64,000 nt of DNA. It comes from Candidatus Daviesbacteria bacterium (GTDB taxonomy: Bacteria > Patescibacteriota > Microgenomatia > Daviesbacterales > UBA10151). The stretch is from assembly GCA_030699125.1 (NCBI GenBank), contig JAUYKM010000012.1, forward strand, positions 11,159 to 75,158. The letters are read 5' to 3'. The position numbers were made by a program, and so were the translations under genes. The first letter of the stretch is position 1. Each line of letters opens with the position of its first letter. Below the pieces are notes generated by a model, which saw only the letters and a list, made by a program, of their open reading frames with translations, did not search any database and was not told the DNA's origin. Shown here one piece after another: positions 1 through 64,000 of the stretch.

Positions 1-924
1 GGCAATCTTGCCACCTAGACTAGCCAATTTAACCGGGTTGTAGTGCCATTCAGCGGTGTAGCGTTGTCCGCAATAACCACAGTAGGCAAATCCCCGTAAC
101 AGAAAATCGTGGACTCTATGACGAATTAGAAAACTACGGTGCTTGGCTAACACATACTGGCAGGTATCGTAGAGCTCTTGGGTAATAATTGGGCGATGAT
201 TACCCATTTTTGACTCTCCGTGCCATCTGATGAGTCCGTAATAAAATGGGTTATTGAGGATATTGCAGATGACACTATGACCTAACCCGGTGCCATTTCT
301 TGAAAGAATATTTTTGTCTGCTAACCAATCCTGAACCTCAATAATAGAGTAACTACCCGTTGCATAGAGTTGAAATAATTCCTTGATAATGGGTGCGGTG
401 TAAGGATCAGGTTCACAAGTTTTTCGTTCTCTATCACCACCTACACTCCGATATCCAACCGGAGGAGGGGTGGGTTGCCAACCTTCCCGAAATTTTTGCA
501 TTAAAGCGTCACGGGTTCGTTGGCTGTTCACTTCACTTTCCCATTGAGCCACACTGGCAAAGATATTCGGCACCAAACTCGTTCCCTCACTCAAATCACC
601 TTCACAAACAGAGAGGAGTTTGATCCCCTTTTGCTTGAACTCACTGTAAAGTTTGGCAAAGTCACTGACATTTCTGGCAAAGCGGTCAATCTTATAGATG
701 ATAATTGCGTCAACTGGATGTTCCTCAAGTTCCTTCAGTAACTCCTGAAAAGCGGGCCTGTCGGTGGTTCGGGCACTTTTCCCATCCTCTTGGAATGTTC
801 GTTTAATATGGTAGGTGTGCATTTGGGCATATTCCATACACGCCCGTTTTTGATTGTCTATGGAGAAACCTTCGTGAGCCTGTTCTTCAGTGGATACTCG
901 GATATATAAATATGCGTTTTTCAT
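1..924 (-). CDS. Large serine recombinase (resolvase/invertase family). N-terminal ~308 aa only; the gene continues past the window start.
   Basis: Reverse-strand ATG at 924..922. Translation MKNAYLYIRVSTEEQAHEGFSIDNQKRACMEYAQ... carries the catalytic Ser in the YIRVSTEEQ resolvase motif. The ORF stays open to position 1. The + strand ORFs at 393..741 are antisense artefacts. Confidence 0.8.
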   Translation of the reverse strand, partial: MKNAYLYIRVSTEEQAHEGFSIDNQKRACMEYAQMHTYHIKRTFQEDGKSARTTDRPAFQELLKELEEHPVDAIIIYKIDRFARNVSDFAKLYSEFKQKGIKLLSVCEGDLSEGTSLVPNIFASVAQWESEVNSQRTRDALMQKFREGWQPTPPPVGYRSVGGDRERKTCEPDPYTAPIIKELFQLYATGSYSIIEVQDWLADKNILSRNGTGLGHSVICNILNNPFYYGLIRWHGESKMGNHRPIITQELYDTCQYVLAKHRSFLIRHRVHDFLLRGFAYCGYCGQRYTAEWHYNPVKLASLGGKIA

Positions 925-1087
925 AGTTATTCTTTCCTTATATTGATATTAAATTAGCCTGTGTGAGTTCTACTATCTTATACATATATTTTATTAGTTT
1001 TTGATTGAAATATCAAGGTAATCCAATCCTTATGGTTACTCTATAAACACTAGTTACTATATAGTCACTATGTGTTCCTATAAGTGA

Positions 1088-1477
1088 TTATGTATTGATT
1101 GCTTTATCTATTTGGTCTAAATCCTCATCTGTGATTTCTTCAGTTGTATTCCGGTTCTTCAACTTGTTTAGTATTTCGGATGAATACACGCCCTCTCTTA
1201 CCTTTTGATCCAATTCCGACAAAAATTGATTGATTACTCGCTCCTGGAGTTTGTGCCATTTGTCTTTATCATCAACAATAAAACACCGAAACCATTTATG
1301 TCCGAAGTCACCTTGACCGGTTGATGGTGGTTGCAACCAAAGATTGCCTTCTTTTGAGAGAGAAACACGGAAATATCTAACTTGAGCATCGTCCCAGATA
1401 AGTGTTGCTTGGGCAAGATAATTGCCACTCATCTTGAGATATATTTTTATATTTGCCTGGTCTAAGATTTCACTCAT
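1088..1477 (-). CDS. Hypothetical protein, 129 aa, island-associated.
   Basis: Clean ORF with no recognisable motif. Its start context ends in ...GAATAACT-ATG-like sequence (see finding). Confidence 0.5.
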   Translation of the reverse strand: MSEILDQANIKIYLKMSGNYLAQATLIWDDAQVRYFRVSLSKEGNLWLQPPSTGQGDFGHKWFRCFIVDDKDKWHKLQERVINQFLSELDQKVREGVYSSEILNKLKNRNTTEEITDEDLDQIDKAINT

Positions 1478-1529
1478 ACTTTATATTTATAGAAATTTTA
1501 TTTGTTATAACTTCTTTAATTTAGGTATA

Positions 1530-1700
1530 CTTGTGGTCACCTTAATGTCACCTATTTGTAATAAATGTAGCCTTGAAAGTTTTTGTCCGTTTTGTGTGGT
1601 CTTATTGTGGTCTAATTGTGTATTAAATAACCTCAAATAACTCAAGTCAGCCTTTCCCGGGTTTGTGTAGTCCAATTGTCGTCTATTTGTAGGTTTATTA
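1530..1700. repeat. Iteron-like cluster of 6 or more direct repeats TTGTG(G/T)NGTC(T/A) at ~10-12 bp spacing.
   Basis: Copies seen at ~1531, 1594, 1606, 1616, 1662 and 1675. AT-rich and non-coding; the two overlapping track ORFs are low-complexity. Confidence 0.45.
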
Positions 1701-1722
1701 GCCTTGATATCGGATTTCATAA

Positions 1723-1959
1723 TCATTGTCTGTAAATAAGCTGTTTTAGGTTTCTTTGGGCTGCAAAATATGAGTTGGGCTCCACACTTCCCCTAGACGA
1801 GAAGAAGTCGTTAGTTAACCTTTCTCTATCAGGGGTATCCTCAAAAACGAAAACCGCTCGTTTCGGATTGTCTTTTTTAACCATTAACAGAAGACAGGAC
1901 TTACTCAGAAGATATGCACACAGAGGGAAATTATCACTTTCAAAAACTTTATTTTTCAT
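1723..1959 (-). CDS. Hypothetical small protein, 78 aa.
   Basis: ORF with start context AAAAAATAACT-ATG. The upstream mini-ORF's TAA stop lies 2 nt before this ATG. Confidence 0.4.
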   Translation of the reverse strand: MKNKVFESDNFPLCAYLLSKSCLLLMVKKDNPKRAVFVFEDTPDRERLTNDFFSSRGSVEPNSYFAAQRNLKQLIYRQ

Positions 1960-1961
1960 AG

Positions 1962-2105
1962 TTATTTTTTCTTGTCAGGTTTGATAAAGCCGTAACTTGG
2001 TTTCTGGTAAATTATCTGGGTGAGGACGAGATTGACCCACTGTTCCGCTGCAGCGTCTATGATCTTAGAGGGATATTTCTGGTTATTCTTCTTATTACTA
2101 TTCAT
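1962..2105 (-). CDS. Possible small ORF (47 aa, MNSNKKNNQKYPSKIIDAAAEQWVNLV...).
   Basis: Not in the ORF track (under 60 aa). Start context GGATAACT-ATG. Its stop TAA overlaps the TAACTATG context of the next gene. Confidence 0.2.
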   Translation of the reverse strand: MNSNKKNNQKYPSKIIDAAAEQWVNLVLTQIIYQKPSYGFIKPDKKK

Positions 2106-2203
2106 AGTTATCCAAAACTGATCTTGTTGGCTTCAGTTTATGGCAACTATGACTAGAGCTCCGCTTCCGAATATGGAGTGAGTTTATTTCACACTACAGG
2201 GGA

Positions 2204-3025
2204 TCAAATGTCAGAGGAGTGCTGTATATCTTTATAGAAATCACTTGCAATTTTCCTGATGTTTGAGTCGTTGAGGTTATATTTTTCTTCATCTTGGTCG
2301 TAATTCTCATCAGTAAGAAAGTCTTTCATTATTTCATCAATAATCTGCGGTGCTTCTTTTCCGAGGGAATGGTGAAGGTAAATAACTAAATCTCTCCTGA
2401 ATAACCACGCCTTTCTGTTACGCCCAGTGGGAAAAGCGGTTAGGAATTGTTGAAGGAAGGAAATTATCTGCCAATTTTTTTCAATATACTCGTGAAGTTG
2501 GTTTTTGGTAGTGTCTTTATATAATCGTATATATGCTCCCTCAGGTAAATCTTCTTTATCTTTATGTAAAGAGATACGAGCTTTGTATTTCGGTTCATCA
2601 ATTGACAGATTGTTTTCCAGAGTAACCAATTCTCCAACAGGTAGGACCTCGCCAAAGTATAAATAGTTCAAGACAAACTCTCCGTATTTATCCGGATTGA
2701 GTTGATATTTTTGGCAAACCTTGGCTATTTGCTTATCCCACGGATCCACCGGGACTTTATCACTATGACCGTTAAACCATTCTTCATATTTGGGATCATC
2801 GTCTCTTGGTGTGGTATAGAAGTCCTCTGGCAATTGATATTTCTGCCTAAGATCTAGCACTGTTTTTCTAAATGAGCTTTCAGTTACTACCCGAATTATG
2901 TTGAAAATGACTTCTTGAAGATCATAAACTGTCTTATCTGGTTGCTTACTAACCCATTCTAGTAACACTACAAGGTCTTTTTTAACCTCAACAGGATATA
3001 TTCTTCTGGTTATATTTATACTCAT
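2204..3025 (-). CDS. Hypothetical protein, 273 aa, island-associated.
   Basis: Long clean ORF. Start context GGAATAACT-ATG. No recognisable catalytic motif. Confidence 0.6.
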   Translation of the reverse strand: MSINITRRIYPVEVKKDLVVLLEWVSKQPDKTVYDLQEVIFNIIRVVTESSFRKTVLDLRQKYQLPEDFYTTPRDDDPKYEEWFNGHSDKVPVDPWDKQIAKVCQKYQLNPDKYGEFVLNYLYFGEVLPVGELVTLENNLSIDEPKYKARISLHKDKEDLPEGAYIRLYKDTTKNQLHEYIEKNWQIISFLQQFLTAFPTGRNRKAWLFRRDLVIYLHHSLGKEAPQIIDEIMKDFLTDENYDQDEEKYNLNDSNIRKIASDFYKDIQHSSDI

Positions 3026-3086
3026 AGTTATTCCAGCTGATACATATTTTACATCTTAGATGTATAATTATGTATAAGTTATCAAG

Positions 3087-3278
3087 ATGACTATGCCAAA
3101 AGGTAAGCGACTATTGAAAATTAAAGAAGCAGCGGAGATGTTGGGGGTTAATCCCGAAACATTAAGGCGCTGGGACAATGACGAAATTCTCAAAGCCGTT
3201 AGGGTTGGTAGTCGGGGTGATAGACGCTATAAGGTTGAAGAAATTGAGAAGAAAATAAAACAAAGAAAGATAGGTTAG
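3087..3278 (+). CDS. Excisionase-family helix-turn-helix DNA-binding protein (Xis/AlpA-like or R-M controller-like).
   Basis: 63 aa. LKIKEAAEMLGVNPETLRRWDNDEILKAVRVGSRGDRRYKVEEI matches the excisionase-type HTH_17 pattern. Confidence 0.6.
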   Translation: MTMPKGKRLLKIKEAAEMLGVNPETLRRWDNDEILKAVRVGSRGDRRYKVEEIEKKIKQRKIG

Positions 3279-3315
3279 GCATCTAATATCGTAGACCTAA
3301 AAAATAACTATAAAT

Positions 3316-6033
3316 ATGGAAAAAATAAGTGAGTGGACAACCAGAAAAAAGATAATTGATGAGAGGCTCAAGGCATCTGGTTGGACAACTATTGTTCCCT
3401 ACAGCGAAGGTATGGATTTAACCAAACTCCATAATGCTGCAGTTGAGGAACTACCTACCGAACACGGTCCGGCTGATTATGTGCTTTTCCTTTTTGGTCA
3501 GCCTATTGCTATTGTTGAAGCAAAAAAATTGAGTCTTGGTCCACAGAATGTGCTTATCCAAGCCCAACGATATGCCAAGGGTCTAAGTCAAGGAATTGGC
3601 GACTTCAATGGCTACAAAGTTCCATTCATTTACTCCACTAATGGTGAGGTTTTCTGGTTTCAGGATCTAAGACCCACCAACAGCCGGTCAAGGCAAGTTA
3701 AGGCTTTCCACACGCCTCAAGGACTGTCGGAAATGGCAATCACCGATATAGCTTCCAAATCTTGGTGGTTTGGGCAAAACCCGATTGATAACGGAAAACT
3801 CCGCTATTATCAGAAAGAAGCCATTTCCTCAATTGAGTCGGCAATCCAAAACAACAAACGGGCAATGCTAGTGGCGATGGCAACCGGAACCGGGAAGACC
3901 TACACTATTGCCTCTCTTATTTACCGAATGCTCAAGTCCGGAACCAGTAAGCGGATATTATTTTTAGTTGACCGAAAGGCATTAGCGGCTCAAGCTGTGA
4001 TGGAGTTTGCGGCTTATGAAGCAGAGAGCGGACTCAAGTTCAATCAAATATATCAAGTGTATAGCCAGAAGTTTCAGAAAAGCTATCTAGAGGACGATGA
4101 TAAGTTTGACTTTACCGCATTACCTAATAGCTACCTAACCAATCCTGACGGTAACCAGGTTTTTGTTTATGTATGCACTATCCAACGAATGCAGATCAAT
4201 CTTTTTGGAAAAGAAGGAATGTTTTCTGAAACCGGAGAGTATGACCCCGAGGATGATGCCGATAAATTAGATATACCCATTCACGCCTTTGACACGATTA
4301 TTGCCGATGAGTGCCATCGTGGATATACCTCGCAAGAAGTAAGCAAGTGGAGAGAAGTATTAGACCACTTTGACGCTATCAAGATCGGTTTAACTGCTAC
4401 ACCAGCGGCTCATACTACCAGTTATTTCAAAGAAATTGTGTATCGGTATCCGTATGAGAAAGCGGTCAAAGATGGCTACTTGGTGGATTATGACGCAGTA
4501 AAAATTGAGTCTGGAATACGACTACAGGGAATTACAATCAAAGCGGGTGAAGAAGTAGAGGAAGTTGATCCCTCAACGGGGGTGCAACAACTTGACCTTT
4601 TGGAAGATGAGAAGCACTACGAAACCACCGAGCTTGAACGAGAAGTGACCTCACCGGATAGCAATCGCAAGATTATTCAAGAGTATGCTAAGTATGCCCT
4701 TGAGCAGGAAAAAGAATTAGGTAGGTTTCCCAAAACGCTTATCTTTGCCGACAATGATTTGCCACACACCTCTCATTCAGACCAGATAGTTGATATGTGC
4801 CGGGACATTTTTGGTCGGGGTGATGCGTTCGTCCAGAAGATAACCGGGTCGCCAACAGTAGATAGACCTCTTAGAAGGATTAAGGAGTTTAGAAACAGAC
4901 CGGAGCCTCTAATTGTGGTGACAGTAGATATGCTATCAACCGGAGTTGATATTCCGGCACTAGAAAACATTATTTTCCTTCGTCCAGTCAGATCAAGGAT
5001 ATTGTTTGAGCAAATGATGGGTCGTGGCACCCGTCTGTGTAAGTCATTTCCCAATGGCATTGGAACCGCACCCAAAACCCACTTTACGGTTTATGACTGC
5101 TTTGCCGGGACGCTCTTGGAGTCATTCAAAAATGAAACGAGTATTACCCAGTCAGCCCCACTCTCTCCTAACCGAACGATAAGGCAAATTATCCAAGAGT
5201 TAAGCGACAGCGTTGATGTGGATTACAACACGCGCTGCTTAGTCAAAAGATTTCAACGAATAAATAAAAACATAACTCAAGAAGGTAGAGATAGATTGGC
5301 AAAGTTTATACCCGATGGTGATTTAGGTCACTTTGCTAGTTCTCTTCCAGACCAGCTAGATAAGGAACGAGTATCAACCCTGAAACTGCTTAACAATGAT
5401 GAGTTGATTGACTTGCTGGAGAATTATCCAAGACCACCTAAGCAGTTTATCCGGGCAATTGAGTCGGAAGATGTAGTGACTTCCGAGTATCTTTTCCGCA
5501 CTACCGATGGTCGTGAACTAAAACCAGATGATTACATTTCCGCTTTTGAAAAGTTTGTCAAAGATAATCCCGAACACATTGAGGCAATCTCTATTATCTT
5601 AGAGAAACCAACCGGCTGGAACACCGAAGCACTCAAGGAATTGAGGGGTTCGCTCAAGACCTCACCGGAAGGATTTACCGAGGATAAATTGCGCAAAGCC
5701 TACAAGTATCCACTTGCCGATATTATTTCTATGATCAAACACGCTGGTAAAGAGGAACCAATCCTTTCGGCTCAAGAACGGGTAGATTTGGCTCTTGAGA
5801 AAGTAACCCAAGGTAAAGTGTTATCAACGCCACAACAAGAGTGGATAGGTCTAATCCGTAAGCACCTGATTGAGAACCTAACCATTGAAACCAGCGACTT
5901 TGACACAATGCCGATCTTCGTAAATAAGGGTGGTAATTTCAACCGTATCAACCAAGACTTTGACAACCAATTGGGGGTATTTATTAGTCAGTTAAATACG
6001 GCTATGCCGCAGGTATACGCTTATGCCAACTAA
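3316..6033 (+). CDS. hsdR: Type I restriction enzyme R subunit (HsdR).
   Basis: 905 aa. N-terminal PD-(D/E)xK nuclease region (ADYVLF...VEAKK). Walker A MATGTGKTYT. DEAH-like box DECHRG. Followed by hsdM and hsdS. Confidence 0.9.
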   Translation: MEKISEWTTRKKIIDERLKASGWTTIVPYSEGMDLTKLHNAAVEELPTEHGPADYVLFLFGQPIAIVEAKKLSLGPQNVLIQAQRYAKGLSQGIGDFNGYKVPFIYSTNGEVFWFQDLRPTNSRSRQVKAFHTPQGLSEMAITDIASKSWWFGQNPIDNGKLRYYQKEAISSIESAIQNNKRAMLVAMATGTGKTYTIASLIYRMLKSGTSKRILFLVDRKALAAQAVMEFAAYEAESGLKFNQIYQVYSQKFQKSYLEDDDKFDFTALPNSYLTNPDGNQVFVYVCTIQRMQINLFGKEGMFSETGEYDPEDDADKLDIPIHAFDTIIADECHRGYTSQEVSKWREVLDHFDAIKIGLTATPAAHTTSYFKEIVYRYPYEKAVKDGYLVDYDAVKIESGIRLQGITIKAGEEVEEVDPSTGVQQLDLLEDEKHYETTELEREVTSPDSNRKIIQEYAKYALEQEKELGRFPKTLIFADNDLPHTSHSDQIVDMCRDIFGRGDAFVQKITGSPTVDRPLRRIKEFRNRPEPLIVVTVDMLSTGVDIPALENIIFLRPVRSRILFEQMMGRGTRLCKSFPNGIGTAPKTHFTVYDCFAGTLLESFKNETSITQSAPLSPNRTIRQIIQELSDSVDVDYNTRCLVKRFQRINKNITQEGRDRLAKFIPDGDLGHFASSLPDQLDKERVSTLKLLNNDELIDLLENYPRPPKQFIRAIESEDVVTSEYLFRTTDGRELKPDDYISAFEKFVKDNPEHIEAISIILEKPTGWNTEALKELRGSLKTSPEGFTEDKLRKAYKYPLADIISMIKHAGKEEPILSAQERVDLALEKVTQGKVLSTPQQEWIGLIRKHLIENLTIETSDFDTMPIFVNKGGNFNRINQDFDNQLGVFISQLNTAMPQVYAYAN

Positions 6034-7459
6034 CACAATTACTAATACGGGAGTTGTAAATAAACTCTGGGGGTTTTGTCATATCCTTCGTCAAGATGGA
6101 ATGGATTATGGCGACTATGTAGAACAACTTACCTTCCTATTATTCCTCAAGATGGCAGAGGAAAAGAAAGTAGTTATTCCCAAAGAATACTCTTGGGCTG
6201 TATTGAAAACCAAGTCCGGCACGGATCTAACTGATTTCTATTCGGATCTGTTAAGGGGTATGGCAAAACAGGAAGGGTTATTAGGAGCTATATTTACTGA
6301 AGCCCTCTCAAAGTTCACCAAGCCAGTCAACCTCAAGAAATTGATTGATCTCATAGATGAAATAGACTGGTCAAGTTTGGGAGTAGATGTCAAAGCAGAA
6401 GCCTATGAAGGACTTCTTGAAAAGTCTGCCTCTGAAGGTAAAAAAGGTGCTGGACAATACTTTACTCCAAGAGTGCTTATCCGATCTATTGTTAGTTGTA
6501 TAAAACCAGACCCCCGGAAAATACCTGATTTCTCCATCTGTGATCCTGCCGCTGGGACTGGTGGATTTTTAGTTGCTGCTTATGATTGGTTTCTCAAGAC
6601 TGTGGGCGAGGCAGTAAATCGTGACGATTTGGAACGAATTAGGAAGAAAACTTACTTTGGCACAGAATTAGTTCCCCGTCCCCGTAGATTAGCTTTAATG
6701 AACCTCTACTTGCACGGAATTGAGTCGGAGATAAGACTTGGTGACTCCTTGTATGAACCGGATCGTGGTGATCGCTATAATGTGATCCTCACCAATCCTC
6801 CGTTTGGAACCAAGGGAGCCAATCAGATACCGGAAAGACAAGACTTTACCGTTGGCACCAGTAACAAGCAGCTAAACTTCGTTCAACAAATCCTGACCAC
6901 CTTGAAACCGGGTGGTAGGGCTGGTGTGGTGCTTCCTGACAATGTTTTATTTGCTGACCAAGCGGGTGAGATTTTCAAGATCCTGATGCAGGATTGTAAT
7001 TTGCATACCATTCTAAGGCTTCCTAGAGGCACATTTACGCCTTACAGCCAAGGAGTTAAGGCTAATGTCATCTTTTTCACCAAAGGTCTTCCGACTGAAA
7101 ATGTCTGGATCTATGATGCCAGAACCAATGTTCCGGGAATAACCAAAAAGGATAGACCGCTTACTCCCAAACATTTCGCTGAGTTTGAAAAATGCTATGG
7201 AGACGATCCAAATGGACTTTCTTCAAGAAAGGAAACAGATAGCAAAGAAGGCAGATGGAAAAAGTTTTCTCTGGAACAAGTTAAGGAAGCCAACTACAAG
7301 CTAGATGGCTTCAAGTGGATCAAGGATGAGGACTTGGACGATCCAGAAAACCTGCCAGAACCGGAAGAATTATTGACTGACGCAATGTCAGAACTCAAAG
7401 AGGCAAATACTGCCCTAGAAAAGATCTATGCAGAGCTCACAAACGGAACTGACAACTAG
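6023..7459 (+). CDS. hsdM: Type I R-M N6-adenine DNA methyltransferase subunit (HsdM).
   Basis: 478 aa. Motif I DPAAGTGGFL and motif IV NPPFG. Overlaps hsdR by 11 nt. Confidence 0.9.
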   Translation: MPTNTITNTGVVNKLWGFCHILRQDGMDYGDYVEQLTFLLFLKMAEEKKVVIPKEYSWAVLKTKSGTDLTDFYSDLLRGMAKQEGLLGAIFTEALSKFTKPVNLKKLIDLIDEIDWSSLGVDVKAEAYEGLLEKSASEGKKGAGQYFTPRVLIRSIVSCIKPDPRKIPDFSICDPAAGTGGFLVAAYDWFLKTVGEAVNRDDLERIRKKTYFGTELVPRPRRLALMNLYLHGIESEIRLGDSLYEPDRGDRYNVILTNPPFGTKGANQIPERQDFTVGTSNKQLNFVQQILTTLKPGGRAGVVLPDNVLFADQAGEIFKILMQDCNLHTILRLPRGTFTPYSQGVKANVIFFTKGLPTENVWIYDARTNVPGITKKDRPLTPKHFAEFEKCYGDDPNGLSSRKETDSKEGRWKKFSLEQVKEANYKLDGFKWIKDEDLDDPENLPEPEELLTDAMSELKEANTALEKIYAELTNGTDN

Positions 7460-8762
7460 AACATTATCAGCTTTATTATCAGATATTGAAGCTGGGACTC
7501 GTCCCCGTGGTGGTGTGAGAGGTATATCCTCAGGTATTCCTAGCTTGGGTGGTGAACACCTAAACTCTCTCGGTGGGTTTGATTTTAGCTCAATAAAATA
7601 TGTGCCTGAAAACTTTGCATTGTCAATGAACAGAGGTAAGGTTAGATTAAATGATATTTTAGTAGTGAAAGATGGTGCGACAACTGGAAAAGTGTCCTTT
7701 GTAAACAGCGACTTTCCTTACAAAGAAGCTGTGATAAATGAGCACATTTTTTTATTAAGAACGAAACCAGATATTCTTCCTAAGTATCTTTTTTGGTTCT
7801 TGTGGAGTTCGTTGGGGCAAAGTGAAATTATTAGCAACTTTCAAGGTTCTGCACAGGGAGGAATAAATAGAACTTTTGTTGATGGAGTTGAAGTTCCAGT
7901 CTGTGATATTGATGAACAAAGAAAAATAGTGGTGAAGGTTGATGAATTATTTCCACAGGTTTCTCAAACATCAGTAAATATCCAAAAAGCAAAACTACTT
8001 ATTCAAAAGTTTCGCCAATCGGTTCTCTCCGCTGCCGTCACTGGGAAATTGACTGAGGGGTGGAGAGAAAAACACCTAAATGAAAACGGCAAGTTAGAGC
8101 TTGAAAAGTTATTTGGGACAATAAACACCGGTAATCTTGAAGATATTCCAGACACTTGGGGTCAAATTAGTTCATCAAGGGTATTTTCGTATGTCACGAG
8201 TGGATCAAGAGGCTGGGCAAGGTATTATTCGGACAAGGGCAATCTATTCTTCAGGGTGGGTAATTTGGAACATAATTCAATAAGCCTAAAACTAGATGAT
8301 GTTAAATATGTTAAGTTGCCAGATAAGACTGAAGGGAGACGCACAAAGTTACAACCAAATGACCTTCTCATATCAATTACAGCTGACATTGGAAGGATCG
8401 CTCTAATATCAAGTGATATTGATGAGGGATATATAAATCAACACATAGCTTTAGCAAGACCGGTAACTTCAATTTATGCACCCTTCCTTGCTTGGTATTT
8501 AGCCACATATCAAGGTGGGTGGAGCCAGTTTGTAGACAAGCAGCGTGGAGCAACAAAAGTTGGATTAGGATTAGATGATATTTCAAGTATTACCATTCCA
8601 TTTCCACCAATTGCAGAACAAAAAGAGATTGTTTCACAAATAGATAGATATTTAGGAATAGCACACCAAGTAGAACTTCAGATTGAAAACACTGAAAGAA
8701 AAGTAAATAAACTCACCCAATCAATCCTAGCTAAGGCATTCCGGGGAGAATTGGTAAACTAG
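7428..8762 (+). CDS. hsdS: Type I R-M specificity subunit (HsdS), two target-recognition domains.
   Basis: 444 aa. Overlaps the hsdM 3' end. Bipartite layout with repeated conserved helices, typical of HsdS. Confidence 0.8.
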   Translation: MQSSQTELTTRTLSALLSDIEAGTRPRGGVRGISSGIPSLGGEHLNSLGGFDFSSIKYVPENFALSMNRGKVRLNDILVVKDGATTGKVSFVNSDFPYKEAVINEHIFLLRTKPDILPKYLFWFLWSSLGQSEIISNFQGSAQGGINRTFVDGVEVPVCDIDEQRKIVVKVDELFPQVSQTSVNIQKAKLLIQKFRQSVLSAAVTGKLTEGWREKHLNENGKLELEKLFGTINTGNLEDIPDTWGQISSSRVFSYVTSGSRGWARYYSDKGNLFFRVGNLEHNSISLKLDDVKYVKLPDKTEGRRTKLQPNDLLISITADIGRIALISSDIDEGYINQHIALARPVTSIYAPFLAWYLATYQGGWSQFVDKQRGATKVGLGLDDISSITIPFPPIAEQKEIVSQIDRYLGIAHQVELQIENTERKVNKLTQSILAKAFRGELVN

Positions 8763-8763
8763 T

Positions 8764-9918
8764 ATGACTGCATTTAGGAATGGTGAATATCGCAAGGTGA
8801 CCGGATATTTGCGACAACATTTGAACACTAGAAATATACAGGGGCTATCTACATCAGGCTCTGTTGATGACGAGTTGTGGATTTTATTGGAGTATTATTC
8901 GGAAGTAGAAGATGTTGGATTGAAGTTTTTACTTGATAACGGTATTAAGAATAAAACCACGAGAAAGACTACCTATAAGCACTTTCAAGCATATGTCAGA
9001 CAAGCAAAGAATTACTATAATTCAGCTAAGGTTTTAGCACCTCGCTCAGCGGGATTGCTGTATTATTATTGTTTCCTTAATTTGGCAAAGGCAGCTTTAG
9101 TGGTAAGAGATCCGTCAATTGGAGGTAAGAAAATCACACACGGTTTGAGCTACAAGATTAATAGCGATCCGCATTTTATTAAACAAAGTGTAAACATCTT
9201 GAATGACGGAGTATTTCCAAAACTCTACGCTTTGTATTTCGGCCAGAGCGTAAAACAGATGAGTCTTACTATTCCAGCATTACTTAACTACTGCACAGAT
9301 ATAGGGTATCAATGTCAAATGGCTGGGATACATCAAACGAAGATAATTTATTCCTATTATGCCCATTGTGTTGATAAAACAAAAAAAACAGGGTGGGGTT
9401 TAGTAGCTATTCCTCAGGCTTCGTTGCTGTTGAAATACCATAAGAGCATAAAAAGTTTTATTGATACTTTTGAAAAAATAGAACTTCCACAATTAAGCTG
9501 CCGTGAATTATTTGACCTTGATGCATTTCAACAAAGCCATTATTCGTTTTTCCAAAGTAGGGAAGAAAAAAAGTGGATTAGCGACAACATACCTTCGGAA
9601 CCCGAGGTGAGAAGTGAAACATTAGCGGCACTGAGTAGAGTATTCCAAACTTACTACTTTGCAAAAGGCGCAGACTTTGCAATTTCTCTTCCTTACCTTC
9701 CCAATAAACAAGTAAGGATGGATGAAACAATTGCCATCTATCTGATAATGTTTTATTTATCAAACTTAGTAAGATATAACCCAAGGTATCTAGAGGGTCT
9801 ATTAAGTAAAAAGGAGTCTTGGCTAATTGATAGTTTCGTAAGATCCTGTTCGGTAACATTTCTTAGAGCATTTATATCTAGGATAATTGGCACAGATTAC
9901 ATAATTGAGGCTAGATAA
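8764..9918 (+). CDS. Unknown 384-aa protein translationally coupled to hsdS. Candidate R-M-linked accessory or defence gene.
   Basis: ATG lies 1 nt after the hsdS stop codon. No catalytic motif recognised, apart from an Rx5H-type motif RKTTYKH near the N-terminus. Confidence 0.6.
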   Translation: MTAFRNGEYRKVTGYLRQHLNTRNIQGLSTSGSVDDELWILLEYYSEVEDVGLKFLLDNGIKNKTTRKTTYKHFQAYVRQAKNYYNSAKVLAPRSAGLLYYYCFLNLAKAALVVRDPSIGGKKITHGLSYKINSDPHFIKQSVNILNDGVFPKLYALYFGQSVKQMSLTIPALLNYCTDIGYQCQMAGIHQTKIIYSYYAHCVDKTKKTGWGLVAIPQASLLLKYHKSIKSFIDTFEKIELPQLSCRELFDLDAFQQSHYSFFQSREEKKWISDNIPSEPEVRSETLAALSRVFQTYYFAKGADFAISLPYLPNKQVRMDETIAIYLIMFYLSNLVRYNPRYLEGLLSKKESWLIDSFVRSCSVTFLRAFISRIIGTDYIIEAR

Positions 9919-10129
9919 TTTATGTTAGTTACGGTGTTGCCAAATGTTGTCCATACTGCAATTTCTTGATTAATAACCATCTTTCTCGCAACTCTCCGAT
10001 AAAACTAGCGTTCTGAAAAACCTCTAAGATCTTGGGGAAATCCTTCAGTATGAGGTGTCTAGGCTTGGGGAGCCAATCGGCACTTAATATACCCAAAATG
10101 AGCCTCTTAATAAATCATGCATTCACTAT

Positions 10130-10149
10130 TCGTATCATTTATGATACGA
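10130..10149. promoter_or_regulatory. Perfect 9-bp inverted repeat TCGTATCAT-TT-ATGATACGA. A third half-site ATGATACGA lies at ~10163. Putative operator.
   Basis: The palindrome overlaps the start region of the HTH-Fic gene. Confidence 0.4.
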
Positions 10150-10158
10150 TTAATAAAT

Positions 10159-11205
10159 ATGAATGATACGAACCTTAATGTCCGCCAAAAACAGATCTTG
10201 TCAATCTTAAAACAGCAAAGTAGTGTTGCCCGCCAAGGATTAGCACAGCAAATATCTGCTAAAAAAGGAATTTCGAGAATAACAATTATTAGAGATTTAA
10301 ACGATTTAATCAACGATAAACTGGTCAAAGTAGAAGGAAAAGGGAAAAATACTAGATATAGTTTGCTTGAAACCAATCCTTTGTTAAACTATCTTGATCT
10401 TGACGGTTATTTTTTTGAAGAAGACAGGATAATTAAAAAAAAATTTGATATTTCCGTCTTTAATCACTTAAACAACTTATATTCTCCGGGTGAAATTAGA
10501 TTGTGGGAAAAGAGCAAGAAAGTTTTTAAAGAGGCTCAAGAAAAACTAGATCCATCAATCTATAAAAGGGAACTCGAAAGATTTGTTATTGAACTATCTT
10601 GGAAATCATCACAAATTGAGGGAAACACTTACAGCTTAATCGAAACGGAAACCTTGATTAAGCAGAATATTAAAGCGAGGGGGCATTCTAACGAAGAAGC
10701 TGTGATGATTTTAAATCACAGAGATGCATTTAATTCGATTATTAAGAATAAAGAGGATTTTAAGAAAATAGATTTTTCTGATGTTGTTCAGTTACACAAC
10801 ATTCTTACAAAAGGACTTATTACATCTGGGGTAAGATCGCAAAAAGTGAGAATTTCTGGAACACAATATGAGCCCTTATCAGACAAACATGAGCTTGAAA
10901 AGATATTAAGACAATTAATCGGACATGTGAATAAAACCGAATATCCACCGGAAAAAGCATTAATACTTGCGATAATGATTGCTTATCTTCAACCATTTGC
11001 TGATGGGAATAAGAGGACTTCGCGTATGCTTTCAAACGCTGTCCTCGTGGCTTTCGATTTCCCCCCTTTGTCTTATCGAAATATTAATGTTAATGAATAT
11101 AGAAGCGTAATGATTATTTTTTATGAAACTAACAATTTGTTTAATTTCAAACGACTTTATTTGAAACAGCTGCAGTATGTAATTGAAAATTATTTTCAAT
11201 TTTAG
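10159..11205 (+). CDS. Fic/Doc-family protein with an N-terminal winged-HTH and a degenerate Fic motif (QPFADGNKRTSR instead of HPFx[DE]GNGRxxR).
   Basis: The track starts it at 10117. An in-frame ATG at 10159 (MNDTNLNV...) lies after the operator palindrome. The motif codons caa-cca-ttt-gct-gat-ggg-aat-aag-agg were read directly. Confidence 0.7.
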   Translation: MNDTNLNVRQKQILSILKQQSSVARQGLAQQISAKKGISRITIIRDLNDLINDKLVKVEGKGKNTRYSLLETNPLLNYLDLDGYFFEEDRIIKKKFDISVFNHLNNLYSPGEIRLWEKSKKVFKEAQEKLDPSIYKRELERFVIELSWKSSQIEGNTYSLIETETLIKQNIKARGHSNEEAVMILNHRDAFNSIIKNKEDFKKIDFSDVVQLHNILTKGLITSGVRSQKVRISGTQYEPLSDKHELEKILRQLIGHVNKTEYPPEKALILAIMIAYLQPFADGNKRTSRMLSNAVLVAFDFPPLSYRNINVNEYRSVMIIFYETNNLFNFKRLYLKQLQYVIENYFQF

Positions 11206-11286
11206 ATAATTTAATCGCAAACTTTGTTTATATTAGAGTTACGATTCTCGAGCCAAGTAGATTTTAGATTGTTAGAACAAGCTAAT

Positions 11287-11673
11287 TTAAACCCATTTAT
11301 TAAGTATTCCAGGTTCTGCTTTTACTGAAAATATTTTAAATGTATGTGACCTGATTTCTCCTTTATATTTCTCACCGATTGCTTGAGTATGAGCTATTTC
11401 TTTTAATTTGACTTTATCTACTCCTAATTCTTCTTGAAGTTCTCTTTTTGCAGCCTGAAGATAGCTTTCACCTGGATCGACATGTCCGGCAGAGGAGTGA
11501 TCTAACCTACCGTCATCCCTTAGTTGAATTAATATTTGTCCTTTATCATTAGTCAAAAAAACTACAGCAGTCCTGTGAATTAGTCCTTTTTGGTGAGCCT
11601 CGGCTCTTGTTACCTCCCCTAAAACATTATCTTGATCATCAACCCAAATAACCTTATCCTCTGAAGTTTTCAT
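11287..11673 (-). CDS. NUDIX hydrolase.
   Basis: Nudix box GHVDPGESYLQAAKRELQEELG. Confidence 0.8.
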   Translation of the reverse strand: MKTSEDKVIWVDDQDNVLGEVTRAEAHQKGLIHRTAVVFLTNDKGQILIQLRDDGRLDHSSAGHVDPGESYLQAAKRELQEELGVDKVKLKEIAHTQAIGEKYKGEIRSHTFKIFSVKAEPGILNKWV

Positions 11674-11747
11674 AGTGGCATTATAATATATAAAGGAGTA
11701 AAGTTTCAGGTTCTTCGATTTATCGGAAGTTCTGATATAATCCCTTC

Positions 11748-12356
11748 ATGAAATTACTTTTGACTTCTGCTGGTTTAACCAATAAATCAATCACAAACGC
11801 TCTTAAACAATTAGCAGATAAGCCGTTTGAAGATTTAAATGCAGTATTTATTCCAACAGCAGCATACCCAGAGGTAAATTTACAGTGGCTAGAAGAAGAT
11901 ATAAAAAGAATTCAAAAAGCAGATGTTATTTTTGTAGGCGGAGGTAATACTTTTTATTTAAGCTATTGGATGCAAAAGAGTGGACTTTCTGATCTTTTAC
12001 CAGAATTATTAAAAACCAGAATATATGTTGGTATTAGTGCAGGAAGTATGATTGTAACAAATAATTTAAGAGTTTCTTCCCAAGCATTGGAAAAATTTCA
12101 TCAATTATCTGATGAAGAATATGAGGAGTTAGGACCTAAGGGTAAGTCTTTATCTAAAACAGCCAAACTTGTTGATTTTGTAATTAGGCCACATCTTAAC
12201 TCTCCCCAATTTTCAAAAATAAGATTGAATTTTTTATCAAAGATCGCGAAAAATTTATCAGAAACTATGTATGCAATTGATGATCAGAGCGCAGTTTTGG
12301 TAAATGATAAAAAAATTGAGATAATTTCAGAAGGTAAGTGGAAGAAATTTAATTAA
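11748..12356 (+). CDS. Peptidase E-like (S51 family) dipeptidase.
   Basis: 202 aa. MKLLLTSAG...VGISAGSMI pattern typical of PepE/S51. Confidence 0.65.
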   Translation: MKLLLTSAGLTNKSITNALKQLADKPFEDLNAVFIPTAAYPEVNLQWLEEDIKRIQKADVIFVGGGNTFYLSYWMQKSGLSDLLPELLKTRIYVGISAGSMIVTNNLRVSSQALEKFHQLSDEEYEELGPKGKSLSKTAKLVDFVIRPHLNSPQFSKIRLNFLSKIAKNLSETMYAIDDQSAVLVNDKKIEIISEGKWKKFN

Positions 12357-12421
12357 AAGTTCTTAAGTATGTTCAATAAGGGGAGCATACAAACTTTACT
12401 CTAACCTCTGGTATAATCCAC

Positions 12422-13726
12422 TTGATAGTTTCTATGGAAATAATAGTTATACTGCTGCTTATTCTTTTAAATGGTATACTTGCCATGGTGGAGATTGCAG
12501 TTGTCTCTGCCAGAAAATCAAGGCTACAACATCTGGCTCAGGAGGGTAATAAAAACGCCCAAGCTGTATTAGAGCTTAAAGATTCTCCTAATAGATTTTT
12601 ATCAACAGTTCAAATAGGCATAACTCTTATTGGAATACTTGCTGGTGCATTTGGAGGGGCAACAATTGCAGAGAATTTAGCTTCATATTTTGAAACCATA
12701 CCATCTATTGCTCCCTATAGTGAAGCAATTGGCATTGCCATTGTGGTTGCTGCGATCACTTATCTCTCTTTAATTATTGGAGAACTAGTACCAAAACGTT
12801 TAGGACTTAGTAATCCTGAACTTATCGCCTCTTTTGCTGCCCGTCCCATGCGCGCACTTTCAAAAATAAGTGCACCACTAGTGTATCTTTTAAGCCTCTC
12901 CACAGATTTTATTCTACAAGTGTTTCAGATAAAGCCAAAAGAAGAAGCAGTCAGTGTGGAAGAAATAAGGATGCTTATTCGGGAAGGGGCAAGGGTGGGT
13001 GTTTTTGGGACGGTAGAAAAAGATATTGTTGAACGCACCCTTCAGTTAGGGGACAAGAAAGTGAATACGCTTATGATCCCTCGGAAGGAAATTGTCTGGC
13101 TTGATATAGACTCCTCATTCAAAGCCATACGTTCAAGAGTTGCCAAACATCCCCATTCTCATTTTCCGGTATGCCGAGGTAGTCTTGATAAAGTTCTTGG
13201 GGTGGTGATGACTGAAGATATACTGGCAAATTTCTTAATAGAAGAAAAAATTGATTTGAAAAAATTTCTTCATAAGCCGCTTTTTGTACCAGAGACAACA
13301 GATGGGTTGAAAGTCTTAGAATTATTTAAAAAATCCGGTATTCACATGGCTTTAGTTGTTGATGAATATGGTAATGTTCAAGGTCTTATTTCCATGACTG
13401 ATATTCTGGAAGCAATAGTGGGAGATATACCAACAATTGATGAATTGGAAGAGCAGGAGATCGTTAAGAGGGGTGATGGTTCCTTCTTAGTGGATGGTCT
13501 TGTGCCGATTGATGAATTGAAAGAATATTTCCATATCAGCAGACTTCCCGGAGAAAAGTCTGGGAATTACCATACTGTTGGTGGTTTTGTGATGTATAAA
13601 CTTGGCCATATTCCTATTGCTGGTGATAGCTTTGAATTGGAATCATTAAAACTTGAAGTTTTAGATATGGATGGCAACAGAGTTGATAAAATTTTAATTA
13701 TTCCATCAAAGAAACATTTAGCATAA
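12422..13726 (+). CDS. HlyC/CorC (CNNM) family transporter: DUF21 TM domain, CBS pair, CorC_HlyC.
   Basis: 434 aa. N-terminal multi-TM region, central CBS region, C-terminal transporter-associated domain. Confidence 0.8.
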   Translation: MIVSMEIIVILLLILLNGILAMVEIAVVSARKSRLQHLAQEGNKNAQAVLELKDSPNRFLSTVQIGITLIGILAGAFGGATIAENLASYFETIPSIAPYSEAIGIAIVVAAITYLSLIIGELVPKRLGLSNPELIASFAARPMRALSKISAPLVYLLSLSTDFILQVFQIKPKEEAVSVEEIRMLIREGARVGVFGTVEKDIVERTLQLGDKKVNTLMIPRKEIVWLDIDSSFKAIRSRVAKHPHSHFPVCRGSLDKVLGVVMTEDILANFLIEEKIDLKKFLHKPLFVPETTDGLKVLELFKKSGIHMALVVDEYGNVQGLISMTDILEAIVGDIPTIDELEEQEIVKRGDGSFLVDGLVPIDELKEYFHISRLPGEKSGNYHTVGGFVMYKLGHIPIAGDSFELESLKLEVLDMDGNRVDKILIIPSKKHLA

Positions 13727-13801
13727 ATTTCCCTTTTGGAAGGTAATTAAAAGTCCTTAAGTGTGTCCAATAAGGCGAGTTAAAGTTGAGGATATGTACA
13801 T

Positions 13802-14449
13802 TTAAACCACCAAATAATTAGAAAAGTTCCAGATTGCGTGGGCAGTTATGGAAACAAAAATGGATTTTCTGCGGGCAAAGACAAAGGCAAACAGCATACT
13901 CATAAGCAGAGCCTGAGTAAAGTAAAAGGATAGATTACCACTAAACTGCAGGAGAAATACTGAGAGAGGCAGGTGAGCAATCGCAGAAAGCATACTACTT
14001 ATTATATTGGCGGAAGCCTCGCTTTGCCCGCTTAAGTAAATTCTTTGGAAAAAATATCCGCGGAATATAGTCTCTTCCAAAAACCCCACCACAGTAGCTG
14101 TTACTGCCGCCACAACAAATCCTGCATAAGTTAAATTCAGAGGATTTATTGTTAAGTCTCCACTGACAAAATCTTTGGCTATGATCCTTATTATAATAAG
14201 GGCTAAGCCGAGGCCAATACCTAAAAATATATTAGTCCATAAATTCTTTTGGGAAAATCCTAAAGATACCCAACCCTTTTTCTCCAGAATAAATACTGTA
14301 TATATAATGGGGGCAAATTTTAAAACAGGTTTGAATATCATCTCATCTACCCAGGTAGGAAATTGTTCAAAAAAACGATAGATAGCCCACAAAATAAAGG
14401 TGAGGAGATAGAGAAAGATCCACCTAAAGTGAGAATTTTTAAAAGACAT
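13802..14449 (-). CDS. CPBP-family intramembrane metalloprotease (CAAX protease/Abi, PF02517).
   Basis: EETIFRGYFF (EExxxR) and FxxxH motifs. Multi-TM. Confidence 0.75.
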   Translation of the reverse strand: MSFKNSHFRWIFLYLLTFILWAIYRFFEQFPTWVDEMIFKPVLKFAPIIYTVFILEKKGWVSLGFSQKNLWTNIFLGIGLGLALIIIRIIAKDFVSGDLTINPLNLTYAGFVVAAVTATVVGFLEETIFRGYFFQRIYLSGQSEASANIISSMLSAIAHLPLSVFLLQFSGNLSFYFTQALLMSMLFAFVFARRKSIFVSITAHAIWNFSNYLVV

Positions 14450-14547
14450 ACTCTAAAGTATATCAGCAGATGATTTTTAGGTTTAGAGTAATTAGGTTCT
14501 CTTGCATTAAGATAAAGAAAAATGATAGGATTAAAATTAATAACCTG

Positions 14548-14570
14548 CCTGCCTTTTGGGCAGGTTTTTT
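14548..14570 (+). terminator. Hairpin CCTGCC-TTTTG-GGCAGG plus a T6 run, about 20 nt upstream of the SD/ATG of the 14592 gene.
   Basis: A terminator-like element in a divergent promoter region. It could be an attenuator or a bidirectional terminator. Confidence 0.3.
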
Positions 14571-14591
14571 ATTGAAGGAGGTGATTAAATT

Positions 14592-15032
14592 ATGCCAGCT
14601 TTTTTATTAGCTTTAATAACTTTGGTAACTAGTTTTTTTCAAGAAGGCAAACCAACAACCCTACCTCCATATACTCCAGAGGAGGTAATAGTTAGAGGAG
14701 AGGTGATTTCTGAAGAGGCGCAGAATCTTGCTCCAGAGAGCTCACAGACTGAAGTTCAATCTGAAGATGAAATCCAAGATGCAAATACTGTGTCTATAGA
14801 TACTACTCAAGTAGCATCATATAATACTAAATCAGGTCAAGAAATGCCTACTCCGGTTCCACAAGTTGCAATTGATAATTCAGTGGCACTTGAGGCAGTA
14901 GTAAATGAGGATCTTGAGGTAGAAGAACAGACAATTGAGGAGCAAGTTGAGGTAACTACTGAACCTAATGATGGATTAGTTTTTGGTCAAACAACAGCTC
15001 AGTCTGCCCAAAATAATAGTCATAGGCCTTAA
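14592..15032 (+). CDS. Hypothetical membrane-anchored or secreted acidic protein.
   Basis: N-terminal hydrophobic segment followed by a Glu/Gln/Thr-rich low-complexity region. Confidence 0.5.
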   Translation: MPAFLLALITLVTSFFQEGKPTTLPPYTPEEVIVRGEVISEEAQNLAPESSQTEVQSEDEIQDANTVSIDTTQVASYNTKSGQEMPTPVPQVAIDNSVALEAVVNEDLEVEEQTIEEQVEVTTEPNDGLVFGQTTAQSAQNNSHRP

Positions 15033-15063
15033 TCCTAAAAGAGAATTAGGTCTAGAAATTTAA

Positions 15064-15099
15064 ACAAGAAACGGGCTCATCCCGTTTCTTGTTTTATTT
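15064..15099 (+). terminator. Rho-independent terminator.
   Basis: Perfect 12-bp stem ACAAGAAACGGG / CCCGTTTCTTGT with a CTCAT loop and a TTTTATTT tail. Confidence 0.7.
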
Positions 15100-15128
15100 A
15101 ATAAATTCTGTTAAACTACTCATTCAGT

Positions 15129-15356
15129 ATGAACAATCCTTGTATTAGGTGTGGTAAACAAAGAATAGAATCTAAATCCTGGGAGGAAAAAATGGGCGCC
15201 TCAGTCATCACCTACAGTTTGACAGTTTGCCCGGATCGGGATTGTCAAAAGATTGTTGATGAGGAGATTGCTGAAAGAAAAGAAAAAGCAGACCTTATTT
15301 TAAGAAAAAAAGAAGAAGCAAAATTGGCCCGGGAAAAACTGATTGCGACCAATTGA
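15129..15356 (+). CDS. Small Cys-containing (zinc-ribbon-like) protein, 75 aa.
   Basis: CIRCGK...CPDRDC arrangement. Lys/Glu-rich tail. Confidence 0.4.
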   Translation: MNNPCIRCGKQRIESKSWEEKMGASVITYSLTVCPDRDCQKIVDEEIAERKEKADLILRKKEEAKLAREKLIATN

Positions 15357-15395
15357 CTTATATTAAAGAAACTATATACTTATCTTAATAATAAA

Positions 15396-16688
15396 ATGAT
15401 CAGATTCTCTATTCCTTTAATCCCTTTTTCTTTTTTAGCTTTGCTAATCCTGACAGTTGTTATGGGAAGCAGAGTATTGGCAGTTTCAGAACAAACCCCT
15501 AACCTTCCCCAAGTTTTCTATATTCATTCAGATAATCCGGCCTTAAAAGTTCTCTTAGGAGTGGATCATCAATTTGAGGGAGTTTTCTCCACTGAATTGA
15601 CTGGATATGAATTGGGGATGTTAAGCTCAATGGGGGTGAGAGTGGAACAGGTTCAAATCAGAAAGATCGCTGCACCTAAACAAGATAAATGCGGAGATGG
15701 AGTTTGTCAGGGTTTTGAGAATGCAAGTAGCTGTTCTCAGGATTGTTCAGGGGTACCAACGCCCACCCCTTCATCCAGTCCTACCCCCACCCCAACTCCA
15801 GACCCATCATCCAGGTCTTGTGTGCCTGATAATCAAATCCCCTATGGAATTAATATGGTCAACGGTGGAGTGGGAGTGGGTAGCTCAAGTCCCACAGGTT
15901 CAGGAATAACAGTGGCAGTTTTGGATACCGGAGTCAAACAAGATCACCCGGATTTAGCAAATAGGATTGTCTCTTGTACAACTGAGGTCACACATCACAA
16001 TGCTGATAGTCAAAATTGTGAGGATGCTCACGGTCACGGTACTCATACTTCCGGTACTGTTTTGGCTGATGGAGGATTAGACGGATTGGGTATTTATGGA
16101 GTAGCCCCGGGGGCCTCTCTTATGGCAGTAAAGGTATGTGATAGAAGAGGTTGGTGTTTTGGGGATGATGTGGCAGCAGGCATCAGGTATGCCGCTGATA
16201 ATGGCGCCAATATTATTAGCATGAGTATAGGAGGAGATAGTGCTGATGCTCAGGAGCTTTCCGCCATAGATTATGCTACCTCCAGAGGGGTATTGGTGGT
16301 GGCAGCTGCCGGCAACGATGGCCCCGCTAACGGATCGATTGATTATCCCGGAGCTTATGTAAAGGTGGCGGCAGCAGGAGCCATTAATTCATCTAAAAAC
16401 GTACCGTCTTGGTCATCCCGGGGGATTAATGATGGGGATGGTGTAGTGGAGGAGAGGGAAGTAGAGTTTGCAACTCCCGGAGTATCTGTGGAATCAACTA
16501 ATAAAAATGGCTGTTATGAATATATGTCAGGTACATCTATGTCTACACCTCATGTGTCAGGTTTGGCAGCCAAGCTCTGGCAGGGTTCTGCCAGTGCCAC
16601 CAGAACATATTTGCAAAATCACTCGGCGGATATCTGGACTGTGGGAGATGACAGCGCCACCGGTTTTGGTCTGCCCGTAGCTCCATAA
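15396..16688 (+). CDS. Secreted subtilisin-like serine protease (S8).
   Basis: Signal peptide. Pro/Thr/Ser linker. Catalytic triad motifs VAVLDTGV, HGTHTSGT and GTSMSTPHVSG. Confidence 0.85.
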   Translation: MIRFSIPLIPFSFLALLILTVVMGSRVLAVSEQTPNLPQVFYIHSDNPALKVLLGVDHQFEGVFSTELTGYELGMLSSMGVRVEQVQIRKIAAPKQDKCGDGVCQGFENASSCSQDCSGVPTPTPSSSPTPTPTPDPSSRSCVPDNQIPYGINMVNGGVGVGSSSPTGSGITVAVLDTGVKQDHPDLANRIVSCTTEVTHHNADSQNCEDAHGHGTHTSGTVLADGGLDGLGIYGVAPGASLMAVKVCDRRGWCFGDDVAAGIRYAADNGANIISMSIGGDSADAQELSAIDYATSRGVLVVAAAGNDGPANGSIDYPGAYVKVAAAGAINSSKNVPSWSSRGINDGDGVVEEREVEFATPGVSVESTNKNGCYEYMSGTSMSTPHVSGLAAKLWQGSASATRTYLQNHSADIWTVGDDSATGFGLPVAP

Positions 16689-16706
16689 ACTGGTATTTGT
16701 TTTCCT

Positions 16707-17144
16707 TTGTTTGTTTTTGATAAAATTCCCTTTATGAAAAGTTTTACCCAAACCTACACCATTAATGCTCCTTTAGAAAAAGTCTGGAAAGCCTTAATAG
16801 ATCCAGAAGAGATTGATCTTTGGGGAGCAGGGCCGGCAGTAATGGATGATCAGGAGGGAACCGAATTTAAGTTATGGGATGGGGATATTTATGGCAAAAA
16901 TATTGAGGTTGTCAAAAATGCTCGCCTCGCTGAGTCGGCGAAGCGGGCTCGCTTGGTCCAGGAATGGTCTGAGGATGGTTGGGATGCGCCTTCCAAAGTT
17001 ACTTTTGAATTGTCCCAAAAGGATGGTAAAACTATTGTCAATTTAACTCATGAAAATGTCCCTGATTCAGAGGCTAAAGAGATAGAGGATGGCTGGAAAA
17101 GGCATTATCTGGGTCCTCTCAAAAAATATGTAGAGTTGACATAA
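16707..17144 (+). CDS. SRPBCC/AHSA1-like domain protein.
   Basis: ~140 aa with a START/Bet v1-like pattern. The real start is possibly the internal Met at ~16734. Confidence 0.55.
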   Translation: MFVFDKIPFMKSFTQTYTINAPLEKVWKALIDPEEIDLWGAGPAVMDDQEGTEFKLWDGDIYGKNIEVVKNARLAESAKRARLVQEWSEDGWDAPSKVTFELSQKDGKTIVNLTHENVPDSEAKEIEDGWKRHYLGPLKKYVELT

Positions 17145-17159
17145 GACTCTTTTTTTGTT

Positions 17160-17732
17160 ATGTTGATATTGATGTCTTCAATTGTTGATAATTTAAAAAA
17201 TGCCCTATCCCAGGTTGTTTCGGGTGCCGGTGATGTGGTAGGAACCACCCGTGATGTAGCCAAAAAAACCGTAGTGGAGACCCTGCAGGCAGGTGGTGAT
17301 GTAGCCTCTCAAGCTGTCTCTACAGCAGGATCTATAGTTTCGGAGGGAGTATCTGCCGCCTCTCAAGCCGGAGTGTCCACCACACAAGCTGTCACCGGTT
17401 TGGTCACCGGAGTAATTGAAGGAGTTAAAGAGGTGGGAGGAGATGTTAGCTCAACAGCCACTGAGGCAGCCAGCGGTGCTGTTAAAGCTACTTCCCAAAT
17501 AGGTGGAGATGTGGGTGAGGCAGCAGTTTCAGCTGTCAGTGGAGCTATTAATGCAGCAGGCGATATTGGAGCAGATTCAACTGAACTGGCCAAAAATGCA
17601 GTGGTAGGTACCCTTAAAGCTGCTGATGAGATCGGTTCTGAAGCAAGTGGATTAGTAAGAAAAGCCCTACTTAATGCTGCAGCTTTGCCGCATGATGTAA
17701 TTGATGCGCTCCTTAGCGGTAAAACTGAATAA
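17160..17732 (+). CDS. Repetitive Ala/Gly/Val/Ser-rich protein with ~22-aa tandem repeats.
   Basis: Repeats of the type GGDV...A.S.A.....G are visible by eye. Antisense track ORFs are artefacts. Confidence 0.55.
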   Translation: MLILMSSIVDNLKNALSQVVSGAGDVVGTTRDVAKKTVVETLQAGGDVASQAVSTAGSIVSEGVSAASQAGVSTTQAVTGLVTGVIEGVKEVGGDVSSTATEAASGAVKATSQIGGDVGEAAVSAVSGAINAAGDIGADSTELAKNAVVGTLKAADEIGSEASGLVRKALLNAAALPHDVIDALLSGKTE

Positions 17733-18983
17733 ATTAACTAATTTCATCCTTCTTCTGACAACTTTTGTAATACCTCTAATTGGTCCGGTTAAAAATTTAG
17801 GTTTTGAACAAGCCAAAGTTTTCTTTTTTTTGATTTTTTTAACTTTAGCAGGTTTATTATGGCTTGTATATTCAATTAATCATCCAGTCAAAATAGAATG
17901 GGCTCCTATTAAAAAAGCAGCCGCTTTATTGATGGCTGTATTATTTCTAACTTCCCATCTGGGAATTGATCGGTGGAATTCTTTTTTGGGAACACAGCCA
18001 TACTTCCAGGGACTCATCTTATATGCCTATCTTTTCTTATTTTTCTTACTTATTTCTCAGTCAAAAATTAAATTTGAGTATTGGGCTTATGTTTTAGCAG
18101 GTTCATCTGCGATGGTGGGAATATTAGCCATAAAGGATTGGATTTTATTGAACATATTTCATGTTCAAATTCCCACTTATGCCGGCAGAGTAGTGTCTAC
18201 TTTTGGCCAGCCCAATTTTTATGCGGCATTCATATTGTTTAGCCTACCTTTTAGTTACTATTTGTTGGTTATAAACAAAGGTAGGAGATCTTGGGCTTTG
18301 CTGGCTATTTTGATGATTTCAATTTTGGCCATTATAATAAGCGGATCAAAAAGCGTATTTTTACTCCTAATTTTACTGGGATTAATCTGGTTAGGTCTTT
18401 ATTTTAAAAAAAAATATTTTTTTTGGGATTCCTCAGCTTTCATTTTACTCATCATTGCCATATTAATTTCAATTCAATTTGCATATTTTTATTTAGGAAA
18501 AGAATTATGGGGATTTAATTTATCTGATAATCCTATCGTAACGCATCAATCTGTGGAAAAAGACCCCTTATTTGGTTAGTTGTTGGAAAAATAATTGTTA
18601 ATCAGCCTATTACAGGTTATGGTCTAGAAAACATAAGTCTATCATATACAAATTATTTCCAGGATAATCAAGATTTAGTTTTTAAGGAAGGCTCAAAAAG
18701 TTATCCGGCTCTGTTGTCCTTAAGAGACCTTAGTATTAGTAGAACTCATAACTATTCTTTAGATTTGTTGCTTTTTTCAGGAATATTGGGACTAATTGGT
18801 TGGTTTTTGTTAACTTTCTTTATAATAAGGAAATTAATAACCTCTAAAATAAATTTGGAAAAAAGTATCTTAATGACAGGTTTGATAACATATCTTGTCT
18901 GGATCCAATTCCAAAACCAATCAATGGTACATCTACTCTATTTTTGGCTAATGGTAGGTTTGATTGATCAGAATTTAAAATAA
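17701..18983 (+). pseudogene. O-antigen ligase (Wzy_C/RfaL)-like membrane protein, frameshifted at an A5 run (18557-18561).
   Basis: The upstream frame ends at 18579. The alternative frame (open from 18519) reads KRPLIWLVVGKIIVNQPITGYGLENI...RTHNYSLDLLLFSGILGLIGW, which matches O-antigen ligase motifs. Inserting one A restores a single ~427-aa ORF. Confidence 0.55.
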
Positions 18984-19053
18984 ATTTCTTGAGGAAGGGG
19001 ATACAATTAATACAGGATTTATTTGCTCATAAAGTACCTGGTCTTTTTAATGC

Positions 19054-20115
19054 CTAAATCTTGCGATAACGACTACTTCTACCCATTCCCACACTCTCGA
19101 TTTTCTTTAACTGAAGTAGTTTAGCAAGTGATTGTCTGACTGTGGCATAAGCAATCTTAGTGGCCGCAGCTATTTGGAGATTGGTAGCTTCATCAACCGC
19201 CTGTATATATTGCCATACTGCAATCTGTTTATTGGATAAAATATCCTCAATTCTCTCTTGGGACATCAAGCTGATAGCTTCTTTAGATTGCGCTAGGATA
19301 ATTTCCAAAAAGAATTCAAGCCAGGGAGTAATATTTCCAGTTCCTTTTTTGAAGGTTTTTTGGCTTTTTCTTAAAGCCAGGTAATATTGCGGCTTCTGAT
19401 CCTCAATCAGTTTCTCATGAGAGACATAAGGCATGTATAGATAACCTGCCTGAAGAAGGAGCAAATTAGTGAGAATTCTAGATAAACGGCCGTTGCCATC
19501 TTTAAAAGGATGGATATTTAAAAACTCCACTAAAAAATTACCGATAATAATTAACGGATGAGATAACTTAGCATCGAGAGCATATTTGGTCCATTCCACC
19601 AATTCCTGCATTTGTTTAGGGGTTAAATAGGCTGGGGTGGTGTCAAAGATCACTCCAATTCTTCTACCTTGCTCATCCACCATTTCAATTTTATTATTAG
19701 TACTTTTATACTTGCCTCTGTGATCCTGATCTTTCTTAACGTACTTTAAAAGCTCCTGATGCAAATGTTTAACGGTATTCTCACTGAATCTAATGTGTTC
19801 CCAAGCATCAAAGATTATTTGGAGGAGTTCAAAATAACCCTGAACCTCTTGTTTTTCTCTATCTGCAAATTTCTGCATGGCAATACCCTGCATTAAATCT
19901 TCTACATCCTCATCCGATAGCCTTGCTCCCTCAATCCTGGTAGAAGCACCGGTAGAGGTAATTAATACTGATCTTTTAAGTCTCCCTAATAGTTGGGGGT
20001 TTAAATTAGTCCCTTGCGTCCAGCGACCTTTTAACTCGTCAATCTGAGCAATTTTAAGAAATACTGCTGGAGGCAGTTGAGCTAACCTACTTTCAAATTT
20101 GCGATTTTTAACCAT
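19054..20115 (-). CDS. Fic-family protein (canonical HPFKDGNGRLSR) with a C-terminal winged-helix.
   Basis: 353 aa. Canonical Fic motif and a C-terminal wHTH-like region. Confidence 0.85.
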   Translation of the reverse strand: MVKNRKFESRLAQLPPAVFLKIAQIDELKGRWTQGTNLNPQLLGRLKRSVLITSTGASTRIEGARLSDEDVEDLMQGIAMQKFADREKQEVQGYFELLQIIFDAWEHIRFSENTVKHLHQELLKYVKKDQDHRGKYKSTNNKIEMVDEQGRRIGVIFDTTPAYLTPKQMQELVEWTKYALDAKLSHPLIIIGNFLVEFLNIHPFKDGNGRLSRILTNLLLLQAGYLYMPYVSHEKLIEDQKPQYYLALRKSQKTFKKGTGNITPWLEFFLEIILAQSKEAISLMSQERIEDILSNKQIAVWQYIQAVDEATNLQIAAATKIAYATVRQSLAKLLQLKKIESVGMGRSSRYRKI

Positions 20116-20139
20116 ATATTAAGGTGATAATTTAACTAT

Positions 20140-20169
20140 AGCAGATTATAGCAGATTATAGCAGATTAA
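20140..20169. repeat. 10-bp tandem repeat TATAGCAGAT x3 between the fic start and the msrA stop.
   Basis: ctatagcagattatagcagattatagcagatt read directly. Confidence 0.5.
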
Positions 20170-20690
20170 GCAAGTCTTGGGTATTTGAGCATTAATTTTT
20201 GGATTTTAGGATCAATAACAATTTTACAATATGGTTGATCTGCGTGGTTTTCATAATAATTTTGATGATAATCTTCTGCCGGATAAAAATTTTGGAAAGG
20301 CTCAATTTTAGTGACAATGGGATCTTGGTAATATTTTGATTGCTCAAGTTTTTTCTTAGATTCTTCTGCAATCCTTTTTTGTTCATCATCATGATAAAAA
20401 ATCACTGATCTATATTGTTCTCCTGTATCTGCCCCCTGTTTATTTAAAGTGGTGGGATCAATCAGATGCCAGTAAACATCCAGCAGTTTTTTGTAAGTTA
20501 TTATTTTGGGGTCAAAAGTAATCTGGATGGCCTCCGCATGGCCGGTAGAACCGCTGGAAACCTGTTCATAACTGGGCTTTTCCATATTGCCACCGGTATA
20601 ACCAGACACCACCTTTTCCACCCCTTTTAATCTTTTAAAAATAGCCTCTGTACACCAAAAACAGCCTCCAGCCAATGTGACAGTTTCCAT
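20166..20690 (-). CDS. msrA: Peptide methionine sulfoxide reductase MsrA.
   Basis: GGCFWCTEAIF and GHAEAIQITFDP motifs. Confidence 0.9.
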   Translation of the reverse strand: METVTLAGGCFWCTEAIFKRLKGVEKVVSGYTGGNMEKPSYEQVSSGSTGHAEAIQITFDPKIITYKKLLDVYWHLIDPTTLNKQGADTGEQYRSVIFYHDDEQKRIAEESKKKLEQSKYYQDPIVTKIEPFQNFYPAEDYHQNYYENHADQPYCKIVIDPKIQKLMLKYPRLA

Positions 20691-20718
20691 AACAGATATA
20701 ATTATATATGATTAGAGT

Positions 20719-22068
20719 ATGGTCCAATATGATGTTTTGGTGGTGGGATCAGGAAGTGGTTTGGATATTGCCTCAGAAGCTCAAGAATTGGGCAAAAAAG
20801 TGGCTCTGGTGGAGGAAGGGCCAATGGGCGGAACCTGCCTTAATCGTGGCTGTATCCCTTCCAAAATGCTCATTCATGCATCAGATGTGGCTGAGGTGAT
20901 CAAAAATTCCCCAAAGTTTGGCATCATAGCCGAAATTAAAAGCATTGATTTTGCCGCAATTGTTAAAAGAGTTACTGATGAGGTGGACTCTGATTCTCAA
21001 AGTATAGAAAAGGCCATTGGTCAGAGTGAGAATCTAACTCTATATAAATTGAGAGGAGAATTTGTAGGTCCTAAACTGATGAGAGTGGGCAAAGAGGAGA
21101 TTACTGCAGAAAAAATCTTTATTGTGGGAGGCACCAGAGCCTCAATCCCTCCCATCCCAGGTTTGGATAAGACTCCATATATCACTTCAAGGCAGGCCTT
21201 ACGGTTGATGATTCAGCCTAGGCACTTGATCATAATAGGTGGAGGTTATATTGGCTGTGAGCTGGCTCATTTTTTTAGTGCTTTGGGAACGAAAGTCACC
21301 ATGATCAGTCATGGGGATAAGCTTTTGGAAAATGAAGATTGGGAGATTTCGGATTGGTTTACCAGAGAATTTAGCAAAAAAGTGCAAGTAATCTTTAAAG
21401 GCGATACTGAACAAGTTTCTTATGCAAATGGTCAATTCCAACTGAAGCTAAAAGATCAAGCTGATTTACTGATTGGTGATCAGCTTTTGGTGGCAACAGG
21501 CAGAAAACCTAATAGCGATCTTTTAAAAGTATCTTCCCTGGGGCTCGCTTTGGATGAAAAAGACTATATTAAGGTTAATGAATATCTGGAAACAAATGTA
21601 GAAGGAGTATGGGCCCTGGGAGATATTGTGGGAGTGTCTCCTTTTAAGCACTCTGCCAATTATCAGGCAGAATTAGTTATCCAAAATGTTTTCTATAATA
21701 AAAAACTGGCTGCTGATTATTCAGCTATCGGTCATGCGGTTTTTTCCTCACCTCAAATTGGGGGAGTGGGTAAAACTGAACAGCAGTTGAAAAAAGAGAA
21801 TGTTCCCTATAAAGTGGGCAGAGCTGAGTTGAAAAATACCGGCATGGGAGCGGCCTTACAGGAGAATGGTTTGGTTAAAGTTTTAGCTGACGGGAGTGGA
21901 GAAAACATTTTAGGCTGTCATATTGTGGGTCCGGATGCCTCTACCCTGATTCATGAGGCCGCAATTGCCATGAAAGCATCCGGTAAAGTCTCAGCCATTA
22001 CCGAAACTGTTTTTGTTCATCCGGCTTTATCAGAAGTTTTACAAAGAGCTTTTTTGGCCATTGGTTGA
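20719..22068 (+). CDS. Class I FAD-dependent pyridine nucleotide-disulfide oxidoreductase (dihydrolipoyl dehydrogenase-like).
   Basis: GSGSG FAD fold. Redox-active GGTCLNRGCIPSK. C-terminal dimerisation domain. Confidence 0.75.
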   Translation: MVQYDVLVVGSGSGLDIASEAQELGKKVALVEEGPMGGTCLNRGCIPSKMLIHASDVAEVIKNSPKFGIIAEIKSIDFAAIVKRVTDEVDSDSQSIEKAIGQSENLTLYKLRGEFVGPKLMRVGKEEITAEKIFIVGGTRASIPPIPGLDKTPYITSRQALRLMIQPRHLIIIGGGYIGCELAHFFSALGTKVTMISHGDKLLENEDWEISDWFTREFSKKVQVIFKGDTEQVSYANGQFQLKLKDQADLLIGDQLLVATGRKPNSDLLKVSSLGLALDEKDYIKVNEYLETNVEGVWALGDIVGVSPFKHSANYQAELVIQNVFYNKKLAADYSAIGHAVFSSPQIGGVGKTEQQLKKENVPYKVGRAELKNTGMGAALQENGLVKVLADGSGENILGCHIVGPDASTLIHEAAIAMKASGKVSAITETVFVHPALSEVLQRAFLAIG

Positions 22069-22083
22069 TGATATAATTCCCAT

Positions 22084-22548
22084 ATGATTTTGTCTCCTGA
22101 GCAGATTTCCAACCTAATTAAGACATTAAAAGGAAAAAAAATTGTCTTGGTAGGTGGATGTTTTGATGTTATTCATCCCGGACATATTATTTTTTTGGAA
22201 AAAGCCAAAGAGCAAGGAGATGTACTAGTAGTACTTTTAGAATCAGATGAGGCTGTCAGAAAAATCAAGGGTATAAAAAGACCTTATCATAATCAAAATG
22301 ACAGAGCTCAGGTTTTATCTTCTCTTAAATCTGTAGATTATGTGGTGATGCTACCTCTTTTTAAGAGTGATTCATCCTATGAAGAGCTTATAAAGAAAAT
22401 TAAACCAGATATGATCTGTGCAACCAGTGGATATGGTGATACCGCACACCATGAGAGGATCGCCAAGAAAATAGATGCCAAAATAAAATTTGTCACCAGA
22501 AAAATTGGCAATCATTCAACAAGCAGAATTCTTACTTACAGAGGTTAA
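22084..22548 (+). CDS. Cytidylyl/adenylyltransferase-like nucleotidyltransferase (HxGH class).
   Basis: GGCFDVIHPGHIIFL motif. 154 aa. Confidence 0.6.
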   Translation: MILSPEQISNLIKTLKGKKIVLVGGCFDVIHPGHIIFLEKAKEQGDVLVVLLESDEAVRKIKGIKRPYHNQNDRAQVLSSLKSVDYVVMLPLFKSDSSYEELIKKIKPDMICATSGYGDTAHHERIAKKIDAKIKFVTRKIGNHSTSRILTYRG

Positions 22549-23792
22549 AGCAAATCCAAAACCAGGGTGGACCAGCCAAAGTTTTCTCTTCTGTAACCTT
22601 TACCTGTTTCCGGATTATAGTATTCCCTAAAGCCTTCTTTTTCCACCATCTGAGTCGTTTTATCGACAATTTGATCGGCGATGTCAAAAAAGCCATGTTT
22701 TCTTAGACCCTTGACAATAAACCAGTTGGTATTGATCCAGGTGGGACCCCGCCACAAAAGCTTTATTTTATAAAAAGGAGTATCACCCGGCTCATAATAT
22801 TTTTCATCTTTGGCAACAGAAGGGATAGGATAAGGAGTCCAAAACTCGTCAGGACTAAGAAGATGCTTATTGATTAGGGATGTCAGTTTTTCTTTGCCAA
22901 TGCCCTGTAAAAAAATCGGCATTAAAGAGGCTATAGTTTTAACTTTAGCCATCTTTTCTGATTTGGAATAGAGCGAATAAAAAATCTGATCTTTACTATC
23001 CCAACATTTTTTAAGCAGCGACCTTTCGCACTTATCTGCCGCTTCTTTCCAGAACTCAGCCTCCTCATTTTGGCCGATCTGAGTGAGTAATCTGGATAAA
23101 GATCTGGAAGATTCAGCAAAAACGCAGTTAAAGGTTAGATCCTCCACATTAAAGTAATCCTTGTCTAAAATTTTTTTACTATTAAAGCCATACCTATGAT
23201 TTAAGAAATCACTTTTGCGGTAATAATAGTGCAGTCTGGTTGGATCCTCACCCAAAAAACCAAAAACACTCTGGAAAGACGGCAACTCATCCATACCTGA
23301 CTCATTGGGCGAGATAATGGAGATTAAAAAATCCTGATCCGGATCCCGGTTTTCCAAAAGCCAGCGGTGGTATTTAACTAATTTAGGCAACACTTCAAGT
23401 AGAAAAGATTGATCAGGATCGCGCTCATAGATGGCCTCAACTGCCAAAGCCAAAGCAGGCGGCTGAGTCAGGGCAGTGGTTTTGGGCCGGATAGATAATT
23501 TACTTTCAATATAGGCCCAATGAGGCAGATTAAAGCCATCCTCCCAAAATATAATGTGAGGTAAAAAGCCATCCTCCCATTGGCCCAATAGAAAATTTTT
23601 GATCTCTTTTTTGGCCCAGTCAGTATCAAAATGAGATAGGACAATGGCATGAAAAGCAGTATCCCACAGCCACTGGTAAACGTATTCTTTATTAGATGGG
23701 GAAATAAACTGATAATCGGTCTTTTTCCATTTGGAATAACCTGTCTTAAGATTAGATTTAAATAATTTCTTTATTTGATCAGTTATCGGCAT
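22545..23792 (-). CDS. (alpha/alpha)6-barrel glycoside hydrolase (GH63/GH37/amylo-alpha-1,6-glucosidase-like).
   Basis: WDTAF, YNPETG and FGWS motifs typical of six-hairpin glucosidases/trehalases. Confidence 0.6.
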   Translation of the reverse strand: MPITDQIKKLFKSNLKTGYSKWKKTDYQFISPSNKEYVYQWLWDTAFHAIVLSHFDTDWAKKEIKNFLLGQWEDGFLPHIIFWEDGFNLPHWAYIESKLSIRPKTTALTQPPALALAVEAIYERDPDQSFLLEVLPKLVKYHRWLLENRDPDQDFLISIISPNESGMDELPSFQSVFGFLGEDPTRLHYYYRKSDFLNHRYGFNSKKILDKDYFNVEDLTFNCVFAESSRSLSRLLTQIGQNEEAEFWKEAADKCERSLLKKCWDSKDQIFYSLYSKSEKMAKVKTIASLMPIFLQGIGKEKLTSLINKHLLSPDEFWTPYPIPSVAKDEKYYEPGDTPFYKIKLLWRGPTWINTNWFIVKGLRKHGFFDIADQIVDKTTQMVEKEGFREYYNPETGKGYRRENFGWSTLVLDLL

Positions 23793-23839
23793 AAGTTATA
23801 TTATATGAACATATTAATTTTGGATTACAATAGGATATT

Positions 23840-24514
23840 GTGAAGAAATCATTGCTTTTACTCTCTATTATCACCATTTCCATCTTTACTCTTTTTTCCT
23901 ATACAGTGGCCAAGGAAAGATGGCAAAATACGGACTTTGACTTTATGGTTAAACTGCAGGATCATATTCCCCCCAGATTTGATGATAGGTTTTCCATTTT
24001 AAGTTTATTGGGAAGCGTGGAGGTGACTTTCGGGATAGCCTTGATGATGATTATTTTAGCTTTATTAAGACTTAAGTGGATGGGGATTTTAGGCTGGCTG
24101 ATGATTATTCCTGCCACATCAGCCGAAGTATTTGGTAAGTTAGTGCTTTATCACCCTGGGCCGCCAATATTTTTTCACCGAACTAATGTTTTTACTCATC
24201 TGCCTTCTTTTTATGTTCATACTGAATTTTCTTATCCTTCCGGGCATATGACCAGGTCTGTTTTTATAGTGACAGTTTTTTTAGCTCTAATAGTTTATTC
24301 CAGATTAAATTTTCCAGCAAAATTTTTTAGTAGCGTTATTTTAGTAGGATTGATTTTCTTAATGGGATTATCCAGGATCTCTTTGGGAGAACACTGGTTA
24401 TCTGATGTGATTGGAGGTACTATCTTAGGGATGGGATTTGGTTTTTTTGCTGCTGTCTTGATCCTCTTAAGGGTCAATACTGAGCGAAGTCGAAGTATTG
24501 CTTTTAGCAAATAA
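23840..24514 (+). CDS. PAP2-family phosphatase.
   Basis: KxxxxxxxP, PSGH and SRxxxxxHxxxD motifs (KLVLYHPGPP, PSGH, SRISLGEHWLSD). Confidence 0.75.
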   Translation: MKKSLLLLSIITISIFTLFSYTVAKERWQNTDFDFMVKLQDHIPPRFDDRFSILSLLGSVEVTFGIALMMIILALLRLKWMGILGWLMIIPATSAEVFGKLVLYHPGPPIFFHRTNVFTHLPSFYVHTEFSYPSGHMTRSVFIVTVFLALIVYSRLNFPAKFFSSVILVGLIFLMGLSRISLGEHWLSDVIGGTILGMGFGFFAAVLILLRVNTERSRSIAFSK

Positions 24515-24562
24515 AAAAGGATAAAATGGCCCCAGATGCCCGCTGGGAGGTGAGCTTAATTT

Positions 24563-24808
24563 TTGAATAGAAATATCACTATAGTGATCATTATTTTAAT
24601 ATTGGTGGTGATTGCCGGGTATCTGGTTTGGCTAAGAAGCAGATATATGCAGCCTGTTTCCCCTGAACCGGTGGAAGTAAAGCAGGAGGTTGTTTCAACA
24701 CCTGTGGCCAGCCCGACAGATGAATCTTCACCTTCAGCAGAGGAAGAGGAAGCAACAGAAGAGGCAGAAGAAACTGCCACTCCCACCTCATCATCAGTTG
24801 AGGAATAG
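24563..24808 (+). CDS. Small membrane-anchored protein with an acidic Ser/Glu-rich tail.
   Basis: TM segment then low complexity. The antisense ORFs are equally open; strand choice is tentative. Confidence 0.35.
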   Translation: MNRNITIVIIILILVVIAGYLVWLRSRYMQPVSPEPVEVKQEVVSTPVASPTDESSPSAEEEEATEEAEETATPTSSSVEE

Positions 24809-24885
24809 GTATTGATGGTAAGCAAATTAGAATGTAAAAAAACTGCCTTGTTCAGCTACTATATTAGCTGATATACTTTTATGAT

Positions 24886-25818
24886 ATGGATAATTCCCCT
24901 GTTGAGAAATTGATTATTGTGGGTTCTGGGCCGGCTGGCTTAACAGCGGCCATTTATGCTGCCAGAGGAAACTTAAAACCTGTGGTTGTCTCCGGCAGGG
25001 AGATGGGCGGGCAATTGATGTTAACCACAGATGTGGATGATTTTCCCGGCTTTGATAGTGGCATACAGGGACCGGAGCTGATGGAAAGAATGAGGAAACA
25101 GGCCGAGAGGTTTGAAGTGAGATTTATTGATGAAAATGTTCAATCCGTTGATTTTTCCAAGAAGCCATTTGTGATTCAGTCTGAGAGCCGACGGCTGACG
25201 ACTGAAAGCTTAATTATCGCCACCGGTGCCTCAGCTATATGGTTGGGGCTAGAATCTGAGAAAAAGTTCATGGGTAGAGGAGTGTCATCTTGTGCTGTTT
25301 GTGACGGGTTTTTCTTCAAAGATAAAAATATCATTGTGGTAGGAGGAGGGGATACTGCCATGAGAGAAGCTCAGTATCTATCGAAGCTTTGCAAGAGCGT
25401 CACGGTAGTTCATAGGAGAGATACTTTCAGGGCCCAGTCGGCCCTGGTGGAATTAGTTAAATCAAAACCCAACGTCAAATTTATGTGGAATGCCACAATA
25501 GAAGAATTTATGGGACAAGACAAACTGGAAAAAGTGAGGTTAAAAAATACTCAGGATGGAAAGGTCACAGAAATGTCTATAGATGGAGTTTTTGTGGCAA
25601 TAGGACATAAACCTAACACAGATTTTTTAAAAGATCAGCTGGAACTGGACCAAAAAGGATATATAGCACTACACGATGAAACCAAGACTTCAGTAGAAGG
25701 GGTATTTGTGGCAGGTGATGTGGCAGATTATCATTACAGACAAGCTGTCACCGCAGCTGGGATGGGCTGCAAAGCCACCTTTGATGCAGAAGAATATTTG
25801 GAAAATTTGATCCCTTGA
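24886..25818 (+). CDS. trxB: Thioredoxin reductase.
   Basis: GSGPAG, redox-active CAVCDG, GGGDTA. Confidence 0.9.
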   Translation: MDNSPVEKLIIVGSGPAGLTAAIYAARGNLKPVVVSGREMGGQLMLTTDVDDFPGFDSGIQGPELMERMRKQAERFEVRFIDENVQSVDFSKKPFVIQSESRRLTTESLIIATGASAIWLGLESEKKFMGRGVSSCAVCDGFFFKDKNIIVVGGGDTAMREAQYLSKLCKSVTVVHRRDTFRAQSALVELVKSKPNVKFMWNATIEEFMGQDKLEKVRLKNTQDGKVTEMSIDGVFVAIGHKPNTDFLKDQLELDQKGYIALHDETKTSVEGVFVAGDVADYHYRQAVTAAGMGCKATFDAEEYLENLIP

Positions 25819-25845
25819 CTTAGGTATATATAAAGTATATACTTT

Positions 25846-26163
25846 GTGTATATGCAGACAGCAGTAGTTAACATTAAAGTTGAGCCTATAATTAAAAAGA
25901 AAGCCCAGAAAGTGGTTGAAGAATTAGGTTTATCTCTTAGCGGAGTAATTAACGGTTACCTTCACCATCTGGTTAGAACTAAAGCTGTCCATTTTAGTCT
26001 TTCTGAAGAGCCTTCCGAGTACATGATGCAGTCTTTAAAAGAAGCAGAAGATGATATTAAAGCCGGTAGAGTTTCTCCCCCCTTTGATAATGCCAAGGAT
26101 GCTATAGCTTGGCTGCGTAATCCTAAAGCCAAGTATGCAAACAAAATTCGCCAAAAAGTTTAA
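25846..26163 (+). CDS. RelB/DinJ-family antitoxin.
   Basis: VNIKVEPIIKKKAQKVVEELGLSLSGVINGYLHHLV pattern. The real start is possibly Met 25852. Confidence 0.7.
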   Translation: MYMQTAVVNIKVEPIIKKKAQKVVEELGLSLSGVINGYLHHLVRTKAVHFSLSEEPSEYMMQSLKEAEDDIKAGRVSPPFDNAKDAIAWLRNPKAKYANKIRQKV

Positions 26164-26404
26164 AAAGCAATACGAAAAAGCTGATGCTAAAATAAAGTCA
26201 GCATTCGATAAGAAACTTGAATTATTTCTACAAGATCCATTCCATCCGTTATTAAATAATCATTCATTAACTGGTAAATATTTAGAGAAACGTAGTATCA
26301 ATATAACAGGTGATTGGCGCGCAATTTTTAGTGAAGCTGAGACTGAAGAAGAAAAAGTAATAAACTTTGAACTTTTAGATATTCACAGCAATCTGTATAA
26401 ATAA
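26135..26404 (+). CDS. YafQ/RelE-family toxin (mRNA interferase).
   Basis: Overlaps the antitoxin 3' end. KKFKKQYEK...HSLTGKYLEKRSINITGDWRAIF matches the RelE/YafQ pattern. Confidence 0.7.
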   Translation: MQTKFAKKFKKQYEKADAKIKSAFDKKLELFLQDPFHPLLNNHSLTGKYLEKRSINITGDWRAIFSEAETEEEKVINFELLDIHSNLYK

Positions 26405-26534
26405 ATTATTGGCTAAGGAAGAAAATGAGGAGAATATATTTTCCTCTATACAAATAGGGATTACTTCTTAGATACCAAAGGCGGACGAGGCGAGCAGAAG
26501 AATATTTGGAAATTTTAAAATAAGTGGTATTATA

Positions 26535-26987
26535 TTGTGTATGAGGTTGATAAACTTCTTAATTAAACTTTTTCCTACTAAACCAATTTATGCTCATTGT
26601 GATATTCCTTGCGGGATTTATGATCCACACACAGCTCAGCTTGCTGCTAAAACTGTTTTAACCATGGTTCAAAAGTTAAAAGATATTAAAGCTGAACCAG
26701 GATCACCAGAGGAACTGCAAGCAAGAAATAACTTTGTCAGGATGGTGAAAGTGAAAGAAGAACATGCGGAAATTTGTAAAAGAGAAGTTTTAATTCTTTG
26801 GACAGATTATTTTAAGAGCGAGCATCTGGAAAAATTTCCTGATCTTCATGATCTGATTTGGAAGGCAGCCAAATTATGTTCTGAGAACAAAAGGGCAGTA
26901 GATGAGGTAAAAGCACAGGAACTAGTAGCAGCAGTTGATAAGATTGCGGAGATATTTACTCAGACAAAAGTAACAAGTAACAAGTAA
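26535..26987 (+). CDS. sodN: Nickel superoxide dismutase precursor (SodN).
   Basis: Leader followed by the Ni-hook AHCDIPCGIYDP. Alignable to Streptomyces NiSOD over the whole length. Confidence 0.85.
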   Translation: MCMRLINFLIKLFPTKPIYAHCDIPCGIYDPHTAQLAAKTVLTMVQKLKDIKAEPGSPEELQARNNFVRMVKVKEEHAEICKREVLILWTDYFKSEHLEKFPDLHDLIWKAAKLCSENKRAVDEVKAQELVAAVDKIAEIFTQTKVTSNK

Positions 26988-27032
26988 CAAGTTATATTTC
27001 TTGTGCCTTGTTATCTTTACTGTACTTGTTAC
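26961..27032. repeat. GTAACAAGT x3 direct-repeat array plus a conserved 33-nt leader CTTGTGCCTTGTTATCTTTACTGTACTTGTTAC, immediately 5' of the sodX ATG.
   Basis: An almost identical element lies at 40567-40641. The leader contains ACTTGTTAC, the reverse complement of the repeat unit. Confidence 0.5.
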
Positions 27033-27033
27033 T

Positions 27034-27333
27034 ATGAAGATCTTTCCATTTTCCAGATTTACAGTGTATGGGAATTCCATGCTGCCTACTCTAAAAGAAG
27101 GCCAGGATGTTTTAGTTTGGTGTTGGTTTTATACTCCAAGAGTGGGGGATATTGTAATAGTGCAAAGTGCAAAGGGAAAAGTGCAAAGGGAAATAATAAA
27201 AAGAATTGTAAAAATAGATAGACAAAGATTTTACATAGAAGGGGATAACAAAGATGAGAGTACTGATTCCAGAGAATTTGGTCCAATTAAAAAAGAGCAA
27301 ATAATAGGAAAAGTAATTTATATAGTGAGGTAA
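27034..27333 (+). CDS. sodX: S26/signal-peptidase-like NiSOD maturation protease (SodX).
   Basis: GNSMLPTL (Ser nucleophile) and KRIV (Lys). The track starts it at 27001; the ATG at 27034 follows the conserved leader. Confidence 0.7.
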   Translation: MKIFPFSRFTVYGNSMLPTLKEGQDVLVWCWFYTPRVGDIVIVQSAKGKVQREIIKRIVKIDRQRFYIEGDNKDESTDSREFGPIKKEQIIGKVIYIVR

Positions 27334-27355
27334 GATGTGAGATAATATAGCAGTT

Positions 27356-27667
27356 ATGGACGATACTGCCCAGGATAAAATAATCCAATTTAGCGACCAG
27401 CATGATGCTGATCTTCACAAAAGGGTCCATCAAAATCTTCAGCAAGCTGGACATCCTGTTTCTAAGGCGGATATTAAGCCAGATGAGCATTCTGCCTTAG
27501 AAAATCTTAGAGAAGGCTTGGAAGATCAGGCAGATGTAGTGGGAGCAGCAGTAGAGGAAGTAGGAGACAAACTGGGTGGAGAAAATGTCACCTATATTGA
27601 ACAAAGGCCGTCCAAAGATTGGAAAACACGTTTAAAGGAGAGAATAAAAGGAAAGAAGGCAGCATAA
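27356..27667 (+). CDS. Hypothetical protein, 103 aa.
   Basis: ORF only. Confidence 0.45.
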   Translation: MDDTAQDKIIQFSDQHDADLHKRVHQNLQQAGHPVSKADIKPDEHSALENLREGLEDQADVVGAAVEEVGDKLGGENVTYIEQRPSKDWKTRLKERIKGKKAA

Positions 27668-27670
27668 GAG

Positions 27671-30016
27671 ATGGAAGTTACTCAAACACAAACTGGATTG
27701 GATTTTGTTTCGCTACTGATGATAATGGTGGCAGCCACAGCCTTAATTCTTCTCTCTATTGGCTTAATACTTTTTTTCCGTAAATTCTTAATAGGTTTTT
27801 TCAAATACAGACAAAGAGAAAAATCTTCTTTGCAGTTTGTACTGTTACAAATTAAAGTCCCCAGAGGCAATGAAATCAAAATTGATGCGGCAGAGCAGCT
27901 TTTTGCCACCTTTGCTTCTCTTAGAAAATCCGGCGGCATGCTCTCGTTTTTGGAGCCTCAACCTCATCTATCTTTTGAAATTGTAGCTGTTCATGAATCC
28001 ATCAGATTTTTTGTTTCCTGTCACATAAGCCATCAGGATCTTTTGGAAAAGCAGATTAACGGAGCCTATCCTGATGCGGAGGTCAAAGAGGTGCCGGAAT
28101 ATAATATTTTTTCGGAAACAGGTGAGACTGCCTATGCGCTTTTAAAACTTAAAAACGCAGATTATTTTCCCATAAAAACTTTCCGGGATCTGCCAACAGA
28201 TCCTTTATCTGCCATTACCTCAGCTTTGGCCAAGATGCAGCCGGGTGAGGGAGCGGCAGTGCAGCTGATGATCTCTCCCTCCGATGATAAGTGGAGAGAT
28301 CTGGGAAAGAAATGGTTAAAAAATGAAAAAGATCCTGGTAAGAGCGATAACCCTAAGCCTCCGCCTGATGCCAAACAACTGGAGGCAGTGGAGGGGAAAA
28401 CTTCCCGCGCTGGATTTAATGCAGCTGTCAGAATTGTAGTTTCTTCCACCACATCTTTGAGTGCCAAAGCTCACCTAACCAACATCAAAGCTACTTTTGA
28501 GCAATTTTCTGGGCCATACAATGGATTTTCCGGTGCCAAGATTTATTCTGAGAAAGGCTTTATGACTGATTTTATCTACCGTTATATGCCCAAATTTAGC
28601 AAGCCTGCGGTCTTAACTGCTGATGAGCTTTCTTCTATTTTTCATTTTCCCAACAAATCAGTGGAAACTCCATACGTGGACTGGCTCTCTTCCAAAAGAG
28701 CCCCGGCTCCGGAAAAAATCCCCACTTCAGGACTTTACCTGGGTAAATCTGTTTTTCGAGGAGTAGAAAGGCCGGTCTATCTTTCCGAAGATGACAGAAG
28801 AAGACATATGTATGTGATTGGCAGAACCGGCACCGGCAAAACCGAGTTTTTAAAAACCTTAATGCTGCAGGATATTTTGGCTGGCAAAGGCTTATGTTTT
28901 ATTGATCCGCACGGAGATGCAGCAGAGGAGATCCTGCAGCTGATTCCCCCTGAAAGAGCAGAAGATGTGATCTATTTTGATCCTTCGGATACTGCCCGCC
29001 CTTTTGGTTTAAACATGCTGGAAGCCTATACTGAAGAGCAGAAACACTTTGTGGTCTCATCCATCATTGGGCTGATGTATAAGCTGTTTGATCCCAACAA
29101 AACCGGTATTATCGGTCCCAGATTTGAACACGGGGTGAGAAATGCCATGCTCACTGCTATGTCCGCTGAGGGTGCTACTTTTGTGGAAGTAATGCGTATT
29201 ATGACTGATGCTGCTTTTGTGCAGGAGCTGTTGCCTAAAGTCAGCGATCCGGTGGTTCGCCGCTACTGGACAGACCAGATTGCCCAAACTACTGACTTTC
29301 ACAAATCCGAGGTGCTGGATTACACTGTCTCCAAATTCGGCAGATTTGTGACCAATAGAATGATGAGAAATATTATTGGTCAGTCAAAGTCAGCTTTTGA
29401 TTTAAGGAAAGTAATGGATGAAGGGAAAATCCTGATTATGAATTTGTCCAAAGGTAGATTGGGCGAGGAAAACTCCAACTTTTTAGGCTTAATTCTGGTT
29501 CCTAAAATTCTGGCAGCTGCCATGAGCCGTTCCAACGTGCCGGAGGCCCAAAGAAAAGATTTTTATCTCTACGTTGATGAGTTTCAAAATTTTGCCACTG
29601 ATACTTTTGCCGATATTTTATCTGAGGCTCGTAAATATAGACTTAATTTAATTGTGGCCAATCAGTTTATTGGCCAGATTGGCGAGGATTTAAAAAATGC
29701 GGTATTTGGCAATGTGGGTACTTTGGTAGCATTCAGGGTAGGGGTGACAGATGCCAATTACCTGCAACATGAGTTTTCTCCGGTATTCTCAGAGGCGGAT
29801 CTGGTCAATGTGGAATCACCCCATGCCTACATTAAGACCATAGTTAAAGGAGAACCGGTGGTGCCGTTTTCTTTAGATACTACCAAGGATATGAATAAGT
29901 GGAGAGCTTTGCTTAAGCCTCAGGTAGGTCAAGCTATTAAAGAATTATCCAGATTAAAATATGGTAAGGATGCTCAGGTAGTGGAAGCAGATATTGTCCA
30001 GAGAGCAAGATTGTAG
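27671..30016 (+). CDS. TraD/TrwB/VirD4-like P-loop ATPase (T4SS coupling-protein-like) with an N-terminal TM segment and a ~350-aa unknown N-domain.
   Basis: Walker A IGRTGTGKTEF. Walker B LYVDEFQNFAT. C-terminal TraG-D_C-like ILSEARKYRLNLIVANQFIGQI. Confidence 0.65.
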   Translation: MEVTQTQTGLDFVSLLMIMVAATALILLSIGLILFFRKFLIGFFKYRQREKSSLQFVLLQIKVPRGNEIKIDAAEQLFATFASLRKSGGMLSFLEPQPHLSFEIVAVHESIRFFVSCHISHQDLLEKQINGAYPDAEVKEVPEYNIFSETGETAYALLKLKNADYFPIKTFRDLPTDPLSAITSALAKMQPGEGAAVQLMISPSDDKWRDLGKKWLKNEKDPGKSDNPKPPPDAKQLEAVEGKTSRAGFNAAVRIVVSSTTSLSAKAHLTNIKATFEQFSGPYNGFSGAKIYSEKGFMTDFIYRYMPKFSKPAVLTADELSSIFHFPNKSVETPYVDWLSSKRAPAPEKIPTSGLYLGKSVFRGVERPVYLSEDDRRRHMYVIGRTGTGKTEFLKTLMLQDILAGKGLCFIDPHGDAAEEILQLIPPERAEDVIYFDPSDTARPFGLNMLEAYTEEQKHFVVSSIIGLMYKLFDPNKTGIIGPRFEHGVRNAMLTAMSAEGATFVEVMRIMTDAAFVQELLPKVSDPVVRRYWTDQIAQTTDFHKSEVLDYTVSKFGRFVTNRMMRNIIGQSKSAFDLRKVMDEGKILIMNLSKGRLGEENSNFLGLILVPKILAAAMSRSNVPEAQRKDFYLYVDEFQNFATDTFADILSEARKYRLNLIVANQFIGQIGEDLKNAVFGNVGTLVAFRVGVTDANYLQHEFSPVFSEADLVNVESPHAYIKTIVKGEPVVPFSLDTTKDMNKWRALLKPQVGQAIKELSRLKYGKDAQVVEADIVQRARL

Positions 30017-30021
30017 AGAGT

Positions 30022-30091
30022 AGGCCCGGAAGGAATCGAACCCTCGTAAAGTGTGTATAAGACACTCGCTCTACCATTGAGCTACGGGCCT
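30022..30091 (-). tRNA. tRNA with anticodon UAU (Ile, AUA-decoding).
   Basis: Reverse complement folds as AGGCCCG-TA-GCTC-AATGGTA-GAGC-G-AGTGT-CTTATAC-ACACT-TTAC-GAGGG-TTCGATT-CCTTC-CGGGCCT-A. The 7-bp acceptor stem and 5-bp anticodon stem are all Watson-Crick; the 5-bp T-stem has one G-U. Confidence 0.75.
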
Positions 30092-30132
30092 GTAGGTGGA
30101 ATTATACCAAAACTTGACCCGCGGTTCTTCCT

Positions 30133-30996
30133 TTAAAGCTCTTCCAGCTTTACCTTAGATTCTCCGTTTTGGTTTTGGACAAATTGGAGGTAGCGTTCAG
30201 TGGTGGATAGTCTTTTGTGCCCGGCCAGCTTGGACACCATGGTTAAGGGAACTCCTGCTTGCAGCTGGTGAGCCACCCAGGTGTGTCTTAAATCATTAAC
30301 TTTAGCTTCCTTGATGCCGGCAATTCTAAAATATCTATCAATTGCTGTCCTGATATTTCTGATCAGTAGGGGTCTGCCGGTTTTGGTGATAAAAAGAGCA
30401 TGTGAGGGGGTTTTGGGACGCACTTCCAGATATTTAGTTATGGCATCAGCTGCAGCTCTATTTAAAGGAATAGTTCTTTCATTTGAGCCTTCAAATTTAG
30501 GCACAGATAAGTTGCCACCATCCAAATTGATGTCTTCAACTCGCAGTTGGGCTAGTTCCCCAATCCTAATGCCGCTTTGCAGTAAAAGCTCAATTACAGC
30601 CAGCATTCTGGTATCAGATCTGGCAGCATCTCTTAAAGCTCTATATTCGAGCTTGGTGAGAATCCTGGGGGGTTTGTTTTCAAATTTCGGATGCTCCAAA
30701 GAATTGGCCGGATCCTCTGTTATATAGCCTTGAGCTTTTAAGAACTTGAAAAAAGTTTTAGTGGAATTGGTTTTTCGAGAGATAGATTTGGCAGTATAGG
30801 TCTCTTTGGATAGTTTTTCCATAAAGGATTGGAGATCTTCCAGACTGACTTGAGCCACATCATTTTTACCGGCAGCTTTGAGATACTCATTCAGTTGCTC
30901 AATATCCTTGCCATAAGCTAAGATAGTAGCTGAGGATCTTGATTTTTCCTTAAGATGGGCAAGAAATTGTTTATGGGCATCCTCTAAATTAGCCAT
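30133..30996 (-). CDS. Tyrosine recombinase (XerC/XerD-like integrase).
   Basis: C-terminal RHTWVAHQL...LAGHKRLSTTERYLQ (R..H..Y catalytic pattern). N-terminal core-binding domain. Confidence 0.85.
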   Translation of the reverse strand: MANLEDAHKQFLAHLKEKSRSSATILAYGKDIEQLNEYLKAAGKNDVAQVSLEDLQSFMEKLSKETYTAKSISRKTNSTKTFFKFLKAQGYITEDPANSLEHPKFENKPPRILTKLEYRALRDAARSDTRMLAVIELLLQSGIRIGELAQLRVEDINLDGGNLSVPKFEGSNERTIPLNRAAADAITKYLEVRPKTPSHALFITKTGRPLLIRNIRTAIDRYFRIAGIKEAKVNDLRHTWVAHQLQAGVPLTMVSKLAGHKRLSTTERYLQFVQNQNGESKVKLEEL

Positions 30997-31044
30997 ATGG
31001 CTGATATTTTAAGTTTATAGGATAGAATTGTCAAGAGTTAAGTT

Positions 31045-31398
31045 ATGAGAAGAAAAACTGTTATTGTATTAATAATTATAATTCTAAGCGCAATTTTCTA
31101 TTATTTGATCAGTCAGATTGTAGGCGCTTTAAAATCTTCAGATAGATTGAGCCAGGCAGCAGATCAAGTTTATCAGCTGGAGGCAAAAAACAGACAATTG
31201 AAAGAGGAGTTAAAAAAGATTCAATCTCCTGAATATATTGAAGAACAGTTAAGAGATAAACTGGGGCTATCCAAAAAAGGCGAGACAGTGGTGGTTATTC
31301 CGGAGAAAAAAATCAAAGAGGTTTTGGGGGCCTCAGAATCCTCTCAAGAAGTCAGATTACCCAATTGGTTGGGGTGGCTGAGAGTATTCTTTAGATAA
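31045..31398 (+). CDS. FtsB/DivIC-like septum formation initiator.
   Basis: TM segment, coiled-coil and LGLSKKGE motif. Confidence 0.55.
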   Translation: MRRKTVIVLIIIILSAIFYYLISQIVGALKSSDRLSQAADQVYQLEAKNRQLKEELKKIQSPEYIEEQLRDKLGLSKKGETVVVIPEKKIKEVLGASESSQEVRLPNWLGWLRVFFR

Positions 31399-31467
31399 TT
31401 TGTGTCTGCACTGAGCGAGTCCCGATTTATCGGGACGAGTCGAAGTGTTACGGGAAACTGTTAGAAA

Positions 31468-31743
31468 CTATTTCTTTCTATAGACCTCATCATGGGTACC
31501 TATTTTGAAGAAATAGATAGTCTCATTTTCTTTATATAACATTCGATAGCTCTTATCAATAGAAATACTCCATATGCTTAAGTTATCACGTCTTTTGATT
31601 TTATGAAGACGGAGTGATTTACTGCGGGAATTGTTTATGAATAAATATAATTGTTTCTGAATTCTGTTGTATAAACTCACATTCTGACGTTGAATTTCCT
31701 TTAGTTTTTTATCTACATCAGGACTAAATTTAAGAGGTTTCAC
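31468..31743 (-). CDS. RelE/ParE-family toxin.
   Basis: ...LHKIKRRDNLSIWSISIDKSYRMLY...IYFFKIGTHDEVY pattern. ATGA overlap with the upstream antitoxin. Confidence 0.65.
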   Translation of the reverse strand: MKPLKFSPDVDKKLKEIQRQNVSLYNRIQKQLYLFINNSRSKSLRLHKIKRRDNLSIWSISIDKSYRMLYKENETIYFFKIGTHDEVYRKK

Positions 31744-32003
31744 AGATTCTTAAAGAATTTATCCAATTCTTCTTTACTAGTGATTGTGATAGCTTTATCT
31801 TTTTCCTTTAAGGCTTTTTTTAAGGCTCGTTCAGATTTATCAGAGAGCTCGAAAGTAGGGTAATCCATATCTTCTACGTCTTTTAACATTAGATGTTTAA
31901 TATAGCCTGCCAAAGGCATGCCGAATTTGTCGGCTTTGCTTTCCAGATAATCTTTGAGAGCTAGAGGTAAATTTAATTTAATTTGTGCCTGTTGAGTAAT
32001 CAT
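31740..32003 (-). CDS. Cognate antitoxin (family uncertain).
   Basis: 87 aa. 4-nt overlap with the toxin gene. Confidence 0.5.
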   Translation of the reverse strand: MITQQAQIKLNLPLALKDYLESKADKFGMPLAGYIKHLMLKDVEDMDYPTFELSDKSERALKKALKEKDKAITITSKEELDKFFKNL

Positions 32004-32080
32004 AAAGCTAGTATATCACCAATTTCAGGACTTTTCAAGGACTAAAATATAATGTTGCGGGGATGGAATGATGTTAGAAT

Positions 32081-32458
32081 TTATTTTGCTTCTTCCCGTG
32101 CATAAATTACATCTGTCTGCGGAACAATGTGTGAAAGCTCAACTCCTTCTTGAAGTTCTTGTATGTTTATTAATCTAAAATCAAAATCCACATCCGCTGA
32201 TGTTTCTATACTTTGCAACACTTCCATCTCGGCTTGGTACACAGGATTCCTGTACATCATATCAAACGGTGGTGCGGATATAACAGTTAACAGACGGCGA
32301 CCTTCGCCTTCAAGAGATTTAGTATCGTAGACTGCCTGAACTTGTGGTAAATCTTTAACACGACTTATAAATGCACTTCTAACAGCTTCTGGAATTTGTG
32401 GATTTGGAAATTCAACCATAGACAGCAAGATTGTAGTTTCTTGTACGCTATATGTCAA
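32081..32458 (-). CDS. Hypothetical protein, 125 aa.
   Basis: ORF. Flanked on both sides by a ~33-nt repeat. Confidence 0.45.
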   Translation of the reverse strand: MTYSVQETTILLSMVEFPNPQIPEAVRSAFISRVKDLPQVQAVYDTKSLEGEGRRLLTVISAPPFDMMYRNPVYQAEMEVLQSIETSADVDFDFRLINIQELQEGVELSHIVPQTDVIYAREEAK

Positions 32459-32582
32459 TTAGCTTGTCCTAACAATCTAAACTACCACTGTGTCCCATAC
32501 CATACGGTATAGGACCATGAACTGTATGGTTCGTGGTTGCGGAGTGGGATGATGTTAGAAACTATTATTTTAACCGTTAACC

Positions 32583-33428
32583 TTATTGGTGGATTATCGT
32601 ACCGCCATTAAAGATTTGAATATCATCTAGTGAGACTACTATAGATCGCCACCCTGTTCCTGGATCATTAATAAAGTAAGTACCAGGTTTTACTCTAAAA
32701 TTATATGCTCCAGCTAAATCGGTTTTCGTAGTTTGAACAATAGTTTTTTTATCCTCCGAATACAAAGTTACAGGAAAATTAGTCAGCGTACCTGAATTAG
32801 AAAAAGTATTATTTTTCTCTACTTGAGAAAACATTTGACCAGTGATATCGCCAGTTGTAATAGGAGAGTTGGTAATAGAAGAGGCAATAAGTTGAAAGTT
32901 TGGATCATCCTCTGTCGTAGCTTGGGAAGCGTAGATTATGTAAGCAGCTTTCTCTGAATCCTCAAGATATAATATTTGAGTAGGTGATCCAGCACCGCCT
33001 CCACGAGATTTCACAAGAATTGCGTGTGTATTAATAATTTTAAACTCTGGTTGATCGTTAGCTGTTTGGTTTAATCGTTTTACATAGTTAGAAAATGATT
33101 CCTCCCGCTGCCTTTCAAAAGGATTTTGATCAAGCCAGTATTTAGCAAGGGTCACTGTATATCCAGTTCCTGCAGGACGACAATCATCCTTGAGACATTC
33201 TACATTGATAAATCCGTTACGATCATCATCGATATACCAACCCTCAGGAAGATTAAGGATAAAACCTAATGTTGTATTTATGTGTTGATTTTTCGGCTGG
33301 GATGGAGAAGTTGTAGAAGGGACTGTTTGGGATTCATTTAAATTAATTTTCCCAGAATAGACTAAATATCCACCAATTGCTGCAGCTACTAGCAGAACTA
33401 TTAAAAATGCATGTCCTTTTTGATTCAC
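32583..33428 (-). CDS. Hypothetical secreted/membrane-anchored protein with a C-terminal beta-sandwich-like region.
   Basis: N-terminal TM. Ser/Thr-rich stretches. Confidence 0.5.
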   Translation of the reverse strand: MNQKGHAFLIVLLVAAAIGGYLVYSGKINLNESQTVPSTTSPSQPKNQHINTTLGFILNLPEGWYIDDDRNGFINVECLKDDCRPAGTGYTVTLAKYWLDQNPFERQREESFSNYVKRLNQTANDQPEFKIINTHAILVKSRGGGAGSPTQILYLEDSEKAAYIIYASQATTEDDPNFQLIASSITNSPITTGDITGQMFSQVEKNNTFSNSGTLTNFPVTLYSEDKKTIVQTTKTDLAGAYNFRVKPGTYFINDPGTGWRSIVVSLDDIQIFNGGTIIHQ

Positions 33429-33513
33429 AAATTCAGTTTAACACTTTTGGATTAAAGGTTCTAACCATATCATCTAGTTGCTTAAATTTGAGGCTAGATG
33501 TATAATTTGCGGA

Positions 33514-34194
33514 TTAGATAGCTCTGCTTAATCCACTTATCCAGCCCCTAGTTTTATTGAGTAATTCACTACTCCTCCTCACCCTTACCCTTAAAATTCC
33601 ATAATAATCACCTCTATTAGAATAATCTCTAAGCCAAGTAGAACGATGATAGAAAGGTTTTTCAAATTGACCCAAAGGAATACCTGTTAATTTAACCCAG
33701 AATGATTTAATCTTCTCCGTTCGATCCTTATGTGTTTCATTAAACTCAGTACGTAGAATAAAATCTTCTCTTTTAACTTTCAATGCTTTTTCAAACCACT
33801 TAATAATAAATTTGATCATTTTAGGATCAGAATTACAAAATCCTAACCTACCTTCTTTAACACTTTTAAATCCTTCAGCCCAATAAAGCGCCAGACCTGT
33901 AAGAAAAAGTTCTTGTTCAGATAGAGATTTAATTTCAGCAATAGCTTCTTTTAAAATTTTTTTAACCCTTAATACTTTTTCCAGATGGCTTCTTCTTGCC
34001 AAACGTCTTAAATGTCTAACTCTTACTTTTCTTCTCTTTAGATTCTCTTTTTGCTTTTCTGTTAATTTAACTTCTTTACTCCATACAGCTACAATACTAA
34101 CACTTACTCCTAAAAGTTTTGCTATCTTTTTAATACTTTTACCAGTTTTTCTTAAAGCTATAGCCTTTTCGTATTCAATCTGTTTACGTTTCAT
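33514..34194 (-). CDS. HTH + LAGLIDADG-like (single-motif) homing-endonuclease-like protein.
   Basis: N-terminal resolvase-type HTH (IKKIAKLLGVSVSIV). LFLTGLALYWAEGFK resembles the LAGLIDADG motif. Confidence 0.45.
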   Translation of the reverse strand: MKRKQIEYEKAIALRKTGKSIKKIAKLLGVSVSIVAVWSKEVKLTEKQKENLKRRKVRVRHLRRLARRSHLEKVLRVKKILKEAIAEIKSLSEQELFLTGLALYWAEGFKSVKEGRLGFCNSDPKMIKFIIKWFEKALKVKREDFILRTEFNETHKDRTEKIKSFWVKLTGIPLGQFEKPFYHRSTWLRDYSNRGDYYGILRVRVRRSSELLNKTRGWISGLSRAI

Positions 34195-34262
34195 TGTACT
34201 TATTGATTATTGGGATGTATATCTATACTACAATCATTGTATTAATCTGTCAAGTATTTTAA

Positions 34263-34291
34263 TTGACATGCTGTCTCAAGAAAGCTACAAT
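34263..34291 (+). promoter_or_regulatory. Sigma70-type promoter TTGACA-N17-TACAAT about 7 nt upstream of the tRNA 5' end.
   Basis: Read directly: ttgaca tgctgtctcaagaaagc tacaat. Confidence 0.6.
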
Positions 34292-34297
34292 ATCGAA

Positions 34298-34617
34298 CGC
34301 GGGGAAGTGTAACGGCTGCACACGAGGCTCAATTTGGGCCCTCTAGTAGGTAACTATTAGAGAGAATCCAGCTCATAACGGTGAAAGGTCGGAATTTCGA
34401 CTCAATACCGTGGGAAGTCCTGAGTTTATCGAAGGACCCTGTAACGACTTAATAGCGAAGCTATCAAGCTTTGCTTATATTTCAGGTACCAGATAATCTG
34501 GATTTAAACTGAAATTATACGCTGGAGTCCGTAGTACTACGGACATGGTATAGTCTAATCTTTTGTTAACAAAAGAGCATAATCTTGAGGCAGCGGGTTC
34601 GACTCCCGCCCCCGCAA
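34298..34617 (+). tRNA. tRNA(CAU) (Met/fMet-type, C1:A72 end like initiator tRNA) interrupted between positions 33 and 34 by a ~248-nt intron.
   Basis: The 5' exon CGCGGGGAAGTGTAACGGCTGCACACGAGGCT (34298-34329) and 3' exon CATAATCTTGAGGCAGCGGGTTCGACTCCCGCCCCCGCAA (34578-34617) form a 72-nt cloverleaf with anticodon loop CUCAUAA. Confidence 0.75.
34330..34577 (+). ncRNA. Group I-like self-splicing intron in the tRNA anticodon loop.
   Basis: Follows U33 and ends in G. Candidate P1 (exon GAGGCU : intron GGGCCCUC, with U-G at the splice site). P4/P5-like GGGAAGUCC..GGACCC. P7-like GACUUAAU / UAUAGUC. 8-bp hairpin GUCCGUAG-UA-CUACGGAC in the P8 position. Confidence 0.6.
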
Positions 34618-34642
34618 CATGATTCTCTGTTAAAATAGCTTC

Positions 34643-34894
34643 ATGTGGTTTGTTTATGTGCTTTTGTGTAAAGATGGAACTTTTTATACCGGATCCACTA
34701 ATAATTTAGAAAAAAGATTTTCCGAACACAAAAATGGGAAAGGCGGTCATTATACCAGGTCTCACAAACCAATTAAAATAATGTATTCGGAACAACTACC
34801 GACTAAGTCAGCAGCCTTAAAGAGGGAAATAGAAATAAAAAAATGGAGGAGGAGTAAAAAGATACAAGCTCTAAATCTGATCAAATCCCCTTAA
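34643..34894 (+). CDS. GIY-YIG nuclease-family protein (YhbQ/UPF0213-like).
   Basis: VYVLLCKDGTFYTGSTNNLEKRFSEHKNGKG...YTR is a classic GIY-YIG core. Confidence 0.75.
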   Translation: MWFVYVLLCKDGTFYTGSTNNLEKRFSEHKNGKGGHYTRSHKPIKIMYSEQLPTKSAALKREIEIKKWRRSKKIQALNLIKSP

Positions 34895-34949
34895 TCCATT
34901 TGACAAATTGCCTGACTCTCAGACATGATAAGAATAAGGAATATTTCGG

Positions 34950-35345
34950 ATGAATAATCTTTTTCATAGAATTGCCATGAGAGTATCCAATATAGCAGGC
35001 TCGCCGCTCACTTTTATCTCCGCTTTTTTAATTATAGTTCTTTGGGCCTCCACCGGGTCATTATTTAACTTCTCAGATACCTGGCAGCTTGTTATTAATA
35101 CTTCCACCACCATTGTGACATTTTTAATGGTATTTTTGATTCAAAATACTCAAAATAGAGATTCCAAAGCCATCCATTTAAAGCTGGATGAACTATTAAG
35201 AGGGGTGAAAGGAGCGAGAACCGGCATGGTGGATGTGGAAGAATTGTCAGATGAGGATTTGGAAAAACTACACGAGGAATTTAGGGGCATGCATGAAAAA
35301 TATGCCAAGGAACTTCAAAGAAGAGGCAAAAAAATTGGCAGCTAA
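34950..35345 (+). CDS. Small 2-TM protein, low-affinity iron permease-like family (tentative).
   Basis: TM hairpin then NRDSKAIHLKLDELLRGV. Confidence 0.4.
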   Translation: MNNLFHRIAMRVSNIAGSPLTFISAFLIIVLWASTGSLFNFSDTWQLVINTSTTIVTFLMVFLIQNTQNRDSKAIHLKLDELLRGVKGARTGMVDVEELSDEDLEKLHEEFRGMHEKYAKELQRRGKKIGS

Positions 35346-35367
35346 AATTAAGATTTCTTGACATAGG

Positions 35368-35976
35368 ATGCCTTTTATACATATGATTAAGTTAATGTCC
35401 AGAAAAAATAATCAGGCAGGAGTTATCAATCCCCTTACAGTTTTCATAGTAGTGATCTTGGCAGGAATTTTAGTCTCTGCTAATATCCCCATTTCCAGAG
35501 AGTATATGGATGGCAAAAGTGGAGTGATGGGAGAGCATACTTCCAAAGGATTTCCCAGAGTGATTATGGATGGGGGGCAGAAAGGCTTTATCGTCAGCAC
35601 TGATGGAGCCGTAACAGATTTCCCCCTCACAGTTGATGAGGAAACAGGTACTTTGACTGTCACAACGCCGGCAGGTGAAAAAGTGGTAGCTGTTTTACCG
35701 GATGCAGCCATCAAAAATATGCTCTCCGCCAAAGTGATGAGTTATGTGACATCAGTTCCGGTAGAGGGGGAATTGGCCAGCACGGAAAAATTGATTAAAT
35801 TAGTGGAACAGGATGGGACACTTATCTATGAGATAGATGGAATAAAAGAACATAAACTCCTTGGATTGATTCCCCTCAAATCTAAAGTGAAAGCTTTTGT
35901 TTCAGCTGAAAATGGGCAAGTAGTAAGAAGCGAGACATCTCTTCTGGGTAGAATCCTCAATAGAATTGCTCCCTAA
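35368..35976 (+). CDS. Hypothetical secreted protein.
   Basis: The C-terminal ~50 aa is alignable to the C-terminus of the 60816 protein (AFVSAENGQVV vs GYVSAETGILL). Confidence 0.5.
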   Translation: MPFIHMIKLMSRKNNQAGVINPLTVFIVVILAGILVSANIPISREYMDGKSGVMGEHTSKGFPRVIMDGGQKGFIVSTDGAVTDFPLTVDEETGTLTVTTPAGEKVVAVLPDAAIKNMLSAKVMSYVTSVPVEGELASTEKLIKLVEQDGTLIYEIDGIKEHKLLGLIPLKSKVKAFVSAENGQVVRSETSLLGRILNRIAP

Positions 35977-36003
35977 GGTTTTTTCTAGTACAATTGAGCG
36001 TAC

Positions 36004-36074
36004 GGCAGTGTAGCTTAACGGCAAAGCGGTGCCCTCATAAAGCACGGATAGAGGTCCGACTCCTCTCATTGCCA
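36004..36074 (+). tRNA. tRNA(CAU) (elongator Met or Ile2-type, G1-C72).
   Basis: GGCAGTG-TA-GCTT-AACGGCA-AAGC-G-GTGCC-CTCATAA-AGCAC-GGAT-AGAGG-TCCGACT-CCTCT-CATTGCC-A. One C31:A39 mismatch. -10 TACAAT at ~35989. Confidence 0.75.
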
Positions 36075-36114
36075 CAAAGTAAGTGAAAAGTGTAAAGTTA
36101 AAAGTGCAAAGTCT

Positions 36115-37422
36115 ATGAAAATAATTGTTTTAGCAGCTGGAGAAGGGAAAAGAATGTGGCCAATTACTATAGATAAGTGCCTGATTCCTTTTCTGGGAAA
36201 GTCACTGCTTTATCATAATCTCAAAAAAATTAAAGAAAATGTGGACCCCGATTTAATCGGGGTGGATGGGGAATTTGTGATTATTTCCACTCCACAAAGC
36301 AAGGATGAAGTGACTAAAATTGCCCAAGCTTTAAATCTTAAGTTCCAACTTGTTGTACAACAACAACCCAAAGGTATGGCAGATGCGCTACTTTCCGCCA
36401 AAGAATATTTAGAGGGTGAAGTTTTGGTAGTTAATGCAGAAGATATTTTAGATGGGGAAGTGTATGGAGAAGTGGCAAAAGGTGGGGCAGATGTAGTGGT
36501 GGCTGGTTTGAAAGTAGACAAGTACTTCCCGGGTGGTTACCTGAAAGTAGATGGTGACAAGGTGGTTGGAATAGTGGAGAAACCTGGAGAGGGGAATGAG
36601 CCATCAGGTATGGTTAAGTTAGTGGTGGATTATTTTAAAGACGGGAAAAAATTGGTTGAATATTTAGAAAAAGCATCAAGCGAGCAAGATGATGTTTATG
36701 AAAAAGCTCTTGATCAGATGATTACTGATGGGATGGAGGTAAAGTTTACAAAGTATGATGGAGTTTGGATTCCATTAAAATATCCATGGCAGATTTTAGA
36801 TATCCTGGAACACTTATTACAAGATATTGAACAACAAATTTCCCCGGGTGCGAATGTGTCTGAAAAGGCCACTATTACGGGAAAAGTGATCATTGAGGAA
36901 GGGGTAAGAGTATTCGAAGGAGCTGTTATTAAGGGGCCTTGTTACATTGGCAAAAATGTCATTGTGGGAAACAATACCATGATCAGAGAGTCTGATTTGG
37001 AAGAAGGTTGTGTGACCGGATTTTCATCAGATATCACCAGATCTTATATTGGAGCCAATTCCTGGTTTCATACTAATTATATTGGAGATTCAGTAATCGA
37101 GGGGGATTTTGGCATGGGTTCAGGGGCTGTTTTGGCTAATTTACGCTTAGATGATCATACAATTCGGGTGGGAGAAGAGGAAATAGACTCAGGGCGTCAT
37201 AAGTTGGGACTTATGGCTGGTAAAGGTTCAAGAATCGCAGTAAACGCCTCTGCTATGCCTGGAGCAAGAGTGGGATCTAATTCTTTAATAGGACCAGGAG
37301 TGGTTTTATATGGGGATGTAAAAGAAAATAAAAAAGTCTTGGTAAAACAGGAGCTTGAAATAACCGAACACACCCCAGCTTTAACCAGTTATGATCAGTT
37401 TAGGGAAAAATTAAAAAAATAA
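36115..37422 (+). CDS. Sugar-phosphate nucleotidyltransferase with a C-terminal left-handed beta-helix (GlmU-like architecture).
   Basis: LAAGEGKRMWP N-terminal motif. Hexapeptide repeats in the C-terminal half. Confidence 0.7.
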   Translation: MKIIVLAAGEGKRMWPITIDKCLIPFLGKSLLYHNLKKIKENVDPDLIGVDGEFVIISTPQSKDEVTKIAQALNLKFQLVVQQQPKGMADALLSAKEYLEGEVLVVNAEDILDGEVYGEVAKGGADVVVAGLKVDKYFPGGYLKVDGDKVVGIVEKPGEGNEPSGMVKLVVDYFKDGKKLVEYLEKASSEQDDVYEKALDQMITDGMEVKFTKYDGVWIPLKYPWQILDILEHLLQDIEQQISPGANVSEKATITGKVIIEEGVRVFEGAVIKGPCYIGKNVIVGNNTMIRESDLEEGCVTGFSSDITRSYIGANSWFHTNYIGDSVIEGDFGMGSGAVLANLRLDDHTIRVGEEEIDSGRHKLGLMAGKGSRIAVNASAMPGARVGSNSLIGPGVVLYGDVKENKKVLVKQELEITEHTPALTSYDQFREKLKK

Positions 37423-37429
37423 TAGATAT

Positions 37430-38578
37430 ATGCTTCTTTATGAATTTGAAGGGAAAGAACTTTTTAAAAAAAGTGGAATAAATATTCCAGAAAGTCAGTT
37501 AATTAGTGGATCAGGTAATCAGTTAATTAGTATTAAAGCACCATTAATATTAAAAGCTCAGGTTTTATCTGGGAAAAGAGCAGATAGTGGTGGAATAGTA
37601 AAAGTCACAGAGATTAAAGATTTAAGATTTAAGATTAAAGAATTATTTGAGAAAACAGTAAACGGTGAGAGGGTAGAGAAAATTCTTATAGAAGAGATGG
37701 TGGAGGTAGATAAGGAATATTATCTTTCCTTTTCTTATTCAACAGAAACCAGGGGACCTGTGATGACATTTGGTGAAGGGGGTACAGGGGCTGAGGGGAA
37801 AGGGGCTAAAACAATTTCAGTTGATCCAATAAAAGGTTTTAATGGGGAGGGTTTACCTTCTGAGTTAGTCGAAGAAGGCAAAAAGTTGTGGCAACTTTTT
37901 ATAAAATATGACTGTGAATTGGCAGAAATTAACCCATTAGTTATAGACAAAAACGGCAAAATTTGGGCTTTGGATAGTAAAATAATTTTGGATGATGATG
38001 CAGATTTCAGAAGAGAAGAAAAGTTTCCGGAAAGAAATTTGTTTGGTAGAGCTTCGACTGAAAGGGAAATTGAGGCCAGAAAAATAGATGAAGGGGATCA
38101 CAAGGGTACAGCAGGTTCTGTTTATTGGGATCTTGGGGGAGATATAGCAGTAATTGCAGCAGGTGGGGGTGGTTCCATAGTCAATATGGATGCACTGATA
38201 GCTTATGGAGGTAAACCTGCCAATTATACAGAACATTCAGGAAATCCTCCTCGTGAGAAACTGAAAAAACTGACTAAGATTGTCCTCTCCAAACCTGGTT
38301 TAAAAGGATGCTGGTTTGTAGGGGGAACTGCCAATTTTACAGATATTTATGAAACCTTAATGGGATTTGTGGAAGGATTAAGGGAAATCAGCCCGAAACC
38401 TACATACCCAATTGTGATCAGGCGTGGGGGACCAAATGATAAAAAAGCTTTTGGAGAGCTAAAGGTAATTGGCAAAAAAGAAGGTTTTGATTTTCATATA
38501 TATGGCAGGGAAACACCTATGACCTCAACTGCAAAGATAATGGTTGATTTAGCCTATGGGAAACAATTGTCATCCTGA
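37430..38578 (+). CDS. Succinyl-CoA synthetase beta-subunit-like ATP-grasp protein (SucC or CcsA-like).
   Basis: 382 aa. ATP-grasp N-domain and CoA-ligase C-domain. Its stop codon lies inside a palindromic repeat element. Confidence 0.8.
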   Translation: MLLYEFEGKELFKKSGINIPESQLISGSGNQLISIKAPLILKAQVLSGKRADSGGIVKVTEIKDLRFKIKELFEKTVNGERVEKILIEEMVEVDKEYYLSFSYSTETRGPVMTFGEGGTGAEGKGAKTISVDPIKGFNGEGLPSELVEEGKKLWQLFIKYDCELAEINPLVIDKNGKIWALDSKIILDDDADFRREEKFPERNLFGRASTEREIEARKIDEGDHKGTAGSVYWDLGGDIAVIAAGGGGSIVNMDALIAYGGKPANYTEHSGNPPREKLKKLTKIVLSKPGLKGCWFVGGTANFTDIYETLMGFVEGLREISPKPTYPIVIRRGGPNDKKAFGELKVIGKKEGFDFHIYGRETPMTSTAKIMVDLAYGKQLSS

Positions 38579-38654
38579 GTGGAACGAAGGATCTCTAGAC
38601 TTGTTCTAGGTTCCTAGGATAAACCTAGAGATTCTTCACTACGTTCAGAATGAC
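38569..38654. repeat. Palindromic miniature element (termini GTCATCCTGA...TCAGAATGAC) with an internal 13-bp stem GAAGGATCTCTAG/CTAGAGATTCTTC.
   Basis: Variant of the GTCATyCC...GGrATGAC family seen 5 more times downstream. Supplies the last codons and the TGA stop of the sucC-like gene. Confidence 0.5.
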
Positions 38655-38668
38655 AGAAAAGAAAAAAA

Positions 38669-39559
38669 ATGGCTATTTTAGTAAACGAAAAAACTAAAGT
38701 TTTAATACAAGGAATTACTGGCAAAGAAGGCTCAAAAGTGGCTTTGCAGATGCAAAATTATCAAACCAAAGTTTTAGCAGGAGTTACACCCGGCAAAGGT
38801 GGGCAGGAAGTGCATGGCATTCCTATATATAATACTGTGTCTGAGGCGCTAGAAAATCATCCAGGGATTAATACCTCATTTGTAGCTGTGCCTAACTTTG
38901 CGGCATATGAGGCAATTAAAGAGGCTGTAGAGGTCCGAATTCCCCTGATTAATATCTTAACTGAACATATACCAATACAAGATAGCGCCAAAGCTATTAC
39001 CCTAGCCAGGGAGGCTGGAGTAAGGATTGTCGGCCCATCATCTATTGGGATTATTTCCCCGGGAATAGGAAAAGTAGGATCGATAGGTGGAGATGACCCA
39101 AGAGGAGTTTTTAGAAAAGGAAATGTGGGGGTAATTTCCAAATCTGGGGGAATGGCCTCAGAAGTGTCATGGATACTGACTAAGAATGGAATAGGGCAAT
39201 CAACTGTGGTGGGTATAGGAGGTGATGTGTTAGTAGGTAGTAGTTTTGCAGATTTAATGGAGGATTTTGAAAAAGATCCTCAAACTGAGGCTGTAGTATT
39301 GTTTGGAGAGATTGGGGGGACATATGAGGAAGAAGCTGCAGAGCTTATTAAATCTGGTGGTTTCACAAAGAAAGCGGTGGCATTTGTATCAGGTTTATTT
39401 GCAGAAACTTTGCCTTCTGGCACAAAGTTAGGTCATGCAGGAGCAATTGTTTATGGGGAAAAGGGAAGTTATAAATCAAAAGTAAATGCCCTGGAATCTG
39501 CCGGCATCAAAATTGCCAAAACCCCAGATGAAATTCCGGAGTTTTTAAAAAATACTTGA
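38669..39559 (+). CDS. Succinyl-CoA synthetase alpha-subunit-like (SucD or CcsB-like).
   Basis: 296 aa. CoA-binding Rossmann domain and phosphohistidine-loop region. Confidence 0.85.
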   Translation: MAILVNEKTKVLIQGITGKEGSKVALQMQNYQTKVLAGVTPGKGGQEVHGIPIYNTVSEALENHPGINTSFVAVPNFAAYEAIKEAVEVRIPLINILTEHIPIQDSAKAITLAREAGVRIVGPSSIGIISPGIGKVGSIGGDDPRGVFRKGNVGVISKSGGMASEVSWILTKNGIGQSTVVGIGGDVLVGSSFADLMEDFEKDPQTEAVVLFGEIGGTYEEEAAELIKSGGFTKKAVAFVSGLFAETLPSGTKLGHAGAIVYGEKGSYKSKVNALESAGIKIAKTPDEIPEFLKNT

Positions 39560-39563
39560 CTTT

Positions 39564-39585
39564 TGTAATACAAATGTAATACAAT
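39564..39585. promoter_or_regulatory. Paired TGTAATACA boxes (putative BrnTA operator/promoter) immediately 5' of the brnT ATG.
   Basis: ttttgtaatacaaatgtaatacaatATG. Related boxes precede the other two cassettes at 42096-42116 and 43663-43688. Confidence 0.4.
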
Positions 39586-39876
39586 ATGACTAGGATTAAG
39601 ATAAAGAAATTGGTCTGGGATGAGTGGAATATTGAGCATATAAAGAAGCACAATGTGATACAGAGTGAGGTTGAAGAAATATCTAAAAATATTATAATCC
39701 ATAAAAAGGTTAAATTAGGGAGATATTCAATATTTGGTAGAGTTAGTTCAAGAATTCTAACTGTAATTATTAATAGAAAAGCAAGCGGTATTTATTATCC
39801 GGTAACTGCAAGAGATGCAGCTAAAAAAGAAAGGAGAAAGCTATATGAAAAAGAAAAAAGGATTAAAATTTCCTAA
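39586..39876 (+). CDS. BrnT-family toxin (DUF497 ribonuclease toxin).
   Basis: LVWDEWNIEHIKKHNV...EEI pattern. Paralogue of the 42117 ORF. Confidence 0.7.
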   Translation: MTRIKIKKLVWDEWNIEHIKKHNVIQSEVEEISKNIIIHKKVKLGRYSIFGRVSSRILTVIINRKASGIYYPVTARDAAKKERRKLYEKEKRIKIS

Positions 39877-40126
39877 TTTTAATAAAATGACCTATGAAGA
39901 AGAAACAAATTGGTGGGATACCCATGATTTGGGAGATTATTGGGATGAGATGGAAGATGTGGAGATCATTTTTGATTTAGAAAAACTTAAGGAGGAAACA
40001 TTAATCTTGCGTCTTCAAAAAGAAACAAAAGAGGAACTTGAGAAAGAAGCCAGGAAAAAAGGAATAAATGTTTCCTCGCTGGCAAGACTCTGGCTTACCC
40101 AAAGGCTTCATACAGGAGTTAAATGA
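39845..40126 (+). CDS. BrnA-family antitoxin.
   Basis: YEEETNWWDTHDL...INVSSLARLWL. The track starts it at 39815. Overlaps brnT. Confidence 0.65.
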   Translation: MKKKKGLKFPNFNKMTYEEETNWWDTHDLGDYWDEMEDVEIIFDLEKLKEETLILRLQKETKEELEKEARKKGINVSSLARLWLTQRLHTGVK

Positions 40127-40181
40127 AAATTGCCAAAACCCCAGATGAGATTCCAGAATTACTTAGGTAACAAGTACAGAA

Positions 40182-40568
40182 GTGACGAGTAACAAGTTAG
40201 AAAACAATTCATTGTTTGGGTACAAAAAGCTAATAGCATGGCAAAAAGCGAATGAATTGGCACATAAAGTGTATGATTTAACACTGGCTTTTCCGAGAAG
40301 TGAATTATTTGGTATTACTTCTCAACTACAAAGAGCAGTTTTATCAGTTCCATTAAACATAGTGGAGGGGCATGCAAGAAACAACAAGAAAGAGTTCCAT
40401 AGATTTCTGGCTATTTCTTTAGGATCATTAGCTGAAACAGAATATTTATTGGAGTTTGCTTATGAGAGAAAATATATAAAAGAGGAGACATTTAAGGAAA
40501 TCTGCTTGCTAAGATCTGAAGTAGGACATATAATTTGGAGGTTATATATTTCGCAGAAAGGAGGGTAA
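40182..40568 (+). CDS. Four-helix-bundle protein (23S rRNA intervening-sequence protein family).
   Basis: LIAWQKANELAHKVYDLTLAFPRSELFGITSQLQRAVLSVPLNIVEG signature. GTG start. Flanked by GTAACAAGT repeats. Confidence 0.75.
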   Translation: MTSNKLENNSLFGYKKLIAWQKANELAHKVYDLTLAFPRSELFGITSQLQRAVLSVPLNIVEGHARNNKKEFHRFLAISLGSLAETEYLLEFAYERKYIKEETFKEICLLRSEVGHIIWRLYISQKGG

Positions 40569-40641
40569 CTAGTAACAAGTGACAACTAACAAGTTAAAAT
40601 ACAAATAGCTTGTGCCTTGTTACCGTTACTGTACTTGTTAC
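40567..40641. repeat. GTAAC(A/T)AGT repeat array plus the conserved 33-nt leader CTTGTGCCTTGTTACCGTTACTGTACTTGTTAC directly 5' of the 40647 ATG.
   Basis: Near-identical to 26961-27032. A further array lies at 40166-40200, upstream of the four-helix-bundle gene. Confidence 0.5.
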
Positions 40642-40646
40642 AAGTC

Positions 40647-41399
40647 ATGAATGATAAGAAATGGAAGACAAGTATTGCTGGGATAGTTGATGGAGAGGTT
40701 ATTATACATGGGTATAAAGTAACAGATTTAATAGATAAAGTTAATTTTACAGAAGCAATCTGGCTTGAACTTAAAGGGGAATTGCCAACAGAAAAAGAGC
40801 GAGCCATGCTGGATGCAATATTGATTTCCACAATTGACAATGGGTTAGGTCCTCCATCTATGACTAATGCCAGAAATAGCGCCTCAGCTGGTAATCCCAT
40901 GCAGGCAGCTGTAGCTGCAGGAATTTTAGGTGTGGGAGATTTTCATGGAGGAGCAATTGAGGGCTGTGCCAAGCTCTTACAGATGGGCTTAACAGCTGAC
41001 AAACTGGTGGAAAAAGTTATTTCCTCAGGAGACAGAATAGCCGGTTTTGGCCACAAAGTTTATGAAGTAGATCCCAGAGCAACTCAAATATTTGCCAAAA
41101 GTAGAGAATTAGGCTTTTTTGGTGAACACTGCAATCTGGCCACAGAGGTGGAAAGAGTTTTGGAAGAGAAAAAGGGTAAAAAGATCCCCATTAATGTGGA
41201 CGGAGCAATAGCAGCAGTAATATCTGATATGGGATTTGACTATCGTTTAGGTAAAGGTTTTTTTCTAATAGGTAGGGTAGTGGGTCTGGTGGCCCATATC
41301 TTTGAAGAAATGGTGCGCGAGAAGCCTTACAGAAGAATTTCCTCTGAAGAAATTGAATATGACGGTGAACCTGTCAGAAAACTTGACAAAGCTAAATAA
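40647..41399 (+). CDS. Short citrate-synthase-family protein (citryl-CoA lyase-like, ~250 aa).
   Basis: GFGHKVY...DPRA citrate-synthase catalytic motifs, but only C-terminal-domain length. The track starts it at 40617. Confidence 0.7.
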   Translation: MNDKKWKTSIAGIVDGEVIIHGYKVTDLIDKVNFTEAIWLELKGELPTEKERAMLDAILISTIDNGLGPPSMTNARNSASAGNPMQAAVAAGILGVGDFHGGAIEGCAKLLQMGLTADKLVEKVISSGDRIAGFGHKVYEVDPRATQIFAKSRELGFFGEHCNLATEVERVLEEKKGKKIPINVDGAIAAVISDMGFDYRLGKGFFLIGRVVGLVAHIFEEMVREKPYRRISSEEIEYDGEPVRKLDKAK

Positions 41400-41462
41400 C
41401 TTATAGTAAAATTTATATATTGACAAGCATTCTTACAATATGCTTACAATTGAAGTATCAAT

Positions 41463-41488
41463 ATCCCATTTGGGATTTTTGTTTTTTT
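41463..41488 (+). terminator. Rho-independent terminator (ATCCCA-TT-TGGGAT plus a T-run).
   Basis: Read directly downstream of the 40647 gene. Confidence 0.65.
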
Positions 41489-41552
41489 AAAAACATATGC
41501 AAAGCTTAAGATTTTTTAATTTTTGGAAAATGTACGCTCTCTATATTGGAGG

Positions 41553-41625
41553 GAGCGGCTCAGTGGGCTTAAGTCCCAAGGATAAGGACTAAAAGACCCC
41601 AGCCGCCCCGCAAAACGGGCGGTTT
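41553..41625 (+). ncRNA. Candidate cis-regulatory leader (riboswitch/attenuator-like): structured 5' region ending in a terminator hairpin abutting the SD.
   Basis: GGGAGCGGCU can pair with AGCCGCCCC as an antiterminator. This competes with the terminator CCGCCC-CGCAAAAC-GGGCGG-U6, followed by GGAGG-N7-ATG. Confidence 0.35.
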
Positions 41626-41640
41626 TTTAATGGAGGAAAT

Positions 41641-42015
41641 ATGGAAAGAGTAGAAAGAGAAAGAACTTTATCTCATAAAGAACATATTGTAGTGATAGAT
41701 AACGAGACAGACCAGACCATCTTGGCTAATGTTGAAGGTATTAAAGGACATATTCAAGAAGAGGAGTCGGGGGATATAGTCTTTGTGAAAAGTCTGGATG
41801 GTAGATCCTTTGAATTCAGTACTTTGATAAAACTCGGTCGCGGTAAGTTTACCAGTAGAGATAACAGGTATGTATTTTACAGAGCTTGTTTATTAGATCC
41901 AAAAGATCCGCAAGATCAGGAAATTATTTTAAGAGCTATAAAAACTTTCCCGCAATCCCTTAATGGTAATGGAAGCCATACCAATTCAGATCAGAATGGT
42001 CACCTTATGTCCTAG
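41641..42015 (+). CDS. Hypothetical protein, 124 aa.
   Basis: ORF with a strong SD GGAGG. Confidence 0.5.
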   Translation: MERVERERTLSHKEHIVVIDNETDQTILANVEGIKGHIQEEESGDIVFVKSLDGRSFEFSTLIKLGRGKFTSRDNRYVFYRACLLDPKDPQDQEIILRAIKTFPQSLNGNGSHTNSDQNGHLMS

Positions 42016-42116
42016 TCTAACCTCTTAATTCAAATTGTGGTATATTTTAACCATGCAAAAGAGAATTTTAACCGGGGATAGGCCAACTTGATTTTTGTAT
42101 AACAGTGTAATACAAT

Positions 42117-42401
42117 ATGACCAGAATAGTTGTTAAAGAATTGGTTTGGGATAAAGTAAATTTGGAGCATATTAAAAAACACAATGTTACAAAAGAAGAA
42201 GCTGAAGAGGCAAAAAACTTTATCTTGCATTGGAAGACTCATACAAAAAGATATCTGGTTGTCAGTAGGGTCGGTTCCAGATTAATATCGATGGTATTAA
42301 ATAGAAAAAGTACTGGAATATATTATTTAGTTACAGCTAGAGATAGCGGTAAAAATGAAAGAAGGAGGGTACATGATAAAGAAAAAAAGCAGAATTCCTA
42401 A
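42117..42401 (+). CDS. BrnT-family toxin (second copy).
   Basis: MTRIVVKELVWDKVNLEHIKKHNV is paralogous to the 39586 ORF. Confidence 0.7.
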   Translation: MTRIVVKELVWDKVNLEHIKKHNVTKEEAEEAKNFILHWKTHTKRYLVVSRVGSRLISMVLNRKSTGIYYLVTARDSGKNERRRVHDKEKKQNS

Positions 42402-42657
42402 ATTTAAGACTTACGAAGAAGAAGCCAACTTTTGGGATACGCATGAATTCACAGAATTTGAAGATGAGCTAGAGGATGTTGAGATAGTTTTTGAGTTGAA
42501 CAAACCCAGAGATGAAACTGTGGTTCTCCGAGTACAAAGAGAAATTAAGGAGCAACTGGATAAATTAGCCAGAAGCCGCGGCCTAAATTTATCTACTCTG
42601 GTGAGAATGTGGATGATGGAAAAGCTACAGGAAAATTTAAAGAGACCAAAATTATGA
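42373..42657 (+). CDS. BrnA-family antitoxin (second copy).
   Basis: YEEEANFWDTHEF...LNLSTLVRMWMM. Its stop TGA overlaps the trpS ATG (ATGA). Confidence 0.65.
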   Translation: MIKKKSRIPKFKTYEEEANFWDTHEFTEFEDELEDVEIVFELNKPRDETVVLRVQREIKEQLDKLARSRGLNLSTLVRMWMMEKLQENLKRPKL

Positions 42658-43658
42658 AACGAATTTTGACAGGAGATAGGCCGACGGGAAAGCTACATTT
42701 AGGGCACTATATAGGTAGCCTTCGCAACCGCGTGCGTTTGCAGGAGAAGTACGAGTGTTTTTTTATTATTGCTGATTTGCATACTTTAACTACCAAGCCT
42801 GAAAAAACAGCAGATCTTAAAGAAAATATTTACCAGATGGTGTTGGATTATTTATCAGTGGGAATTGATCCGCAAAAAGCCACTATTTATATTCAATCCC
42901 AAATTCCGGAAGTAGCAGAGTTGGCTATTATTTTTGGAAATCTGGTTTCCACTCCCAGACTAGAACGGGTACCAACTCTTAAAGATGTCATGAAAGATGC
43001 TCACATCACCATTCCTTCCTATGGATTACTAGGTTATCCTGTGCTTCAGGCTGCTGATATTTTGATGGTAAGAGCTAATTTGGTGCCTGTAGGGAAAGAT
43101 CAGGTATCCCATATTGAAGTAACCAGAGAAATCGCTAGGGATTTTAATAGATTATATGGTGAAAGATTACCTGTGCCAGAGGTTCTAGTGCCGCAAGATT
43201 TAGGTACTTTGCCCGGAACAGATGGATCAGGAAAGATGAGTAAGTCTGCTGGAAACGTTATTAACTTGACTGATTCCCCGGAGGAAGTGGAGAAAAAGGT
43301 GATGAGTATGTATACAGATCCTAATAGGATTCACGCAACAGATCCTGGAAAAGTAGAGGGGAATCCGGTTTTTATATATTTAAATGCTTTTTGTACAGAA
43401 GGTGACAAGGTACAAGTAACAAGTTATGAAAATCAATATAGACAGGGCCAAGTTGGTGATATTGAGGTAAAAAAGTTTCTGGCCAAAATACTCAATAATT
43501 TTTTAGATCCCATTAGAAAAAGAAGAGCTGAATTTGAAAAACAACCAGAATTAATAGAAAAAATCTTAAAAGAGGGAACTGAGAAAGCTAGAAAAGAAGC
43601 ACAAGAAACTTTAAAAGCAGTGAAAAAGGCAATGGAATTAGATTATTTTAGTGATTGA
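42654..43658 (+). CDS. trpS: Tryptophanyl-tRNA synthetase.
   Basis: HIGH-class motif TGDRPTGKLHLGHY and KMSKS (GKMSKSAGN). The track ORF begins at an upstream GTG at 42609; the ATG at 42654 is more likely. Confidence 0.9.
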   Translation: MKRILTGDRPTGKLHLGHYIGSLRNRVRLQEKYECFFIIADLHTLTTKPEKTADLKENIYQMVLDYLSVGIDPQKATIYIQSQIPEVAELAIIFGNLVSTPRLERVPTLKDVMKDAHITIPSYGLLGYPVLQAADILMVRANLVPVGKDQVSHIEVTREIARDFNRLYGERLPVPEVLVPQDLGTLPGTDGSGKMSKSAGNVINLTDSPEEVEKKVMSMYTDPNRIHATDPGKVEGNPVFIYLNAFCTEGDKVQVTSYENQYRQGQVGDIEVKKFLAKILNNFLDPIRKRRAEFEKQPELIEKILKEGTEKARKEAQETLKAVKKAMELDYFSD

Positions 43659-43688
43659 AATTTGTTTAACAATGTTATACAATGATTT

Positions 43689-44033
43689 ATGAATACCACT
43701 AAAAGAAAGAAAAGCAGAATTCCCAGATTTAAAAGTTATGAAGAAGAGGCAACCTGGTGGGATACTCATGATACCACAGAGTTTGAGGATGAATTTAAGC
43801 CAGTCAAGCTTGAATTTGCAAAACCCCTGGAGCATATTTTAGGAGTGAGAATGGATGGTAAAACTCTGACTCAGCTTACTGAACTAGGTAGCGAAATGGG
43901 CATAGGTCCATCAACTTTAGTCAGAATGTGGATTATGGAAAAGTTAAAATCAATACCCAAGAGATCTAAGCAATCTGAAATTTCATCTCAGGCAACACTA
44001 CATCAAATTAAAAAGCCCCAAAAACATTACTAG
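43689..44033 (+). CDS. BrnA-family antitoxin homologue with no adjacent BrnT (orphan).
   Basis: YEEEATWWDTHDT...GPSTLVRMWIM. Preceded by TGTTTAACA / TGTTATACA boxes. Confidence 0.6.
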   Translation: MNTTKRKKSRIPRFKSYEEEATWWDTHDTTEFEDEFKPVKLEFAKPLEHILGVRMDGKTLTQLTELGSEMGIGPSTLVRMWIMEKLKSIPKRSKQSEISSQATLHQIKKPQKHY

Positions 44034-44042
44034 AAGTTAAAT

Positions 44043-44168
44043 ATGAAATCACAGAGAGTCACTATTTATTTACCCTATGAGCTGGCCCAGGAATTTAAAC
44101 GAATAATTCCCAAAGGGAAACGTAGCCAGTTTATAGCTGAAGCCCTTAGAGAAAAACTCTACAAATGA
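44043..44168 (+). CDS. Small ribbon-helix-helix (CopG/ParD-like) protein, 41 aa. Missed by the ORF track.
   Basis: MKSQRVTIYLPYELAQEFKRIIPKGKRSQFIAEALREKLYK translated by hand. RHH pattern V.IYLP.EL...RS.FI.EAL. Confidence 0.4.
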   Translation: MKSQRVTIYLPYELAQEFKRIIPKGKRSQFIAEALREKLYK

Positions 44169-44227
44169 TTTCCTTTGATAATTTTGTTAAAGTTATTCCT
44201 GGAACAAAAATCCATTAAGCATAGTTT

Positions 44228-46099
44228 TTGAAATACTACTGTGTTAAAATTCCCAGTATGGCCAATGGTAGGAAAAAAATAAATTTAAATAAAAAAGCTT
44301 GGGCTGTTTTTAAAGGTTTGGCTGTTTATGTATTAATTGCCCTATCAGCTTTGATTTTCTTCTATCAGATTTCCGGCCCCACTCCTTCCGGCACTGAAGT
44401 ACCGATCTCTCAGATTGTCAAAGATATCAAAGAGGAAAAAGTGGTCAAAGTGACTGTTGAGGGAGATAAGATCACAGCTGAAATCAAAGATTCAGAGGAA
44501 AAACTTGCCTCCCATAAAGAAGAAGGAGAATCCATCTATAAAATCCTGGAATCATCCGGTGTTGATCCGAGTTTAGTCACAATTGAGATTAAAGACTTAT
44601 CTCTTCAAGAGGCTTGGATAGGCGTACTATCAGCAGTATTGCCGATTCTGATCTTGGTTGGTTTGATGTTTTTCTTTTTCAGGCAAGCCAGGGATGCCGG
44701 ACAGGGTATTTTTTCCTTTGCCCAATCCAGAGCCAGGTTGTTTACCAAAGATCAACCCCAAATTAAATTTGAAAATGTGGCCGGAGCAGAGGAGGCTAAA
44801 AGAGAATTAGCCGAGGTAGTGGAATTTTTAAAAACCCCGGATAAGTTTAAAGCTTTGGGGGCCAGGATCCCCAAAGGAGTTTTAATGGTGGGACCAGCCG
44901 GTACAGGTAAAACCTTACTGGCCAGAGCTGTGGCAGGGGAGGCAGGGGTGCCATTTTTCTCAATTGCCGGATCAGAATTTATGGAAATGCTGGTGGGAGT
45001 GGGGGCAGCCAGAGTCAGAGATATGTTTGCTCAGGCCAAGAAAAATGCTCCTGCCATTATTTTTATAGATGAAGTGGAATCAATTGGTAGACAAAGAGGG
45101 ACGGGTTTTTCAGGCGGGCATGATGAGCGGGAGCAAACGCTAAACCAAATATTGGTGGAGATGGATGGATTTACTCAAACTGATCATGTGATTGTGATTG
45201 CTGCAACCAATCGGCCAGATCTTTTGGATGCAGCACTGATTAGACCAGGCAGGTTTGATAGAAGAGTGGTTTTATCCTTGCCTGATCTGGTGGAGAGAAA
45301 AGCCATCATTGAACTTCATATGAAAGGTAAACCTTTTACTAAAGAGGTATCTTTCGAGAGTTTGGCCAGGCGTACTGTGGGATTTTCCGGAGCAGATCTG
45401 GCCAATATGCTAAATGAGGCAGCAATTTTGGCAGCCAGGGAGGGAAAAACAGCCATTGATTCTAAAGATTTAGAGGAAGCAGCCACCAAGGAAAAATTAG
45501 GACCTCAAAGGAAGAGAATGCAATCAGACAGAGATCGTAAGCTGGCTGCTTACCATGAGGCAGGGCATGCCATTGTGGGGCATAATTTAGCAAATGTTGA
45601 CCCAGTTCATCGGATTTCTATTGTCTCAAGAGGAATATCAGGTGGACATACTCTTTTTCCTCCAACAGAAGATAGGTCAAATGAAACAAAATCCAGATTA
45701 CTTGAGCAAATTAGTGCAGCTTTAGGCGGTCAGGCTGCAGAAGAACTGGTATTCAAAGATATCTCAACCGGAGCAGCTTCAGATATCTCTATTGCTACAC
45801 AAATTGCCAGACAAATGGTGATGGAATATGGCATGTCAGCTTTAGGTCCAATCACCATGCAGTCAAAATCTATGTTTGGAGTATGGAGAGGTATGGATGA
45901 GGGGGGAGAAATGTCCACTCAGCTTCATAATGAGGTGGATCGCGAGGTTAAAAAGATCATGGATGCTTCATTTAAAATGGCCCAGAAAATCTTAAAAGAA
46001 CAGAAAATAAAACTTGATAAAGTAGCCAAGGAGCTTTTAGAAAAAGAAACTCTGGAATCAGAGGAATTTGAAAAAATTGTGGGGAAAAAGAAAAGCTAG
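44228..46099 (+). CDS. ftsH: ATP-dependent zinc metalloprotease FtsH.
   Basis: TM, AAA+ Walker [18 protein letters not shown] zinc motif. The real start is probably ATG 44258. Confidence 0.9.
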
Positions 46100-46153
46100 C
46101 ACTGAGTTTGTCGAAGTGTTGACTTTGAAGGAACCTAAGTTTAAGATCTTTTT

Positions 46154-46819
46154 ATGCGTATCATAATTCTTCCTCTGATCTTTTTCCTCTCGGCCACAAT
46201 CTTTTTAGGCAGTTGCAGCAATGTTTATGCCCAAAGCGCTACTGATATTGGTCAATCACAAATTCATCCGGCACATTCTTTATATTTTTTAAAAACAGTC
46301 AGGGAGATTTTAGAGCTTAAGTTTGCTGGAAGTGACAGAATAGCCTCTTTGAGAAGAATGGAATTTGCCACCAGAAGAATTAGAGAGGTAAAGGCTTTGG
46401 TTAATGTACAAAAAGAAGAACTGATTGCACCTACCTTAGAAAAATATGGGGCACTACTCAAGGATATTATTGGCACCACCAATATTACTGAGAAAGAGTT
46501 GTCCACCCAGTTGGGGGAGAGTATAGATAATCATTTAAATGCACTATACCTGGTTTATGGGATCATCTCTAATGCTGATGCTAAAAGATCCATCAGATTG
46601 ACAGTGCATAGGCTGGCAGATTTAAATTCTGAATTTATTGAGAGAGCTTTGGAACATGAGCAAATGATTAATGTGGTTAATTTAAGGAGAGCAAGACAAA
46701 CAATGGTTTGTGAATTCCTGCAAAGGGAGGCAAGTTCTTCTACCCTAAATCAAGTGGAGCAAGGAGTATATTTGAAAAGAGCAAGTAGTTGTTATAAAGT
46801 TTTGGAGGCTTTCAAGTAG
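46154..46819 (+). CDS. Hypothetical secreted protein.
   Basis: Signal-peptide-like N-terminus. Confidence 0.45.
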   Translation: MRIIILPLIFFLSATIFLGSCSNVYAQSATDIGQSQIHPAHSLYFLKTVREILELKFAGSDRIASLRRMEFATRRIREVKALVNVQKEELIAPTLEKYGALLKDIIGTTNITEKELSTQLGESIDNHLNALYLVYGIISNADAKRSIRLTVHRLADLNSEFIERALEHEQMINVVNLRRARQTMVCEFLQREASSSTLNQVEQGVYLKRASSCYKVLEAFK

Positions 46820-47250
46820 TGACTGGCAACATTTTAAGAGGCTTTCTTATCTTTGGAGGATGCTACTTTATATTCGATGCTTTGCTACATTTTTCCAATC
46901 TTAAATTAACATCTGTTGAAAATGTTTGGTCTGTTTCTGCCTTAAACTATGGCAGATTAATAAACTTTCTTTACGCCTCATTTGTTCTGTTGGCAGCCTC
47001 AATCGCCTTCGCTATACAAACAGATTTAAAAAAATATCAGACGATTATTTTAATTTCCGCTATTTGGGCTCTGCTTCATGGGCTAATTTTATTAGGCTTG
47101 GTTTGGACTCAAGATTATCAGCAAATCTTTACTCAATCCCCTTCACTTTTAGTTTGGCTGCCATTTTATAGAGAATACCTTAGTTTTAGTAGTTTTTTAC
47201 TTTTTCTATATAGTGGTATGGTTTATCTATATTTTAAAAAATATAAGTGA
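46819..47250 (+). CDS. Hypothetical membrane protein.
   Basis: Four predicted TM segments. Confidence 0.4.
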   Translation: MTGNILRGFLIFGGCYFIFDALLHFSNLKLTSVENVWSVSALNYGRLINFLYASFVLLAASIAFAIQTDLKKYQTIILISAIWALLHGLILLGLVWTQDYQQIFTQSPSLLVWLPFYREYLSFSSFLLFLYSGMVYLYFKKYK

Positions 47251-47255
47251 AATAC

Positions 47256-48428
47256 CTATTTTTTGACAATTATATCCCGGTAATAATTAATAAGTTGAGT
47301 GGTAGTTTTATCAATAGAATAATCTTTAATCTTTTTTAAAGATCTTTGTCCCATTTCCTTTTTTAGTTTCGGATCTGAGAGTATTTTTTCCATACTTTCA
47401 GCCAACTGTTTTGTATTATTTGGTTCAACTAGAAAGCCATTTTCTAAAACAAGTTCAATAAGCCCTGCCTGTTTTACTCCCACAATGGGCAAGCCGTACA
47501 TCATTGCTTCCAAAACCACCATTGGGTTAACTTCCATCTGACTGGTGGTGGCAAATATATCTGCAATACTTAATAAGCTTGATGATAAAAGTTTTTGGTG
47601 GGCAATAAAGCCGGTAAATACTACGTTTTTTCCAATGCCCAAATGATGGGTTAATTTCATCAGACTTTTTTTTGCTGGTCCATCACCAATAATCAAAAGA
47701 GATGTATGGGGATATTTTTCTACCAGGATTTGAAAAGATTTAATCAAATCTTCAATACTTTTTTCATAAGATAATCTGCCAAAATGCAATACCACCTGAT
47801 CTTCTAAACGATATTTCTTTTTAAGTCTGGATTTTTCCGCTTCTGTTAAAAATTTAACATCATTTAGATATAACCCATTAGGTAAATAATGTACTTCCTT
47901 TTTAAACTTTCTTTGCTGCAATTCTCCAATTAACAGCTGTGACGGTGTCAGCAAAAGATCACATTTCTTATATAAAAAGTTTATATAACGCAGGGCAATT
48001 TTATTAAGCAGCTTGATGGCCAACTTATATTTAAAGAATCTTAGAAAATCTGAATTGGTAAAATAAATATGGATTGAACCTACCAGAGGTTTTTTTAAAA
48101 GTTTAGCAGCCATGACAGCATCAATTCCGATAGTCATAGTAGATTGTAAATGGATAATATCAGGATCAAATTTTCTTAAATATGTCAATGCTTTAGGTAA
48201 TCCAAATATGACTAAATTTAGCTCAGTATAAAAAGAAGGGACTGAGGGTAAAGATACAACCCTAACATTTTTGGCCTGAAATTTTTTTCTCTTAATGTGA
48301 TCTAATTTTGGAGTAAAGATTAAAACTTCATGCCCTCTCTCACCCAATTCCCGGGCAAAATTACCCAAAGAGGTGGCCACTCCATTGGCCTGAGGCAGGA
48401 ACATGTCAGTAAAGTAAACAATACGCAT
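47256..48428 (-). CDS. GT4-family glycosyltransferase.
   Basis: GT-B fold. EX7E region EAMMYGLPIVGVKQAGLIELV. Confidence 0.8.
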   Translation of the reverse strand: MRIVYFTDMFLPQANGVATSLGNFARELGERGHEVLIFTPKLDHIKRKKFQAKNVRVVSLPSVPSFYTELNLVIFGLPKALTYLRKFDPDIIHLQSTMTIGIDAVMAAKLLKKPLVGSIHIYFTNSDFLRFFKYKLAIKLLNKIALRYINFLYKKCDLLLTPSQLLIGELQQRKFKKEVHYLPNGLYLNDVKFLTEAEKSRLKKKYRLEDQVVLHFGRLSYEKSIEDLIKSFQILVEKYPHTSLLIIGDGPAKKSLMKLTHHLGIGKNVVFTGFIAHQKLLSSSLLSIADIFATTSQMEVNPMVVLEAMMYGLPIVGVKQAGLIELVLENGFLVEPNNTKQLAESMEKILSDPKLKKEMGQRSLKKIKDYSIDKTTTQLINYYRDIIVKK

Positions 48429-48485
48429 TCTATTATAGGATATTATTATACACTATTTCCCCTTGATTTGTGATAAATTAGATAT

Positions 48486-49496
48486 ATGGCCATTTGGCAA
48501 ATTATAAAAATCATTCTAATTGTGATTATTATTATTTTGCTCTCGGTTTTTGTGGGCCAGGTTGTTTTTAATAAAACTTATCAATTCCCCCCAAAAATTG
48601 AATATGGAGTGACTTTTTCTTCCTCTTATGCTCAGTATCTTAATTTAGATTGGCAAGAGACTTTTATTAAGGTTTTATCTGAGCTTAAAGTAAAGAATTT
48701 AAGAATTCCCACCTACTGGGATGCTCTGGAGAAAAATAAGGGAGAATTCAGCTTTGCAGATACGGATTTTATGTTATCTGAGGCAGAAAAAAGGAATGCC
48801 AGGGTTGTTTTAGTGGTGGGTTTCAGACAACCTCGCTGGCCAGAATGTTATTTGCCCAAATGGGCTGCCAAACTAAGTCTGGAGGAGAAGCGAGCTGAAA
48901 TTTTGCAATTTGTGCAAAAAACAGTGGAAAGATATGAAAATAACCCTTCAATCTGGGCTTATCAGGTGGAAAATGAGCCATTCCTGCCTTTTTTTGGTGA
49001 AAATTGTGACAGAAGGGATCCGGATTTTCTAAAAAAAGAAGTTGATTTAGTCAGGAGTTTATCTGATAAGCCAATTATTATTACAGCCTCAGGAGAACTG
49101 GAAATCTGGATTACTCAGATGCAGCTATCAGATATTTTCGGTACTACTTTATACAGAGAAGTTTATAATCCTTTGATAGGCTATGTTTCTTATCCTATTC
49201 TGCCATATTTCTATAACTTAAAATCACAAATTATTAGAAAAGTTTTTGCGCCTCAAAATCAAAAAACCATCATATCAGAACTGCAGGCAGAACCCTGGCT
49301 GATTGGTGAGACTATAACTCAGGATCCAAAACGTCAAACTGAATTGTTTCCGGTGAATAAACTAATAGCTAATATAGATTATGCCCGGAAAGTGGGATTT
49401 GATAGAGCTTACCTTTGGGGGGTGGAGTGGTGGTACTGGATGGAAAAAATGGGCTATCCTGAGTATTTAGAGTATGCAAAAATCCTATTTAAGTGA
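48486..49496 (+). CDS. Membrane-anchored TIM-barrel glycoside-hydrolase-like protein (clan GH-A-like, tentative).
   Basis: N-terminal TM. VENEP-type acid/base motif. Confidence 0.4.
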   Translation: MAIWQIIKIILIVIIIILLSVFVGQVVFNKTYQFPPKIEYGVTFSSSYAQYLNLDWQETFIKVLSELKVKNLRIPTYWDALEKNKGEFSFADTDFMLSEAEKRNARVVLVVGFRQPRWPECYLPKWAAKLSLEEKRAEILQFVQKTVERYENNPSIWAYQVENEPFLPFFGENCDRRDPDFLKKEVDLVRSLSDKPIIITASGELEIWITQMQLSDIFGTTLYREVYNPLIGYVSYPILPYFYNLKSQIIRKVFAPQNQKTIISELQAEPWLIGETITQDPKRQTELFPVNKLIANIDYARKVGFDRAYLWGVEWWYWMEKMGYPEYLEYAKILFK

Positions 49497-49517
49497 AGCC
49501 ATGATATAATTTAGGAT

Positions 49518-50546
49518 ATGAGTGAGGCTGGAGTAGAAATACCAATCCAACAAGAATCAAAACCTGTTTTAGGAAAAAGAGAATATGAATATCAAGGTAA
49601 TAGAATAAAGGTAGGTTTTGCCAAATTCAGTAATCCGGAAAATTCCAACTTTGATCCTAAAAAAGCTGCATTTCTTCTAACTGGTTGGCCTATGAGACAT
49701 GATACTCAAATTGATTGGGGGCAGTCTCAAGCATTAGCAAAAGAATTTGGTCTCACCACCTATGATATTGATGGTAGACCCAAAGGAGTTTTCAAAGGTA
49801 GCTCGATAGCTTTAGAAGTGGAGGGAATCAGACAATTTACTCAAGAATTACAATCTACTGGAGTAGAGGAGATAACTTTATTCGGTCATTCAATTGGAGC
49901 TTCAAAAATAATAGATTTGGCTGTTTCGCTGGAGCAGAAAAATTCCGGGCTGAAAATTAATCTGGTTTTAATTAATCCCATGGGATTAACTGATAAGGAT
50001 ATTAAAGAAATTGCCAAGAATTATTTATTGGATGCATCGGCAGTTGAAGATCGTACAAAAAACCCCAATAGAATTTACCAAAAAAATAAATTTAAGGTAC
50101 TTATGGGATTAGGAAAAAGCCTGTTAAAAGATGTCAGAGATTTGAAGCTACGTTACCCCAGACTGCTTACTGATCAAATTAGATATTTATCCCAGATGAA
50201 TTCTAACTTAGCAAAGATAAAATCTCCGGTTCTTGTTCTACTTGCTTCTGAGGATCCGGTATCTGAGTTGGAAAGGATTTTGCCAAAACAGGAAGTGGAA
50301 AAATTAATGCCTGCACCAAAGCCAGAAGAAAATTCCAGGGAAAGTATGGCAAGGGTCAGTAAGGCCAGAACAGACTATCTTAGAAAAGAGGTTTTTCCCC
50401 AAGCAGAACATGTGGGTATAATCGTGGTAGAGAAATTTGCTAATCATATAGCTTTTGGGATAGAAAGACCAGGTGCAACAAACCATATCATAGCTAGATA
50501 TTTTGCGAGAGTTGAGAGAGAAGCCAAAAAACAGCAACCTGTTTAA
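49518..50546 (+). CDS. Alpha/beta hydrolase.
   Basis: Nucleophile elbow GHSIGAS. Confidence 0.6.
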   Translation: MSEAGVEIPIQQESKPVLGKREYEYQGNRIKVGFAKFSNPENSNFDPKKAAFLLTGWPMRHDTQIDWGQSQALAKEFGLTTYDIDGRPKGVFKGSSIALEVEGIRQFTQELQSTGVEEITLFGHSIGASKIIDLAVSLEQKNSGLKINLVLINPMGLTDKDIKEIAKNYLLDASAVEDRTKNPNRIYQKNKFKVLMGLGKSLLKDVRDLKLRYPRLLTDQIRYLSQMNSNLAKIKSPVLVLLASEDPVSELERILPKQEVEKLMPAPKPEENSRESMARVSKARTDYLRKEVFPQAEHVGIIVVEKFANHIAFGIERPGATNHIIARYFARVEREAKKQQPV

Positions 50547-50599
50547 TTATAGTCTATCTCCTGTTAGAAATTCATAAGTATTGATGTTACAATCGATCC

Positions 50600-52753
50600 A
50601 TGAAATTACTGGTCCTGGTTGACGGTAATGCTTTGCTTCACCGGGCCTATCATGCTACACCTCCTTTTACCACATCAGAGGGGGAGCTGGTCAATGCTGT
50701 TTATGGGTTTTCCTCCATGGTTTTAAAGGTGGTTTCGGAGTTAAAACCGGACTTTTTGGCCATAGCCTGGGATGAGAAAGGACCCACCTTTAGACATCAA
50801 GCGTACACTCAATATAAAGCCACCAGGGTGGAGGTTGATCAGGCTCTTTCCAATCAATATAAAAGAGTACATGAGGTGGCAAAAGCTTTTAATATCCCGG
50901 AATTCTCCATTGCCGGATATGAGGCAGATGATTTAATCGGCACTTTGGCTATCCAAGCTCAGAAACAGCCTGATTTAGGAGTAGTTGTGGTGACAGGGGA
51001 TCGGGACATTATGCAGCTTATCAACGGCGGCGTGAAGGTTTTTATGCCCAAAAAGACTCTACAGGATGTAGGACTTTATGGCGAAGAGGAGTTTGTGGCC
51101 CGCTACGGCTTTGAACCTAAGCTTTTGGTGGATTATAAAGCCTTAGCAGGAGATGCCTCGGATAATATCCCGGGGGTTTCCGGCATCGGGGATGTGACTG
51201 CCACCAAACTGATTCATCAATTTGGCACAATTGAGGAAATCTACAAAGGTGAAAATTTAAAAACTTTGCCTCAGAGAATGCAAACTCTTTTATCTGAGGG
51301 TGCAGAATCTGCTGTGATGAGCAAAAAATTAGCCACTCTGGATCTTAAAGCCCCGATAAAGCTGGATTTAAAAAAATGTGAGGTAGAAGATTTTAATCCG
51401 GAAGATGTTAAAAAGCTTTTTGAGGAGCTGGAGTTTAAAAGTTTAGTCAAAAGGATCCCCGGTGTAGAACCCGAGCAAATCAGTATGATCCCTGTGGAGA
51501 AACCTATAGATCAAGATAAAGAGACTATTAGTTTAGACCGAGAAGTAGACAAAGTTTTAAAGAAAATGTCGGAAGTAGGAATACTAATAGATTTAAGATT
51601 TTTAGATAGGTTTGGTAAAGACCTAAAGGTAAGAGTTGTAAAGATTGAAAAAGAGATTTACTCAAAAGTGGGACATCAGTTTAATCTAAACAGCCCAAAA
51701 CAGCTACAAGTTATACTTTTTGATGAGCTAAATTTGCCAGTTTTTAGAAAGACCAAAACCGGTAGATCAACAGATGAAGATACCTTACATGAGCTATCAG
51801 TTGCCCACCCTGTAGTACCTTTACTTTTAGAGTATCGACAACTGTTTAAATTAGTTTCCACTTATGTAGATGCCCTGCCAAAATCTGTCGGGGAAGACGG
51901 TAGGATTCACTCCACCTTCAATGTAGAAGGAGCTGCCACAGGCAGAATTTCATCTCAAAATCCCAATCTGCAGAATATCCCCATCAAAGATGAGGCAGGA
52001 GGAGAAATGAGAAAGGCTTTTGTGGCTTCTAAAGGTAAAGTTTTACTGGGTGCTGATTATTCTCAAATTGAGCTTCGGATTATGGCCCATCTGGCAGATG
52101 ATCCGGGATTAAAACGGGCTTTTGAAAATGAGGAAGATATTCATGCTGCCACTGCCAGTAAAGTTTTCCAAGTACCGATTGATAAAGTTACCAAACAACA
52201 AAGAATGGTAGGTAAAACCATGAATTTTGCTACTTTGTATGGCCAAGGCCCCCATGCTCTGTCCCGTCAGCTGGGTGTGGAATATGAGGTGGCCAGAACA
52301 TACATTGCAGAATATTTTGAACAATTCCCCAAAGTCCGTGAATGGATGCAGAAAACATTAGAGTTTGGGTATGAACACGGCTATGTGGAGACAATTTTGG
52401 GCAGGCGCCGCTATATTCCGGAGTTAAAAGCTGTTAACCATGCTATTAAGGCAGCAGGGGAAAGAGCTGCTATTAATCATCCGGTCCAAGGGACGGCTGC
52501 AGATATGATTAAAAAGGCCATGGTGGAAATTTCCTCTGTCATTGCGAAGAGCGAAGCGACGTGGCAATCTTGTCAAATGATTTTGCAAGTTCATGATGAA
52601 TTATTGTTTGAGTGTAACGAGAACTCTGTTAAAGAGATAGCCAAAATGGTTAAAGATAAAATGGAAAATGCCTTAAAATTATCTGTACCAGTGTTGGTGG
52701 ATTTAAAAGTAGGCCCAAATTGGGGAGAGATGGAAAAGCTAAAATTATCTTAA
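50600..52753 (+). CDS. polA: DNA polymerase I (5' nuclease + polymerase; no recognisable 3'-5' exonuclease domain).
   Basis: 717 aa. Pol motif A DYSQIELR, motif B RMVGKTMNFATLYG, motif C QVHDELLFE. Confidence 0.9.
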   Translation: MKLLVLVDGNALLHRAYHATPPFTTSEGELVNAVYGFSSMVLKVVSELKPDFLAIAWDEKGPTFRHQAYTQYKATRVEVDQALSNQYKRVHEVAKAFNIPEFSIAGYEADDLIGTLAIQAQKQPDLGVVVVTGDRDIMQLINGGVKVFMPKKTLQDVGLYGEEEFVARYGFEPKLLVDYKALAGDASDNIPGVSGIGDVTATKLIHQFGTIEEIYKGENLKTLPQRMQTLLSEGAESAVMSKKLATLDLKAPIKLDLKKCEVEDFNPEDVKKLFEELEFKSLVKRIPGVEPEQISMIPVEKPIDQDKETISLDREVDKVLKKMSEVGILIDLRFLDRFGKDLKVRVVKIEKEIYSKVGHQFNLNSPKQLQVILFDELNLPVFRKTKTGRSTDEDTLHELSVAHPVVPLLLEYRQLFKLVSTYVDALPKSVGEDGRIHSTFNVEGAATGRISSQNPNLQNIPIKDEAGGEMRKAFVASKGKVLLGADYSQIELRIMAHLADDPGLKRAFENEEDIHAATASKVFQVPIDKVTKQQRMVGKTMNFATLYGQGPHALSRQLGVEYEVARTYIAEYFEQFPKVREWMQKTLEFGYEHGYVETILGRRRYIPELKAVNHAIKAAGERAAINHPVQGTAADMIKKAMVEISSVIAKSEATWQSCQMILQVHDELLFECNENSVKEIAKMVKDKMENALKLSVPVLVDLKVGPNWGEMEKLKLS

Positions 52754-54250
52754 TCCGGATACTAAAAATTCAACAACATTCTTAGCTGTATATGATTTTC
52801 TTCCATTTAAAATTCTAGGTAGAAAGCTCACTTCAGTCCCGCTACTGTATAAAGGGGGTACTTCATAACCGTCTTTATGAGTTTGACCTAAGTCTACAGC
52901 AGAAAGCAGGTTTTCACAAAGACACCCTGCGCCCACAGTATCTTCGATTTTCCCTCCCTTCCGGAGATAATCTTCAACAGGTTCAGCTTTACATATCCAG
53001 GTTAATCTTCCCTTGTGAGTAGTACGTTCTCTAAGCCGTCCAATTGTGCAGGATCTATGATTTGCACTCCAGTCTTCGTATATATCAACGTCACCTATAC
53101 TAGGCACCCCTTCAATATTTCTATCAACTCTAAAAGCATAATAGGTGGGAGAAATTTTTGGATCAATAAAAACATCCATATTTCCCTTTAAAATCTGATT
53201 AATTATTGCTCGTTTTACATTTTGCGGAAGACCGGATTCTTCACAGTATTGAAATGGGGTTGCAACAGTTGCGCTTTGAGCACCCAATTCGATAGCTTCT
53301 TTGACTGCTTCCGGGGTAGAAAATCCTCCGGCCAATGTGAAAGGTATACCCATTTTTCCTGTTAATCCTCTGACCAGTTCTAAATCTATTTCATCCTTGG
53401 GTCCATATTTATATTCTCCTCTTTCGTTATAATCAATCTTACGTGGTTTTGTACTATGGCCTCCGGTTTTTTGAGGGAGCTCTATTTTAAGTTGATCTAT
53501 AGCATTTGGATGTCTGTTTTGATCTGTCAAGACTCTCGCAGCAATATTAGAAGATGCAACTCCGGTTATTCTGGGTTCTTTAAGCTCATGGTCAAGACGG
53601 CCAATATGTTTTCTGGGATTAAAACGGACCACGTGTCTTTTGAATTGTTCACTCTTTTCATCAGTCCCGTGATGAACATCAAGATTATAGTTAACAGATT
53701 CTAGAGCGCACAACTTTCTGATATTCTCCCGCATTTGAAAAGGCAATCCGGCACTAATTTCTATTTCATCTACATCAGCCAGCATCTCTCCAAAGGTTAC
53801 AGCCATAACCGTGGTTTGTACTTCTTCAAGCTTATTAGCAGCAATTTTTACTTCAGGTCCTTTTAAGTATCTACCCATTTTTGCAGCCCTGACAATCCAG
53901 TATCCTGCAAAAACATTTAGGCCTTCTATCCGTTTGTCTGGATTAGTTCCAAACATAGGCAGTTGCCGGAAAGGTTGGCCTTTTGGAATTCCTCCGGGTA
54001 CATAAAGACTTCTGACATAGTCTGACAGTTCATGAGCGTCAAATCTATCCTCAAATTCATCGACTGTTCTCAATATGCTATTTGTTGGATCTCCCCTTTG
54101 TAGTAGCCTAGCTACAATATGATCAATTCCTTCAACAGAGGTCATTCCCATTCCTCCGGCCAAGGATATTGCCCTCGGCAATAAATCATTAGTTATGAAA
54201 AGCCCCATAGCCCCGCCTCTAATTCTTTCAGCTCCAGCGACCAGAGTCAT
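52745..54250 (-). CDS. FMN-dependent TIM-barrel oxidoreductase (nitronate monooxygenase/NMO-like), tentative.
   Basis: LAGGMGMTS and AGGFSTPEAVKEAIELGAQ patterns. 501 aa. Confidence 0.45.
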   Translation of the reverse strand: MTLVAGAERIRGGAMGLFITNDLLPRAISLAGGMGMTSVEGIDHIVARLLQRGDPTNSILRTVDEFEDRFDAHELSDYVRSLYVPGGIPKGQPFRQLPMFGTNPDKRIEGLNVFAGYWIVRAAKMGRYLKGPEVKIAANKLEEVQTTVMAVTFGEMLADVDEIEISAGLPFQMRENIRKLCALESVNYNLDVHHGTDEKSEQFKRHVVRFNPRKHIGRLDHELKEPRITGVASSNIAARVLTDQNRHPNAIDQLKIELPQKTGGHSTKPRKIDYNERGEYKYGPKDEIDLELVRGLTGKMGIPFTLAGGFSTPEAVKEAIELGAQSATVATPFQYCEESGLPQNVKRAIINQILKGNMDVFIDPKISPTYYAFRVDRNIEGVPSIGDVDIYEDWSANHRSCTIGRLRERTTHKGRLTWICKAEPVEDYLRKGGKIEDTVGAGCLCENLLSAVDLGQTHKDGYEVPPLYSSGTEVSFLPRILNGRKSYTAKNVVEFLVSGLR

Positions 54251-54293
54251 ATTAGGATATTTTATACCACATTCTTGACTTCTATACCCTATA

Positions 54294-55289
54294 TTGTGTA
54301 AAACTGCATCTTATAATATGGCTACAATGATTGAAGCTCCAAGAAAAATACTTATTACCGGAGGAGCAGGTGAAACAGGAAGAGTGTTTACTCAAAAAAT
54401 TGCACAAAGAAGTTATTTCCCGATAGTGACTGTAAGTGAAAAACCAAATAATAAATTGTCGGCAGAAAAAAGGGCTATTGAATTTCAAAAAAGTATTAGG
54501 AAAGCAACAAGTGTCTGTCCAAAAGTAGTAAGAGTTGATTTATCGAAAATTACAGTAGAAGAACAGGCAGCAGAATTTGTTGATTCGCTGGAACTTGAGC
54601 CAGAAGAGCCGATACATTATGCTGCACTTGCGGCAGGAGGATTACCTTTTACTACCATAGGAAAAGAGTATGTTAGAACAAGAGGAGCATATGACAGCAA
54701 AAATTTAACAGAAGCTGATTTAAGGCGTTCAACAGATGTAATAAGAAGCAAGATTGAACAAGATGAAGGTATTAGAAATTCCGCTTTAGAATTAAATTTT
54801 ACTTCACCCAAACTTATAAAGGAAGAATTGATAAGGCGCGGACATATAGGCAGTTTGTCTGTTGTCATTACTTTATCAAGCATTTTTTCTGATGATTTTA
54901 GGCTTGACAGACCTCAGTTATTTCAGGGTCCGGCCTTTTATTTTTATATGGCTAATACTAAAAAGTCTATTGCAGAAACATTGAGAGAGCAGGTTTATGT
55001 ACAGGAGTTTAAGTATTTGGATTTTGTTGCACCAGAGATTAGAGATACCAGTGTGGGAAAGTATTTTGAGGACTTTGCAAAATTTATTAATTTTGTCCAT
55101 CCTGATCAGCCTCCGGCAGGAATGCCGTCTGTAACAAAAGAAGTAGTTGCGGAGATGTTAGTTTCTCAACTTGAAGAAGTAAGTTTAAGAAATCAGCGTT
55201 TTGCTAGAGTATACCTAAATTCTGATGGTAGTGTTTCTAATGTTAGGCCGGTTGGGTGGCCAACCCAGCCTTTGAGAGGTTATTTTTAA
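54294..55289 (+). CDS. Rossmann-fold NAD(P)-binding protein (short-chain dehydrogenase/epimerase-like), tentative.
   Basis: ILITGGAGETG glycine-rich loop. Confidence 0.4.
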   Translation: MCKTASYNMATMIEAPRKILITGGAGETGRVFTQKIAQRSYFPIVTVSEKPNNKLSAEKRAIEFQKSIRKATSVCPKVVRVDLSKITVEEQAAEFVDSLELEPEEPIHYAALAAGGLPFTTIGKEYVRTRGAYDSKNLTEADLRRSTDVIRSKIEQDEGIRNSALELNFTSPKLIKEELIRRGHIGSLSVVITLSSIFSDDFRLDRPQLFQGPAFYFYMANTKKSIAETLREQVYVQEFKYLDFVAPEIRDTSVGKYFEDFAKFINFVHPDQPPAGMPSVTKEVVAEMLVSQLEEVSLRNQRFARVYLNSDGSVSNVRPVGWPTQPLRGYF

Positions 55290-56221
55290 ACAACCAATTT
55301 TTTAACTGGGCGCATTTCTTCTGTAAATTTAACAAAGCCGCTGCTTTCTAAAATTTTAAATAATACCCAAAGTAGGGGATAGATTAGGATGGTTAAAAAG
55401 GAAGTAATGGAAATGAGGATTAAAAACAGCAATAATGCCAAAGCTGCCGGGATAAAATTTATATAAGGATTAACAATGGTTTCCAACTGATCCTTGACTG
55501 TTTGTTTGATAGTTTCATTTAAAACTGATTGTGGCTGGATATTTTCCTGGTTTTGGGGGATAGAGATGCTATCCAAAACAGAGGGATCAAGGCCATATTG
55601 TTCCAAAAGTTGGGGATTTTTCTTAAGAAGTTCTATTTGCTCCGGGGTAATGGAAGGTTGAGATGGGGAAGTTTTAGGAGAGACAGCTGGTAGCTGCTTC
55701 TGAGGTATTAATTTTAAACTTTCATCTATTAATTGATTCGGGATCTGAAAACCTTCTGTTTGTATTTTCTGGCTGATTGTTAAGAAATAAGTAAAGCTAA
55801 TAACTATGATGAATAAAGTAGTTAAATGTCTGATGGAGGGACCAAAAATAGAGGTTGGCTCAAAATTAACATAAGTTTTTAGGGTATTTTCCAGCGTCAC
55901 ATAGATGATGAGCAATGAAGCCAAAATGCTGGCCGCCATGATTAGTCCCATGGCCTGATCCAGCAAAAACATAGGAATAATGGCGGATAAAATTGCTATT
56001 GGAATAATAAATTTCCAATCATTGGCAAAGGAGGCAAATAGCACAAATAAAAGGGAGGTGAGTAGAATTAAAGAAGATAGTATGATCAGCTGTAAAATGG
56101 TACTTAGGGAAAATGATAAGACCAGATCATAGGAGTGAAGAAGGGCAGGAAGCTGCCAGAGAAGGATAGTAAAGACAATGATAAAAATAGGAGCGAAGAT
56201 GAGTTTTTTAACAATGGGCAT
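55286..56221 (-). CDS. Hypothetical polytopic membrane protein.
   Basis: Multiple TM segments. Confidence 0.45.
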   Translation of the reverse strand: MPIVKKLIFAPIFIIVFTILLWQLPALLHSYDLVLSFSLSTILQLIILSSLILLTSLLFVLFASFANDWKFIIPIAILSAIIPMFLLDQAMGLIMAASILASLLIIYVTLENTLKTYVNFEPTSIFGPSIRHLTTLFIIVISFTYFLTISQKIQTEGFQIPNQLIDESLKLIPQKQLPAVSPKTSPSQPSITPEQIELLKKNPQLLEQYGLDPSVLDSISIPQNQENIQPQSVLNETIKQTVKDQLETIVNPYINFIPAALALLLFLILISITSFLTILIYPLLWVLFKILESSGFVKFTEEMRPVKKLVV

Positions 56222-56238
56222 GGTAGAATTATCATAAC

Positions 56239-57066
56239 ATGAAGATCTTAGTCACGCATATTAATCCTCATTTAGATGATATTTTTGCCATCTGGCTGCT
56301 TAAAAAATATGATCCTAAATATAGTGATTTTGAAATAGATTTTATCTCTGCATCTCATGATAAAGCCTCTGAAGAAACTGAGGATAAAGTATTTGTTGGC
56401 ACAGGAGGAGGAAAGTTTGATGAGCATAAAGAGGGACTCAAAACTTGTGCCGGCTCCTTAGTTTTTGATCATTTAAAACAAGCAGGGTTGTTGCCCAAAG
56501 ATGAGCTGGAAGTAAAAGCCTTAGAGGAGGCAGTGGAGTGGAATAAAAAAATTGATATGGGTACTATTCCAATTGAGGCTTATGATGAATTTTCCGTACC
56601 TGCTTTTATCAGAAGCAAAGATAATAAAAAGGAAAGCTCTTTAAAGGATGTAGAGTTGGGATCTAAAATTTTAGAGCGGATTATGGAAGGCTTAAAAAGA
56701 AAACAGCAATCTTTAAAGGATTGGGAGGGGAGAGTGGAGTTTGAATCTAAATTCGGCAAATCTATTGCGGTAAAATCAGATACCATTGACCGGCCGTTTT
56801 GTAAAAGAATGGCTCGCTTCGCGAAGCAAGGAGGAGATTTGTTTTTACTATTGGCCCCCAGATATCATGGAGTACAATATTTTACTCCTTCCCAGAATTT
56901 GGATCTGAGTCCCATTTATGAAAAGGTGAAGAGTATGGATTCGGAAGCTGACTGGTTCCTGCATCAGTCCCATCATATGGTTTTATGCGGTTCATCAGCT
57001 GCCCCGGATGCAAAACCCACAAAACTTACCTTTGAGCAGTTAATTGAAGTAGCAAAGTCTATTTAA
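56239..57066 (+). CDS. MYG1/UPF0160-like metal-dependent hydrolase (tentative).
   Basis: N-terminal VTHINPHLDDIFAIWLL resembles the MYG1 signature. Confidence 0.4.
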   Translation: MKILVTHINPHLDDIFAIWLLKKYDPKYSDFEIDFISASHDKASEETEDKVFVGTGGGKFDEHKEGLKTCAGSLVFDHLKQAGLLPKDELEVKALEEAVEWNKKIDMGTIPIEAYDEFSVPAFIRSKDNKKESSLKDVELGSKILERIMEGLKRKQQSLKDWEGRVEFESKFGKSIAVKSDTIDRPFCKRMARFAKQGGDLFLLLAPRYHGVQYFTPSQNLDLSPIYEKVKSMDSEADWFLHQSHHMVLCGSSAAPDAKPTKLTFEQLIEVAKSI

Positions 57067-57082
57067 GTGCTATACTGATGAT

Positions 57083-57664
57083 ATGAGTTTAGGCTTAATC
57101 CTCAATATCCTTATTAGACTTTCTATTCTTTATTTTTTAGGAGAAGTTTTACTTTTTCCGGATGATCCCAGATTTGCCGGGAAAGCTATTCCTATAAGGA
57201 ACTTTATAATTGTTATTTCTTTAAGTCTTTTATTTCCTGCTTTTTATTTTCTCAAAAATCATTTAAAAACAACTTATTTATGGATCCCCGCTTTCGCGGG
57301 GATGACATGGAAGAGGTATCCTTTTTGGCTGGATAATTTATACCTGTCCATTTTCTGGCTAGATATGGCTGGGAATTCCTTTAACTTATATGACAGTTAT
57401 TTTTATTTTGACTTAATTCCGCACTTTCATTCCACAGCTGCCTTGGCAGTAGTACTTCTAGGAGCCTTTGGCTTTTCTTTCTGGGGAGGAGTGGGCCTTG
57501 CCAACATCATCCATATGCTTTTGGAGGCTCAGGAATATTATACGGATATATTTTTGGGTACCCACAATGTCCGGGGGCTTTTTGATACTGTTAATGATTT
57601 AATGGTGGGGCTTTTGGGAACTGTGATTTATGGTCTAATCTTAATTAAATGGCGTAAGAGATGA
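57083..57664 (+). CDS. Hypothetical membrane protein containing an in-frame palindromic repeat unit.
   Basis: The ORF runs through repeat 57282-57306, which encodes WIPAFAGMTW. Confidence 0.45.
   Translation: MSLGLILNILIRLSILYFLGEVLLFPDDPRFAGKAIPIRNFIIVISLSLLFPAFYFLKNHLKTTYLWIPAFAGMTWKRYPFWLDNLYLSIFWLDMAGNSFNLYDSYFYFDLIPHFHSTAALAVVLLGAFGFSFWGGVGLANIIHMLLEAQEYYTDIFLGTHNVRGLFDTVNDLMVGLLGTVIYGLILIKWRKR
57282..57306. repeat. Solo hairpin unit GGATCCCCGC-TTTC-GCGGGGATGAC of the palindromic element family, inside a coding sequence.
   Basis: Read directly. Confidence 0.5.
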
Positions 57665-57677
57665 TATGGTTCCAATT

Positions 57678-57748
57678 GTCATCCCTGCGGAGGCAGGGAT
57701 CCATTTAATAAAGATGGTTAATTAGATTCCCGCATATGCGGGAATGAC
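57678..57748. repeat. Palindromic miniature element (intergenic): GTCATCCCTGC-GGAG-GCAGGGATCC ... GATTCCCGC-ATAT-GCGGGAATGAC.
   Basis: Two opposed hairpin units forming a ~70-bp imperfect palindrome. Confidence 0.6.
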
Positions 57749-57759
57749 AGGAAAAAGCG

Positions 57760-58806
57760 ATGTGGAGAAGTAAATATCTAGTTTTATTTCTATTACTGAT
57801 TATTCTCGCTGGTGTGATCTTCCAAAAACAGCTCTCTACTCATCTTAAAATCATCCTTTTTATTACAGAAGAGTTTCCTCAGATTCCTGTTAAACCATTA
57901 GGGCTTATCACTCAATCTCCGCAACATGAGTGGGTGGAATTTGATCCGCCAGCTGGCGGAGGTAAGGTGGTGGCAGATCTTTATATCCCCCATGCCGCAT
58001 ATGTAAAGGATAGATCAGCTGTTATTTTGGCTATGGGGGTGAAGACCGATGAAAAAAACAAGACATTAATCCGGCATTTTGCAGATACTATGGCCAGATT
58101 AGGGTATGTAGTACTTTGGCCCAGGCTGGAAGTTTTGGATAAAGGACAATCTTTACCTGAGGAGCCAGCCACTTTTGTAGAAGGCTTTAAATACTTGCAA
58201 AACTTATGTTATTTTGACCTGTCATCCCTGCGAATGCAGGGATCCAATAAACAAGACTCTAGTTCGAAATTGGATTCCCGCCTACGCGGGAATGACAATT
58301 GTGAAGTTGACACAATAAGAATATCCTTTGTGGGTTTCTCTGCTGGTTCATCAATTGCTTTTGTGGCCTCATCAAATCCTGAAATCTCTGATAAAGTGCA
58401 TGCTTTGGTCTTTTTTGGCGGATATTTTAATATTTTTGATTATCTCGCGGCTTTAGATGGAGAAACTCCCTGGATCCCACACCCGGATGCTGTAAGTCAT
58501 GCCAAAACTTTACTGGTAGCCAAGGGAGTATCTTCTTCCTCAGCCCAACTAAACCAATATTCTCCCCAAGAATTTGTGTCTAATTTTAAGGCCAGATTAT
58601 TTATCCTGCATGATAAATCCGATACTTTTGTGCCGTATTTAGAATCTGAAAAATTATCTCAGGCTTTACCAAAAGAGAGCATTGGAGCATATGCGATTAC
58701 TGATCTTTTTGAACATGTCCAGCCAAATAGAGCATTAACAAGGGAAAATATCCAGGAACTTTTTAAATTATATAATTTTCTTTACAAAACCTTGATCTTT
58801 ATCTAA
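57760..58806 (+). CDS. Alpha/beta-hydrolase-like protein (GFSAGS elbow) with an in-frame palindromic element.
   Basis: The ORF reads through 58221-58296, which encodes ...SSLRMQGSNKQDSSSKLDSRLRGNDN... Confidence 0.5.
   Translation: MWRSKYLVLFLLLIILAGVIFQKQLSTHLKIILFITEEFPQIPVKPLGLITQSPQHEWVEFDPPAGGGKVVADLYIPHAAYVKDRSAVILAMGVKTDEKNKTLIRHFADTMARLGYVVLWPRLEVLDKGQSLPEEPATFVEGFKYLQNLCYFDLSSLRMQGSNKQDSSSKLDSRLRGNDNCEVDTIRISFVGFSAGSSIAFVASSNPEISDKVHALVFFGGYFNIFDYLAALDGETPWIPHPDAVSHAKTLLVAKGVSSSSAQLNQYSPQEFVSNFKARLFILHDKSDTFVPYLESEKLSQALPKESIGAYAITDLFEHVQPNRALTRENIQELFKLYNFLYKTLIFI
58221..58296. repeat. Palindromic miniature element inside a coding sequence.
   Basis: GTCATCCCTGC-GAAT-GCAGGGATCCAAT...ATTGGATTCCCGC-CTAC-GCGGGAATGAC. 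Confidence 0.6.
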
Positions 58807-58817
58807 TATAGAAACCG

Positions 58818-59420
58818 GTGAATAAGTTTATCGCTAATATAATTTTCTTTTCTTTATTTTTGGCTTTTTGGCATACTCCTGGATATGCCATAGAGAATCA
58901 GTCCGATCGGGTAATTGTGAAATTTAGATCTCATATTGCGCAATCAGAAAGGGCGACTCTTTTAAAAAGTTTTGGGTTGTCAAAATCTGAGCAGTTAAAA
59001 CTGGCTGATACTTTAGTCTTGCAGGTTCCAAAAAATAAAGCAGATGATTTGGCAGCCAAATTCTCAAAAAATCCTCTAATAGAATATGCGGAAAAAGATA
59101 ACCTGGCTTATGCTTTGGATTTTCCCAATGATCCCCTATATCCCAGTCAATGGGGCTTGAGTAAAATTGAAGCAGAGGGAGGGTGGAGCACTACTCATGG
59201 ATCAAACAGTGTGAGAATTGCCATTACCGATACTGGAATTGACGGTACTCATCCTGATTTGGCAGGGAAAATTGTGGCCTCTGTTGATTGTACCAACTCT
59301 TGTGTGTCAGTTAATCCCACTGATGGTGATGGTCATGGTACTCATGTGGCCGGCATTGCCTCTGCCACAACCAATAATGACCTGGGGGTGGCAGGAGTAG
59401 GCTATGACCACACTTCTTAA
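58818..59420 (+). pseudogene. S8 subtilisin fragment (propeptide + Asp/His regions only), truncated.
   Basis: ITDTGIDGTHPDL (Asp) and GHGTHVAGIA (His) are present. No Ser-motif region exists. The reading frame is overtaken by the 59404 gene. Confidence 0.55.
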
Positions 59421-60309
59421 CAAACTACAAACGCATTTAAAGTTGCAAACTAATTTAAAAACTGATACAAAATACCTGATGGTAAAGCCAACTAAAATTA
59501 CAATTTTTGAAGGAAGAAAAATACGTAGACATTGGGATGGAAAAAAAGAAAAGTGGTATTTTTCAGTTGTAGATATCGTTCAGATATTATCTAATCAAGT
59601 TGATTTCACTAAAGCTCGTAAGTATTGGAATAAGTTAGCAGAAAGACTTAGAACGGAAGGGAGTGAAGCGGTGACAAAATGTCACCAGTTGAGAATGCTG
59701 GCAGCAGACGGCAAAATGCGCTTAACTGATGTTGCAGATACAGAAACTATGTTTCGGATTATCCAAGCCATCCCTTCCCCTAATGCTGAACCATTAAAAC
59801 TCTGGCTTGCCAGAGTGGGTTTCGAACGGGTTGAAGAATTAGAAGATCCGGAGAAAGCTATTCAACGGGCATTGAGATTTTACCTTAAACGAGGTTATTC
59901 TCAAAATTGGGTAAATCAAAGATTAAAAAGTATTGAGATTAGAAAAGAGTTAACTGATGAATGGGAAGAAAGGGGAGTTGAAGAAAGCAACCAATTTGCA
60001 ACCCTCACTGATGAAATTACTTTTGCCTGGGCGGGAATGAGAACCAAAGATTATAAAAAATATAAAAACCTTAAAAAAGAAAACCTGCGGGATAATATGA
60101 CTAATCTAGAACTTGTTTTAAATATGCTTGCAGAAGTTTCAACAACAGAAATCTCTAAAAAAGTAGAGCCAAAGGATTTCGAAGAGAATAAAAAAGTAGC
60201 GAAAGAGGGAGGATCAATTGCAGGCTTGGCAAAAAGAAGATTAGAATCTAAACTTAAGAAAAAAGTGGTAACAAAATTAAACGCCAAAAACTTGGGACTT
60301 TTGGAATGA
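59404..60309 (+). CDS. Bro-N/DinD-like domain protein (phage antirepressor-like).
   Basis: KITIFEGRKIRRHWDGKKEKWYFSVVDIVQIL resembles a Bro-N domain. Lys-rich C-terminus. Confidence 0.5.
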   Translation: MTTLLNKLQTHLKLQTNLKTDTKYLMVKPTKITIFEGRKIRRHWDGKKEKWYFSVVDIVQILSNQVDFTKARKYWNKLAERLRTEGSEAVTKCHQLRMLAADGKMRLTDVADTETMFRIIQAIPSPNAEPLKLWLARVGFERVEELEDPEKAIQRALRFYLKRGYSQNWVNQRLKSIEIRKELTDEWEERGVEESNQFATLTDEITFAWAGMRTKDYKKYKNLKKENLRDNMTNLELVLNMLAEVSTTEISKKVEPKDFEENKKVAKEGGSIAGLAKRRLESKLKKKVVTKLNAKNLGLLE

Positions 60310-60420
60310 AAAAAACAAATGAGCATTTAAAAGATCCAAGAAAACGTTTTTCCTCTGGAATGAGCCATAAGTAGCTAATTTCTTTCAAAATGCAACTACT
60401 TCCTGTGATATAATACAAAT

Positions 60421-60666
60421 ATGAAAAAGTATATTACTTCCAAACCTGATGTGATGGGTGGTGCACCTTGTATTCTTGGAACCAGAATACCTGTTGATGT
60501 TATTTTATATCGCCTCAAAGAAGGGTATACTCTAAAAGACCTTCATAAAATGTATCCTTGGGTTGAGCTAAAAAAATTTGAGGGAGCACTTGAGGAGCTA
60601 GCAAGTAAAGTTAACACTCTTAAAGATGACCAAGAGGTTTTACAAACACAAACTACTGCTGGATGA
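60421..60666 (+). CDS. DUF433-family small protein (antitoxin-like).
   Basis: GGAPCILGTRIPVDVILYRLKEGYTLKDL...YP pattern. Promoter -10 TATAAT at ~60407. Confidence 0.6.
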   Translation: MKKYITSKPDVMGGAPCILGTRIPVDVILYRLKEGYTLKDLHKMYPWVELKKFEGALEELASKVNTLKDDQEVLQTQTTAG

Positions 60667-60815
60667 GAATTTTCCAGTCCGTTCATACTTCCCTAACCTA
60701 AATAAAAGGCATGATGTCAAACATCTGACTAAAGATTCTCAAAATCTAGCTAATAAAGCCTTCTGGGATAATCCATAGATCTTCTCATTGACAAGGCTCT
60801 ATTTTTTCCTCTAAC

Positions 60816-61736
60816 ATGATATTAATGCCCACTTCAACTACGTTCAGTGCAGGTCAAAGAGGAATTATTCATATCCCCATTATCATAGTATTTTTACTGG
60901 CTCTCGGTTTGATGGTGGTAGGTAATGTCCAGACTACCACTGAGTATGATCCAGGTGATGTTCAAGGATTAATTGCCAAAGGCGGAGAAAACAGCGGCAA
61001 AGGATCTGAAAATAGAGGAGGTCCTCCTGAGGAAGTTAGAATTAAGCAAGAAATTAGAACAGCTGATCAGGAGATTAAGAGGGAAATTAGAGAGGATAGA
61101 GTAAGAGTAGATGTTTCTCAAAGCAATGCCAAAAGTAAAATTCACAGACAAAATAATGAAATTATCATTCAAACTGAAGTAGAGAGTGAAATTGAAGATG
61201 AGGCAACTGAATCAGCTGATGATGATGATGATGAAGATGAAGATGAAGATGAAGAGACTGAGGTAGTAGCAGAGCTTCGGGCCATTTCCAAGTTTCCTTT
61301 AAGGATTGATACCTCCACCAATCAACTAATCATGACCAAAAATGGAGTAGAGAGAGTATTAACTATCTTGCCTGCTCATGCTGTGCAAAATATGTTGAGA
61401 GCCCACCTTAAAAAGGGTTTAGGTCCCAAGTTTTTTGAAGGTGCCACGCCTTCTGCCACGCCAGAGGGTAGCCCTTCAGCTTCACCCTCCGCCTCACCAA
61501 CTGAGGAGCCTGAGGCAACTGAGTCAGCAGAGTTGACTATTCTGGAAAGTGATATCAGTTTGGAAGAGCTAGATAGCCAGATAGTCTATAAAATCCCAGC
61601 TAAAAAACACTTAAAAGTATTAGGATTTATTCCAATTAATACAGATTTAACAGGCTATGTCTCAGCAGAAACCGGAATACTTTTGGAGGAGAGACAGTCA
61701 TTTTGGGCCAGACTATTAGATTTATTATCCCCCTAA
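60816..61736 (+). CDS. Hypothetical secreted protein with a poly-acidic (DDDDDEDEDEDEE) region.
   Basis: TM/signal at the N-terminus. The C-terminus is paralogous to the 35368 protein. Confidence 0.5.
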   Translation: MILMPTSTTFSAGQRGIIHIPIIIVFLLALGLMVVGNVQTTTEYDPGDVQGLIAKGGENSGKGSENRGGPPEEVRIKQEIRTADQEIKREIREDRVRVDVSQSNAKSKIHRQNNEIIIQTEVESEIEDEATESADDDDDEDEDEDEETEVVAELRAISKFPLRIDTSTNQLIMTKNGVERVLTILPAHAVQNMLRAHLKKGLGPKFFEGATPSATPEGSPSASPSASPTEEPEATESAELTILESDISLEELDSQIVYKIPAKKHLKVLGFIPINTDLTGYVSAETGILLEERQSFWARLLDLLSP

Positions 61737-61745
61737 ATTAGTGTT

Positions 61746-61850
61746 GTCATTCCCGCCCGCTTCGCCGAAGCTCCAGCGAGGCGAGCGTATGCGGGAATCC
61801 AATTCCGACCAAGAGGTTATTAATTGGATCCCTGCATTCGCAGGGATGAC
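61746..61850. repeat. Palindromic miniature element (intergenic, long-loop variant).
   Basis: GTCATTCCCGC-(40-nt loop)-GCGGGAATCCAAT...ATTGGATCCCTGC-ATTC-GCAGGGATGAC. Confidence 0.6.
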
Positions 61851-61859
61851 GAAGAAGTT

Positions 61860-62240
61860 TTAAACATTAATAGATTTTCCACCTTCTGAAGTGGCCAACC
61901 CAAGAGCAAAGTAATCTACATCTTCCTGACCTAAGTTTTCAAAAGTGTGTACCTGGCCTTCTTTGGCAATCACCATATCCCCTTTTTCCAAAATAGCTTC
62001 CTCATTATCTATTTTGGCCTTAACACGGCCATTCATCATGATAAATACCTCAATCATAGACTCATGATAGTGCGGTTCAAATTTTTTACCCACGGGGATG
62101 CGGGCCCAATTAATCATCTGAATCTTTCCATAAGGTAAATCACCTGTTTTAAGAAGAACTTTTTTTAAAGCTCCCGGATTTTTAGGATCCTCATGTGAGG
62201 CTGGAATAAAATCCAACTCCTTGAAGCGGACTATTTTCAT
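61860..62240 (-). CDS. Cupin-domain protein.
   Basis: Cupin_2-like G(x)5HxH..E / G..P...H pattern (HYHESMIEV...GQVHTFEN). Confidence 0.6.
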   Translation of the reverse strand: MKIVRFKELDFIPASHEDPKNPGALKKVLLKTGDLPYGKIQMINWARIPVGKKFEPHYHESMIEVFIMMNGRVKAKIDNEEAILEKGDMVIAKEGQVHTFENLGQEDVDYFALGLATSEGGKSINV

Positions 62241-62258
62241 GAGTTATAATTATAACCT

Positions 62259-62453
62259 ATGTGTTACAACTGTGGATGCGGGATGCCGGATGATGATATG
62301 GGGCAAGGCAATGCCGGAGTAGATCCGCATGGTAAATCTATTACCAATAAAACCTTTAAAGCTGCGGCCGAGTCCCAGGGCATGGCTGAGGAAGATGCCA
62401 AAAAATTCACTTTGGAGATGCTACAAAAAGAACTGGGGCAAAAAAAGGAATAA
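62259..62453 (+). CDS. Small Cys-rich protein (CYNCGCGMPDD), 64 aa.
   Basis: ORF only. Confidence 0.3.
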   Translation: MCYNCGCGMPDDDMGQGNAGVDPHGKSITNKTFKAAAESQGMAEEDAKKFTLEMLQKELGQKKE

Positions 62454-62471
62454 TTCTGCTAGAATTAGGGC

Positions 62472-63650
62472 ATGAGAGTAGCTTTGGTCCATGATTTTTT
62501 GGTGGAATACGGAGGCGGGGAAAGGGTGTTGGAGGCTTTAGCCGAGATTTTCCCTGATGCTTCTATCTATACTGCCTATTTTAACCCTGATGGATTTGGT
62601 CCGCACAAAGATAGGATCAAATCATGGAATATTAAAACCTCATGGTTGCAGTTTTTTCCCAGGAAATTAATCTCTCCATTTAGGATTTTTGCCGCCCAAA
62701 TCTTTGAAAATTTTGATCTGTCAGCATATGATTTGGTAATTTCCTCTTGTAATACTTATTTTGCTAAAGCTGTTAAGGTGAGGAATGGGGCTTTGCATAT
62801 CAGCTATATCCATACACCACCCCGCTATTTATATGGATATACCACTTCTTTTAATTATAAAAAAAATCCGCTCACCAGAGTGTTGGGGGAGCTGGCTAAC
62901 CATTTTTTACGAATTAAAGATTTTGAGGTTTCTCAGAGGCCGGATATTTTAGTGGCCAACTCTAAAGAAGTTCAGGCAAGAATTAAGAAGTTTTACAGAA
63001 GAGATAGTGTGGTCATTTATCCACCGGTTGATCTTATGTCATTCCCGCGAACCAAGGCAGACTTGGGAATGCGGGAATCCAATAAAAAGAATATTTATGG
63101 ATCCCGGATCAAGTCCGGGATGACAGAAGGTAAATATTTTCTTTCTGTGGGGAGGTTGGTAAGAGGAAAAGGGATAGATATTATAATTGAGGCTTGTGTA
63201 AGATTAGGATTACCACTTAAAGTGGTAGGGAGTGGACCGGAAAGGGAGAATTTAGAATCTAGAATTAAGAATCAAGGTTATAAAAACATAGAGTTTTTGG
63301 GGCAGGTTTCCGATCGTGAGTTGCCTAAATTATATGCGGGAGCTAAAGCTACTATTGTAGCATCAGAAGATGAGGATTTTGGTATAACCTCAATTGAGGC
63401 CCAAGCCGCAGGGACACCGGTGATAGCTCCGGCATCTGGTGGATTTTTGGAAACTGTGATAGATGGTAAAACCGGACTTTTGTATGGAGGCCCTGGGATG
63501 GTTAATGCAGATTCTCTAATCGGGGTATTAAGGGAGTTCAGGGAGGACCAATTTAAATCAGAAGATTTGCGCAAAAATGCTGAAAAATTCTCTAAAGAGA
63601 GATTTAAAAAGGAAATATTGGAGTTAGTAGAGAAGAATTTGAGGGCTTGA
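62472..63650 (+). CDS. GT4-family glycosyltransferase carrying an in-frame palindromic element.
   Basis: EDFGITSIEAQAAGTPVIA (EX7E). The ORF reads through 63038-63124, which encodes ...SFPRTKADLGMRESNKKNIYGSRIKSGMTE... Confidence 0.75.
   Translation: MRVALVHDFLVEYGGGERVLEALAEIFPDASIYTAYFNPDGFGPHKDRIKSWNIKTSWLQFFPRKLISPFRIFAAQIFENFDLSAYDLVISSCNTYFAKAVKVRNGALHISYIHTPPRYLYGYTTSFNYKKNPLTRVLGELANHFLRIKDFEVSQRPDILVANSKEVQARIKKFYRRDSVVIYPPVDLMSFPRTKADLGMRESNKKNIYGSRIKSGMTEGKYFLSVGRLVRGKGIDIIIEACVRLGLPLKVVGSGPERENLESRIKNQGYKNIEFLGQVSDRELPKLYAGAKATIVASEDEDFGITSIEAQAAGTPVIAPASGGFLETVIDGKTGLLYGGPGMVNADSLIGVLREFREDQFKSEDLRKNAEKFSKERFKKEILELVEKNLRA
63038..63124. repeat. Palindromic miniature element inside a coding sequence.
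   Basis: GTCATTCCCGC-(22-nt loop)-GCGGGAATCCAAT...GGATCCCGGA-TCAAGT-TCCGGGATGAC. The length seen is about 87 bp. Confidence 0.6.
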
Positions 63651-63677
63651 TAAATATATCAAATTTGATATAATTAA

Positions 63678-64000
63678 AATGGAATTTGAAATAATCTTTT
63701 ATAAGCAAGCTTCTCAGCGAAGCTTACAGTTTGCTGATAGAGATAATTCTTATAAGAGTCCAATAGAAGAGTTTTTAGTTGAATTGGAAAAAAGTAATCT
63801 GAGGTTGGTGTTTAAGACAAGGGAAGCAATTGAGAGGTTAAGAAACAGAGCTTATCATAAAGAGCCTTTTTCAAAACATATAGAGGTTGGATTATGGGAA
63901 TTAAGAGTTAAATCGGGTACAGATATTTTAAGGATTTTTTATACATTTGAAAAAGGGAGAATAATAATTTTGTTGCATATTTTTATAAAGAAAAAACAAA
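63678..64000 (+). CDS. Gp49/HigB-like (RelE/ParE superfamily) toxin, partial at the window end.
   Basis: MEFEIIFYKQASQRSLQFADRDNSYKSPIEEFLVELEK...GLWELRVKSGTDILRIFYTFEKGRIIILLHIFIKKKQ matches the Phage_gp49_66 pattern. Hand translated. Confidence 0.5.

Follow-up and report, generated by a model that had tools for sequence, protein, structure and literature searches.

The left part of the window, by which we mean the whole stretch of 64,000 nucleotides of Candidatus Daviesbacteria DNA analysed here, carries a large serine recombinase gene and a Type I restriction-modification (R-M) system. This raises the question whether these genes form a mobile defence island, as an earlier note had proposed, where such an island begins and ends, and which of its genes could serve defence. 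The analysis of this CPR chromosome places a roughly 10.6-kb island (~10.64 kb) where a tRNA gene ends. The most satisfactory explanation as a whole, which we consider quite probable, is a small, non-conjugative integrative island composed of a backbone and a cargo, with a YaaC-family protein as accessory of the R-M system and a neighbouring Fic-like gene that belongs to the host. As an element it is ordinary, and the one lead worth following is the coupled YaaC-family gene.

Integration at a tRNA gene

The features that define the ends of the island are as follows.

About −572 to −566 (~570 nt left of the window, Logan contig L001): attL, in the 3′ end of the tRNA gene
<1–924, minus strand: large serine recombinase, N-terminal 308 codons (Pfam Resolvase 3.1e-36, Recombinase 8.1e-14, start of the zinc ribbon Zn_ribbon_recom)
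10067–10073: attR core GGGGAGC (7 nt), repeating the tRNA 3′ end of attL; right end of the island (alignments A3 and A4)
10074–10095: attB host flank CAATCGGCACTTAATATACCC, the sequence that probably came after tRNA-Asn before the insertion
10117–11205, plus strand: HTH-Fic/Doc-like gene (Fic 4.2e-12; SoFic 1.6e-20; motif QPFADGNKRTSR)

The recombinase, correctly described before as cut by the window edge, is identified by its Pfam domains, by its match to the phrog_95 integrase (1.2e-107) and by the motif YIRVSTEEQ, read from the sequence, which contains the catalytic serine. In contig L001 the gene extends to the left of the window, encodes at least 506 amino acids, and has its 3′ end inside the tRNA 3′ end. 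Both ends of the island were placed by comparison, using the attL/attR core and the host flank common to the related island L079, which carries an analogous 12-nt repeat, GCGGAGCCAGTT, at either end. The flank comparison of GGAGCCAATCGGCACTTAATATACC with attR of L079 displays matches at 23 of 25 positions. The host flank beyond the island is also denoted GGCACTTAATATACC. Of the target tRNA 30 nt are available in the present genome, and likeness to L079 and L082 together with the common downstream flank suggests that it is most likely tRNA-Asn. No clear dyad symmetry was seen in the reconstructed att sites. We hypothesize that the island entered the 3′ end of this tRNA gene through a crossover, made by the recombinase within the shared core GGGGAGC, and that it supplied the sequence now following the tRNA.

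The HTH-Fic gene had been counted as an island member. Since it lies on the host side of attR, it is placed outside the island and presumably belongs to the host. Its catalytic motif QPFADGNKRTSR is indeed substituted relative to the canonical HxFx(D/E)GNGRxxR, but a degenerate protein is not what the homologues indicate: wherever the motif is readable among the 150 best representative homologues, it is the variant Q-x-F-x-D-G-N-K-R-x-x-R. This comparison points to a conserved variant subfamily and not to decay.

The layout is repeated in other CPR contigs, with the recombinase gene overlapping a convergent tRNA-Asn (L079, L082) or tRNA-Gln (L120) gene. Related islands keep the backbone genes (L120 and L121), and the cargo varies: the present island, L082 and the fragment L121 carry a Type I system, and L079 has a DpnII-type enzyme. 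The view of a mobile defence island thus gains support from the recombinase gene reading into the tRNA 3′ end, from the shared layout, and from the core and host flank that fix the ends. We infer current mobility from comparison alone, because neither an empty attB site nor an excised circle or circular junction was observed. This is also what one would expect of a fixed, immobile remnant or of a decayed prophage or satellite that is no longer active, and a recombinase-less YaaC region downstream of tRNA-Asn in contig L081 indicates that such islands can decay. However, every ORF of the present island is intact, both att junctions are still recognisable, and a PHROG search of the island proteins matched no phage structural or packaging family. 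Moreover, related backbones carry different cargo, which indicates recent exchange. An inactive remnant therefore appears unlikely.

Backbone genes, repeats and regulatory DNA

The left half of the island comprises the following features, and the first gene of the rightward operon is listed with them.

1040–1075: operator-like element separating the recombinase gene from the 129-aa gene, with two TAGTnACTA palindromes
1088–1477, minus strand: 129-aa backbone protein, immediately upstream of the recombinase gene
1478–1722: repeat region, TTGTGGTC-like units starting at 1531, 1594, 1605, 1665 and 1676
1505–1726, minus strand: orphan 73-aa ORF overlapping the repeats
1723–1959, minus strand: DUF5659 protein of 78 aa (PF18903, 4.2e-12), backbone
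1962–2105, minus strand: conserved small protein of 47 aa, backbone
2204–3025, minus strand: 273-aa backbone protein, no family assignment
3051–3063: palindrome ACATCT-T-AGATGT, read from the sequence, within the 61 nt of promoter region that separate the divergent 273-aa and HTH_17 genes
3087–3278, plus strand: HTH_17/MerR-type DNA-binding protein of 63 aa (PF12728, 4.7e-10), opening the rightward cargo operon

Judged by their recurrence, the leftward genes (those for the 273-aa, 47-aa, DUF5659 and 129-aa proteins and the recombinase) behave as a conserved island backbone and may constitute a module for maintenance and mobility. The earlier note had listed four ORFs without assignment on this strand. 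The 129-aa and 273-aa proteins remain without a family, but one of the four is a DUF5659 protein, also present in L082, L120 and L121; the 73-aa ORF is probably non-coding; and the conserved 47-aa gene, which shares the motif AAEQWVNL with homologous, identically placed ORFs of L121 (51 aa) and L120, had been overlooked. The 129-aa protein has no match in Pfam, PHROG or NCBIfam, and has a homologue of 42% identity at the equivalent position in L120; we consider it a candidate directionality factor. For the 273-aa protein only 6 homologues were found, and both of those with readable contigs (L120 and L121) belong to the same backbone. Its AlphaFold model is poor (pLDDT 53) and a PDB search gave no match; its C-terminal helices may perhaps form an HTH. 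The ACATCT-T-AGATGT palindrome is a candidate operator, and 2.2 tandem copies of ATGTATAAGTT lie beside it at 3060–3082 (TRF).

The double palindrome TAGTnACTA is a feature absent from the earlier note. Its copies begin at 1051 and 1062, a spacing of 11 bp (TRF period 11), just upstream of a promoter-like site on the minus strand (1016–988), found in a promoter scan in which the number of sites was not above chance. In other loci, 1.4 Mb in all, the palindrome has a background frequency of 0.007 per kb. About 50 nt of this region are nearly identical to positions 4062–4110 of L120 (alignment A6), the flanking proteins being only 41–42% identical, which shows this operator-like DNA to be conserved between both islands. 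As a candidate operator, it probably holds expression of the recombinase low.

The repeats had been described as helically phased iterons in an AT-rich non-coding stretch next to the recombinase gene. Their actual place is between the 129-aa gene and the DUF5659 gene. They are commoner than chance: at no more than one mismatch TTGTGGTC occurs 4 times in 245 nt, as compared to 0.34 in shuffled sequences, and none of 2000 shuffles reaches 4. The stretch also contains two 52-nt direct repeats (1582–1633 and 1653–1704). It is probably non-coding, since the sole match of the 73-aa ORF among 5.8 billion protein clusters is the ORF itself. No Rfam match or RNA structure signal was found in it. The 11-nt phasing is confined to two clusters, 1594/1605 and 1665/1676 (TRF period 11); the clusters being 63 and 71 nt apart, it is not kept across them.

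Such non-random, AT-rich repeats, together with several backbone proteins that have no assigned function, might suggest replication-origin iterons or a parC-like centromere, and an excised island that exists as a plasmid-like circle. We regard this as very improbable: no island protein matches a Rep, ParA or ParB family in Pfam, PHROG or NCBIfam, the phasing is lost between clusters, and the related island L120 lacks the repeat region altogether, its DUF5659 gene abutting the gene of the 129-aa homologue. Most likely, albeit with low confidence, the repeats are a lineage-specific protein-binding array in the regulatory region that precedes the genes for the 129-aa protein and the recombinase. 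A second question of island mobility concerns the HTH_17 protein, of which the earlier note had correctly recognised the HTH, whereas the label of an excisionase reflects family-level resemblance only. As an excisionase or recombination directionality factor of the island, and not a regulator of the cargo operon, it would fit its PF12728 domain, its match to phrog_66 ("excisionase and transcriptional regulator") and the presence of a homologue in every island of this type irrespective of cargo (at the equivalent position in L079, L082, L120 and L121). Yet its score for TIGR01764, although near the threshold, is below the cut-off (25.7 versus 28.8 bits). Serine recombinases do not need an Xis-type protein, and for the large ones the known directionality factors target the recombinase and are not Xis-type DNA benders. 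Furthermore, the gene overlaps or abuts the first cargo gene; the L080 copy directly precedes a Dam-like methyltransferase gene on a contig with no visible recombinase; and the L121 copy is 95% identical, as is HsdR (95%), and does not follow the backbone (61–77%). A role in excision is thus doubtful. The protein also matches the PADLOC model mad1 (1.2e-10).

The restriction-modification cargo and YaaC

The remainder of the rightward operon consists of four genes.

3316–6033, plus strand: hsdR, Type I restriction subunit (ResIII, Helicase_C, HSDR_N, EcoEI_R_C; REase_I 2.2e-93)
6023–7459, plus strand: hsdM, Type I methyltransferase (PADLOC MTase_I 2e-170; HsdM_N, N6_Mtase)
7428–8762, plus strand: hsdS, specificity subunit with two target-recognition domains (Specificity_I 1.6e-73; Methylase_S)
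8764–9918, plus strand: yaaC-family gene, 384 aa (PF14175, 1.9e-34)

We propose that this operon represents the cargo, in which hsdR-hsdM-hsdS and the tightly coupled yaaC come after the gene for a small HTH_17 regulator. The Type I genes overlap by 11 nt and 32 nt, as had been seen before, and are intact with catalytic motifs present, including, as read from the sequence, the DECH box of hsdR and the motifs NPPF and DPAAGTGGF of hsdM. HsdR is of the EcoAI/EcoEI-like type, its matches to PRK11448 and restrict_EcoAI both being under the equivalog cut-offs. The entire cassette from HTH_17 to yaaC is found again in a second CPR island, L082, the recombinase of which is only 28% identical. Identity to the counterparts there is 73% for HsdR and 80% for HsdM but only 27% for HsdS, as expected if both systems recognise different sequences. 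The system would restrict incoming unmethylated DNA and may also stabilise the island through post-segregational killing, an established property of R-M systems.

The start codon of the 384-aa gene (8764) does lie 1 nt past the hsdS stop. The gene, previously left without a family, encodes a YaaC protein (PF14175, 119.9 bits at a cut-off of 27). In L082 the gap is 3 nt and the YaaC proteins share 56% identity. AlphaFold yields a confident model (pLDDT 94.4), for which Foldseek found nothing of similar structure in PDB or BFVD. The strictly conserved polar residues Q80, Y101, N106, H126, R337 and Y338 could form an active site. PADLOC gave no match and no report on the function of PF14175 was found in the literature, hence a role in defence is assigned by guilt by association. 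Close homologues adjoin restriction genes of DpnII or HinfI type (Type II). Ten loci with a close homologue were examined, and in 6 of them YaaC stands alone, with no R-M gene beside it. Among bona fide distant members, one in a Flavobacteriaceae locus comes immediately after hsdR, one in a Klebsiella locus follows hsdR and ygjP, and one on a Helicobacter contig is found within a Type I locus. Other neighbours include PrrC, LmuB, 2TM/SLATT effectors, Schlafen/AlbA_2, the YobI ATPase, integrases and transposases. That the island's unassigned genes could act in defence or anti-defence is a reasonable but unproven proposal. YaaC agrees with it, being met repeatedly next to genes of R-M and other defence systems; the leftward genes, which behave like a conserved backbone, agree with it less well.

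One may ask whether YaaC is wired into the Type I system, either as a PrrC-like guard, that is, a latent effector held inactive in the R-M complex and freed when a phage anti-restriction protein disables this complex, or as a modulator of restriction during establishment in a new host. The gap of 1–3 nt kept in two islands with unrelated backbones, the occurrence of YaaC after hsdR or inside Type I loci of three further phyla, PrrC/AAA_13-type genes at equivalent places in some such loci, and the conserved polar residues would agree with this. Most YaaC genes, however, have no Type I neighbour, close homologues stand alone or pair with Type II enzymes, and the protein resembles neither PrrC, RloC nor any PADLOC model, so we judge such wiring improbable. 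Less far-fetched, but still rather unlikely, is that YaaC is unrelated to defence, being hitch-hiking cargo or a housekeeping-type protein whose place after hsdS is a historical accident spread with the cassette. Its neighbourhoods are very heterogeneous, including methionine synthase and thymidylate kinase, it is missing from the defence models searched with PADLOC, and viral contigs almost never carry it. The Bacillus subtilis yaaC belongs to the core genome, beside guaB, and this namesake may be of housekeeping type. Against this stand the tight junction with hsdS kept at 56% protein identity, and the repeated, independent occurrence of YaaC in distant phyla beside R-M genes of differing types and families and other defence or mobile genes. 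We therefore regard YaaC as a candidate defence gene, and hypothesize that it is an accessory protein which acts autonomously in association with defence and is expressed together with the R-M system, without being an obligate subunit of it.

Ends of the island and its recombinase

The left part of the window holds leftward backbone genes, a rightward restriction cargo and, further right, a gene for a Fic protein:

<1-924, minus strand, large serine recombinase
1088-1477, minus strand, 129-aa ORF
1478-1722, repeat-containing stretch
1723-1959, minus strand, DUF5659
1962-2105, minus strand, 47-aa ORF
2204-3025, minus strand, 273-aa ORF
3087-3278, plus strand, HTH_17
3316-6033, plus strand, hsdR
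6023-7459, plus strand, hsdM
7428-8762, plus strand, hsdS
8764-9918, plus strand, 384-aa gene (YaaC)
10117-11205, plus strand, HTH-Fic

The N-terminal resolvase domain of the recombinase matches PF00239 with 125 bits (cut-off 23.3), and the motif YIRVSTEEQ, including the nucleophilic serine, is directly visible in the sequence. The recombinase domain PF07508 scores 52 bits, the Zn ribbon begins at the window edge, and phrog_95 matches residues 1-471 (1.2e-107). With catalytic, Recombinase and Zn-ribbon regions all represented, the gene encodes a large serine recombinase of the integrase type. The identical Logan contig L001 reaches 596 nt further left than the window, and its translation extends the recombinase to at least 506 aa, in keeping with the lengths of about 450-700 aa that characterise this type. 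This contig starts with GGTTCGTGGTTCGAATCCACGCGGGGGAGC, which is shaped like the T-arm and acceptor 3' strand of a tRNA, and the recombinase ORF runs into this tRNA 3' end on the opposite strand. Two contigs with related loci (L079 and L082) carry a complete tRNA-Asn(GTT) that overlaps the recombinase gene by 42 nt. The tRNA fragment here aligns to their tRNA-Asn 3' ends, and the changes in the T-stem are compensatory (alignment A4). Because only 30 nt of the tRNA are available for comparison, we strongly infer, rather than read, that the gene at the left junction (attL) is tRNA-Asn. On contig L120 (4179-5765; recombinase 41% identical) the related island sits at tRNA-Gln(TTG) instead of tRNA-Asn, with an overlap of 15 nt between recombinase ORF and tRNA 3' end.

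The right junction (attR) was located by comparison with L079, in which the last tRNA bases plus CCAGTT (GCGGAGCCAGTT, 3006-3017) are repeated at 12485-12496. The bases that follow the second copy, GGCACTTAATATACC, are also found in the window at 10079-10093, beginning 5 nt past GGGGAGC (10067-10073), which itself repeats the end of the tRNA of this genome. The stretch GGAGCCAATCGGCACTTAATATACC agrees with L079 at 23 of 25 positions and falls between yaaC and the Fic gene, precisely the place expected for attR. We therefore assign positions 10067-10073 to attR and about -572..-566 to attL, so that the island measures 10,639 bp; the flank conserved beyond attR is host sequence that once followed tRNA-Asn. 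A tRNA-end junction at attL in L001, together with a core repeated at 10067-10073 and then the host flank shared with L079, points to an integrated element. The earlier note had read the region as a mobile defence island, and this reading stands, now with delimited ends. Its inclusion of the Fic gene does not, since that gene lies beyond attR as placed here, on the host side.

Integration by recombination of attP with attB at a short core is predicted from the comparative junctions, the core being GGGGAGC here and GCGGAGCCAGTT in L079. The empty attB is reconstructed as ...CCACGCGGGGGAGCCAATCGGCACTTAATATACC and the circular attP as ...GGTGTCTAGGCTTGGGGAGCTGAAGGTCTGTTATT, both predicted, and their dyad symmetry is weak. 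The tRNA-end repeat comprises 7 nt only and was recognised via L079; no long repeat of the tRNA 3' end was found in the window (23-mer with at most 3 mismatches, then k-mers), which fits the short cores that serine recombinases typically use. The loci compared include no empty site, and the host flank has no matches in viral contigs. Of the 35 loci that a PepE-based synteny scan of metagenome contigs yielded, none had a tRNA or common neighbours. A reading of the region as a prophage was dropped, as no phage structural families were matched. L001 itself ends at a small palindrome, TCGTATCATTTATGATACGA (10726-10745, corresponding to window 10130-10149), within the start of the Fic gene, which is probably an assembly-graph break and not a biological boundary.

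Conserved backbone, exchangeable cargo and regulatory DNA

Related islands consist of a conserved backbone and swappable cargo. Homologues of the 273-aa protein (53%), the 47-aa protein, DUF5659 (49%), the 129-aa protein (42%) and the recombinase occur in the same order on L120, where a divergent HTH_17 gene (73%) is followed by unrelated cargo. On the short fragment L121, HsdR and HTH_17 are 95% identical to those in the window, the 273-aa protein is 77% and DUF5659 61% identical, and the islands are therefore mosaics. L082 carries the cargo HTH_17 (64%), HsdR (73%), HsdM (80%), HsdS (27%) and YaaC (56%) with a recombinase that is only 28% identical and with different small genes; its divergent HsdS probably confers another specificity. 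The cargo of L079 comprises HTH_17, a DpnII/MboI-type endonuclease, an 83-aa gene, YaaC (63%) and further genes. Thus, relatives at tRNA-Asn or tRNA-Gln bear differing restriction cargo. Contig L081 (852-5003) displays tRNA-Asn followed by a 284-aa gene, a secreted SNase-like nuclease, a 121-aa gene and a YaaC gene (59%), with the recombinase absent, and may represent a decayed island at the tRNA-Asn site.

The 273-aa protein has six homologues only among 5.8 billion protein clusters, and both of those on readable contigs (L120, L121) lie within this backbone. Structure prediction had been proposed in the earlier note for the 129-, 273- and 384-aa proteins. The AlphaFold model of the 273-aa protein is of low confidence (pLDDT 53), and the protein has no PDB match; the model of the 384-aa protein is described in the following section. 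A literature search on DUF5659 returned no papers.

The cargo here encodes a Type I system: nuclease N-terminal and SF2 helicase motifs are present in HsdR, N6-adenine methyltransferase motifs in HsdM, and two target recognition domains in HsdS. Among the catalytic motifs, DECH in HsdR and NPPF and DPAAGTGGF in HsdM are seen directly. HsdR contains an EcoEI_R_C domain and matches PRK11448 and restrict_EcoAI best, with scores (606 and 292) below the NCBIfam equivalog cut-offs (729 and 550). The protein encoded upstream of hsdR belongs to the HTH_17 family (40 bits, cut-off 27). Its earlier designation as excisionase-like is not retained, as the excisionase model TIGR01764 reaches 25.7 bits against a curated cut-off of 28.8. 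A MADS system (mad1-mad8) was rejected: PADLOC returned only mad1-, mad2- and mad5-like matches, which are better explained by the HTH_17, MTase_I and Specificity_I models, and the other mad genes are absent.

Between the 129-aa and recombinase genes, about 50 nt are near-identical to L120, with flanking proteins about 41% identical. In both islands this stretch holds two TAGTnACTA palindromes 11 bp apart, a pair that resembles an operator for control of the recombinase. Another palindrome, ACATCT-T-AGATGT (ACATCTTAGATGT, 3051-3063), lies in the divergent promoter region. Four backbone gene starts share the context (A)ATAACTATG, namely recombinase, DUF5659, 47-aa and 273-aa (917-936, 1952-1971, 2099-2111 and 3018-3032), and the start context of hsdR is the related ATAACTATAAATATG (3303-3317); such recurrence has the appearance of a translation-start or regulatory signature common to the island.

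The repeats of the type TTGTGGTC that the earlier note had reported are real: in 245 nt, 4 matches with no more than one mismatch occur where 0.34 would be expected, and 0 of 2000 shuffles reached 4. Tandem Repeats Finder (TRF) reports an 11-nt period at 1595-1620, and two 52-nt direct repeats in the region are 71% identical. Their interpretation as iterons of a plasmid-type origin, however, was not borne out: Rep or Par families were not detected among the island proteins (Pfam, PHROG, NCBIfam), the 11-nt phasing is confined to within clusters, and L120 lacks the stretch, its DUF5659 gene adjoining that for the 129-aa homologue. A 73-aa ORF overlapping the repeats matches only itself in databases, and as RNA the region has no Rfam match and a folding z-score of +0.76. 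We consider the repeats a putative lineage-specific protein-binding array.

YaaC as a candidate defence gene

The 384-aa gene, earlier listed as unknown, is a member of PF14175 (YaaC), though uncharacterised; residues 63-372 match with 119.9 bits against a gathering score of 27 (1.9e-34), and the identical protein is named 'YaaC family protein' in the source record. It has no match in PADLOC v2.0 (E <= 0.01), PHROGs or NCBIfam, and we found no paper reporting a function. An AlphaFold model computed from 36 sequences is of high confidence (pLDDT 94.4, pTM 0.93). For this fold, Foldseek gave no match with E under 0.1 among solved structures (PDB) or predicted viral ones (BFVD), and PDB sequences searched with a profile likewise gave none. 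Invariant residues are Q80, L98, Y101, N106, L107, H126, G127, R337, Y338 and P340.

The genomic surroundings of YaaC are heterogeneous up- and downstream over 53 representative genomes, which rules out a fixed operon partner. Among close homologues (at least 50% identity), restriction-modification genes are adjacent in 4 of 10 loci (the window, L082, L079 and L080) and not in the other 6. More distantly, YaaC lies immediately behind hsdR in a Flavobacteriaceae locus, behind hsdR and ygjP in a Klebsiella locus, and within a Type I locus of a Helicobacter contig, adjoining AAA_23, DUF3800 and YobI-ATPase genes; all three proteins score above the Pfam cut-off. PrrC, LmuB and 2TM/SLATT effectors are also among the neighbours, as are methyltransferases, integrases and transposases. 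The pattern is one of an autonomous gene of defence and mobile regions that often rides with restriction systems, and not of a restriction-modification subunit. The closest homologue (76%, L078 4285-7677) has no restriction-modification neighbour; a 111-aa gene and a reverse transcriptase (RVT_1) follow about 600 nt downstream.

A possible model for YaaC is offered by PrrC (EcoprrI) and RloC, anticodon nucleases within Type I loci, which are likewise extra genes co-transcribed with a Type I system. YaaC differs in having neither an ABC-ATPase nor an anticodon-nuclease domain, in lacking sequence similarity to these proteins, and in often occurring without any Type I system. Its assignment as an anticodon nuclease of this type was rejected, as neither PrrC nor AAA_13 is matched (Pfam, PADLOC) and the fold has no PDB relative. 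YaaC may have a PrrC-like guard role. One could hypothesize that YaaC has a so far unrecognised role against phages or plasmids together with restriction-modification, such as that of a PrrC-like back-up effector triggered once restriction is disabled, and that it is swapped by CPR bacteria on tRNA-targeting serine-recombinase islands; we regard this as rather unlikely. The most novel of the readings that survive, a long shot, takes YaaC for a new restriction-associated immune protein. Should YaaC prove to act in defence or as an accessory of restriction, the known immune repertoire would gain a new single-gene module; the family is widespread, has no described function, and recurs beside restriction genes in several phyla.

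Relation to known elements and adjacent host genes

The island is a recombinase-borne restriction-modification island, a type already known. Staphylococcal cassette chromosome (SCC) elements are small, non-conjugative cassettes with swappable cargo that can include Type I restriction-modification genes, and they resemble the present island in size, in the use of a large serine recombinase (CcrAB/CcrC) and in being inserted at the 3' terminus of a conserved housekeeping gene. Among NCBIfam models, CcrB matches the recombinase best (4.2e-44), with 151 bits far under the equivalog cut-off of 900. In contrast to SCC, the target here is a tRNA gene and not rlmH, there is one recombinase gene, the backbone genes (273-aa, 47-aa, DUF5659, 129-aa) are unrelated, and the host belongs to the CPR. 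Genomic and defence islands with tyrosine integrases (P4-like and similar) share the tRNA 3' end as target, a short tRNA-end repeat at the far junction, the integrase gene beside the tRNA, and defence cargo. However, the Resolvase, Recombinase and Zn ribbon domains mark the recombinase here as a serine enzyme, the core is only 7-12 nt, and the recombinase ORF is convergent with the tRNA gene, which it overlaps. The restriction genes resemble the Type IB systems EcoAI/EcoEI in the EcoEI_R_C domain of HsdR and in canonical HsdM and HsdS, and differ in the order R-M-S with HTH_17 upstream and yaaC downstream and in scores under the equivalog cut-offs. Mobile elements and the exchange of defence genes in CPR (Patescibacteria) are poorly described, and the island is here precisely delimited, with att core, backbone and a conserved putative operator.

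The HTH-Fic protein beyond attR has a Fic fold (PF02661, 47.2 bits against 24), and its motif QPFADGNKRTSR departs from HxFx(D/E)GNGRxxR by Gln for the catalytic His and Lys for the second Gly. The earlier note had called this motif degenerate. Homologues number 3,068 representatives, 191 of them at E <= 1e-30, and every readable motif among the best 150 reads Q-x-F-x-D-G-N-K-R-x-x-R; the protein therefore belongs to a conserved variant subfamily with Doc-like NKR and a fused DeoR-like HTH. Compared with Doc (HxFx[D/N][A/G]NKR) and Fic (HxFx[D/E]GNGRxxR), the fold, the NKR and an inhibitory motif of the SxxxE[G/N] type (SSQIEGN) are alike, whereas Gln replaces the catalytic His across a large subfamily, the HTH is N-terminal, and the gene lies outside the island. 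Such conservation suggests a non-canonical or non-catalytic function and makes the subfamily a minor lead in its own right on non-canonical Fic/Doc proteins. A second Fic gene (19054-20115, minus strand), a distant relative of the first, has the canonical HPFKDGNGRLSR, the inhibitory motif STRIEGA and a C-terminal HTH.

Two minor observations concern other genes of the window. A Nudix/IPP-isomerase-like gene (11287-11673, minus strand) encodes 128 aa only, which cover roughly the first 100 of the 180-185 positions in the model, and may be truncated at the C-terminus. At 30020-30091 (minus strand), ARAGORN reports a tRNA-Ile with anticodon TAT, which is uncommon among bacteria, where AUA is usually read by a lysidine-modified CAT tRNA.

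What the first reader, a model, noticed from the sequence alone, without database searches (positions are those of the whole stretch)
8764..9918. Unknown 384-aa protein translationally coupled to hsdS
Its start codon is 1 nt downstream of the hsdS stop (…AAC TAG t ATG…), so it is almost certainly part of the R-M transcript. It has no motif I can assign, but contains an N-terminal Rx5H string (RKTTYKH), the spacing seen in HEPN-type RNase active sites. Type I R-M loci are known landing pads for HEPN anticodon nucleases (PrrC, RloC) and Abi proteins. A new member of that guild is plausible but unproven.
Basis: inference. Interest (0 to 1): 0.55.

Follow-up and report, generated by a model that had tools for sequence, protein, structure and literature searches.

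The report
YaaC-family cargo gene after hsdS

Summary
ORF 8764-9918 (+, 384 aa) starts 1 nt after the hsdS stop (TAG-T-ATG).

It is not motif-less. It matches Pfam PF14175 (YaaC-like) at 119.9 bits, and NCBI already names the identical protein "YaaC family protein" in a Candidatus Daviesbacteria MAG.

Shuffled sequences give one such match 71% of the time, R67 and H73 occur in only 10-12% of 141 relatives, and no Rx4-6H column is conserved. The true invariants are Q80, N106, K109, H126-G127 and R337-Y338-x-P340, with no invariant acidic residue. An AF2 model (pLDDT 94.5) has no Foldseek match in the PDB.

Context is the main result. The hsdRMS operon lies on a serine-recombinase element. In a sister element (HsdM 96% identical), homology stops at the ATG after hsdS and resumes about 1.2 kb later, and an OLD/GajA-like nuclease replaces YaaC. 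Other sisters carry PDC-S18, Schlafen-like or unknown genes there, and two more carry YaaC. Distant YaaC genes replace the EcoPI res-mod genes in P1-like plasmids and abut Tn7-like ends and MTase-Mrr fusions.

Best reading: an autonomous defence-type cargo gene. Its biochemistry is unknown.

The parts
8764..9918 (+). YaaC-family protein gene (384 aa, Pfam PF14175). This is the finding itself and the variable cargo of the element.
   Evidence: ORF. Pfam YaaC at 119.9 bits against a cut-off of 27, aa 63-372. 100% identical to NCBI 'YaaC family protein', Candidatus Daviesbacteria. AF2 pLDDT 94.5. pN/pS 0.149/0.835 against L080.
8760..8766 (+). hsdS stop / 1-nt spacer / cargo start junction (TAG-T-ATG), the translational-coupling geometry. 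A GGGGAGA Shine-Dalgarno-like stretch lies at 8743-8749 inside hsdS.
   Evidence: Sequence. The same 1-3 nt junction occurs in L175, L178, L180, L177 and L173, and an 8-nt overlap in L174, with different cargo genes. Homology to L175 runs through the ATG and stops at 8766.
8767..9956 (+). Variable cassette: the segment with no homology to sister element L175, where 2.2 kb (an OLD/GajA-like nuclease plus a small HTH gene) occupies the same slot.
   Evidence: blastn of the window against L175 shows homology ending at 8766 and resuming at 9957-10099 (81%). L175 genes are listed. PADLOC GajA E = 2.6e-35.
8962..8982 (+). It is not a conserved motif.
   Evidence: R67 in 14/141 and H73 in 17/141 non-redundant relatives. 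Shuffles give P(>=1 Rx4-6H) = 0.71.
9001..9144 (+). Codons of the family-invariant polar residues in the first long helical hairpin and the loop after it: Q80 (9001-9003), Y101/Y102, N106 (9079-9081), K109 (9088-9090), H126-G127 (9139-9144).
   Evidence: Invariant or >=95% in 42-, 65- and 141-sequence alignments down to 16% identity. Helices 64-90 and 93-115 in the AF2 model.
9772..9783 (+). Codons of the invariant R337-Y338-x-P340 motif at the end of helix 321-338.
9115..9723 (+). Poorly conserved alpha/beta insertion (about aa 118-320) between the conserved helical segments. It is a candidate specificity or sensor region (inference).
   Evidence: DSSP elements of the AF2 model. Only W211 and I180 reach >=70% conservation in this stretch.
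7428..8762 (+). hsdS (444 aa, two target-recognition domains).
   Evidence: Pfam Methylase_S and PADLOC Specificity_I E = 1.6e-73. Only the central (7978-8067) and C-terminal (8595-8766) conserved regions match L175.
6023..7459 (+). hsdM (478 aa).
   Evidence: Pfam N6_Mtase and HsdM_N, PADLOC MTase_I E = 2e-170. 96% identical to the Woesebacteria HsdM P0088.
3316..6033 (+). hsdR (905 aa, EcoAI/EcoEI-type, i.e. type IB-like).
   Evidence: Pfam ResIII and EcoEI_R_C. NCBIfam PRK11448 E = 1.3e-181 and restrict_EcoAI, both below their equivalog cut-offs.
3087..3278 (+). 63-aa HTH_17/MerR-type (excisionase-like) gene heading the operon. It is conserved in sister elements.
   Evidence: Pfam. The same gene lies upstream of hsdR in L173, L175, L177 and L180.
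1088..3025 (-). Conserved small element genes on the minus strand: 129-aa and 73-aa ORFs with no family match, a DUF5659 protein (1723-1959), and a 273-aa protein with no family match (2204-3025).
   Evidence: ORFs. Pfam. 82.6% DNA identity to L175 over 1544-7446.
1..948 (-). Large serine recombinase (N-terminal 316 aa; the gene runs off the left end of the window). It marks the whole block as a mobile element.
   Evidence: Pfam Resolvase, Recombinase and Zn_ribbon_recom. 77% DNA identity to the L175 recombinase region. The same recombinase type is present in L173, L175, L177 and L178.
9932..10114 (-). Conserved about 50-60-codon minus-strand reading frame or remnant that forms the right-hand homologous flank of the cassette.
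   Evidence: Six-frame comparison of the window and L175. tblastn hits in L175, L174 and L080. No Rfam family or terminator here.

Best explanation
The ORF encodes a stand-alone member of the YaaC-like family (PF14175).

Shown:
- It is the exchangeable cargo in a fixed slot directly behind hsdS of a type IB hsdRMS operon, carried by a serine-recombinase mobile element.
- The slot keeps a 1-3 nt stop-to-start junction whatever the cargo.
- Sister elements carry known or candidate defence genes in that slot.

Inferred:
- The cargo is co-transcribed with hsdS and translated by termination-reinitiation.
- YaaC is a second-line, autonomous defence or conflict module that rides with the R-M system. 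This would resemble the 'R-M guardian' or abortive-infection logic of PrrC and PARIS, but without needing the R-M proteins.

Proposed mechanism (inference, low confidence):
- A conserved helical core presents a pocket of invariant polar residues: Q80, N106, K109, H126, R337 and Y338.
- No acidic residue is invariant, which suits metal-independent phosphoryl chemistry on RNA, DNA or a nucleotide, or binding of an anionic ligand.
- The poorly conserved alpha/beta insertion of about 200 aa would provide trigger or target specificity.

It is not a canonical HEPN enzyme.
For: - Identity: Pfam YaaC E = 1.9e-34, the NCBI name, and family invariants present.
- Cassette: homology to L175 (HsdM 96% identical) ends at the ATG (8766) and resumes at 9957, and L175 has a GajA/OLD-like nuclease there.
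- Other sister operons (HsdM 85-90% identical) carry in the same slot SLFN_AlbA_2 plus an unknown gene; a SEC-C protein plus PDC-S18 (E = 5.7e-102); a weak-Mrr_cat protein, an unknown protein and a kinase; or 194-aa plus 166-aa unknown proteins.
- YaaC recurs after hsdS in L173 and L174, and in L174 it is followed by a Shedu SduA-like gene.
- Independent swaps elsewhere: in IncY P1-like plasmids, YaaC plus a 169-aa ORF sit exactly where phage P1 has the EcoPI res-mod genes, between mat and lxc. The pair is present in 109 of 5,426 complete E. coli genomes.
- In the Bacillus cereus group the order is glmS - YaaC - tnsABCD.
- Among 87 same-strand neighbours within 120 nt, Pfam finds 5 N6_N4 MTases (4 neighbours hit Mrr_cat, most likely as MTase fusions), 1 HsdR, AbiTii, 2 SLATT_4, 2 Aga-type nucleases and 3 integrases.
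- Autonomy: a 76%-identical copy has no hsd genes nearby, the family shows no domain fusions and no fixed partner.
- The GC step (0.42-0.45 in hsdRM against 0.32-0.34 in the flank) fits a horizontally acquired element.
Against: - There is no experimental evidence for any YaaC protein, and no paper in the held library mentions the YaaC family.
- No PADLOC, PHROG or NCBIfam model matches.
- Most relatives are not next to recognisable defence genes. Some sit at the edge of sugar or glycosyltransferase clusters or among miscellaneous genes.
- The founder gene, B. subtilis yaaC, was grouped with genes co-evolving with PolC (PMC3814617). From my own knowledge it lies at a conserved chromosomal position next to guaB, which points to a non-defence role for at least part of the family.
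- No antitoxin-like partner is present in the window, so constitutive toxicity is unlikely.
Confidence: 0.5

Rival explanations
1. HEPN-type RNase or anticodon nuclease. Either RKTTYKH is the Rx4-6H active site, or the helical core is a divergent HEPN fold with a non-canonical site that cleaves tRNA or mRNA when R-M is inhibited.
For: - The core consists of long helices split by a large insertion, an arrangement seen in some HEPN families (own knowledge).
- The invariant residues include an Arg and a His but no acidic residue.
- HEPN genes are commonly embedded in R-M operons (PMC3710099).
- The slot in sister elements holds guardian-type genes.
Against: - RKTTYKH is expected by chance and is not conserved, and no Rx4-6H column exists in the family.
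- The invariant Arg sits in an R-Y-x-P motif with no His 4-6 residues downstream.
- No HEPN-named Pfam family appears at E <= 10 in 42 members.
- No PDB hit was found by sequence profile, including an insert-deleted core profile, or by Foldseek.
- YaaC is not named in the HEPN census text.
- There is no ABC-ATPase domain as in PrrC or RloC.
Confidence: 0.1
2. Dedicated accessory subunit or regulator of this type I R-M enzyme (for example restriction alleviation, assembly or control), functional only together with HsdR, HsdM and HsdS.
For: - It is translationally coupled to hsdS.
- YaaC follows hsdS in three related operons.
- One distant YaaC follows an EcoR124-type hsdR (L030).
Against: - Sister operons with 85-96% identical HsdM lack it and carry unrelated genes instead.
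- A 76%-identical YaaC stands alone.
- Only 4 of 170 related loci have any hsd-like gene within 8 kb.
- The family also occurs in P1-like plasmids in place of R-M, not alongside it.
Confidence: 0.08
3. Non-defence cargo or housekeeping protein. It could be an MGE-selfish function (stabilisation, anti-defence, transposition or integration helper) or a general cellular function inherited from the B. subtilis YaaC lineage, landing here only because the slot tolerates any gene.
For: - B. subtilis yaaC is grouped with PolC co-evolving genes.
- YaaC lies immediately before tnsA in a Tn7-like element and next to integrases.
- Its neighbours in P1 (ulx, darB) are anti-restriction genes.
- Some relatives have sugar-cluster contexts.
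- No known defence model matches.
- Two sister cargos are also unknown.
Against: - The gene it replaces in the closest sister element, and the gene set it replaces in P1, are bona fide defence systems.
- Recurrent same-strand neighbours are MTases, REase-fold nucleases, HsdR, AbiTii and SLATT.
- It was not found in the phage genome collection by tblastn.
Confidence: 0.27
4. Sensor or adaptor rather than effector. YaaC would recognise an invader cue and hand over to a variable neighbouring effector, which here would be the R-M enzyme itself.
For: Where a tightly linked partner exists it is usually effector-like and varies between loci:
- MTase-Mrr fusions.
- Aga-type/AHJR nuclease.
- SLATT_4 and HATPase_c_3.
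- A weak Nuc_deoxyrib_tr-like 169-aa protein in the P1-like pair.
- SduA in L174.
Against: - Most copies have no conserved neighbour at all.
- The strictly invariant polar cluster looks more like an active or ligand site than a variable sensor surface.
- No partner gene lies between YaaC and the right flank of the element in the window.
Confidence: 0.1

Closest known systems
YaaC-like protein family (Pfam PF14175; founder B. subtilis YaaC)
   Same: Full-length match to the family model (119.9 bits). All family-invariant residues are present (Q80, N106, K109, H126-G127, R337-Y338-x-P340). It is a single-domain protein of typical size.
   Different: It belongs to a subfamily with about 60 extra N-terminal residues (a beta-hairpin plus two helices). 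It is only 20-25% identical to the Firmicute and proteobacterial members. Here it is R-M-linked on a mobile element. The family has no assigned function.
PrrC (anticodon nuclease embedded in the EcoprrI type IC R-M locus) and its homologue RloC
   Same: It is an accessory gene inside or abutting a type I R-M operon on the same strand. The plausible logic is a second line of defence that backs up restriction (PMC12707154; PMC3710099).
   Different: PrrC and RloC have an N-terminal ABC-ATPase and a C-terminal HEPN domain with an Rx4-6H motif, and YaaC has neither. prrC is always R-M-linked (PMC3458546 abstract), whereas YaaC usually is not.
OLD-family / GajA / PARIS AriA-type ATPase-nucleases
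   Same: One of these occupies the identical post-hsdS slot, with the same 1-nt junction, in the closest sister element L175. PARIS is described as an R-M guardian.
   Different: There is no sequence or domain relationship. YaaC has no ATPase or TOPRIM domain.
Abi2/AbiD/AbiF-type HEPN genes embedded in R-M operons
   Same: These are single-gene, roughly 300-400-aa, largely helical proteins found inside R-M operons, and they are proposed abortive-infection effectors (PMC3710099).
   Different: No Abi_2 or other Abi model matches, and the R-x4-6-H motif is absent.
Variable immunity slots of mobile elements (the res-mod position of phage P1; P2/P4 defence hotspots)
   Same: Flanks are conserved and the defence cargo between them is exchangeable. 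A YaaC gene pair precisely replaces EcoPI res-mod between mat and lxc in IncY P1-like plasmids.
   Different: The window's slot lies inside an operon, directly coupled to hsdS, on a serine-recombinase element of Patescibacteria rather than on a phage.

Membership tests
YaaC-like (Pfam PF14175) | Score above the Pfam gathering threshold over most of the model | tested here: met
   119.9 bits against a cut-off of 27, covering aa 63-372 on model positions 24-305 of 307. All 86 homologues carry PF14175.
YaaC-like (Pfam PF14175) | Family-invariant residues present (Q, N..K, HG, RYxP) | tested here: met
   Q80, N106, K109, H126, G127, R337, Y338 and P340 are invariant or >=95% in alignments of 42, 65 and 141 sequences. 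Residues 98-106 are partly biased by the peptide pattern used to fetch loci.
YaaC-like (Pfam PF14175) | Stand-alone single-domain protein of about 320-400 aa | tested here: met
   The listed hits of the profile searches (best 120 and best 150) carry PF14175 only or are of family size. Two longer hits are over-called starts with low-complexity N-termini.
HEPN superfamily | Conserved Rx4-6H catalytic motif | tested here: not met
   The only Rx4-6H (R67-H73) is at chance level (P = 0.71) and is present in <=12% of relatives. The best alignment column has the motif in 10 of 141 sequences.
HEPN superfamily | Sequence-profile match to a HEPN family model | tested here: not met
   hmmscan of 42 members against Pfam at E <= 10 lists only 20 families, and none of them is a HEPN-named family. 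PADLOC and NCBIfam gave nothing. HHsearch-level profile-profile comparison could not be run, because no HEPN alignments or library were available.
HEPN superfamily | Four-helix up-down HEPN fold | tested here: inconclusive
PrrC/RloC anticodon nucleases | N-terminal ABC-type ATPase domain | tested here: not met
   No ATPase family matched in Pfam, NCBIfam or PADLOC.
PrrC/RloC anticodon nucleases | Obligate linkage to a silencing type I R-M system (PrrC) | tested here: not met
   Only 4 of 170 related loci have an hsd-like gene within 8 kb. The 76%-identical P0002 is solo.
R-M-linked accessory defence cargo (operational class) | Same-strand gene abutting an R-M operon at a position where sister operons carry alternative defence genes | tested here: met
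   Cassette boundaries lie at 8766 and 9957 relative to L175. Alternative cargos include GajA/OLD-like and PDC-S18, and in L174 SduA follows YaaC.
R-M-linked accessory defence cargo (operational class) | Phage- or plasmid-exclusion phenotype | not testable with these tools
   This requires experiments. No published data were found.
Known or candidate defence systems in PADLOC-DB v2 (including Abi proteins) | Match to any system protein model | tested here: not met
   No hit for the window protein at E <= 0.01, and none for 8 diverse YaaC members including the E. coli P1-type one at E <= 0.1. The database dates from 2023.

The most novel reading that the evidence does not exclude
The YaaC-like family (about 3,200 clusters at 50% identity, from Patescibacteria to E. 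coli P1-like plasmids) is an unrecognised single-gene anti-phage or anti-MGE immunity family. It has a fold with no solved relative and a new metal-independent active site (Q-N-K-H-R-Y pocket). It is deployed as a back-up or 'guardian' module behind R-M systems and in the immunity slots of phage-plasmids and transposons.
Probability: 0.3. Interest if true: 0.7.

Novelty: new member of a known kind. Interest (0 to 1): 0.5.

Why it matters
The gene itself is not a new family: it is PF14175 and is already annotated as such. That family is a functional blank, however. No paper in the held library discusses it, and it is absent from the PADLOC defence catalogue (2023).

Three independent "same slot, different cargo" comparisons now point the same way:
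- the post-hsdS slot of a Patescibacterial serine-recombinase element;
- the res-mod slot of P1-like phage-plasmids;
- the glmS-proximal end of Tn7-like elements.

Together they give a concrete, testable hypothesis that YaaC proteins are immunity or conflict genes. An E. coli version exists on natural P1-like plasmids in about 2% of complete genomes, so the test is easy to run.

The locus also shows a tidy design principle: a type I R-M operon whose last stop codon serves as a fixed translational docking point for exchangeable second-line defence genes.

Tried and rejected
1. HEPN through the RKTTYKH string was rejected on chance expectation and lack of conservation.
2. Remote sequence homology found nothing:
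   - Pfam at E <= 10 on 42 members.
   - PDB by single sequence, full profile and an insert-deleted core profile.
   - PADLOC, NCBIfam and PHROGs.
3. Fold comparison was limited:
   - Foldseek against PDB and BFVD gave only noise, with kinases at TM about 0.13.
4. The supplement of the HEPN census paper holds no alignments that could serve for hhalign. pNP40, a source of AbiF, is not in the plasmid collection.
5. I looked for a conserved partner or antitoxin by database-free clustering of neighbours. There is none. The largest cluster is DNA MTases, in 7 of 154 loci.
6. I looked for domain fusions. There are none, and the two 'long' proteins are over-called starts.
7. The 143-bp conserved flank (9957-10099) has no Rfam family, terminator or tRNA. 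It is instead a conserved minus-strand coding remnant.
8. Literature searches for YaaC with HEPN, with R-M, or as 'YaaC family/like' returned only name collisions or nothing.
9. I noted that 'THGL' around H126 resembles the RNase T2 CAS I motif, from memory only. I treat it as coincidence because the fold class differs and there is only one invariant His. This was not tested.
Full report
**1. Observation**

ORF 8764-9918 (+) encodes 384 aa. The hsdS stop (TAG, 8760-8762) is followed by one base and then the ATG.

The three upstream ORFs are a complete type I R-M operon:
- hsdR, 3316-6033: ResIII + EcoEI_R_C, EcoAI/PRK11448-like.
- hsdM, 6023-7459.
- hsdS, 7428-8762.

Their ends overlap by 11 and 32 nt. 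The string RKTTYKH is at aa 67-73.

**2. The gene is real and belongs to a known family**

- Pfam places aa 63-372 in PF14175 'YaaC-like' (E = 1.9e-34, 119.9 bits against a cut-off of 27).
- The identical protein exists in NCBI as 'YaaC family protein' from a Candidatus Daviesbacteria MAG. 85 further homologues, down to 23% identity, all carry PF14175.
- A search of 1.84 billion cluster representatives finds 3,199 family members at E <= 1e-3, of which 505 are at <= 1e-30.
- The listed hits are single-domain proteins of about 320-400 aa. The two longer hits have low-complexity, over-called N-termini.
- Against the 76%-identical copy, pN = 0.149 and pS = 0.835, which indicates purifying selection.
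- AF2 gives a confident model (pLDDT 94.5, pTM 0.93).

So 'no motif I can assign' is not correct. The family itself, however, has no known function. Nothing in the 8-million-paper library mentions 'YaaC family' or 'YaaC-like'. The founder gene, B. subtilis yaaC, appears only in a list of genes co-evolving with PolC.

**3. The HEPN argument fails**

- The protein has a single Rx4-6H match, while shuffles of its composition give 1.15 on average and at least one in 71% of cases.
- In 141 non-redundant relatives, R67 is kept in 14 and H73 in 17. No alignment column carries an Rx4-6H in more than 10 sequences.
- The residues that are invariant down to 16% identity are Q80, Y101, Y102, N106, K109, H126-G127 and R337-Y338-x-P340, plus W353 (83%) and F358 (84%). 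No aspartate or glutamate is invariant.
- The invariant Arg lies in an R-Y-x-P motif with no His downstream.
- No HEPN-named Pfam family appears even at E <= 10 in 42 members. PADLOC, NCBIfam and PHROGs give nothing. PDB sequence and profile searches give nothing, including a profile of the helical core with the insertion removed.
- Foldseek of the model against the PDB and BFVD returns only noise.
- The protein also lacks the ABC-ATPase domain that defines PrrC and RloC.

**4. Anatomy of the protein **

- An N-terminal beta-hairpin and two short helices (aa 1-60). This part is specific to the subfamily.
- A long helical hairpin (64-90 and 93-115) carrying Q80, Y101/Y102, N106 and K109.
- A loop with H126-G127.
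- A poorly conserved alpha/beta insertion (about 128-318).
- Helices 321-338 (ending in R337-Y338), 340-345 and 350-375, and a final strand.

I infer that the conserved polar residues on the helical segments form one functional site and that the variable insertion provides specificity.

**5. Context in the window: a mobile element with a cargo slot**

Upstream of the operon lie:
- a 63-aa HTH_17/MerR (excisionase-like) gene (3087-3278);
- a conserved 273-aa protein;
- a DUF5659 protein;
- two small ORFs;
- the N-terminal 316 aa of a large serine recombinase, which runs off the left edge of the window.

GC content is 0.42-0.45 in hsdR and hsdM, 0.37 in YaaC and 0.32-0.34 beyond 10.1 kb.

The HsdM protein has a 96%-identical homologue in a Woesebacteria genome. 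That locus (L175) has the same recombinase, DUF5659, 273-aa, HTH_17 and hsdRMS arrangement.

DNA comparison with L175:
- Window 1-1031 matches at 77%.
- 1544-7446 matches at 82.6%.
- Only the conserved hsdS segments 7978-8067 and 8595-8766 match.
- Homology stops exactly at the ATG that follows hsdS (8766).
- Homology resumes at 9957-10099 (81%).

Between these points the window has YaaC (1.2 kb). L175 has a 581-aa AAA_15/AAA_21 + OLD-TOPRIM protein (PADLOC GajA 2.6e-35, AriA 1.4e-27, Old 1.6e-27) plus a small HTH gene. This is a clean cassette replacement.

**6. The slot is general**

| Locus | HsdM identity | Genes after hsdS |
|---|---|---|
| L177 | 90% | SLFN_AlbA_2 protein + 239-aa unknown |
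| L180 | 88% | 194-aa + 166-aa unknowns |
| L176 | 86% | 491-aa (weak Mrr_cat), 712-aa, Ser/Thr kinase, then GmrSD |
| L178 | 85% | SEC-C protein + full-length PADLOC candidate PDC-S18 (E = 5.7e-102) |
| L173 | 80% | YaaC (56% identical) |
| L174 | 81% | YaaC (57% identical), then a Shedu SduA-like gene |

In all but one locus the first cargo ATG lies 1-3 nt after the hsdS stop or overlaps it. In L176 an ATG lies 7 nt after the stop, although the called start is 34 nt downstream.

Several of those genes are recognised or candidate defence genes.

**7. YaaC elsewhere**

The link to R-M is not obligatory:
- Of 170 loci with YaaC relatives, only four have an hsd-like gene within 8 kb.
- The closest relative (76% identical) is solo, next to sugar genes and a reverse transcriptase.
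- Others sit in an integrated element beside a DpnII-MboI-domain (PF18742) protein, among miscellaneous genes, or at the end of a glycosyltransferase cluster.

Database-free clustering of neighbours finds no fixed partner. The largest cluster is DNA methyltransferases, directly adjacent on the same strand in L057, L104, L112, L114/115 and L120.

Pfam on 87 same-strand neighbours within 120 nt gives:
- N6_N4_Mtase x5;
- Mrr_cat x4 and NA-iREase1 x4, most likely C-terminal domains of the MTase-type neighbours (the L112 MTase carries a C-terminal nuclease-like region);
- integrase x3;
- a second YaaC x3;
- SLATT_4 x2;
- pP_pnuc_2/AHJR nuclease x2 (PADLOC Aga_Nuclease);
- HATPase_c_3 x2;
- one EcoR124-type HsdR, 36 nt upstream of YaaC in L030;
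- YgjP-like, AbiTii and an MTES_1575 REase.

Two further swaps were seen:
- In IncY P1-like plasmids, a YaaC gene (26% identical to the window protein) and an overlapping 169-aa ORF lie between mat and lxc. This is exactly where phage P1 carries the EcoPI res and mod genes. The pair occurs in 109 of 5,426 complete E. coli genomes, almost always on plasmids.
- In the Bacillus cereus group a YaaC gene lies between glmS and tnsA-tnsB-tnsC-tnsD of a Tn7-like element.

tblastn at E <= 1e-3 found no match in the 50,697 phage records, and only four distant hits appear in IMG/VR.

**8. Interpretation**

Shown:
- The family assignment.
- The operon position and conserved junction.
- The cassette boundaries.
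- The alternative cargos.
- The independence of YaaC from R-M.
- The set of invariant residues.

Inferred:
- YaaC is an autonomous defence or conflict gene that the element carries as a second line behind restriction. The published analogy is R-M 'guardians' such as PrrC and PARIS (PMC12707154).
- Its conserved Q/N/K/H/R/Y cluster without acidic residues performs metal-independent phosphoryl chemistry or binds an anionic ligand.
- The variable insertion senses the trigger.

I put about 0.5 on the defence-cargo reading and much less on any particular chemistry.

The main rival (about 0.27) is that YaaC is some other kind of MGE cargo or a housekeeping protein that merely tolerates this slot. 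It is supported by the Bacillus founder gene, the Tn7 and integrase neighbourhoods, the sugar-cluster contexts, and the absence from defence catalogues. The dedicated R-M subunit model, the canonical or divergent HEPN model, and the sensor-adaptor model each get about 0.1 or less.

**9. Novelty and score**

The protein is a new member of a known but uncharacterised family, in a known kind of arrangement (accessory genes riding on type I R-M loci).

What appears to be unreported is the repeated placement of YaaC genes in immunity slots of three unrelated kinds of mobile element, and the precise hsdS-coupled cargo slot in these Patescibacterial elements.

Interest is 0.5.

Noticed in passing
window 10117-11205 (+): An HTH (HTH_11/DeoR-like) + Fic-domain protein lies 200 nt downstream of YaaC. 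Its best PADLOC match is SoFic (E = 1.6e-20, partial) and it matches PHROG 11900. It lies beyond the point where homology to sister element L175 ends (10099), so it may be host DNA or separate cargo.
   Followed up: partly
window 9932-10114 (-); also L175 13964-14167, L174 6955-7104, L080 5467-5529: A conserved reading frame of about 50-60 codons on the minus strand (…LPKPRHLILKDFPKILEVFQNASFIGELRERWLLIKKL…) forms the right flank of the cargo slot. No gene is called there in the other loci. It could be a small gene, or the remnant 3' end of the integration target (att region) of the serine-recombinase element.
   Followed up: partly
L171 (NZ_CP029103.1 50174-51723) vs L172 (phage P1 NC_005856 3544-9600): In IncY P1-like phage-plasmids, a YaaC-family gene plus an overlapping 169-aa ORF replace the EcoPI res-mod genes between mat and lxc/ulx/darB. 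The 169-aa ORF has a weak, sub-threshold Nuc_deoxyrib_tr match (E = 1.8e-4). The pair is present in 109 of 5,426 complete E. coli genomes and would be a convenient experimental model.
   Followed up: partly
L179 6001-7047 (Bacillus cereus group); similar layout in L045: A YaaC-family gene sits between glmS and tnsA-tnsB-tnsC(TniB)-tnsD(TniQ), 17 nt upstream of tnsA. This places it at the glmS-proximal end of a Tn7-like element.
   Followed up: no
L104, L112, L114/L115, L120, L057 (and L007 at -2): YaaC genes are directly adjacent (28-44 nt gap or 32-nt overlap, same strand) to large N6_N4 DNA methyltransferases (324-594 aa); four of the neighbours scanned also carry Mrr_cat/NA-iREase1 nuclease-like domains. 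This may be a recurrent two-gene module.
   Followed up: partly
L175 11766-13511; L178 7519-9693; L177 8442-9802; L180 6554-7641; L176 10769-16472: Sister hsdRMS operons (HsdM 85-96% identical) carry different genes at the same hsdS-coupled slot: a GajA/OLD-like nuclease; SEC-C plus PDC-S18; SLFN_AlbA_2 plus an unknown; two small unknowns; and a three-gene set with a Ser/Thr kinase. The unknown genes are further defence candidates.
   Followed up: partly
window 1-3278: The left part of the window is the backbone of a mobile element: a large serine recombinase (cut by the window edge), DUF5659, a conserved 273-aa protein with no family, and an HTH_17/MerR excisionase-like gene. GC drops from about 0.43 (hsdR/hsdM) to about 0.33 right of 10.1 kb.
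   Followed up: partly
L058 8001-8936 and 9468-10373; three 'YaaC' hits among adjacent neighbours (A2): Some genomes, for example Virgibacillus senegalensis, carry two YaaC-family genes in tandem.
   Followed up: no
L054 296-3416: A YaaC-like ORF (981 nt; only aa 69-128 matched by tblastn) lies between a 506-aa gene and an RloB-like gene (Pfam RloB, E = 4.7e-19).
   Followed up: no
window 11287-13726: Downstream host-like genes are a NUDIX hydrolase (-), a Peptidase_S51 protein and a CNNM/CBS/CorC transporter. They appear unrelated to the finding.
   Followed up: no

Follow-up and report, generated by a model that had tools for sequence, protein, structure and literature searches.

Tandem heptamers and a conserved 33-mer as the probable arms of one hairpin-forming repeat family, with a PF05635 gene in its full-length form, in Candidatus Daviesbacteria

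The 64-kb stretch of DNA analysed here (hereafter, the window) comes from Candidatus Daviesbacteria, which belongs to the CPR bacteria, and contains two hairpins and three arrays of GTAACAA-type heptamers. One site, between sodN and sodX, carries a short copy without a gene (26968-27032), and the other, upstream of ccl, carries a full-length copy with a gene for a four-helix-bundle protein. The features at these sites, and a string in trpS that resembles the arrays, are as follows.

26968-26992, + strand: left arm of the short copy, a perfect (GTAACAA)x3.6 array
26993-26999, + strand: A/T-rich loop of the short copy, TATATTT
27000-27032, + strand: right arm of the short copy, the 33-nt 'leader' CTTGTGCCTTGTTATCTTTACTGTACTTGTTAC
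40166-40641: full-length element, with the gene inside the loop of an imperfect stem of ~22-30 bp
40166-40197, + strand: outer left arm (L1), degenerate array GGTAACAAGTACAGAAGTGACGAGTAACAAGT, pairing with the right arm across the gene
40182-40568, + strand: four-helix-bundle gene (PF05635/TIGR02436, 128 aa), in the loop of the L1-R stem
40565-40594, + strand: inner left arm (L2), GTAACTA GTAACAA GTGACAA CTAACAA GT
40595-40608, + strand: A/T-rich loop of the local hairpin, TAAAATACAAATAG
40609-40641, + strand: right arm (R), CTTGTGCCTTGTTACCGTTACTGTACTTGTTAC
43402-43424, + strand: array-like string in trpS, not part of an element; codons DKVQVTSY, ordinary coding sequence

At the sodN/sodX junction, TRF identified the array as a repeat of period 7 with 3.6 copies and a 100% match. 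The stop codon TAA of sodN (26985-26987) falls within this array, which encodes the C-terminal VTSNK of the protein. With three GTAACAA units, TAA occurs in each of the three reading frames, so that translation of the upstream gene stops within the arm. Only 1 nt separates the 33-mer from the sodX ATG (27034), and the junction is predicted to fold into a hairpin of -21.9 kcal/mol (z = -3.3). At the second site, TRF assigned a period of 7 and 4.3 copies to L2, which overlaps the stop codon of the four-helix-bundle gene (40566-40568), while R ends 5 nt upstream of the ccl ATG (40647) and the local junction hairpin has a predicted energy of -24.3 kcal/mol (z = -2.3). The two 33-mers agree at 31 of their 33 bases, and the 33-mer (CTTGTGCCTTGTTAYCNTTACTGTACTTGTTAC) represents the right arm of an imperfect hairpin of which the (GTAACAA)n array is the left arm. 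A preliminary description of this DNA had reported the arrays, a conserved 33-nt leader and a long hairpin at each locus; all of the strings are present, with slightly corrected coordinates, and folding agrees with the hairpins. Because the sense and antisense strands of the hairpins fold about equally well, they may also act as DNA hairpins.

In the full-length copy, L1 contains both the stop codon (40168-40170) of a duplicated ccsB 3' remnant and the GTG start codon (40182) of the four-helix-bundle gene. All 13 positions of 40167-40179 pair with 40629-40641, and the stem continues for another 8-9 bp. The L1-R duplex has a predicted energy of -37.7 kcal/mol, compared with -14.1 ± 3.7 kcal/mol when L1 was shuffled, and the minimum-free-energy fold of 40155-40655 joins L1 to R around the gene. 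An alternative local hairpin can form between L2 and R; at two related loci (L007 and L012), the inner left arm is missing and the right arm can therefore pair only across the gene. The gene product matches PF05635 (E = 5.6e-35) and TIGR02436 (E = 1.3e-32), and its nearest solved structure is that of XCC0516 of Xanthomonas campestris. The dN/dS values of the gene (0.04-0.07) indicate strong purifying selection. Four genomes share this copy in synteny at the ccl locus; it is therefore an old copy passed on by vertical inheritance, not a recently mobile one.

The same combination of array, loop and 33-mer was found at three junctions in other Daviesbacteria DNA, namely ylqC/trmD (L002), atpA/atpG (L003) and ccsA/ccsB (L005), where the copies lie inside housekeeping operons and contain neither a gene nor a cassette. 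A covariance model built from seven copies scores those copies at 71-100 bits and detected no further copy in 153 kb from several genomes. These copies bear directly on the explanation that the resemblance between the two sites in the window arose by chance or by one recent segmental duplication within the genome. The preliminary description had named such a duplication, with the 33-mer confined to these two sites, as the finding that would refute its reading, and the presence of only two full copies in the 64-kb window would speak for this explanation. Since no match to the 33-mer is expected by chance (100 shuffles), the genes flanking the copies are unrelated and the further copies reside in other assemblies, we assign this explanation a negligible probability.

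The occupancy of these junctions differs between genomes. In L004, the ccsA and ccsB genes overlap and the site is empty; in L005 it contains this element, and in the window another palindrome. ATGG is repeated on both sides of the filled site; however, the same bases belong to the ancestral ccsA/ccsB overlap and need not represent a target-site duplication. The sodN/sodX junction contains three different fillers among genomes, and a VTSNK-type tail is present in only 6 of 120 SodN homologues; the other 114, most of which end in ...QTKK, do not have it, and neither do the closest homologues (77-84% identity). The number of heptamer units in the arms is also variable (L015 versus L016). The earlier suggestion of a portable module is thus borne out by the three additional junctions and by the polymorphism at sodN/sodX and ccsA/ccsB.

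Genomes that agree at only 33-55% of their 4-fold degenerate sites share 27-32 of the 33 right-arm positions (82-97%), and the sequence of the right arm is thus under constraint. In L004, GTAAC/GTTAC is changed to GTGAC/GTCAC on both arms. Covariation within the family is weak, with double changes in 2 of the 24 consensus pairs, and the loop sequences differ between copies in the alignment of seven copies. The upstream stop codon is always located within the left arm, and the next start codon lies 1-12 nt past the right arm. This arrangement, together with the constraint on the right arm, would be expected if the host had selected the hairpin as a cis-regulatory device that couples translation or stabilises mRNA, in which case the PF05635 link would be secondary. 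The hairpin could mask the downstream start until a ribosome that terminates in the left arm opens the stem so that translation can re-initiate, or it could shield the upstream mRNA against 3' decay; both roles have been proposed for the STRR hairpins of cyanobacteria at hupS/hupL (PMC2670836). A Shine-Dalgarno motif was found in only 16 of the 86 genes of the related loci; internal cistrons may therefore need coupling, and the lack of a ribosome-binding site in the leader is nothing out of the ordinary. However, most orthologous junctions do without the element, as exemplified by the tail-less SodN homologues and the ccsA/ccsB overlap in L004, and unrelated palindromes fill the same junctions in sister genomes, which suggests colonisation rather than a dedicated regulator. 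The constant company of arms and PF05635 genes across phyla would also be left unexplained. We therefore consider regulation as the primary role to be unlikely.

A further reading is an internal promoter. A scan yielded GTAACA-17-TATATT at 26970-26998 and GTAACA-17-TAAAAT at 40572-40600, in which GTAACA would be the -35 box, the A/T-rich loop would provide the -10 box (TATATT or TAAAAT) and the transcript leader would consist of the right arm only. However, these are weak matches (9 of 12 positions; 1 found versus 1.0 expected in shuffled sequence), the loops that would contain the -10 box are not conserved between copies, and neither the inverted symmetry nor the conservation of the right arm would be explained. 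This reading is thus highly improbable. An intrinsic terminator was also considered and rejected: no terminator-like site overlaps either hairpin, and the stem is A/U-rich and runs straight into the ATG. Just two terminator hits were obtained, both within the duplicated 3' ends of ccsB and on the minus strand. A search of Rfam 15 at gathering thresholds matched only two tRNAs in the window; at E up to 1, no hit was obtained in 40100-40700, and the only one in 26900-27100 is a chance hit outside the element.

The motif GTAACAAGT occurs 24 times at up to one mismatch (12.6 ± 3.5 expected), and its nine exact copies are all inside the three reported array regions. The string in trpS, previously described as related to the arrays, is present and conserved in an orthologous trpS; its relation to the element does not hold, because the TrpS alignment shows no insertion at this position. 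In addition, solo (GTAACAA)n arrays were found in unrelated phage contigs, indicating that the array alone is not diagnostic.

PF05635 proteins are very abundant in CPR bacteria, cyanobacteria and Bacteroidota. Flank-complementarity scores were 19-36 for all ten CPR PF05635 genes scored (controls, 15.4 ± 2.5; 99th percentile, 23; n = 1851). The eleventh (L015) is also flanked by inverted arrays, as seen by eye and in a scan for periodic arrays, and six different stem sequences occur among these genes. Heptamer arrays also adjoin all 14 PF05635 genes inspected in plasmids of other phyla, forming inverted pairs at nine loci, one of which is a true 23S rRNA intervening sequence (IVS) of Azospirillum; the arrays are direct at two loci and one-sided at the remaining three. 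Short tandem arrays, usually of 7 nt and usually inverted, thus accompany every PF05635 gene examined, as had been noted for the window gene, and the link is general within this sample. In the literature searched, we found no statement that STRR-type arrays are physically linked to PF05635 genes. GTAACA-type arms are retained at two unrelated loci (L012:10001 and L008:10001); the arms thus travel with the four-helix-bundle gene.

These findings also bear on the proposal that the arrays are attachment sites, that is, DNA recombination sites of the integron attC or Xer type that capture small cassettes, for example the four-helix-bundle gene and the BrnT/BrnA toxin-antitoxin pair next to it. An imperfect palindrome could extrude as a hairpin, tyrosine-recombinase genes are present in the neighbourhood, and different two-gene cassettes, each flanked by a duplicated ccsB 3' end, directly precede L1 in the window and L005. 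However, the boundaries of these cassettes are formed by the duplicated ccsB sequence and not by the arrays, which are the element's own arms and move with the gene. The alignment of seven copies contains no conserved GTTRRRY/RYYYAAC core pair, no integron-type integrase is located next to the element, and gene-less copies reside inside housekeeping operons without any cassette. We found no sign of site-specific recombination and rejected an integron attC site on these grounds; there is little chance that any recombination site of this kind explains the arrays.

We therefore favour the interpretation that the three arrays and two 33-mers are probably the arms of one hairpin-forming repeat family of Candidatus Daviesbacteria, of which the form with the gene in the loop is the full-length version. 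An element would consist of a left arm of tandem GTAACAA-type heptamers, a short A/T-rich loop or a PF05635 gene, and a conserved right arm that repeats the array in degenerate, inverted form; the sodN/sodX copy would be a gene-less miniature. Such elements would occupy cistron junctions inside operons, and their arms would pair in the polycistronic transcript. By analogy with rRNA IVSs that carry a PF05635-family gene, in which RNase III cuts inside the inverted-repeat stem (PMC4990558), the duplex is probably cut by RNase III, which would render the insertion tolerable to the host operon and free the four-helix-bundle mRNA. The rnc gene is absent from ~190 kb of Daviesbacteria DNA, which is uninformative on RNase III. 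Because each gene lineage has its own repeat unit, the four-helix-bundle protein probably recognises its arms. Copies may spread, or be exchanged between sites, as DNA. We identified neither a transposase nor a clear target-site duplication nor any other machinery for mobility, and a RAYT (IS200/IS605-like) transposase was not noticed in the gene tables of the related loci.

The closest known relatives of the element are the rRNA IVSs and the cyanobacterial STRR repeats. The 23S rRNA IVSs of Leptospira, Coxiella and Azospirillum likewise carry a PF05635 gene in the loop of a terminal-inverted-repeat stem; that of Coxiella is 28 bp long and is cut within by RNase III (PMC4990558), a processing step that is observed for IVSs and proposed by analogy for the window element. 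The arms of the Azospirillum lipoferum plasmid IVS consist of the 7-nt units AGAGGAC GGATGAC and their inverse, and gene-less versions of rRNA insertions also exist. Unlike an IVS in an rRNA helix, both copies in the window separate protein-coding genes (sodN/sodX and ccsB.../ccl), and the left arm also provides the upstream gene with its 3' end and stop codon; no rRNA was detected anywhere in the window. STRR1-3 were reportedly defined by Mazel et al. in 1990, and an STRR within an RNase P RNA helix is said to have been described by Vioque in 1997. Similar to the window element, STRRs consist of tandem 7-bp units and can form hairpins between operon genes such as hupS-hupL (PMC2670836). They differ in occurring in heterocyst-forming cyanobacteria, with units such as CCCCAGT, TTGGTCA or CAACAGT instead of GTAACAA, and the strongly conserved, non-repetitive-looking right arm is peculiar to the window element.

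The GGGAATC and GGGGAYT heptamer arrays of Xanthomonas and Nostoc are intergenic and dispersed over the genome (Rehm et al. 2015, PMC4692102). Approximately 70 convergent (inverted) array pairs per Xanthomonas genome could form stem-loops, and the arrays have been interpreted as G-quadruplex motifs, with no link to a gene family reported (PMC4692102). The window unit, in contrast, is A/T-rich and cannot form a quadruplex. Among the three options offered by the preliminary description, a REP-like element comes closest: REP/BIME, REPINs and MITEs are also short, palindromic, multi-copy, intergenic and polymorphic in presence at orthologous sites, and can, like the window element, be viewed as miniature derivatives of a longer coding element. 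However, neither a RAYT/transposase gene nor defined terminal inverted repeats nor a clear target-site duplication was found for the window element, its arms are tandem heptamers of variable unit number, and its associated protein is a small four-helix bundle without known catalytic activity.

More tentatively, PF05635 genes and heptanucleotide arrays may be two halves of one multi-phylum class of selfish hairpins, of which rRNA IVSs, STRRs, the Xanthomonas GGGAATC arrays and the Daviesbacteria GTAACAA elements would be members, either full-length or gene-less. In this view, every lineage of the protein would recognise its own repeat unit and contribute to its maintenance or spread. A 7-nt unit with a stop triplet may be favoured, since three copies end translation in every frame and would allow the element to sit harmlessly at any cistron junction.

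Two old puzzles, the heptanucleotide repeats of the STRR type known since 1990 and the PF05635 proteins, may thus share one answer, and the window unites them unusually cleanly, since a single genome has a full-length and a gene-less form whose right arms are nearly identical. Should the link hold, it would give the protein a testable role in binding or processing its own repeat arms and would explain how cas, ATP-synthase and metabolic operons can harbour these small genes and stay undisrupted. It would also flag annotation artefacts, for instance VTSNK tails and MTSNK starts that are encoded by arrays, and mark likely RNA-processing sites in the operons of unculturable organisms.

The gene identities named in the preliminary description, including that of trpS, were confirmed by Pfam, and the repeat arrays and the paired 33-mer that it placed 5' of two unrelated start codons are indeed present in the window, with a chance expectation of 0 for the 33-mer. 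These parts form a hairpin element consisting of a left arm, which is a (GTAACAA)n array, a loop or a four-helix-bundle (PF05635) gene, and the 33-nt right arm. The window contains a full-length copy (40166–40641), whose outer left, inner left and right arms are referred to as L1, L2 and R, and a short form without the gene (26968–27032).

Features of the two junctions in the window (genes assigned by Pfam)
26535–26987, Ni superoxide dismutase gene (sodN)
26968–26992, perfect (GTAACAA)x3.6 array, containing the sodN stop codon
27000–27032 and 40609–40641, 33-mer CTTGTGCCTTGTTAYCKTTACTGTACTTGTTAC
27034 (ATG), S26/S24 peptidase gene (sodX)
37430–38578 and 38669–39559, citryl-CoA synthetase-like subunit genes (ccsA and ccsB)
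39586–40126, BrnT/CopG toxin-antitoxin pair
40166–40197, degenerate array (L1), inside which the four-helix-bundle gene starts
40182–40568 (GTG start), PF05635 four-helix-bundle protein gene
40565–40594, third array (L2), at the first unit of which the four-helix-bundle gene stops
40647 (ATG), citrate-synthase-fold, citryl-CoA-lyase-like gene (ccl)

The 33-mer ends 1 nt before the sodX ATG and 5 nt before that of ccl. Within the window, GTAACAAGT occurs 24 times with up to one mismatch (12.6 ± 3.5 expected), and all nine exact copies lie within the regions originally reported. Both junctions fold into the hairpins that had been proposed, with free energies of −21.9 kcal/mol (z = −3.3) at sodN/sodX and −24.3 kcal/mol (z = −2.3) at ccl. 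Both SodN and the four-helix-bundle protein match proteins in a metagenome-assembled genome of Candidatus Daviesbacteria, a lineage of the Candidate Phyla Radiation (CPR), with 100% identity, and a Logan contig (SRR13727534) is identical to positions 38626–43475. The similar string in trpS was ruled out as an inserted copy by TrpS alignment. It encodes a surface loop, DK[VL]Q[VT]T[SN]Y, with 7-periodic DNA using the same codons in the window (43402–43424) and in comparison locus L004 (12608–12643); the units are GTAACAA-like in the window and locus L005 and (CAAACTA)x4 in L004, and the protein length is the same.

The same array and 33-mer recur outside the window at three other junctions, ylqC/trmD, atpA/atpG and ccsA/ccsB, which establishes the portability suggested earlier; a single segmental duplication confined to two sites is therefore not the explanation. 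A one-genome-per-species scan yielded one further copy, on CAYNFQ010000007.1, where the end of a KH-domain gene is followed by (GTAACAA)x6, GTTATATTC, the 33-mer and the trmD ATG. A metagenome scan also yielded one, between atpA and atpG; that each scan added a single copy is due to the strict search patterns. The ccsA/ccsB junction of L005 represents the fourth context of the module. Every copy folds, with z-scores reaching −5.9, and a covariance model (R1) built from seven copies scored these at 71–100 bits and detected no others across 153 kb. CAYNFQ010000007.1 is labelled Gammaproteobacteria, but another contig of its assembly is clearly syntenic Daviesbacteria DNA. The assembly containing L002, L005 and L028 (GCA_964396715.1) is titled 'uncultured Gammaproteobacteria'. 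This label looks wrong, given that its contigs show synteny to Daviesbacteria loci and encode proteins 76–90% identical to those of the window.

A phage origin was rejected, as the right arm is not found in any of 2.9 million viral contigs, and the 13 viral matches to (GTAACAA)3 are all solo arrays with neither the right arm nor a four-helix-bundle gene nearby. The IMG/VR loci (L029–L041) carry perfect (GTAACAA)3–9 arrays at G+C contents from 22% to 55%; two pairs are near-identical, and one array comes after a (CTATAAG)n array.

In all copies, the stop codon of the upstream gene falls within the left arm, and the right arm is followed after 1–12 nt by the next ATG; the sequence itself shows that three GTAACAA units supply a TAA to each of the three reading frames. 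The position of stop and start relative to the arms would suit the main rival explanation, in which the host has selected the hairpin because it couples translation or affects the stability of the mRNA, roles also proposed for the heptamer-repeat (STRR) hairpins of cyanobacteria (PMC2670836). Neither hairpin is a terminator, because a U tract is missing after both, and no terminator-like site overlaps them. Shuffled sequence gives promoter-like matches as good as those at the hairpins, and no Rfam family matches the element. Among 86 genes in related loci, only 16 (19%) carry a Shine-Dalgarno motif, and many seem to be leaderless; therefore, the missing ribosome-binding site is normal for this lineage. 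This low proportion, together with the absence of AAAGGAGG from the sodN/sodX and L005 ccl junctions, also led us to reject a bridging model in which the hairpin brings AAAGGAGG, located just upstream of the left arm, beside the ATG.

The contents of these junctions are polymorphic. At ccsA/ccsB, the genes overlap with no insert in L004, the GTAACAA hairpin is present in L005, and a different palindrome, TGTCATCCTGAGTGGAACGAAGGATCTCTAG...CTAGAGATTCTTCACTACGTTCAGAATGACA, occupies 38570–38665 in the window. The array-encoded tail of SodN is missing in 114 of 120 homologues, most of which end in ...QTKK; a VTSNK-type tail is found in only six, and the nearest homologues of the window SodN (77–84% identity) lack it. 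At the DNA level, GTAACAA-type hairpins lie between sodN and sodX in the window, L015 and L016, the latter two differing in unit number on both arms. In L028 (3427–3505), this junction contains a palindrome unrelated to GTAACAA, GTCATCC...GGAATGAC; the copy that fills it, GTCATCCCCGCGAATGCGGGGATCC...GGATTCCTGCCTACGCAGGAATGAC, is related to the 38570–38665 palindrome. In L013, the junction contains A/T-rich TTTGAAA repeats. The palindromes of the window and L028 constitute a second element family, unrelated to the GTAACAA hairpin, at the same junction types. Since the fillers at ccsA/ccsB and sodN/sodX differ among genomes, hairpin elements have repeatedly colonised cistron junctions here, and the GTAACAA element is one such family. 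Selection by the host leaves unexplained the absence of the element from most orthologous junctions. Another heptamer family forms a gene-less hairpin in L002 (4670–4756; same assembly as the other GCA_964396715.1 loci), where (TAGGGTA)n, a spacer of ∼35 nt and (TACCCTA)n separate two co-oriented genes.

In the full-length copy, the gene lies in the loop. The best complement of R is the upstream array L1: all 13 positions of 40167–40179 pair with 40629–40641, and a further 8–9 bp follow. The L1–R duplex has an energy of −37.7 kcal/mol (−14.1 ± 3.7 with shuffled L1), compared with −26.8 kcal/mol for the local L2–R hairpin, and the minimum-free-energy fold of 40155–40655 joins L1 to R and encloses the whole gene. 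The inner array is absent in L007 and at an unrelated locus in L012, so that R can pair only across the gene there. The order ccsB, four-helix-bundle gene and ccl is syntenic in L004, L005 and L007, which indicates that the copy at the ccl locus is old. Close homologues at unrelated loci (L012:10001 and L008:10001) keep GTAACA-type arms, and thus the arms move with the gene; the N-termini of such homologues are the translated array, e.g. MTSNKLEN and MVTSTGVTSNKL.

This association extends to all PF05635 genes examined. RNAduplex energies of 115–125-nt flanks could not tell the four-helix-bundle genes apart from controls and were replaced by a local-alignment score of complementarity between [start−70, start+45] and [stop−25, stop+100]. 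Ten PF05635 genes in CPR loci scored 19–36, compared with 15.4 ± 2.5 for 1851 random controls (99th percentile, 23; maximum, 28), and direct inspection of an eleventh (L015:14180) likewise revealed inverted arrays. The CPR stems are built from six units (GTAACAAG, CTAGCGGCTAG, TAGAAGGTAG, GAGTCTAG.., GGTATCAAAG and GGATATTAGGA); the stem sequence changes across gene lineages and complementarity is kept. Outside CPR, a tblastn search against plasmids returned 26 records, and heptamer arrays adjoin the gene in all 14 inspected: as inverted pairs in nine, as direct arrays on both sides in two and on one side only in three. The inverted pairs include GGGAGTA/TCCCTAC in Nostoc edaphicum, GGTGACA/TGTCACC between cas6 and cas4 in Anabaena 90, TAGGGTG/CACCCTA in Calothrix, and a genuine 23S rRNA intervening sequence (IVS) of Azospirillum lipoferum with arms made of 7-nt units. 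That arms follow PF05635 genes across phyla is also left unexplained by a host-selected hairpin. An exception to the inverted arrangement is a Pseudanabaena galeata plasmid (L021, cas6/cas4), in which long direct arrays, (CTAAAAG)x14 and (CCAAAAG)x10, lie upstream and downstream of the gene, respectively.

Strong purifying selection acts on the four-helix-bundle protein (dN/dS 0.04–0.07, dS saturated). Between genomes, the identity of 4-fold degenerate sites is 33–55% in ccl, ccsB and the four-helix-bundle gene, and 27–32 of the 33 positions of the non-coding right arm are identical in the same genomes. It follows that the sequence of the right arm is under constraint, or that the arm is homogenised among genomes or spread from one to another. 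The two right-arm copies of L005 are identical (33/33) and share a lineage-specific variant, which is consistent with copying inside one genome. In L004, GTAAC/GTTAC has become GTGAC/GTCAC, a change on both arms.

RNase III cutting has been demonstrated for an IVS carrying the PF05635 gene family (PMC4990558). By analogy, the arms may pair in the polycistronic RNA and the duplex would be cut by RNase III; the four-helix-bundle protein may recognise its own arms, and the gene-less copies would be reduced versions derived from full-length ones. The element would work like an rRNA IVS but lies outside rRNA, and resembles STRR hairpins although its host is not cyanobacterial; it is therefore formally neither. 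PF05635 genes are known within CPR rRNA insertions (bioRxiv 10.1101/2024.02.27.582315) and scattered in cas operons (PMC3936711), and convergent heptamer array pairs are known in Xanthomonas (PMC4692102); our literature search found no paper tying four-helix-bundle/S23p genes to STRR or heptamer repeats.

Several other features of the window were observed. The toxin-antitoxin pair (cassette at 39560–40123) is bounded by a ∼40-nt direct duplication of the ccsB 3' end (KIAKTPDEIPE..; 39508–39550 and 40124–40166) and has its own promoter-like TTGACT-18-TACAAT, which ends 1 nt before the ATG, so that its mRNA is probably leaderless. At the same spot, L005 carries a different two-gene cassette with the same type of duplication and L004 carries none; therefore, the ccsB end looks like a cassette-insertion hotspot. 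An AAGTGAA-type array (AAGTGAAAAGTGTAAAGTTAAAAGTGCAAAGTC, 36081–36112) fills the gap between tRNA-Met (36004–36075) and an ATG at 36115. Period-7 and period-14 coding arrays lie in sodX (27159–27193; AGTGCAA / AAAGTGCAAAGGGA x2) and the ccsA-like gene (37609–37643; AGATTTA x5), each with one stop-free reading frame. A tRNA-Ile with the anticodon UAU, which is uncommon among bacteria, is encoded at 30020–30091 (minus strand) and adjoins a tyrosine-recombinase gene (30133–30996); in L005 and L015, a tRNA-like sequence likewise lies at the equivalent position, together with a four-helix-bundle gene that has inverted arrays of its own. Finally, the two citryl-CoA synthetase subunits and the citryl-CoA lyase-like protein are encoded together in the window (37430–41399), L004, L005 and L007, a set conserved across Daviesbacteria. 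Citryl-CoA synthetase and citryl-CoA lyase perform the two-step citrate cleavage of the reverse TCA cycle, and this gene set is unexpected for a CPR organism, in which metabolism is reduced.
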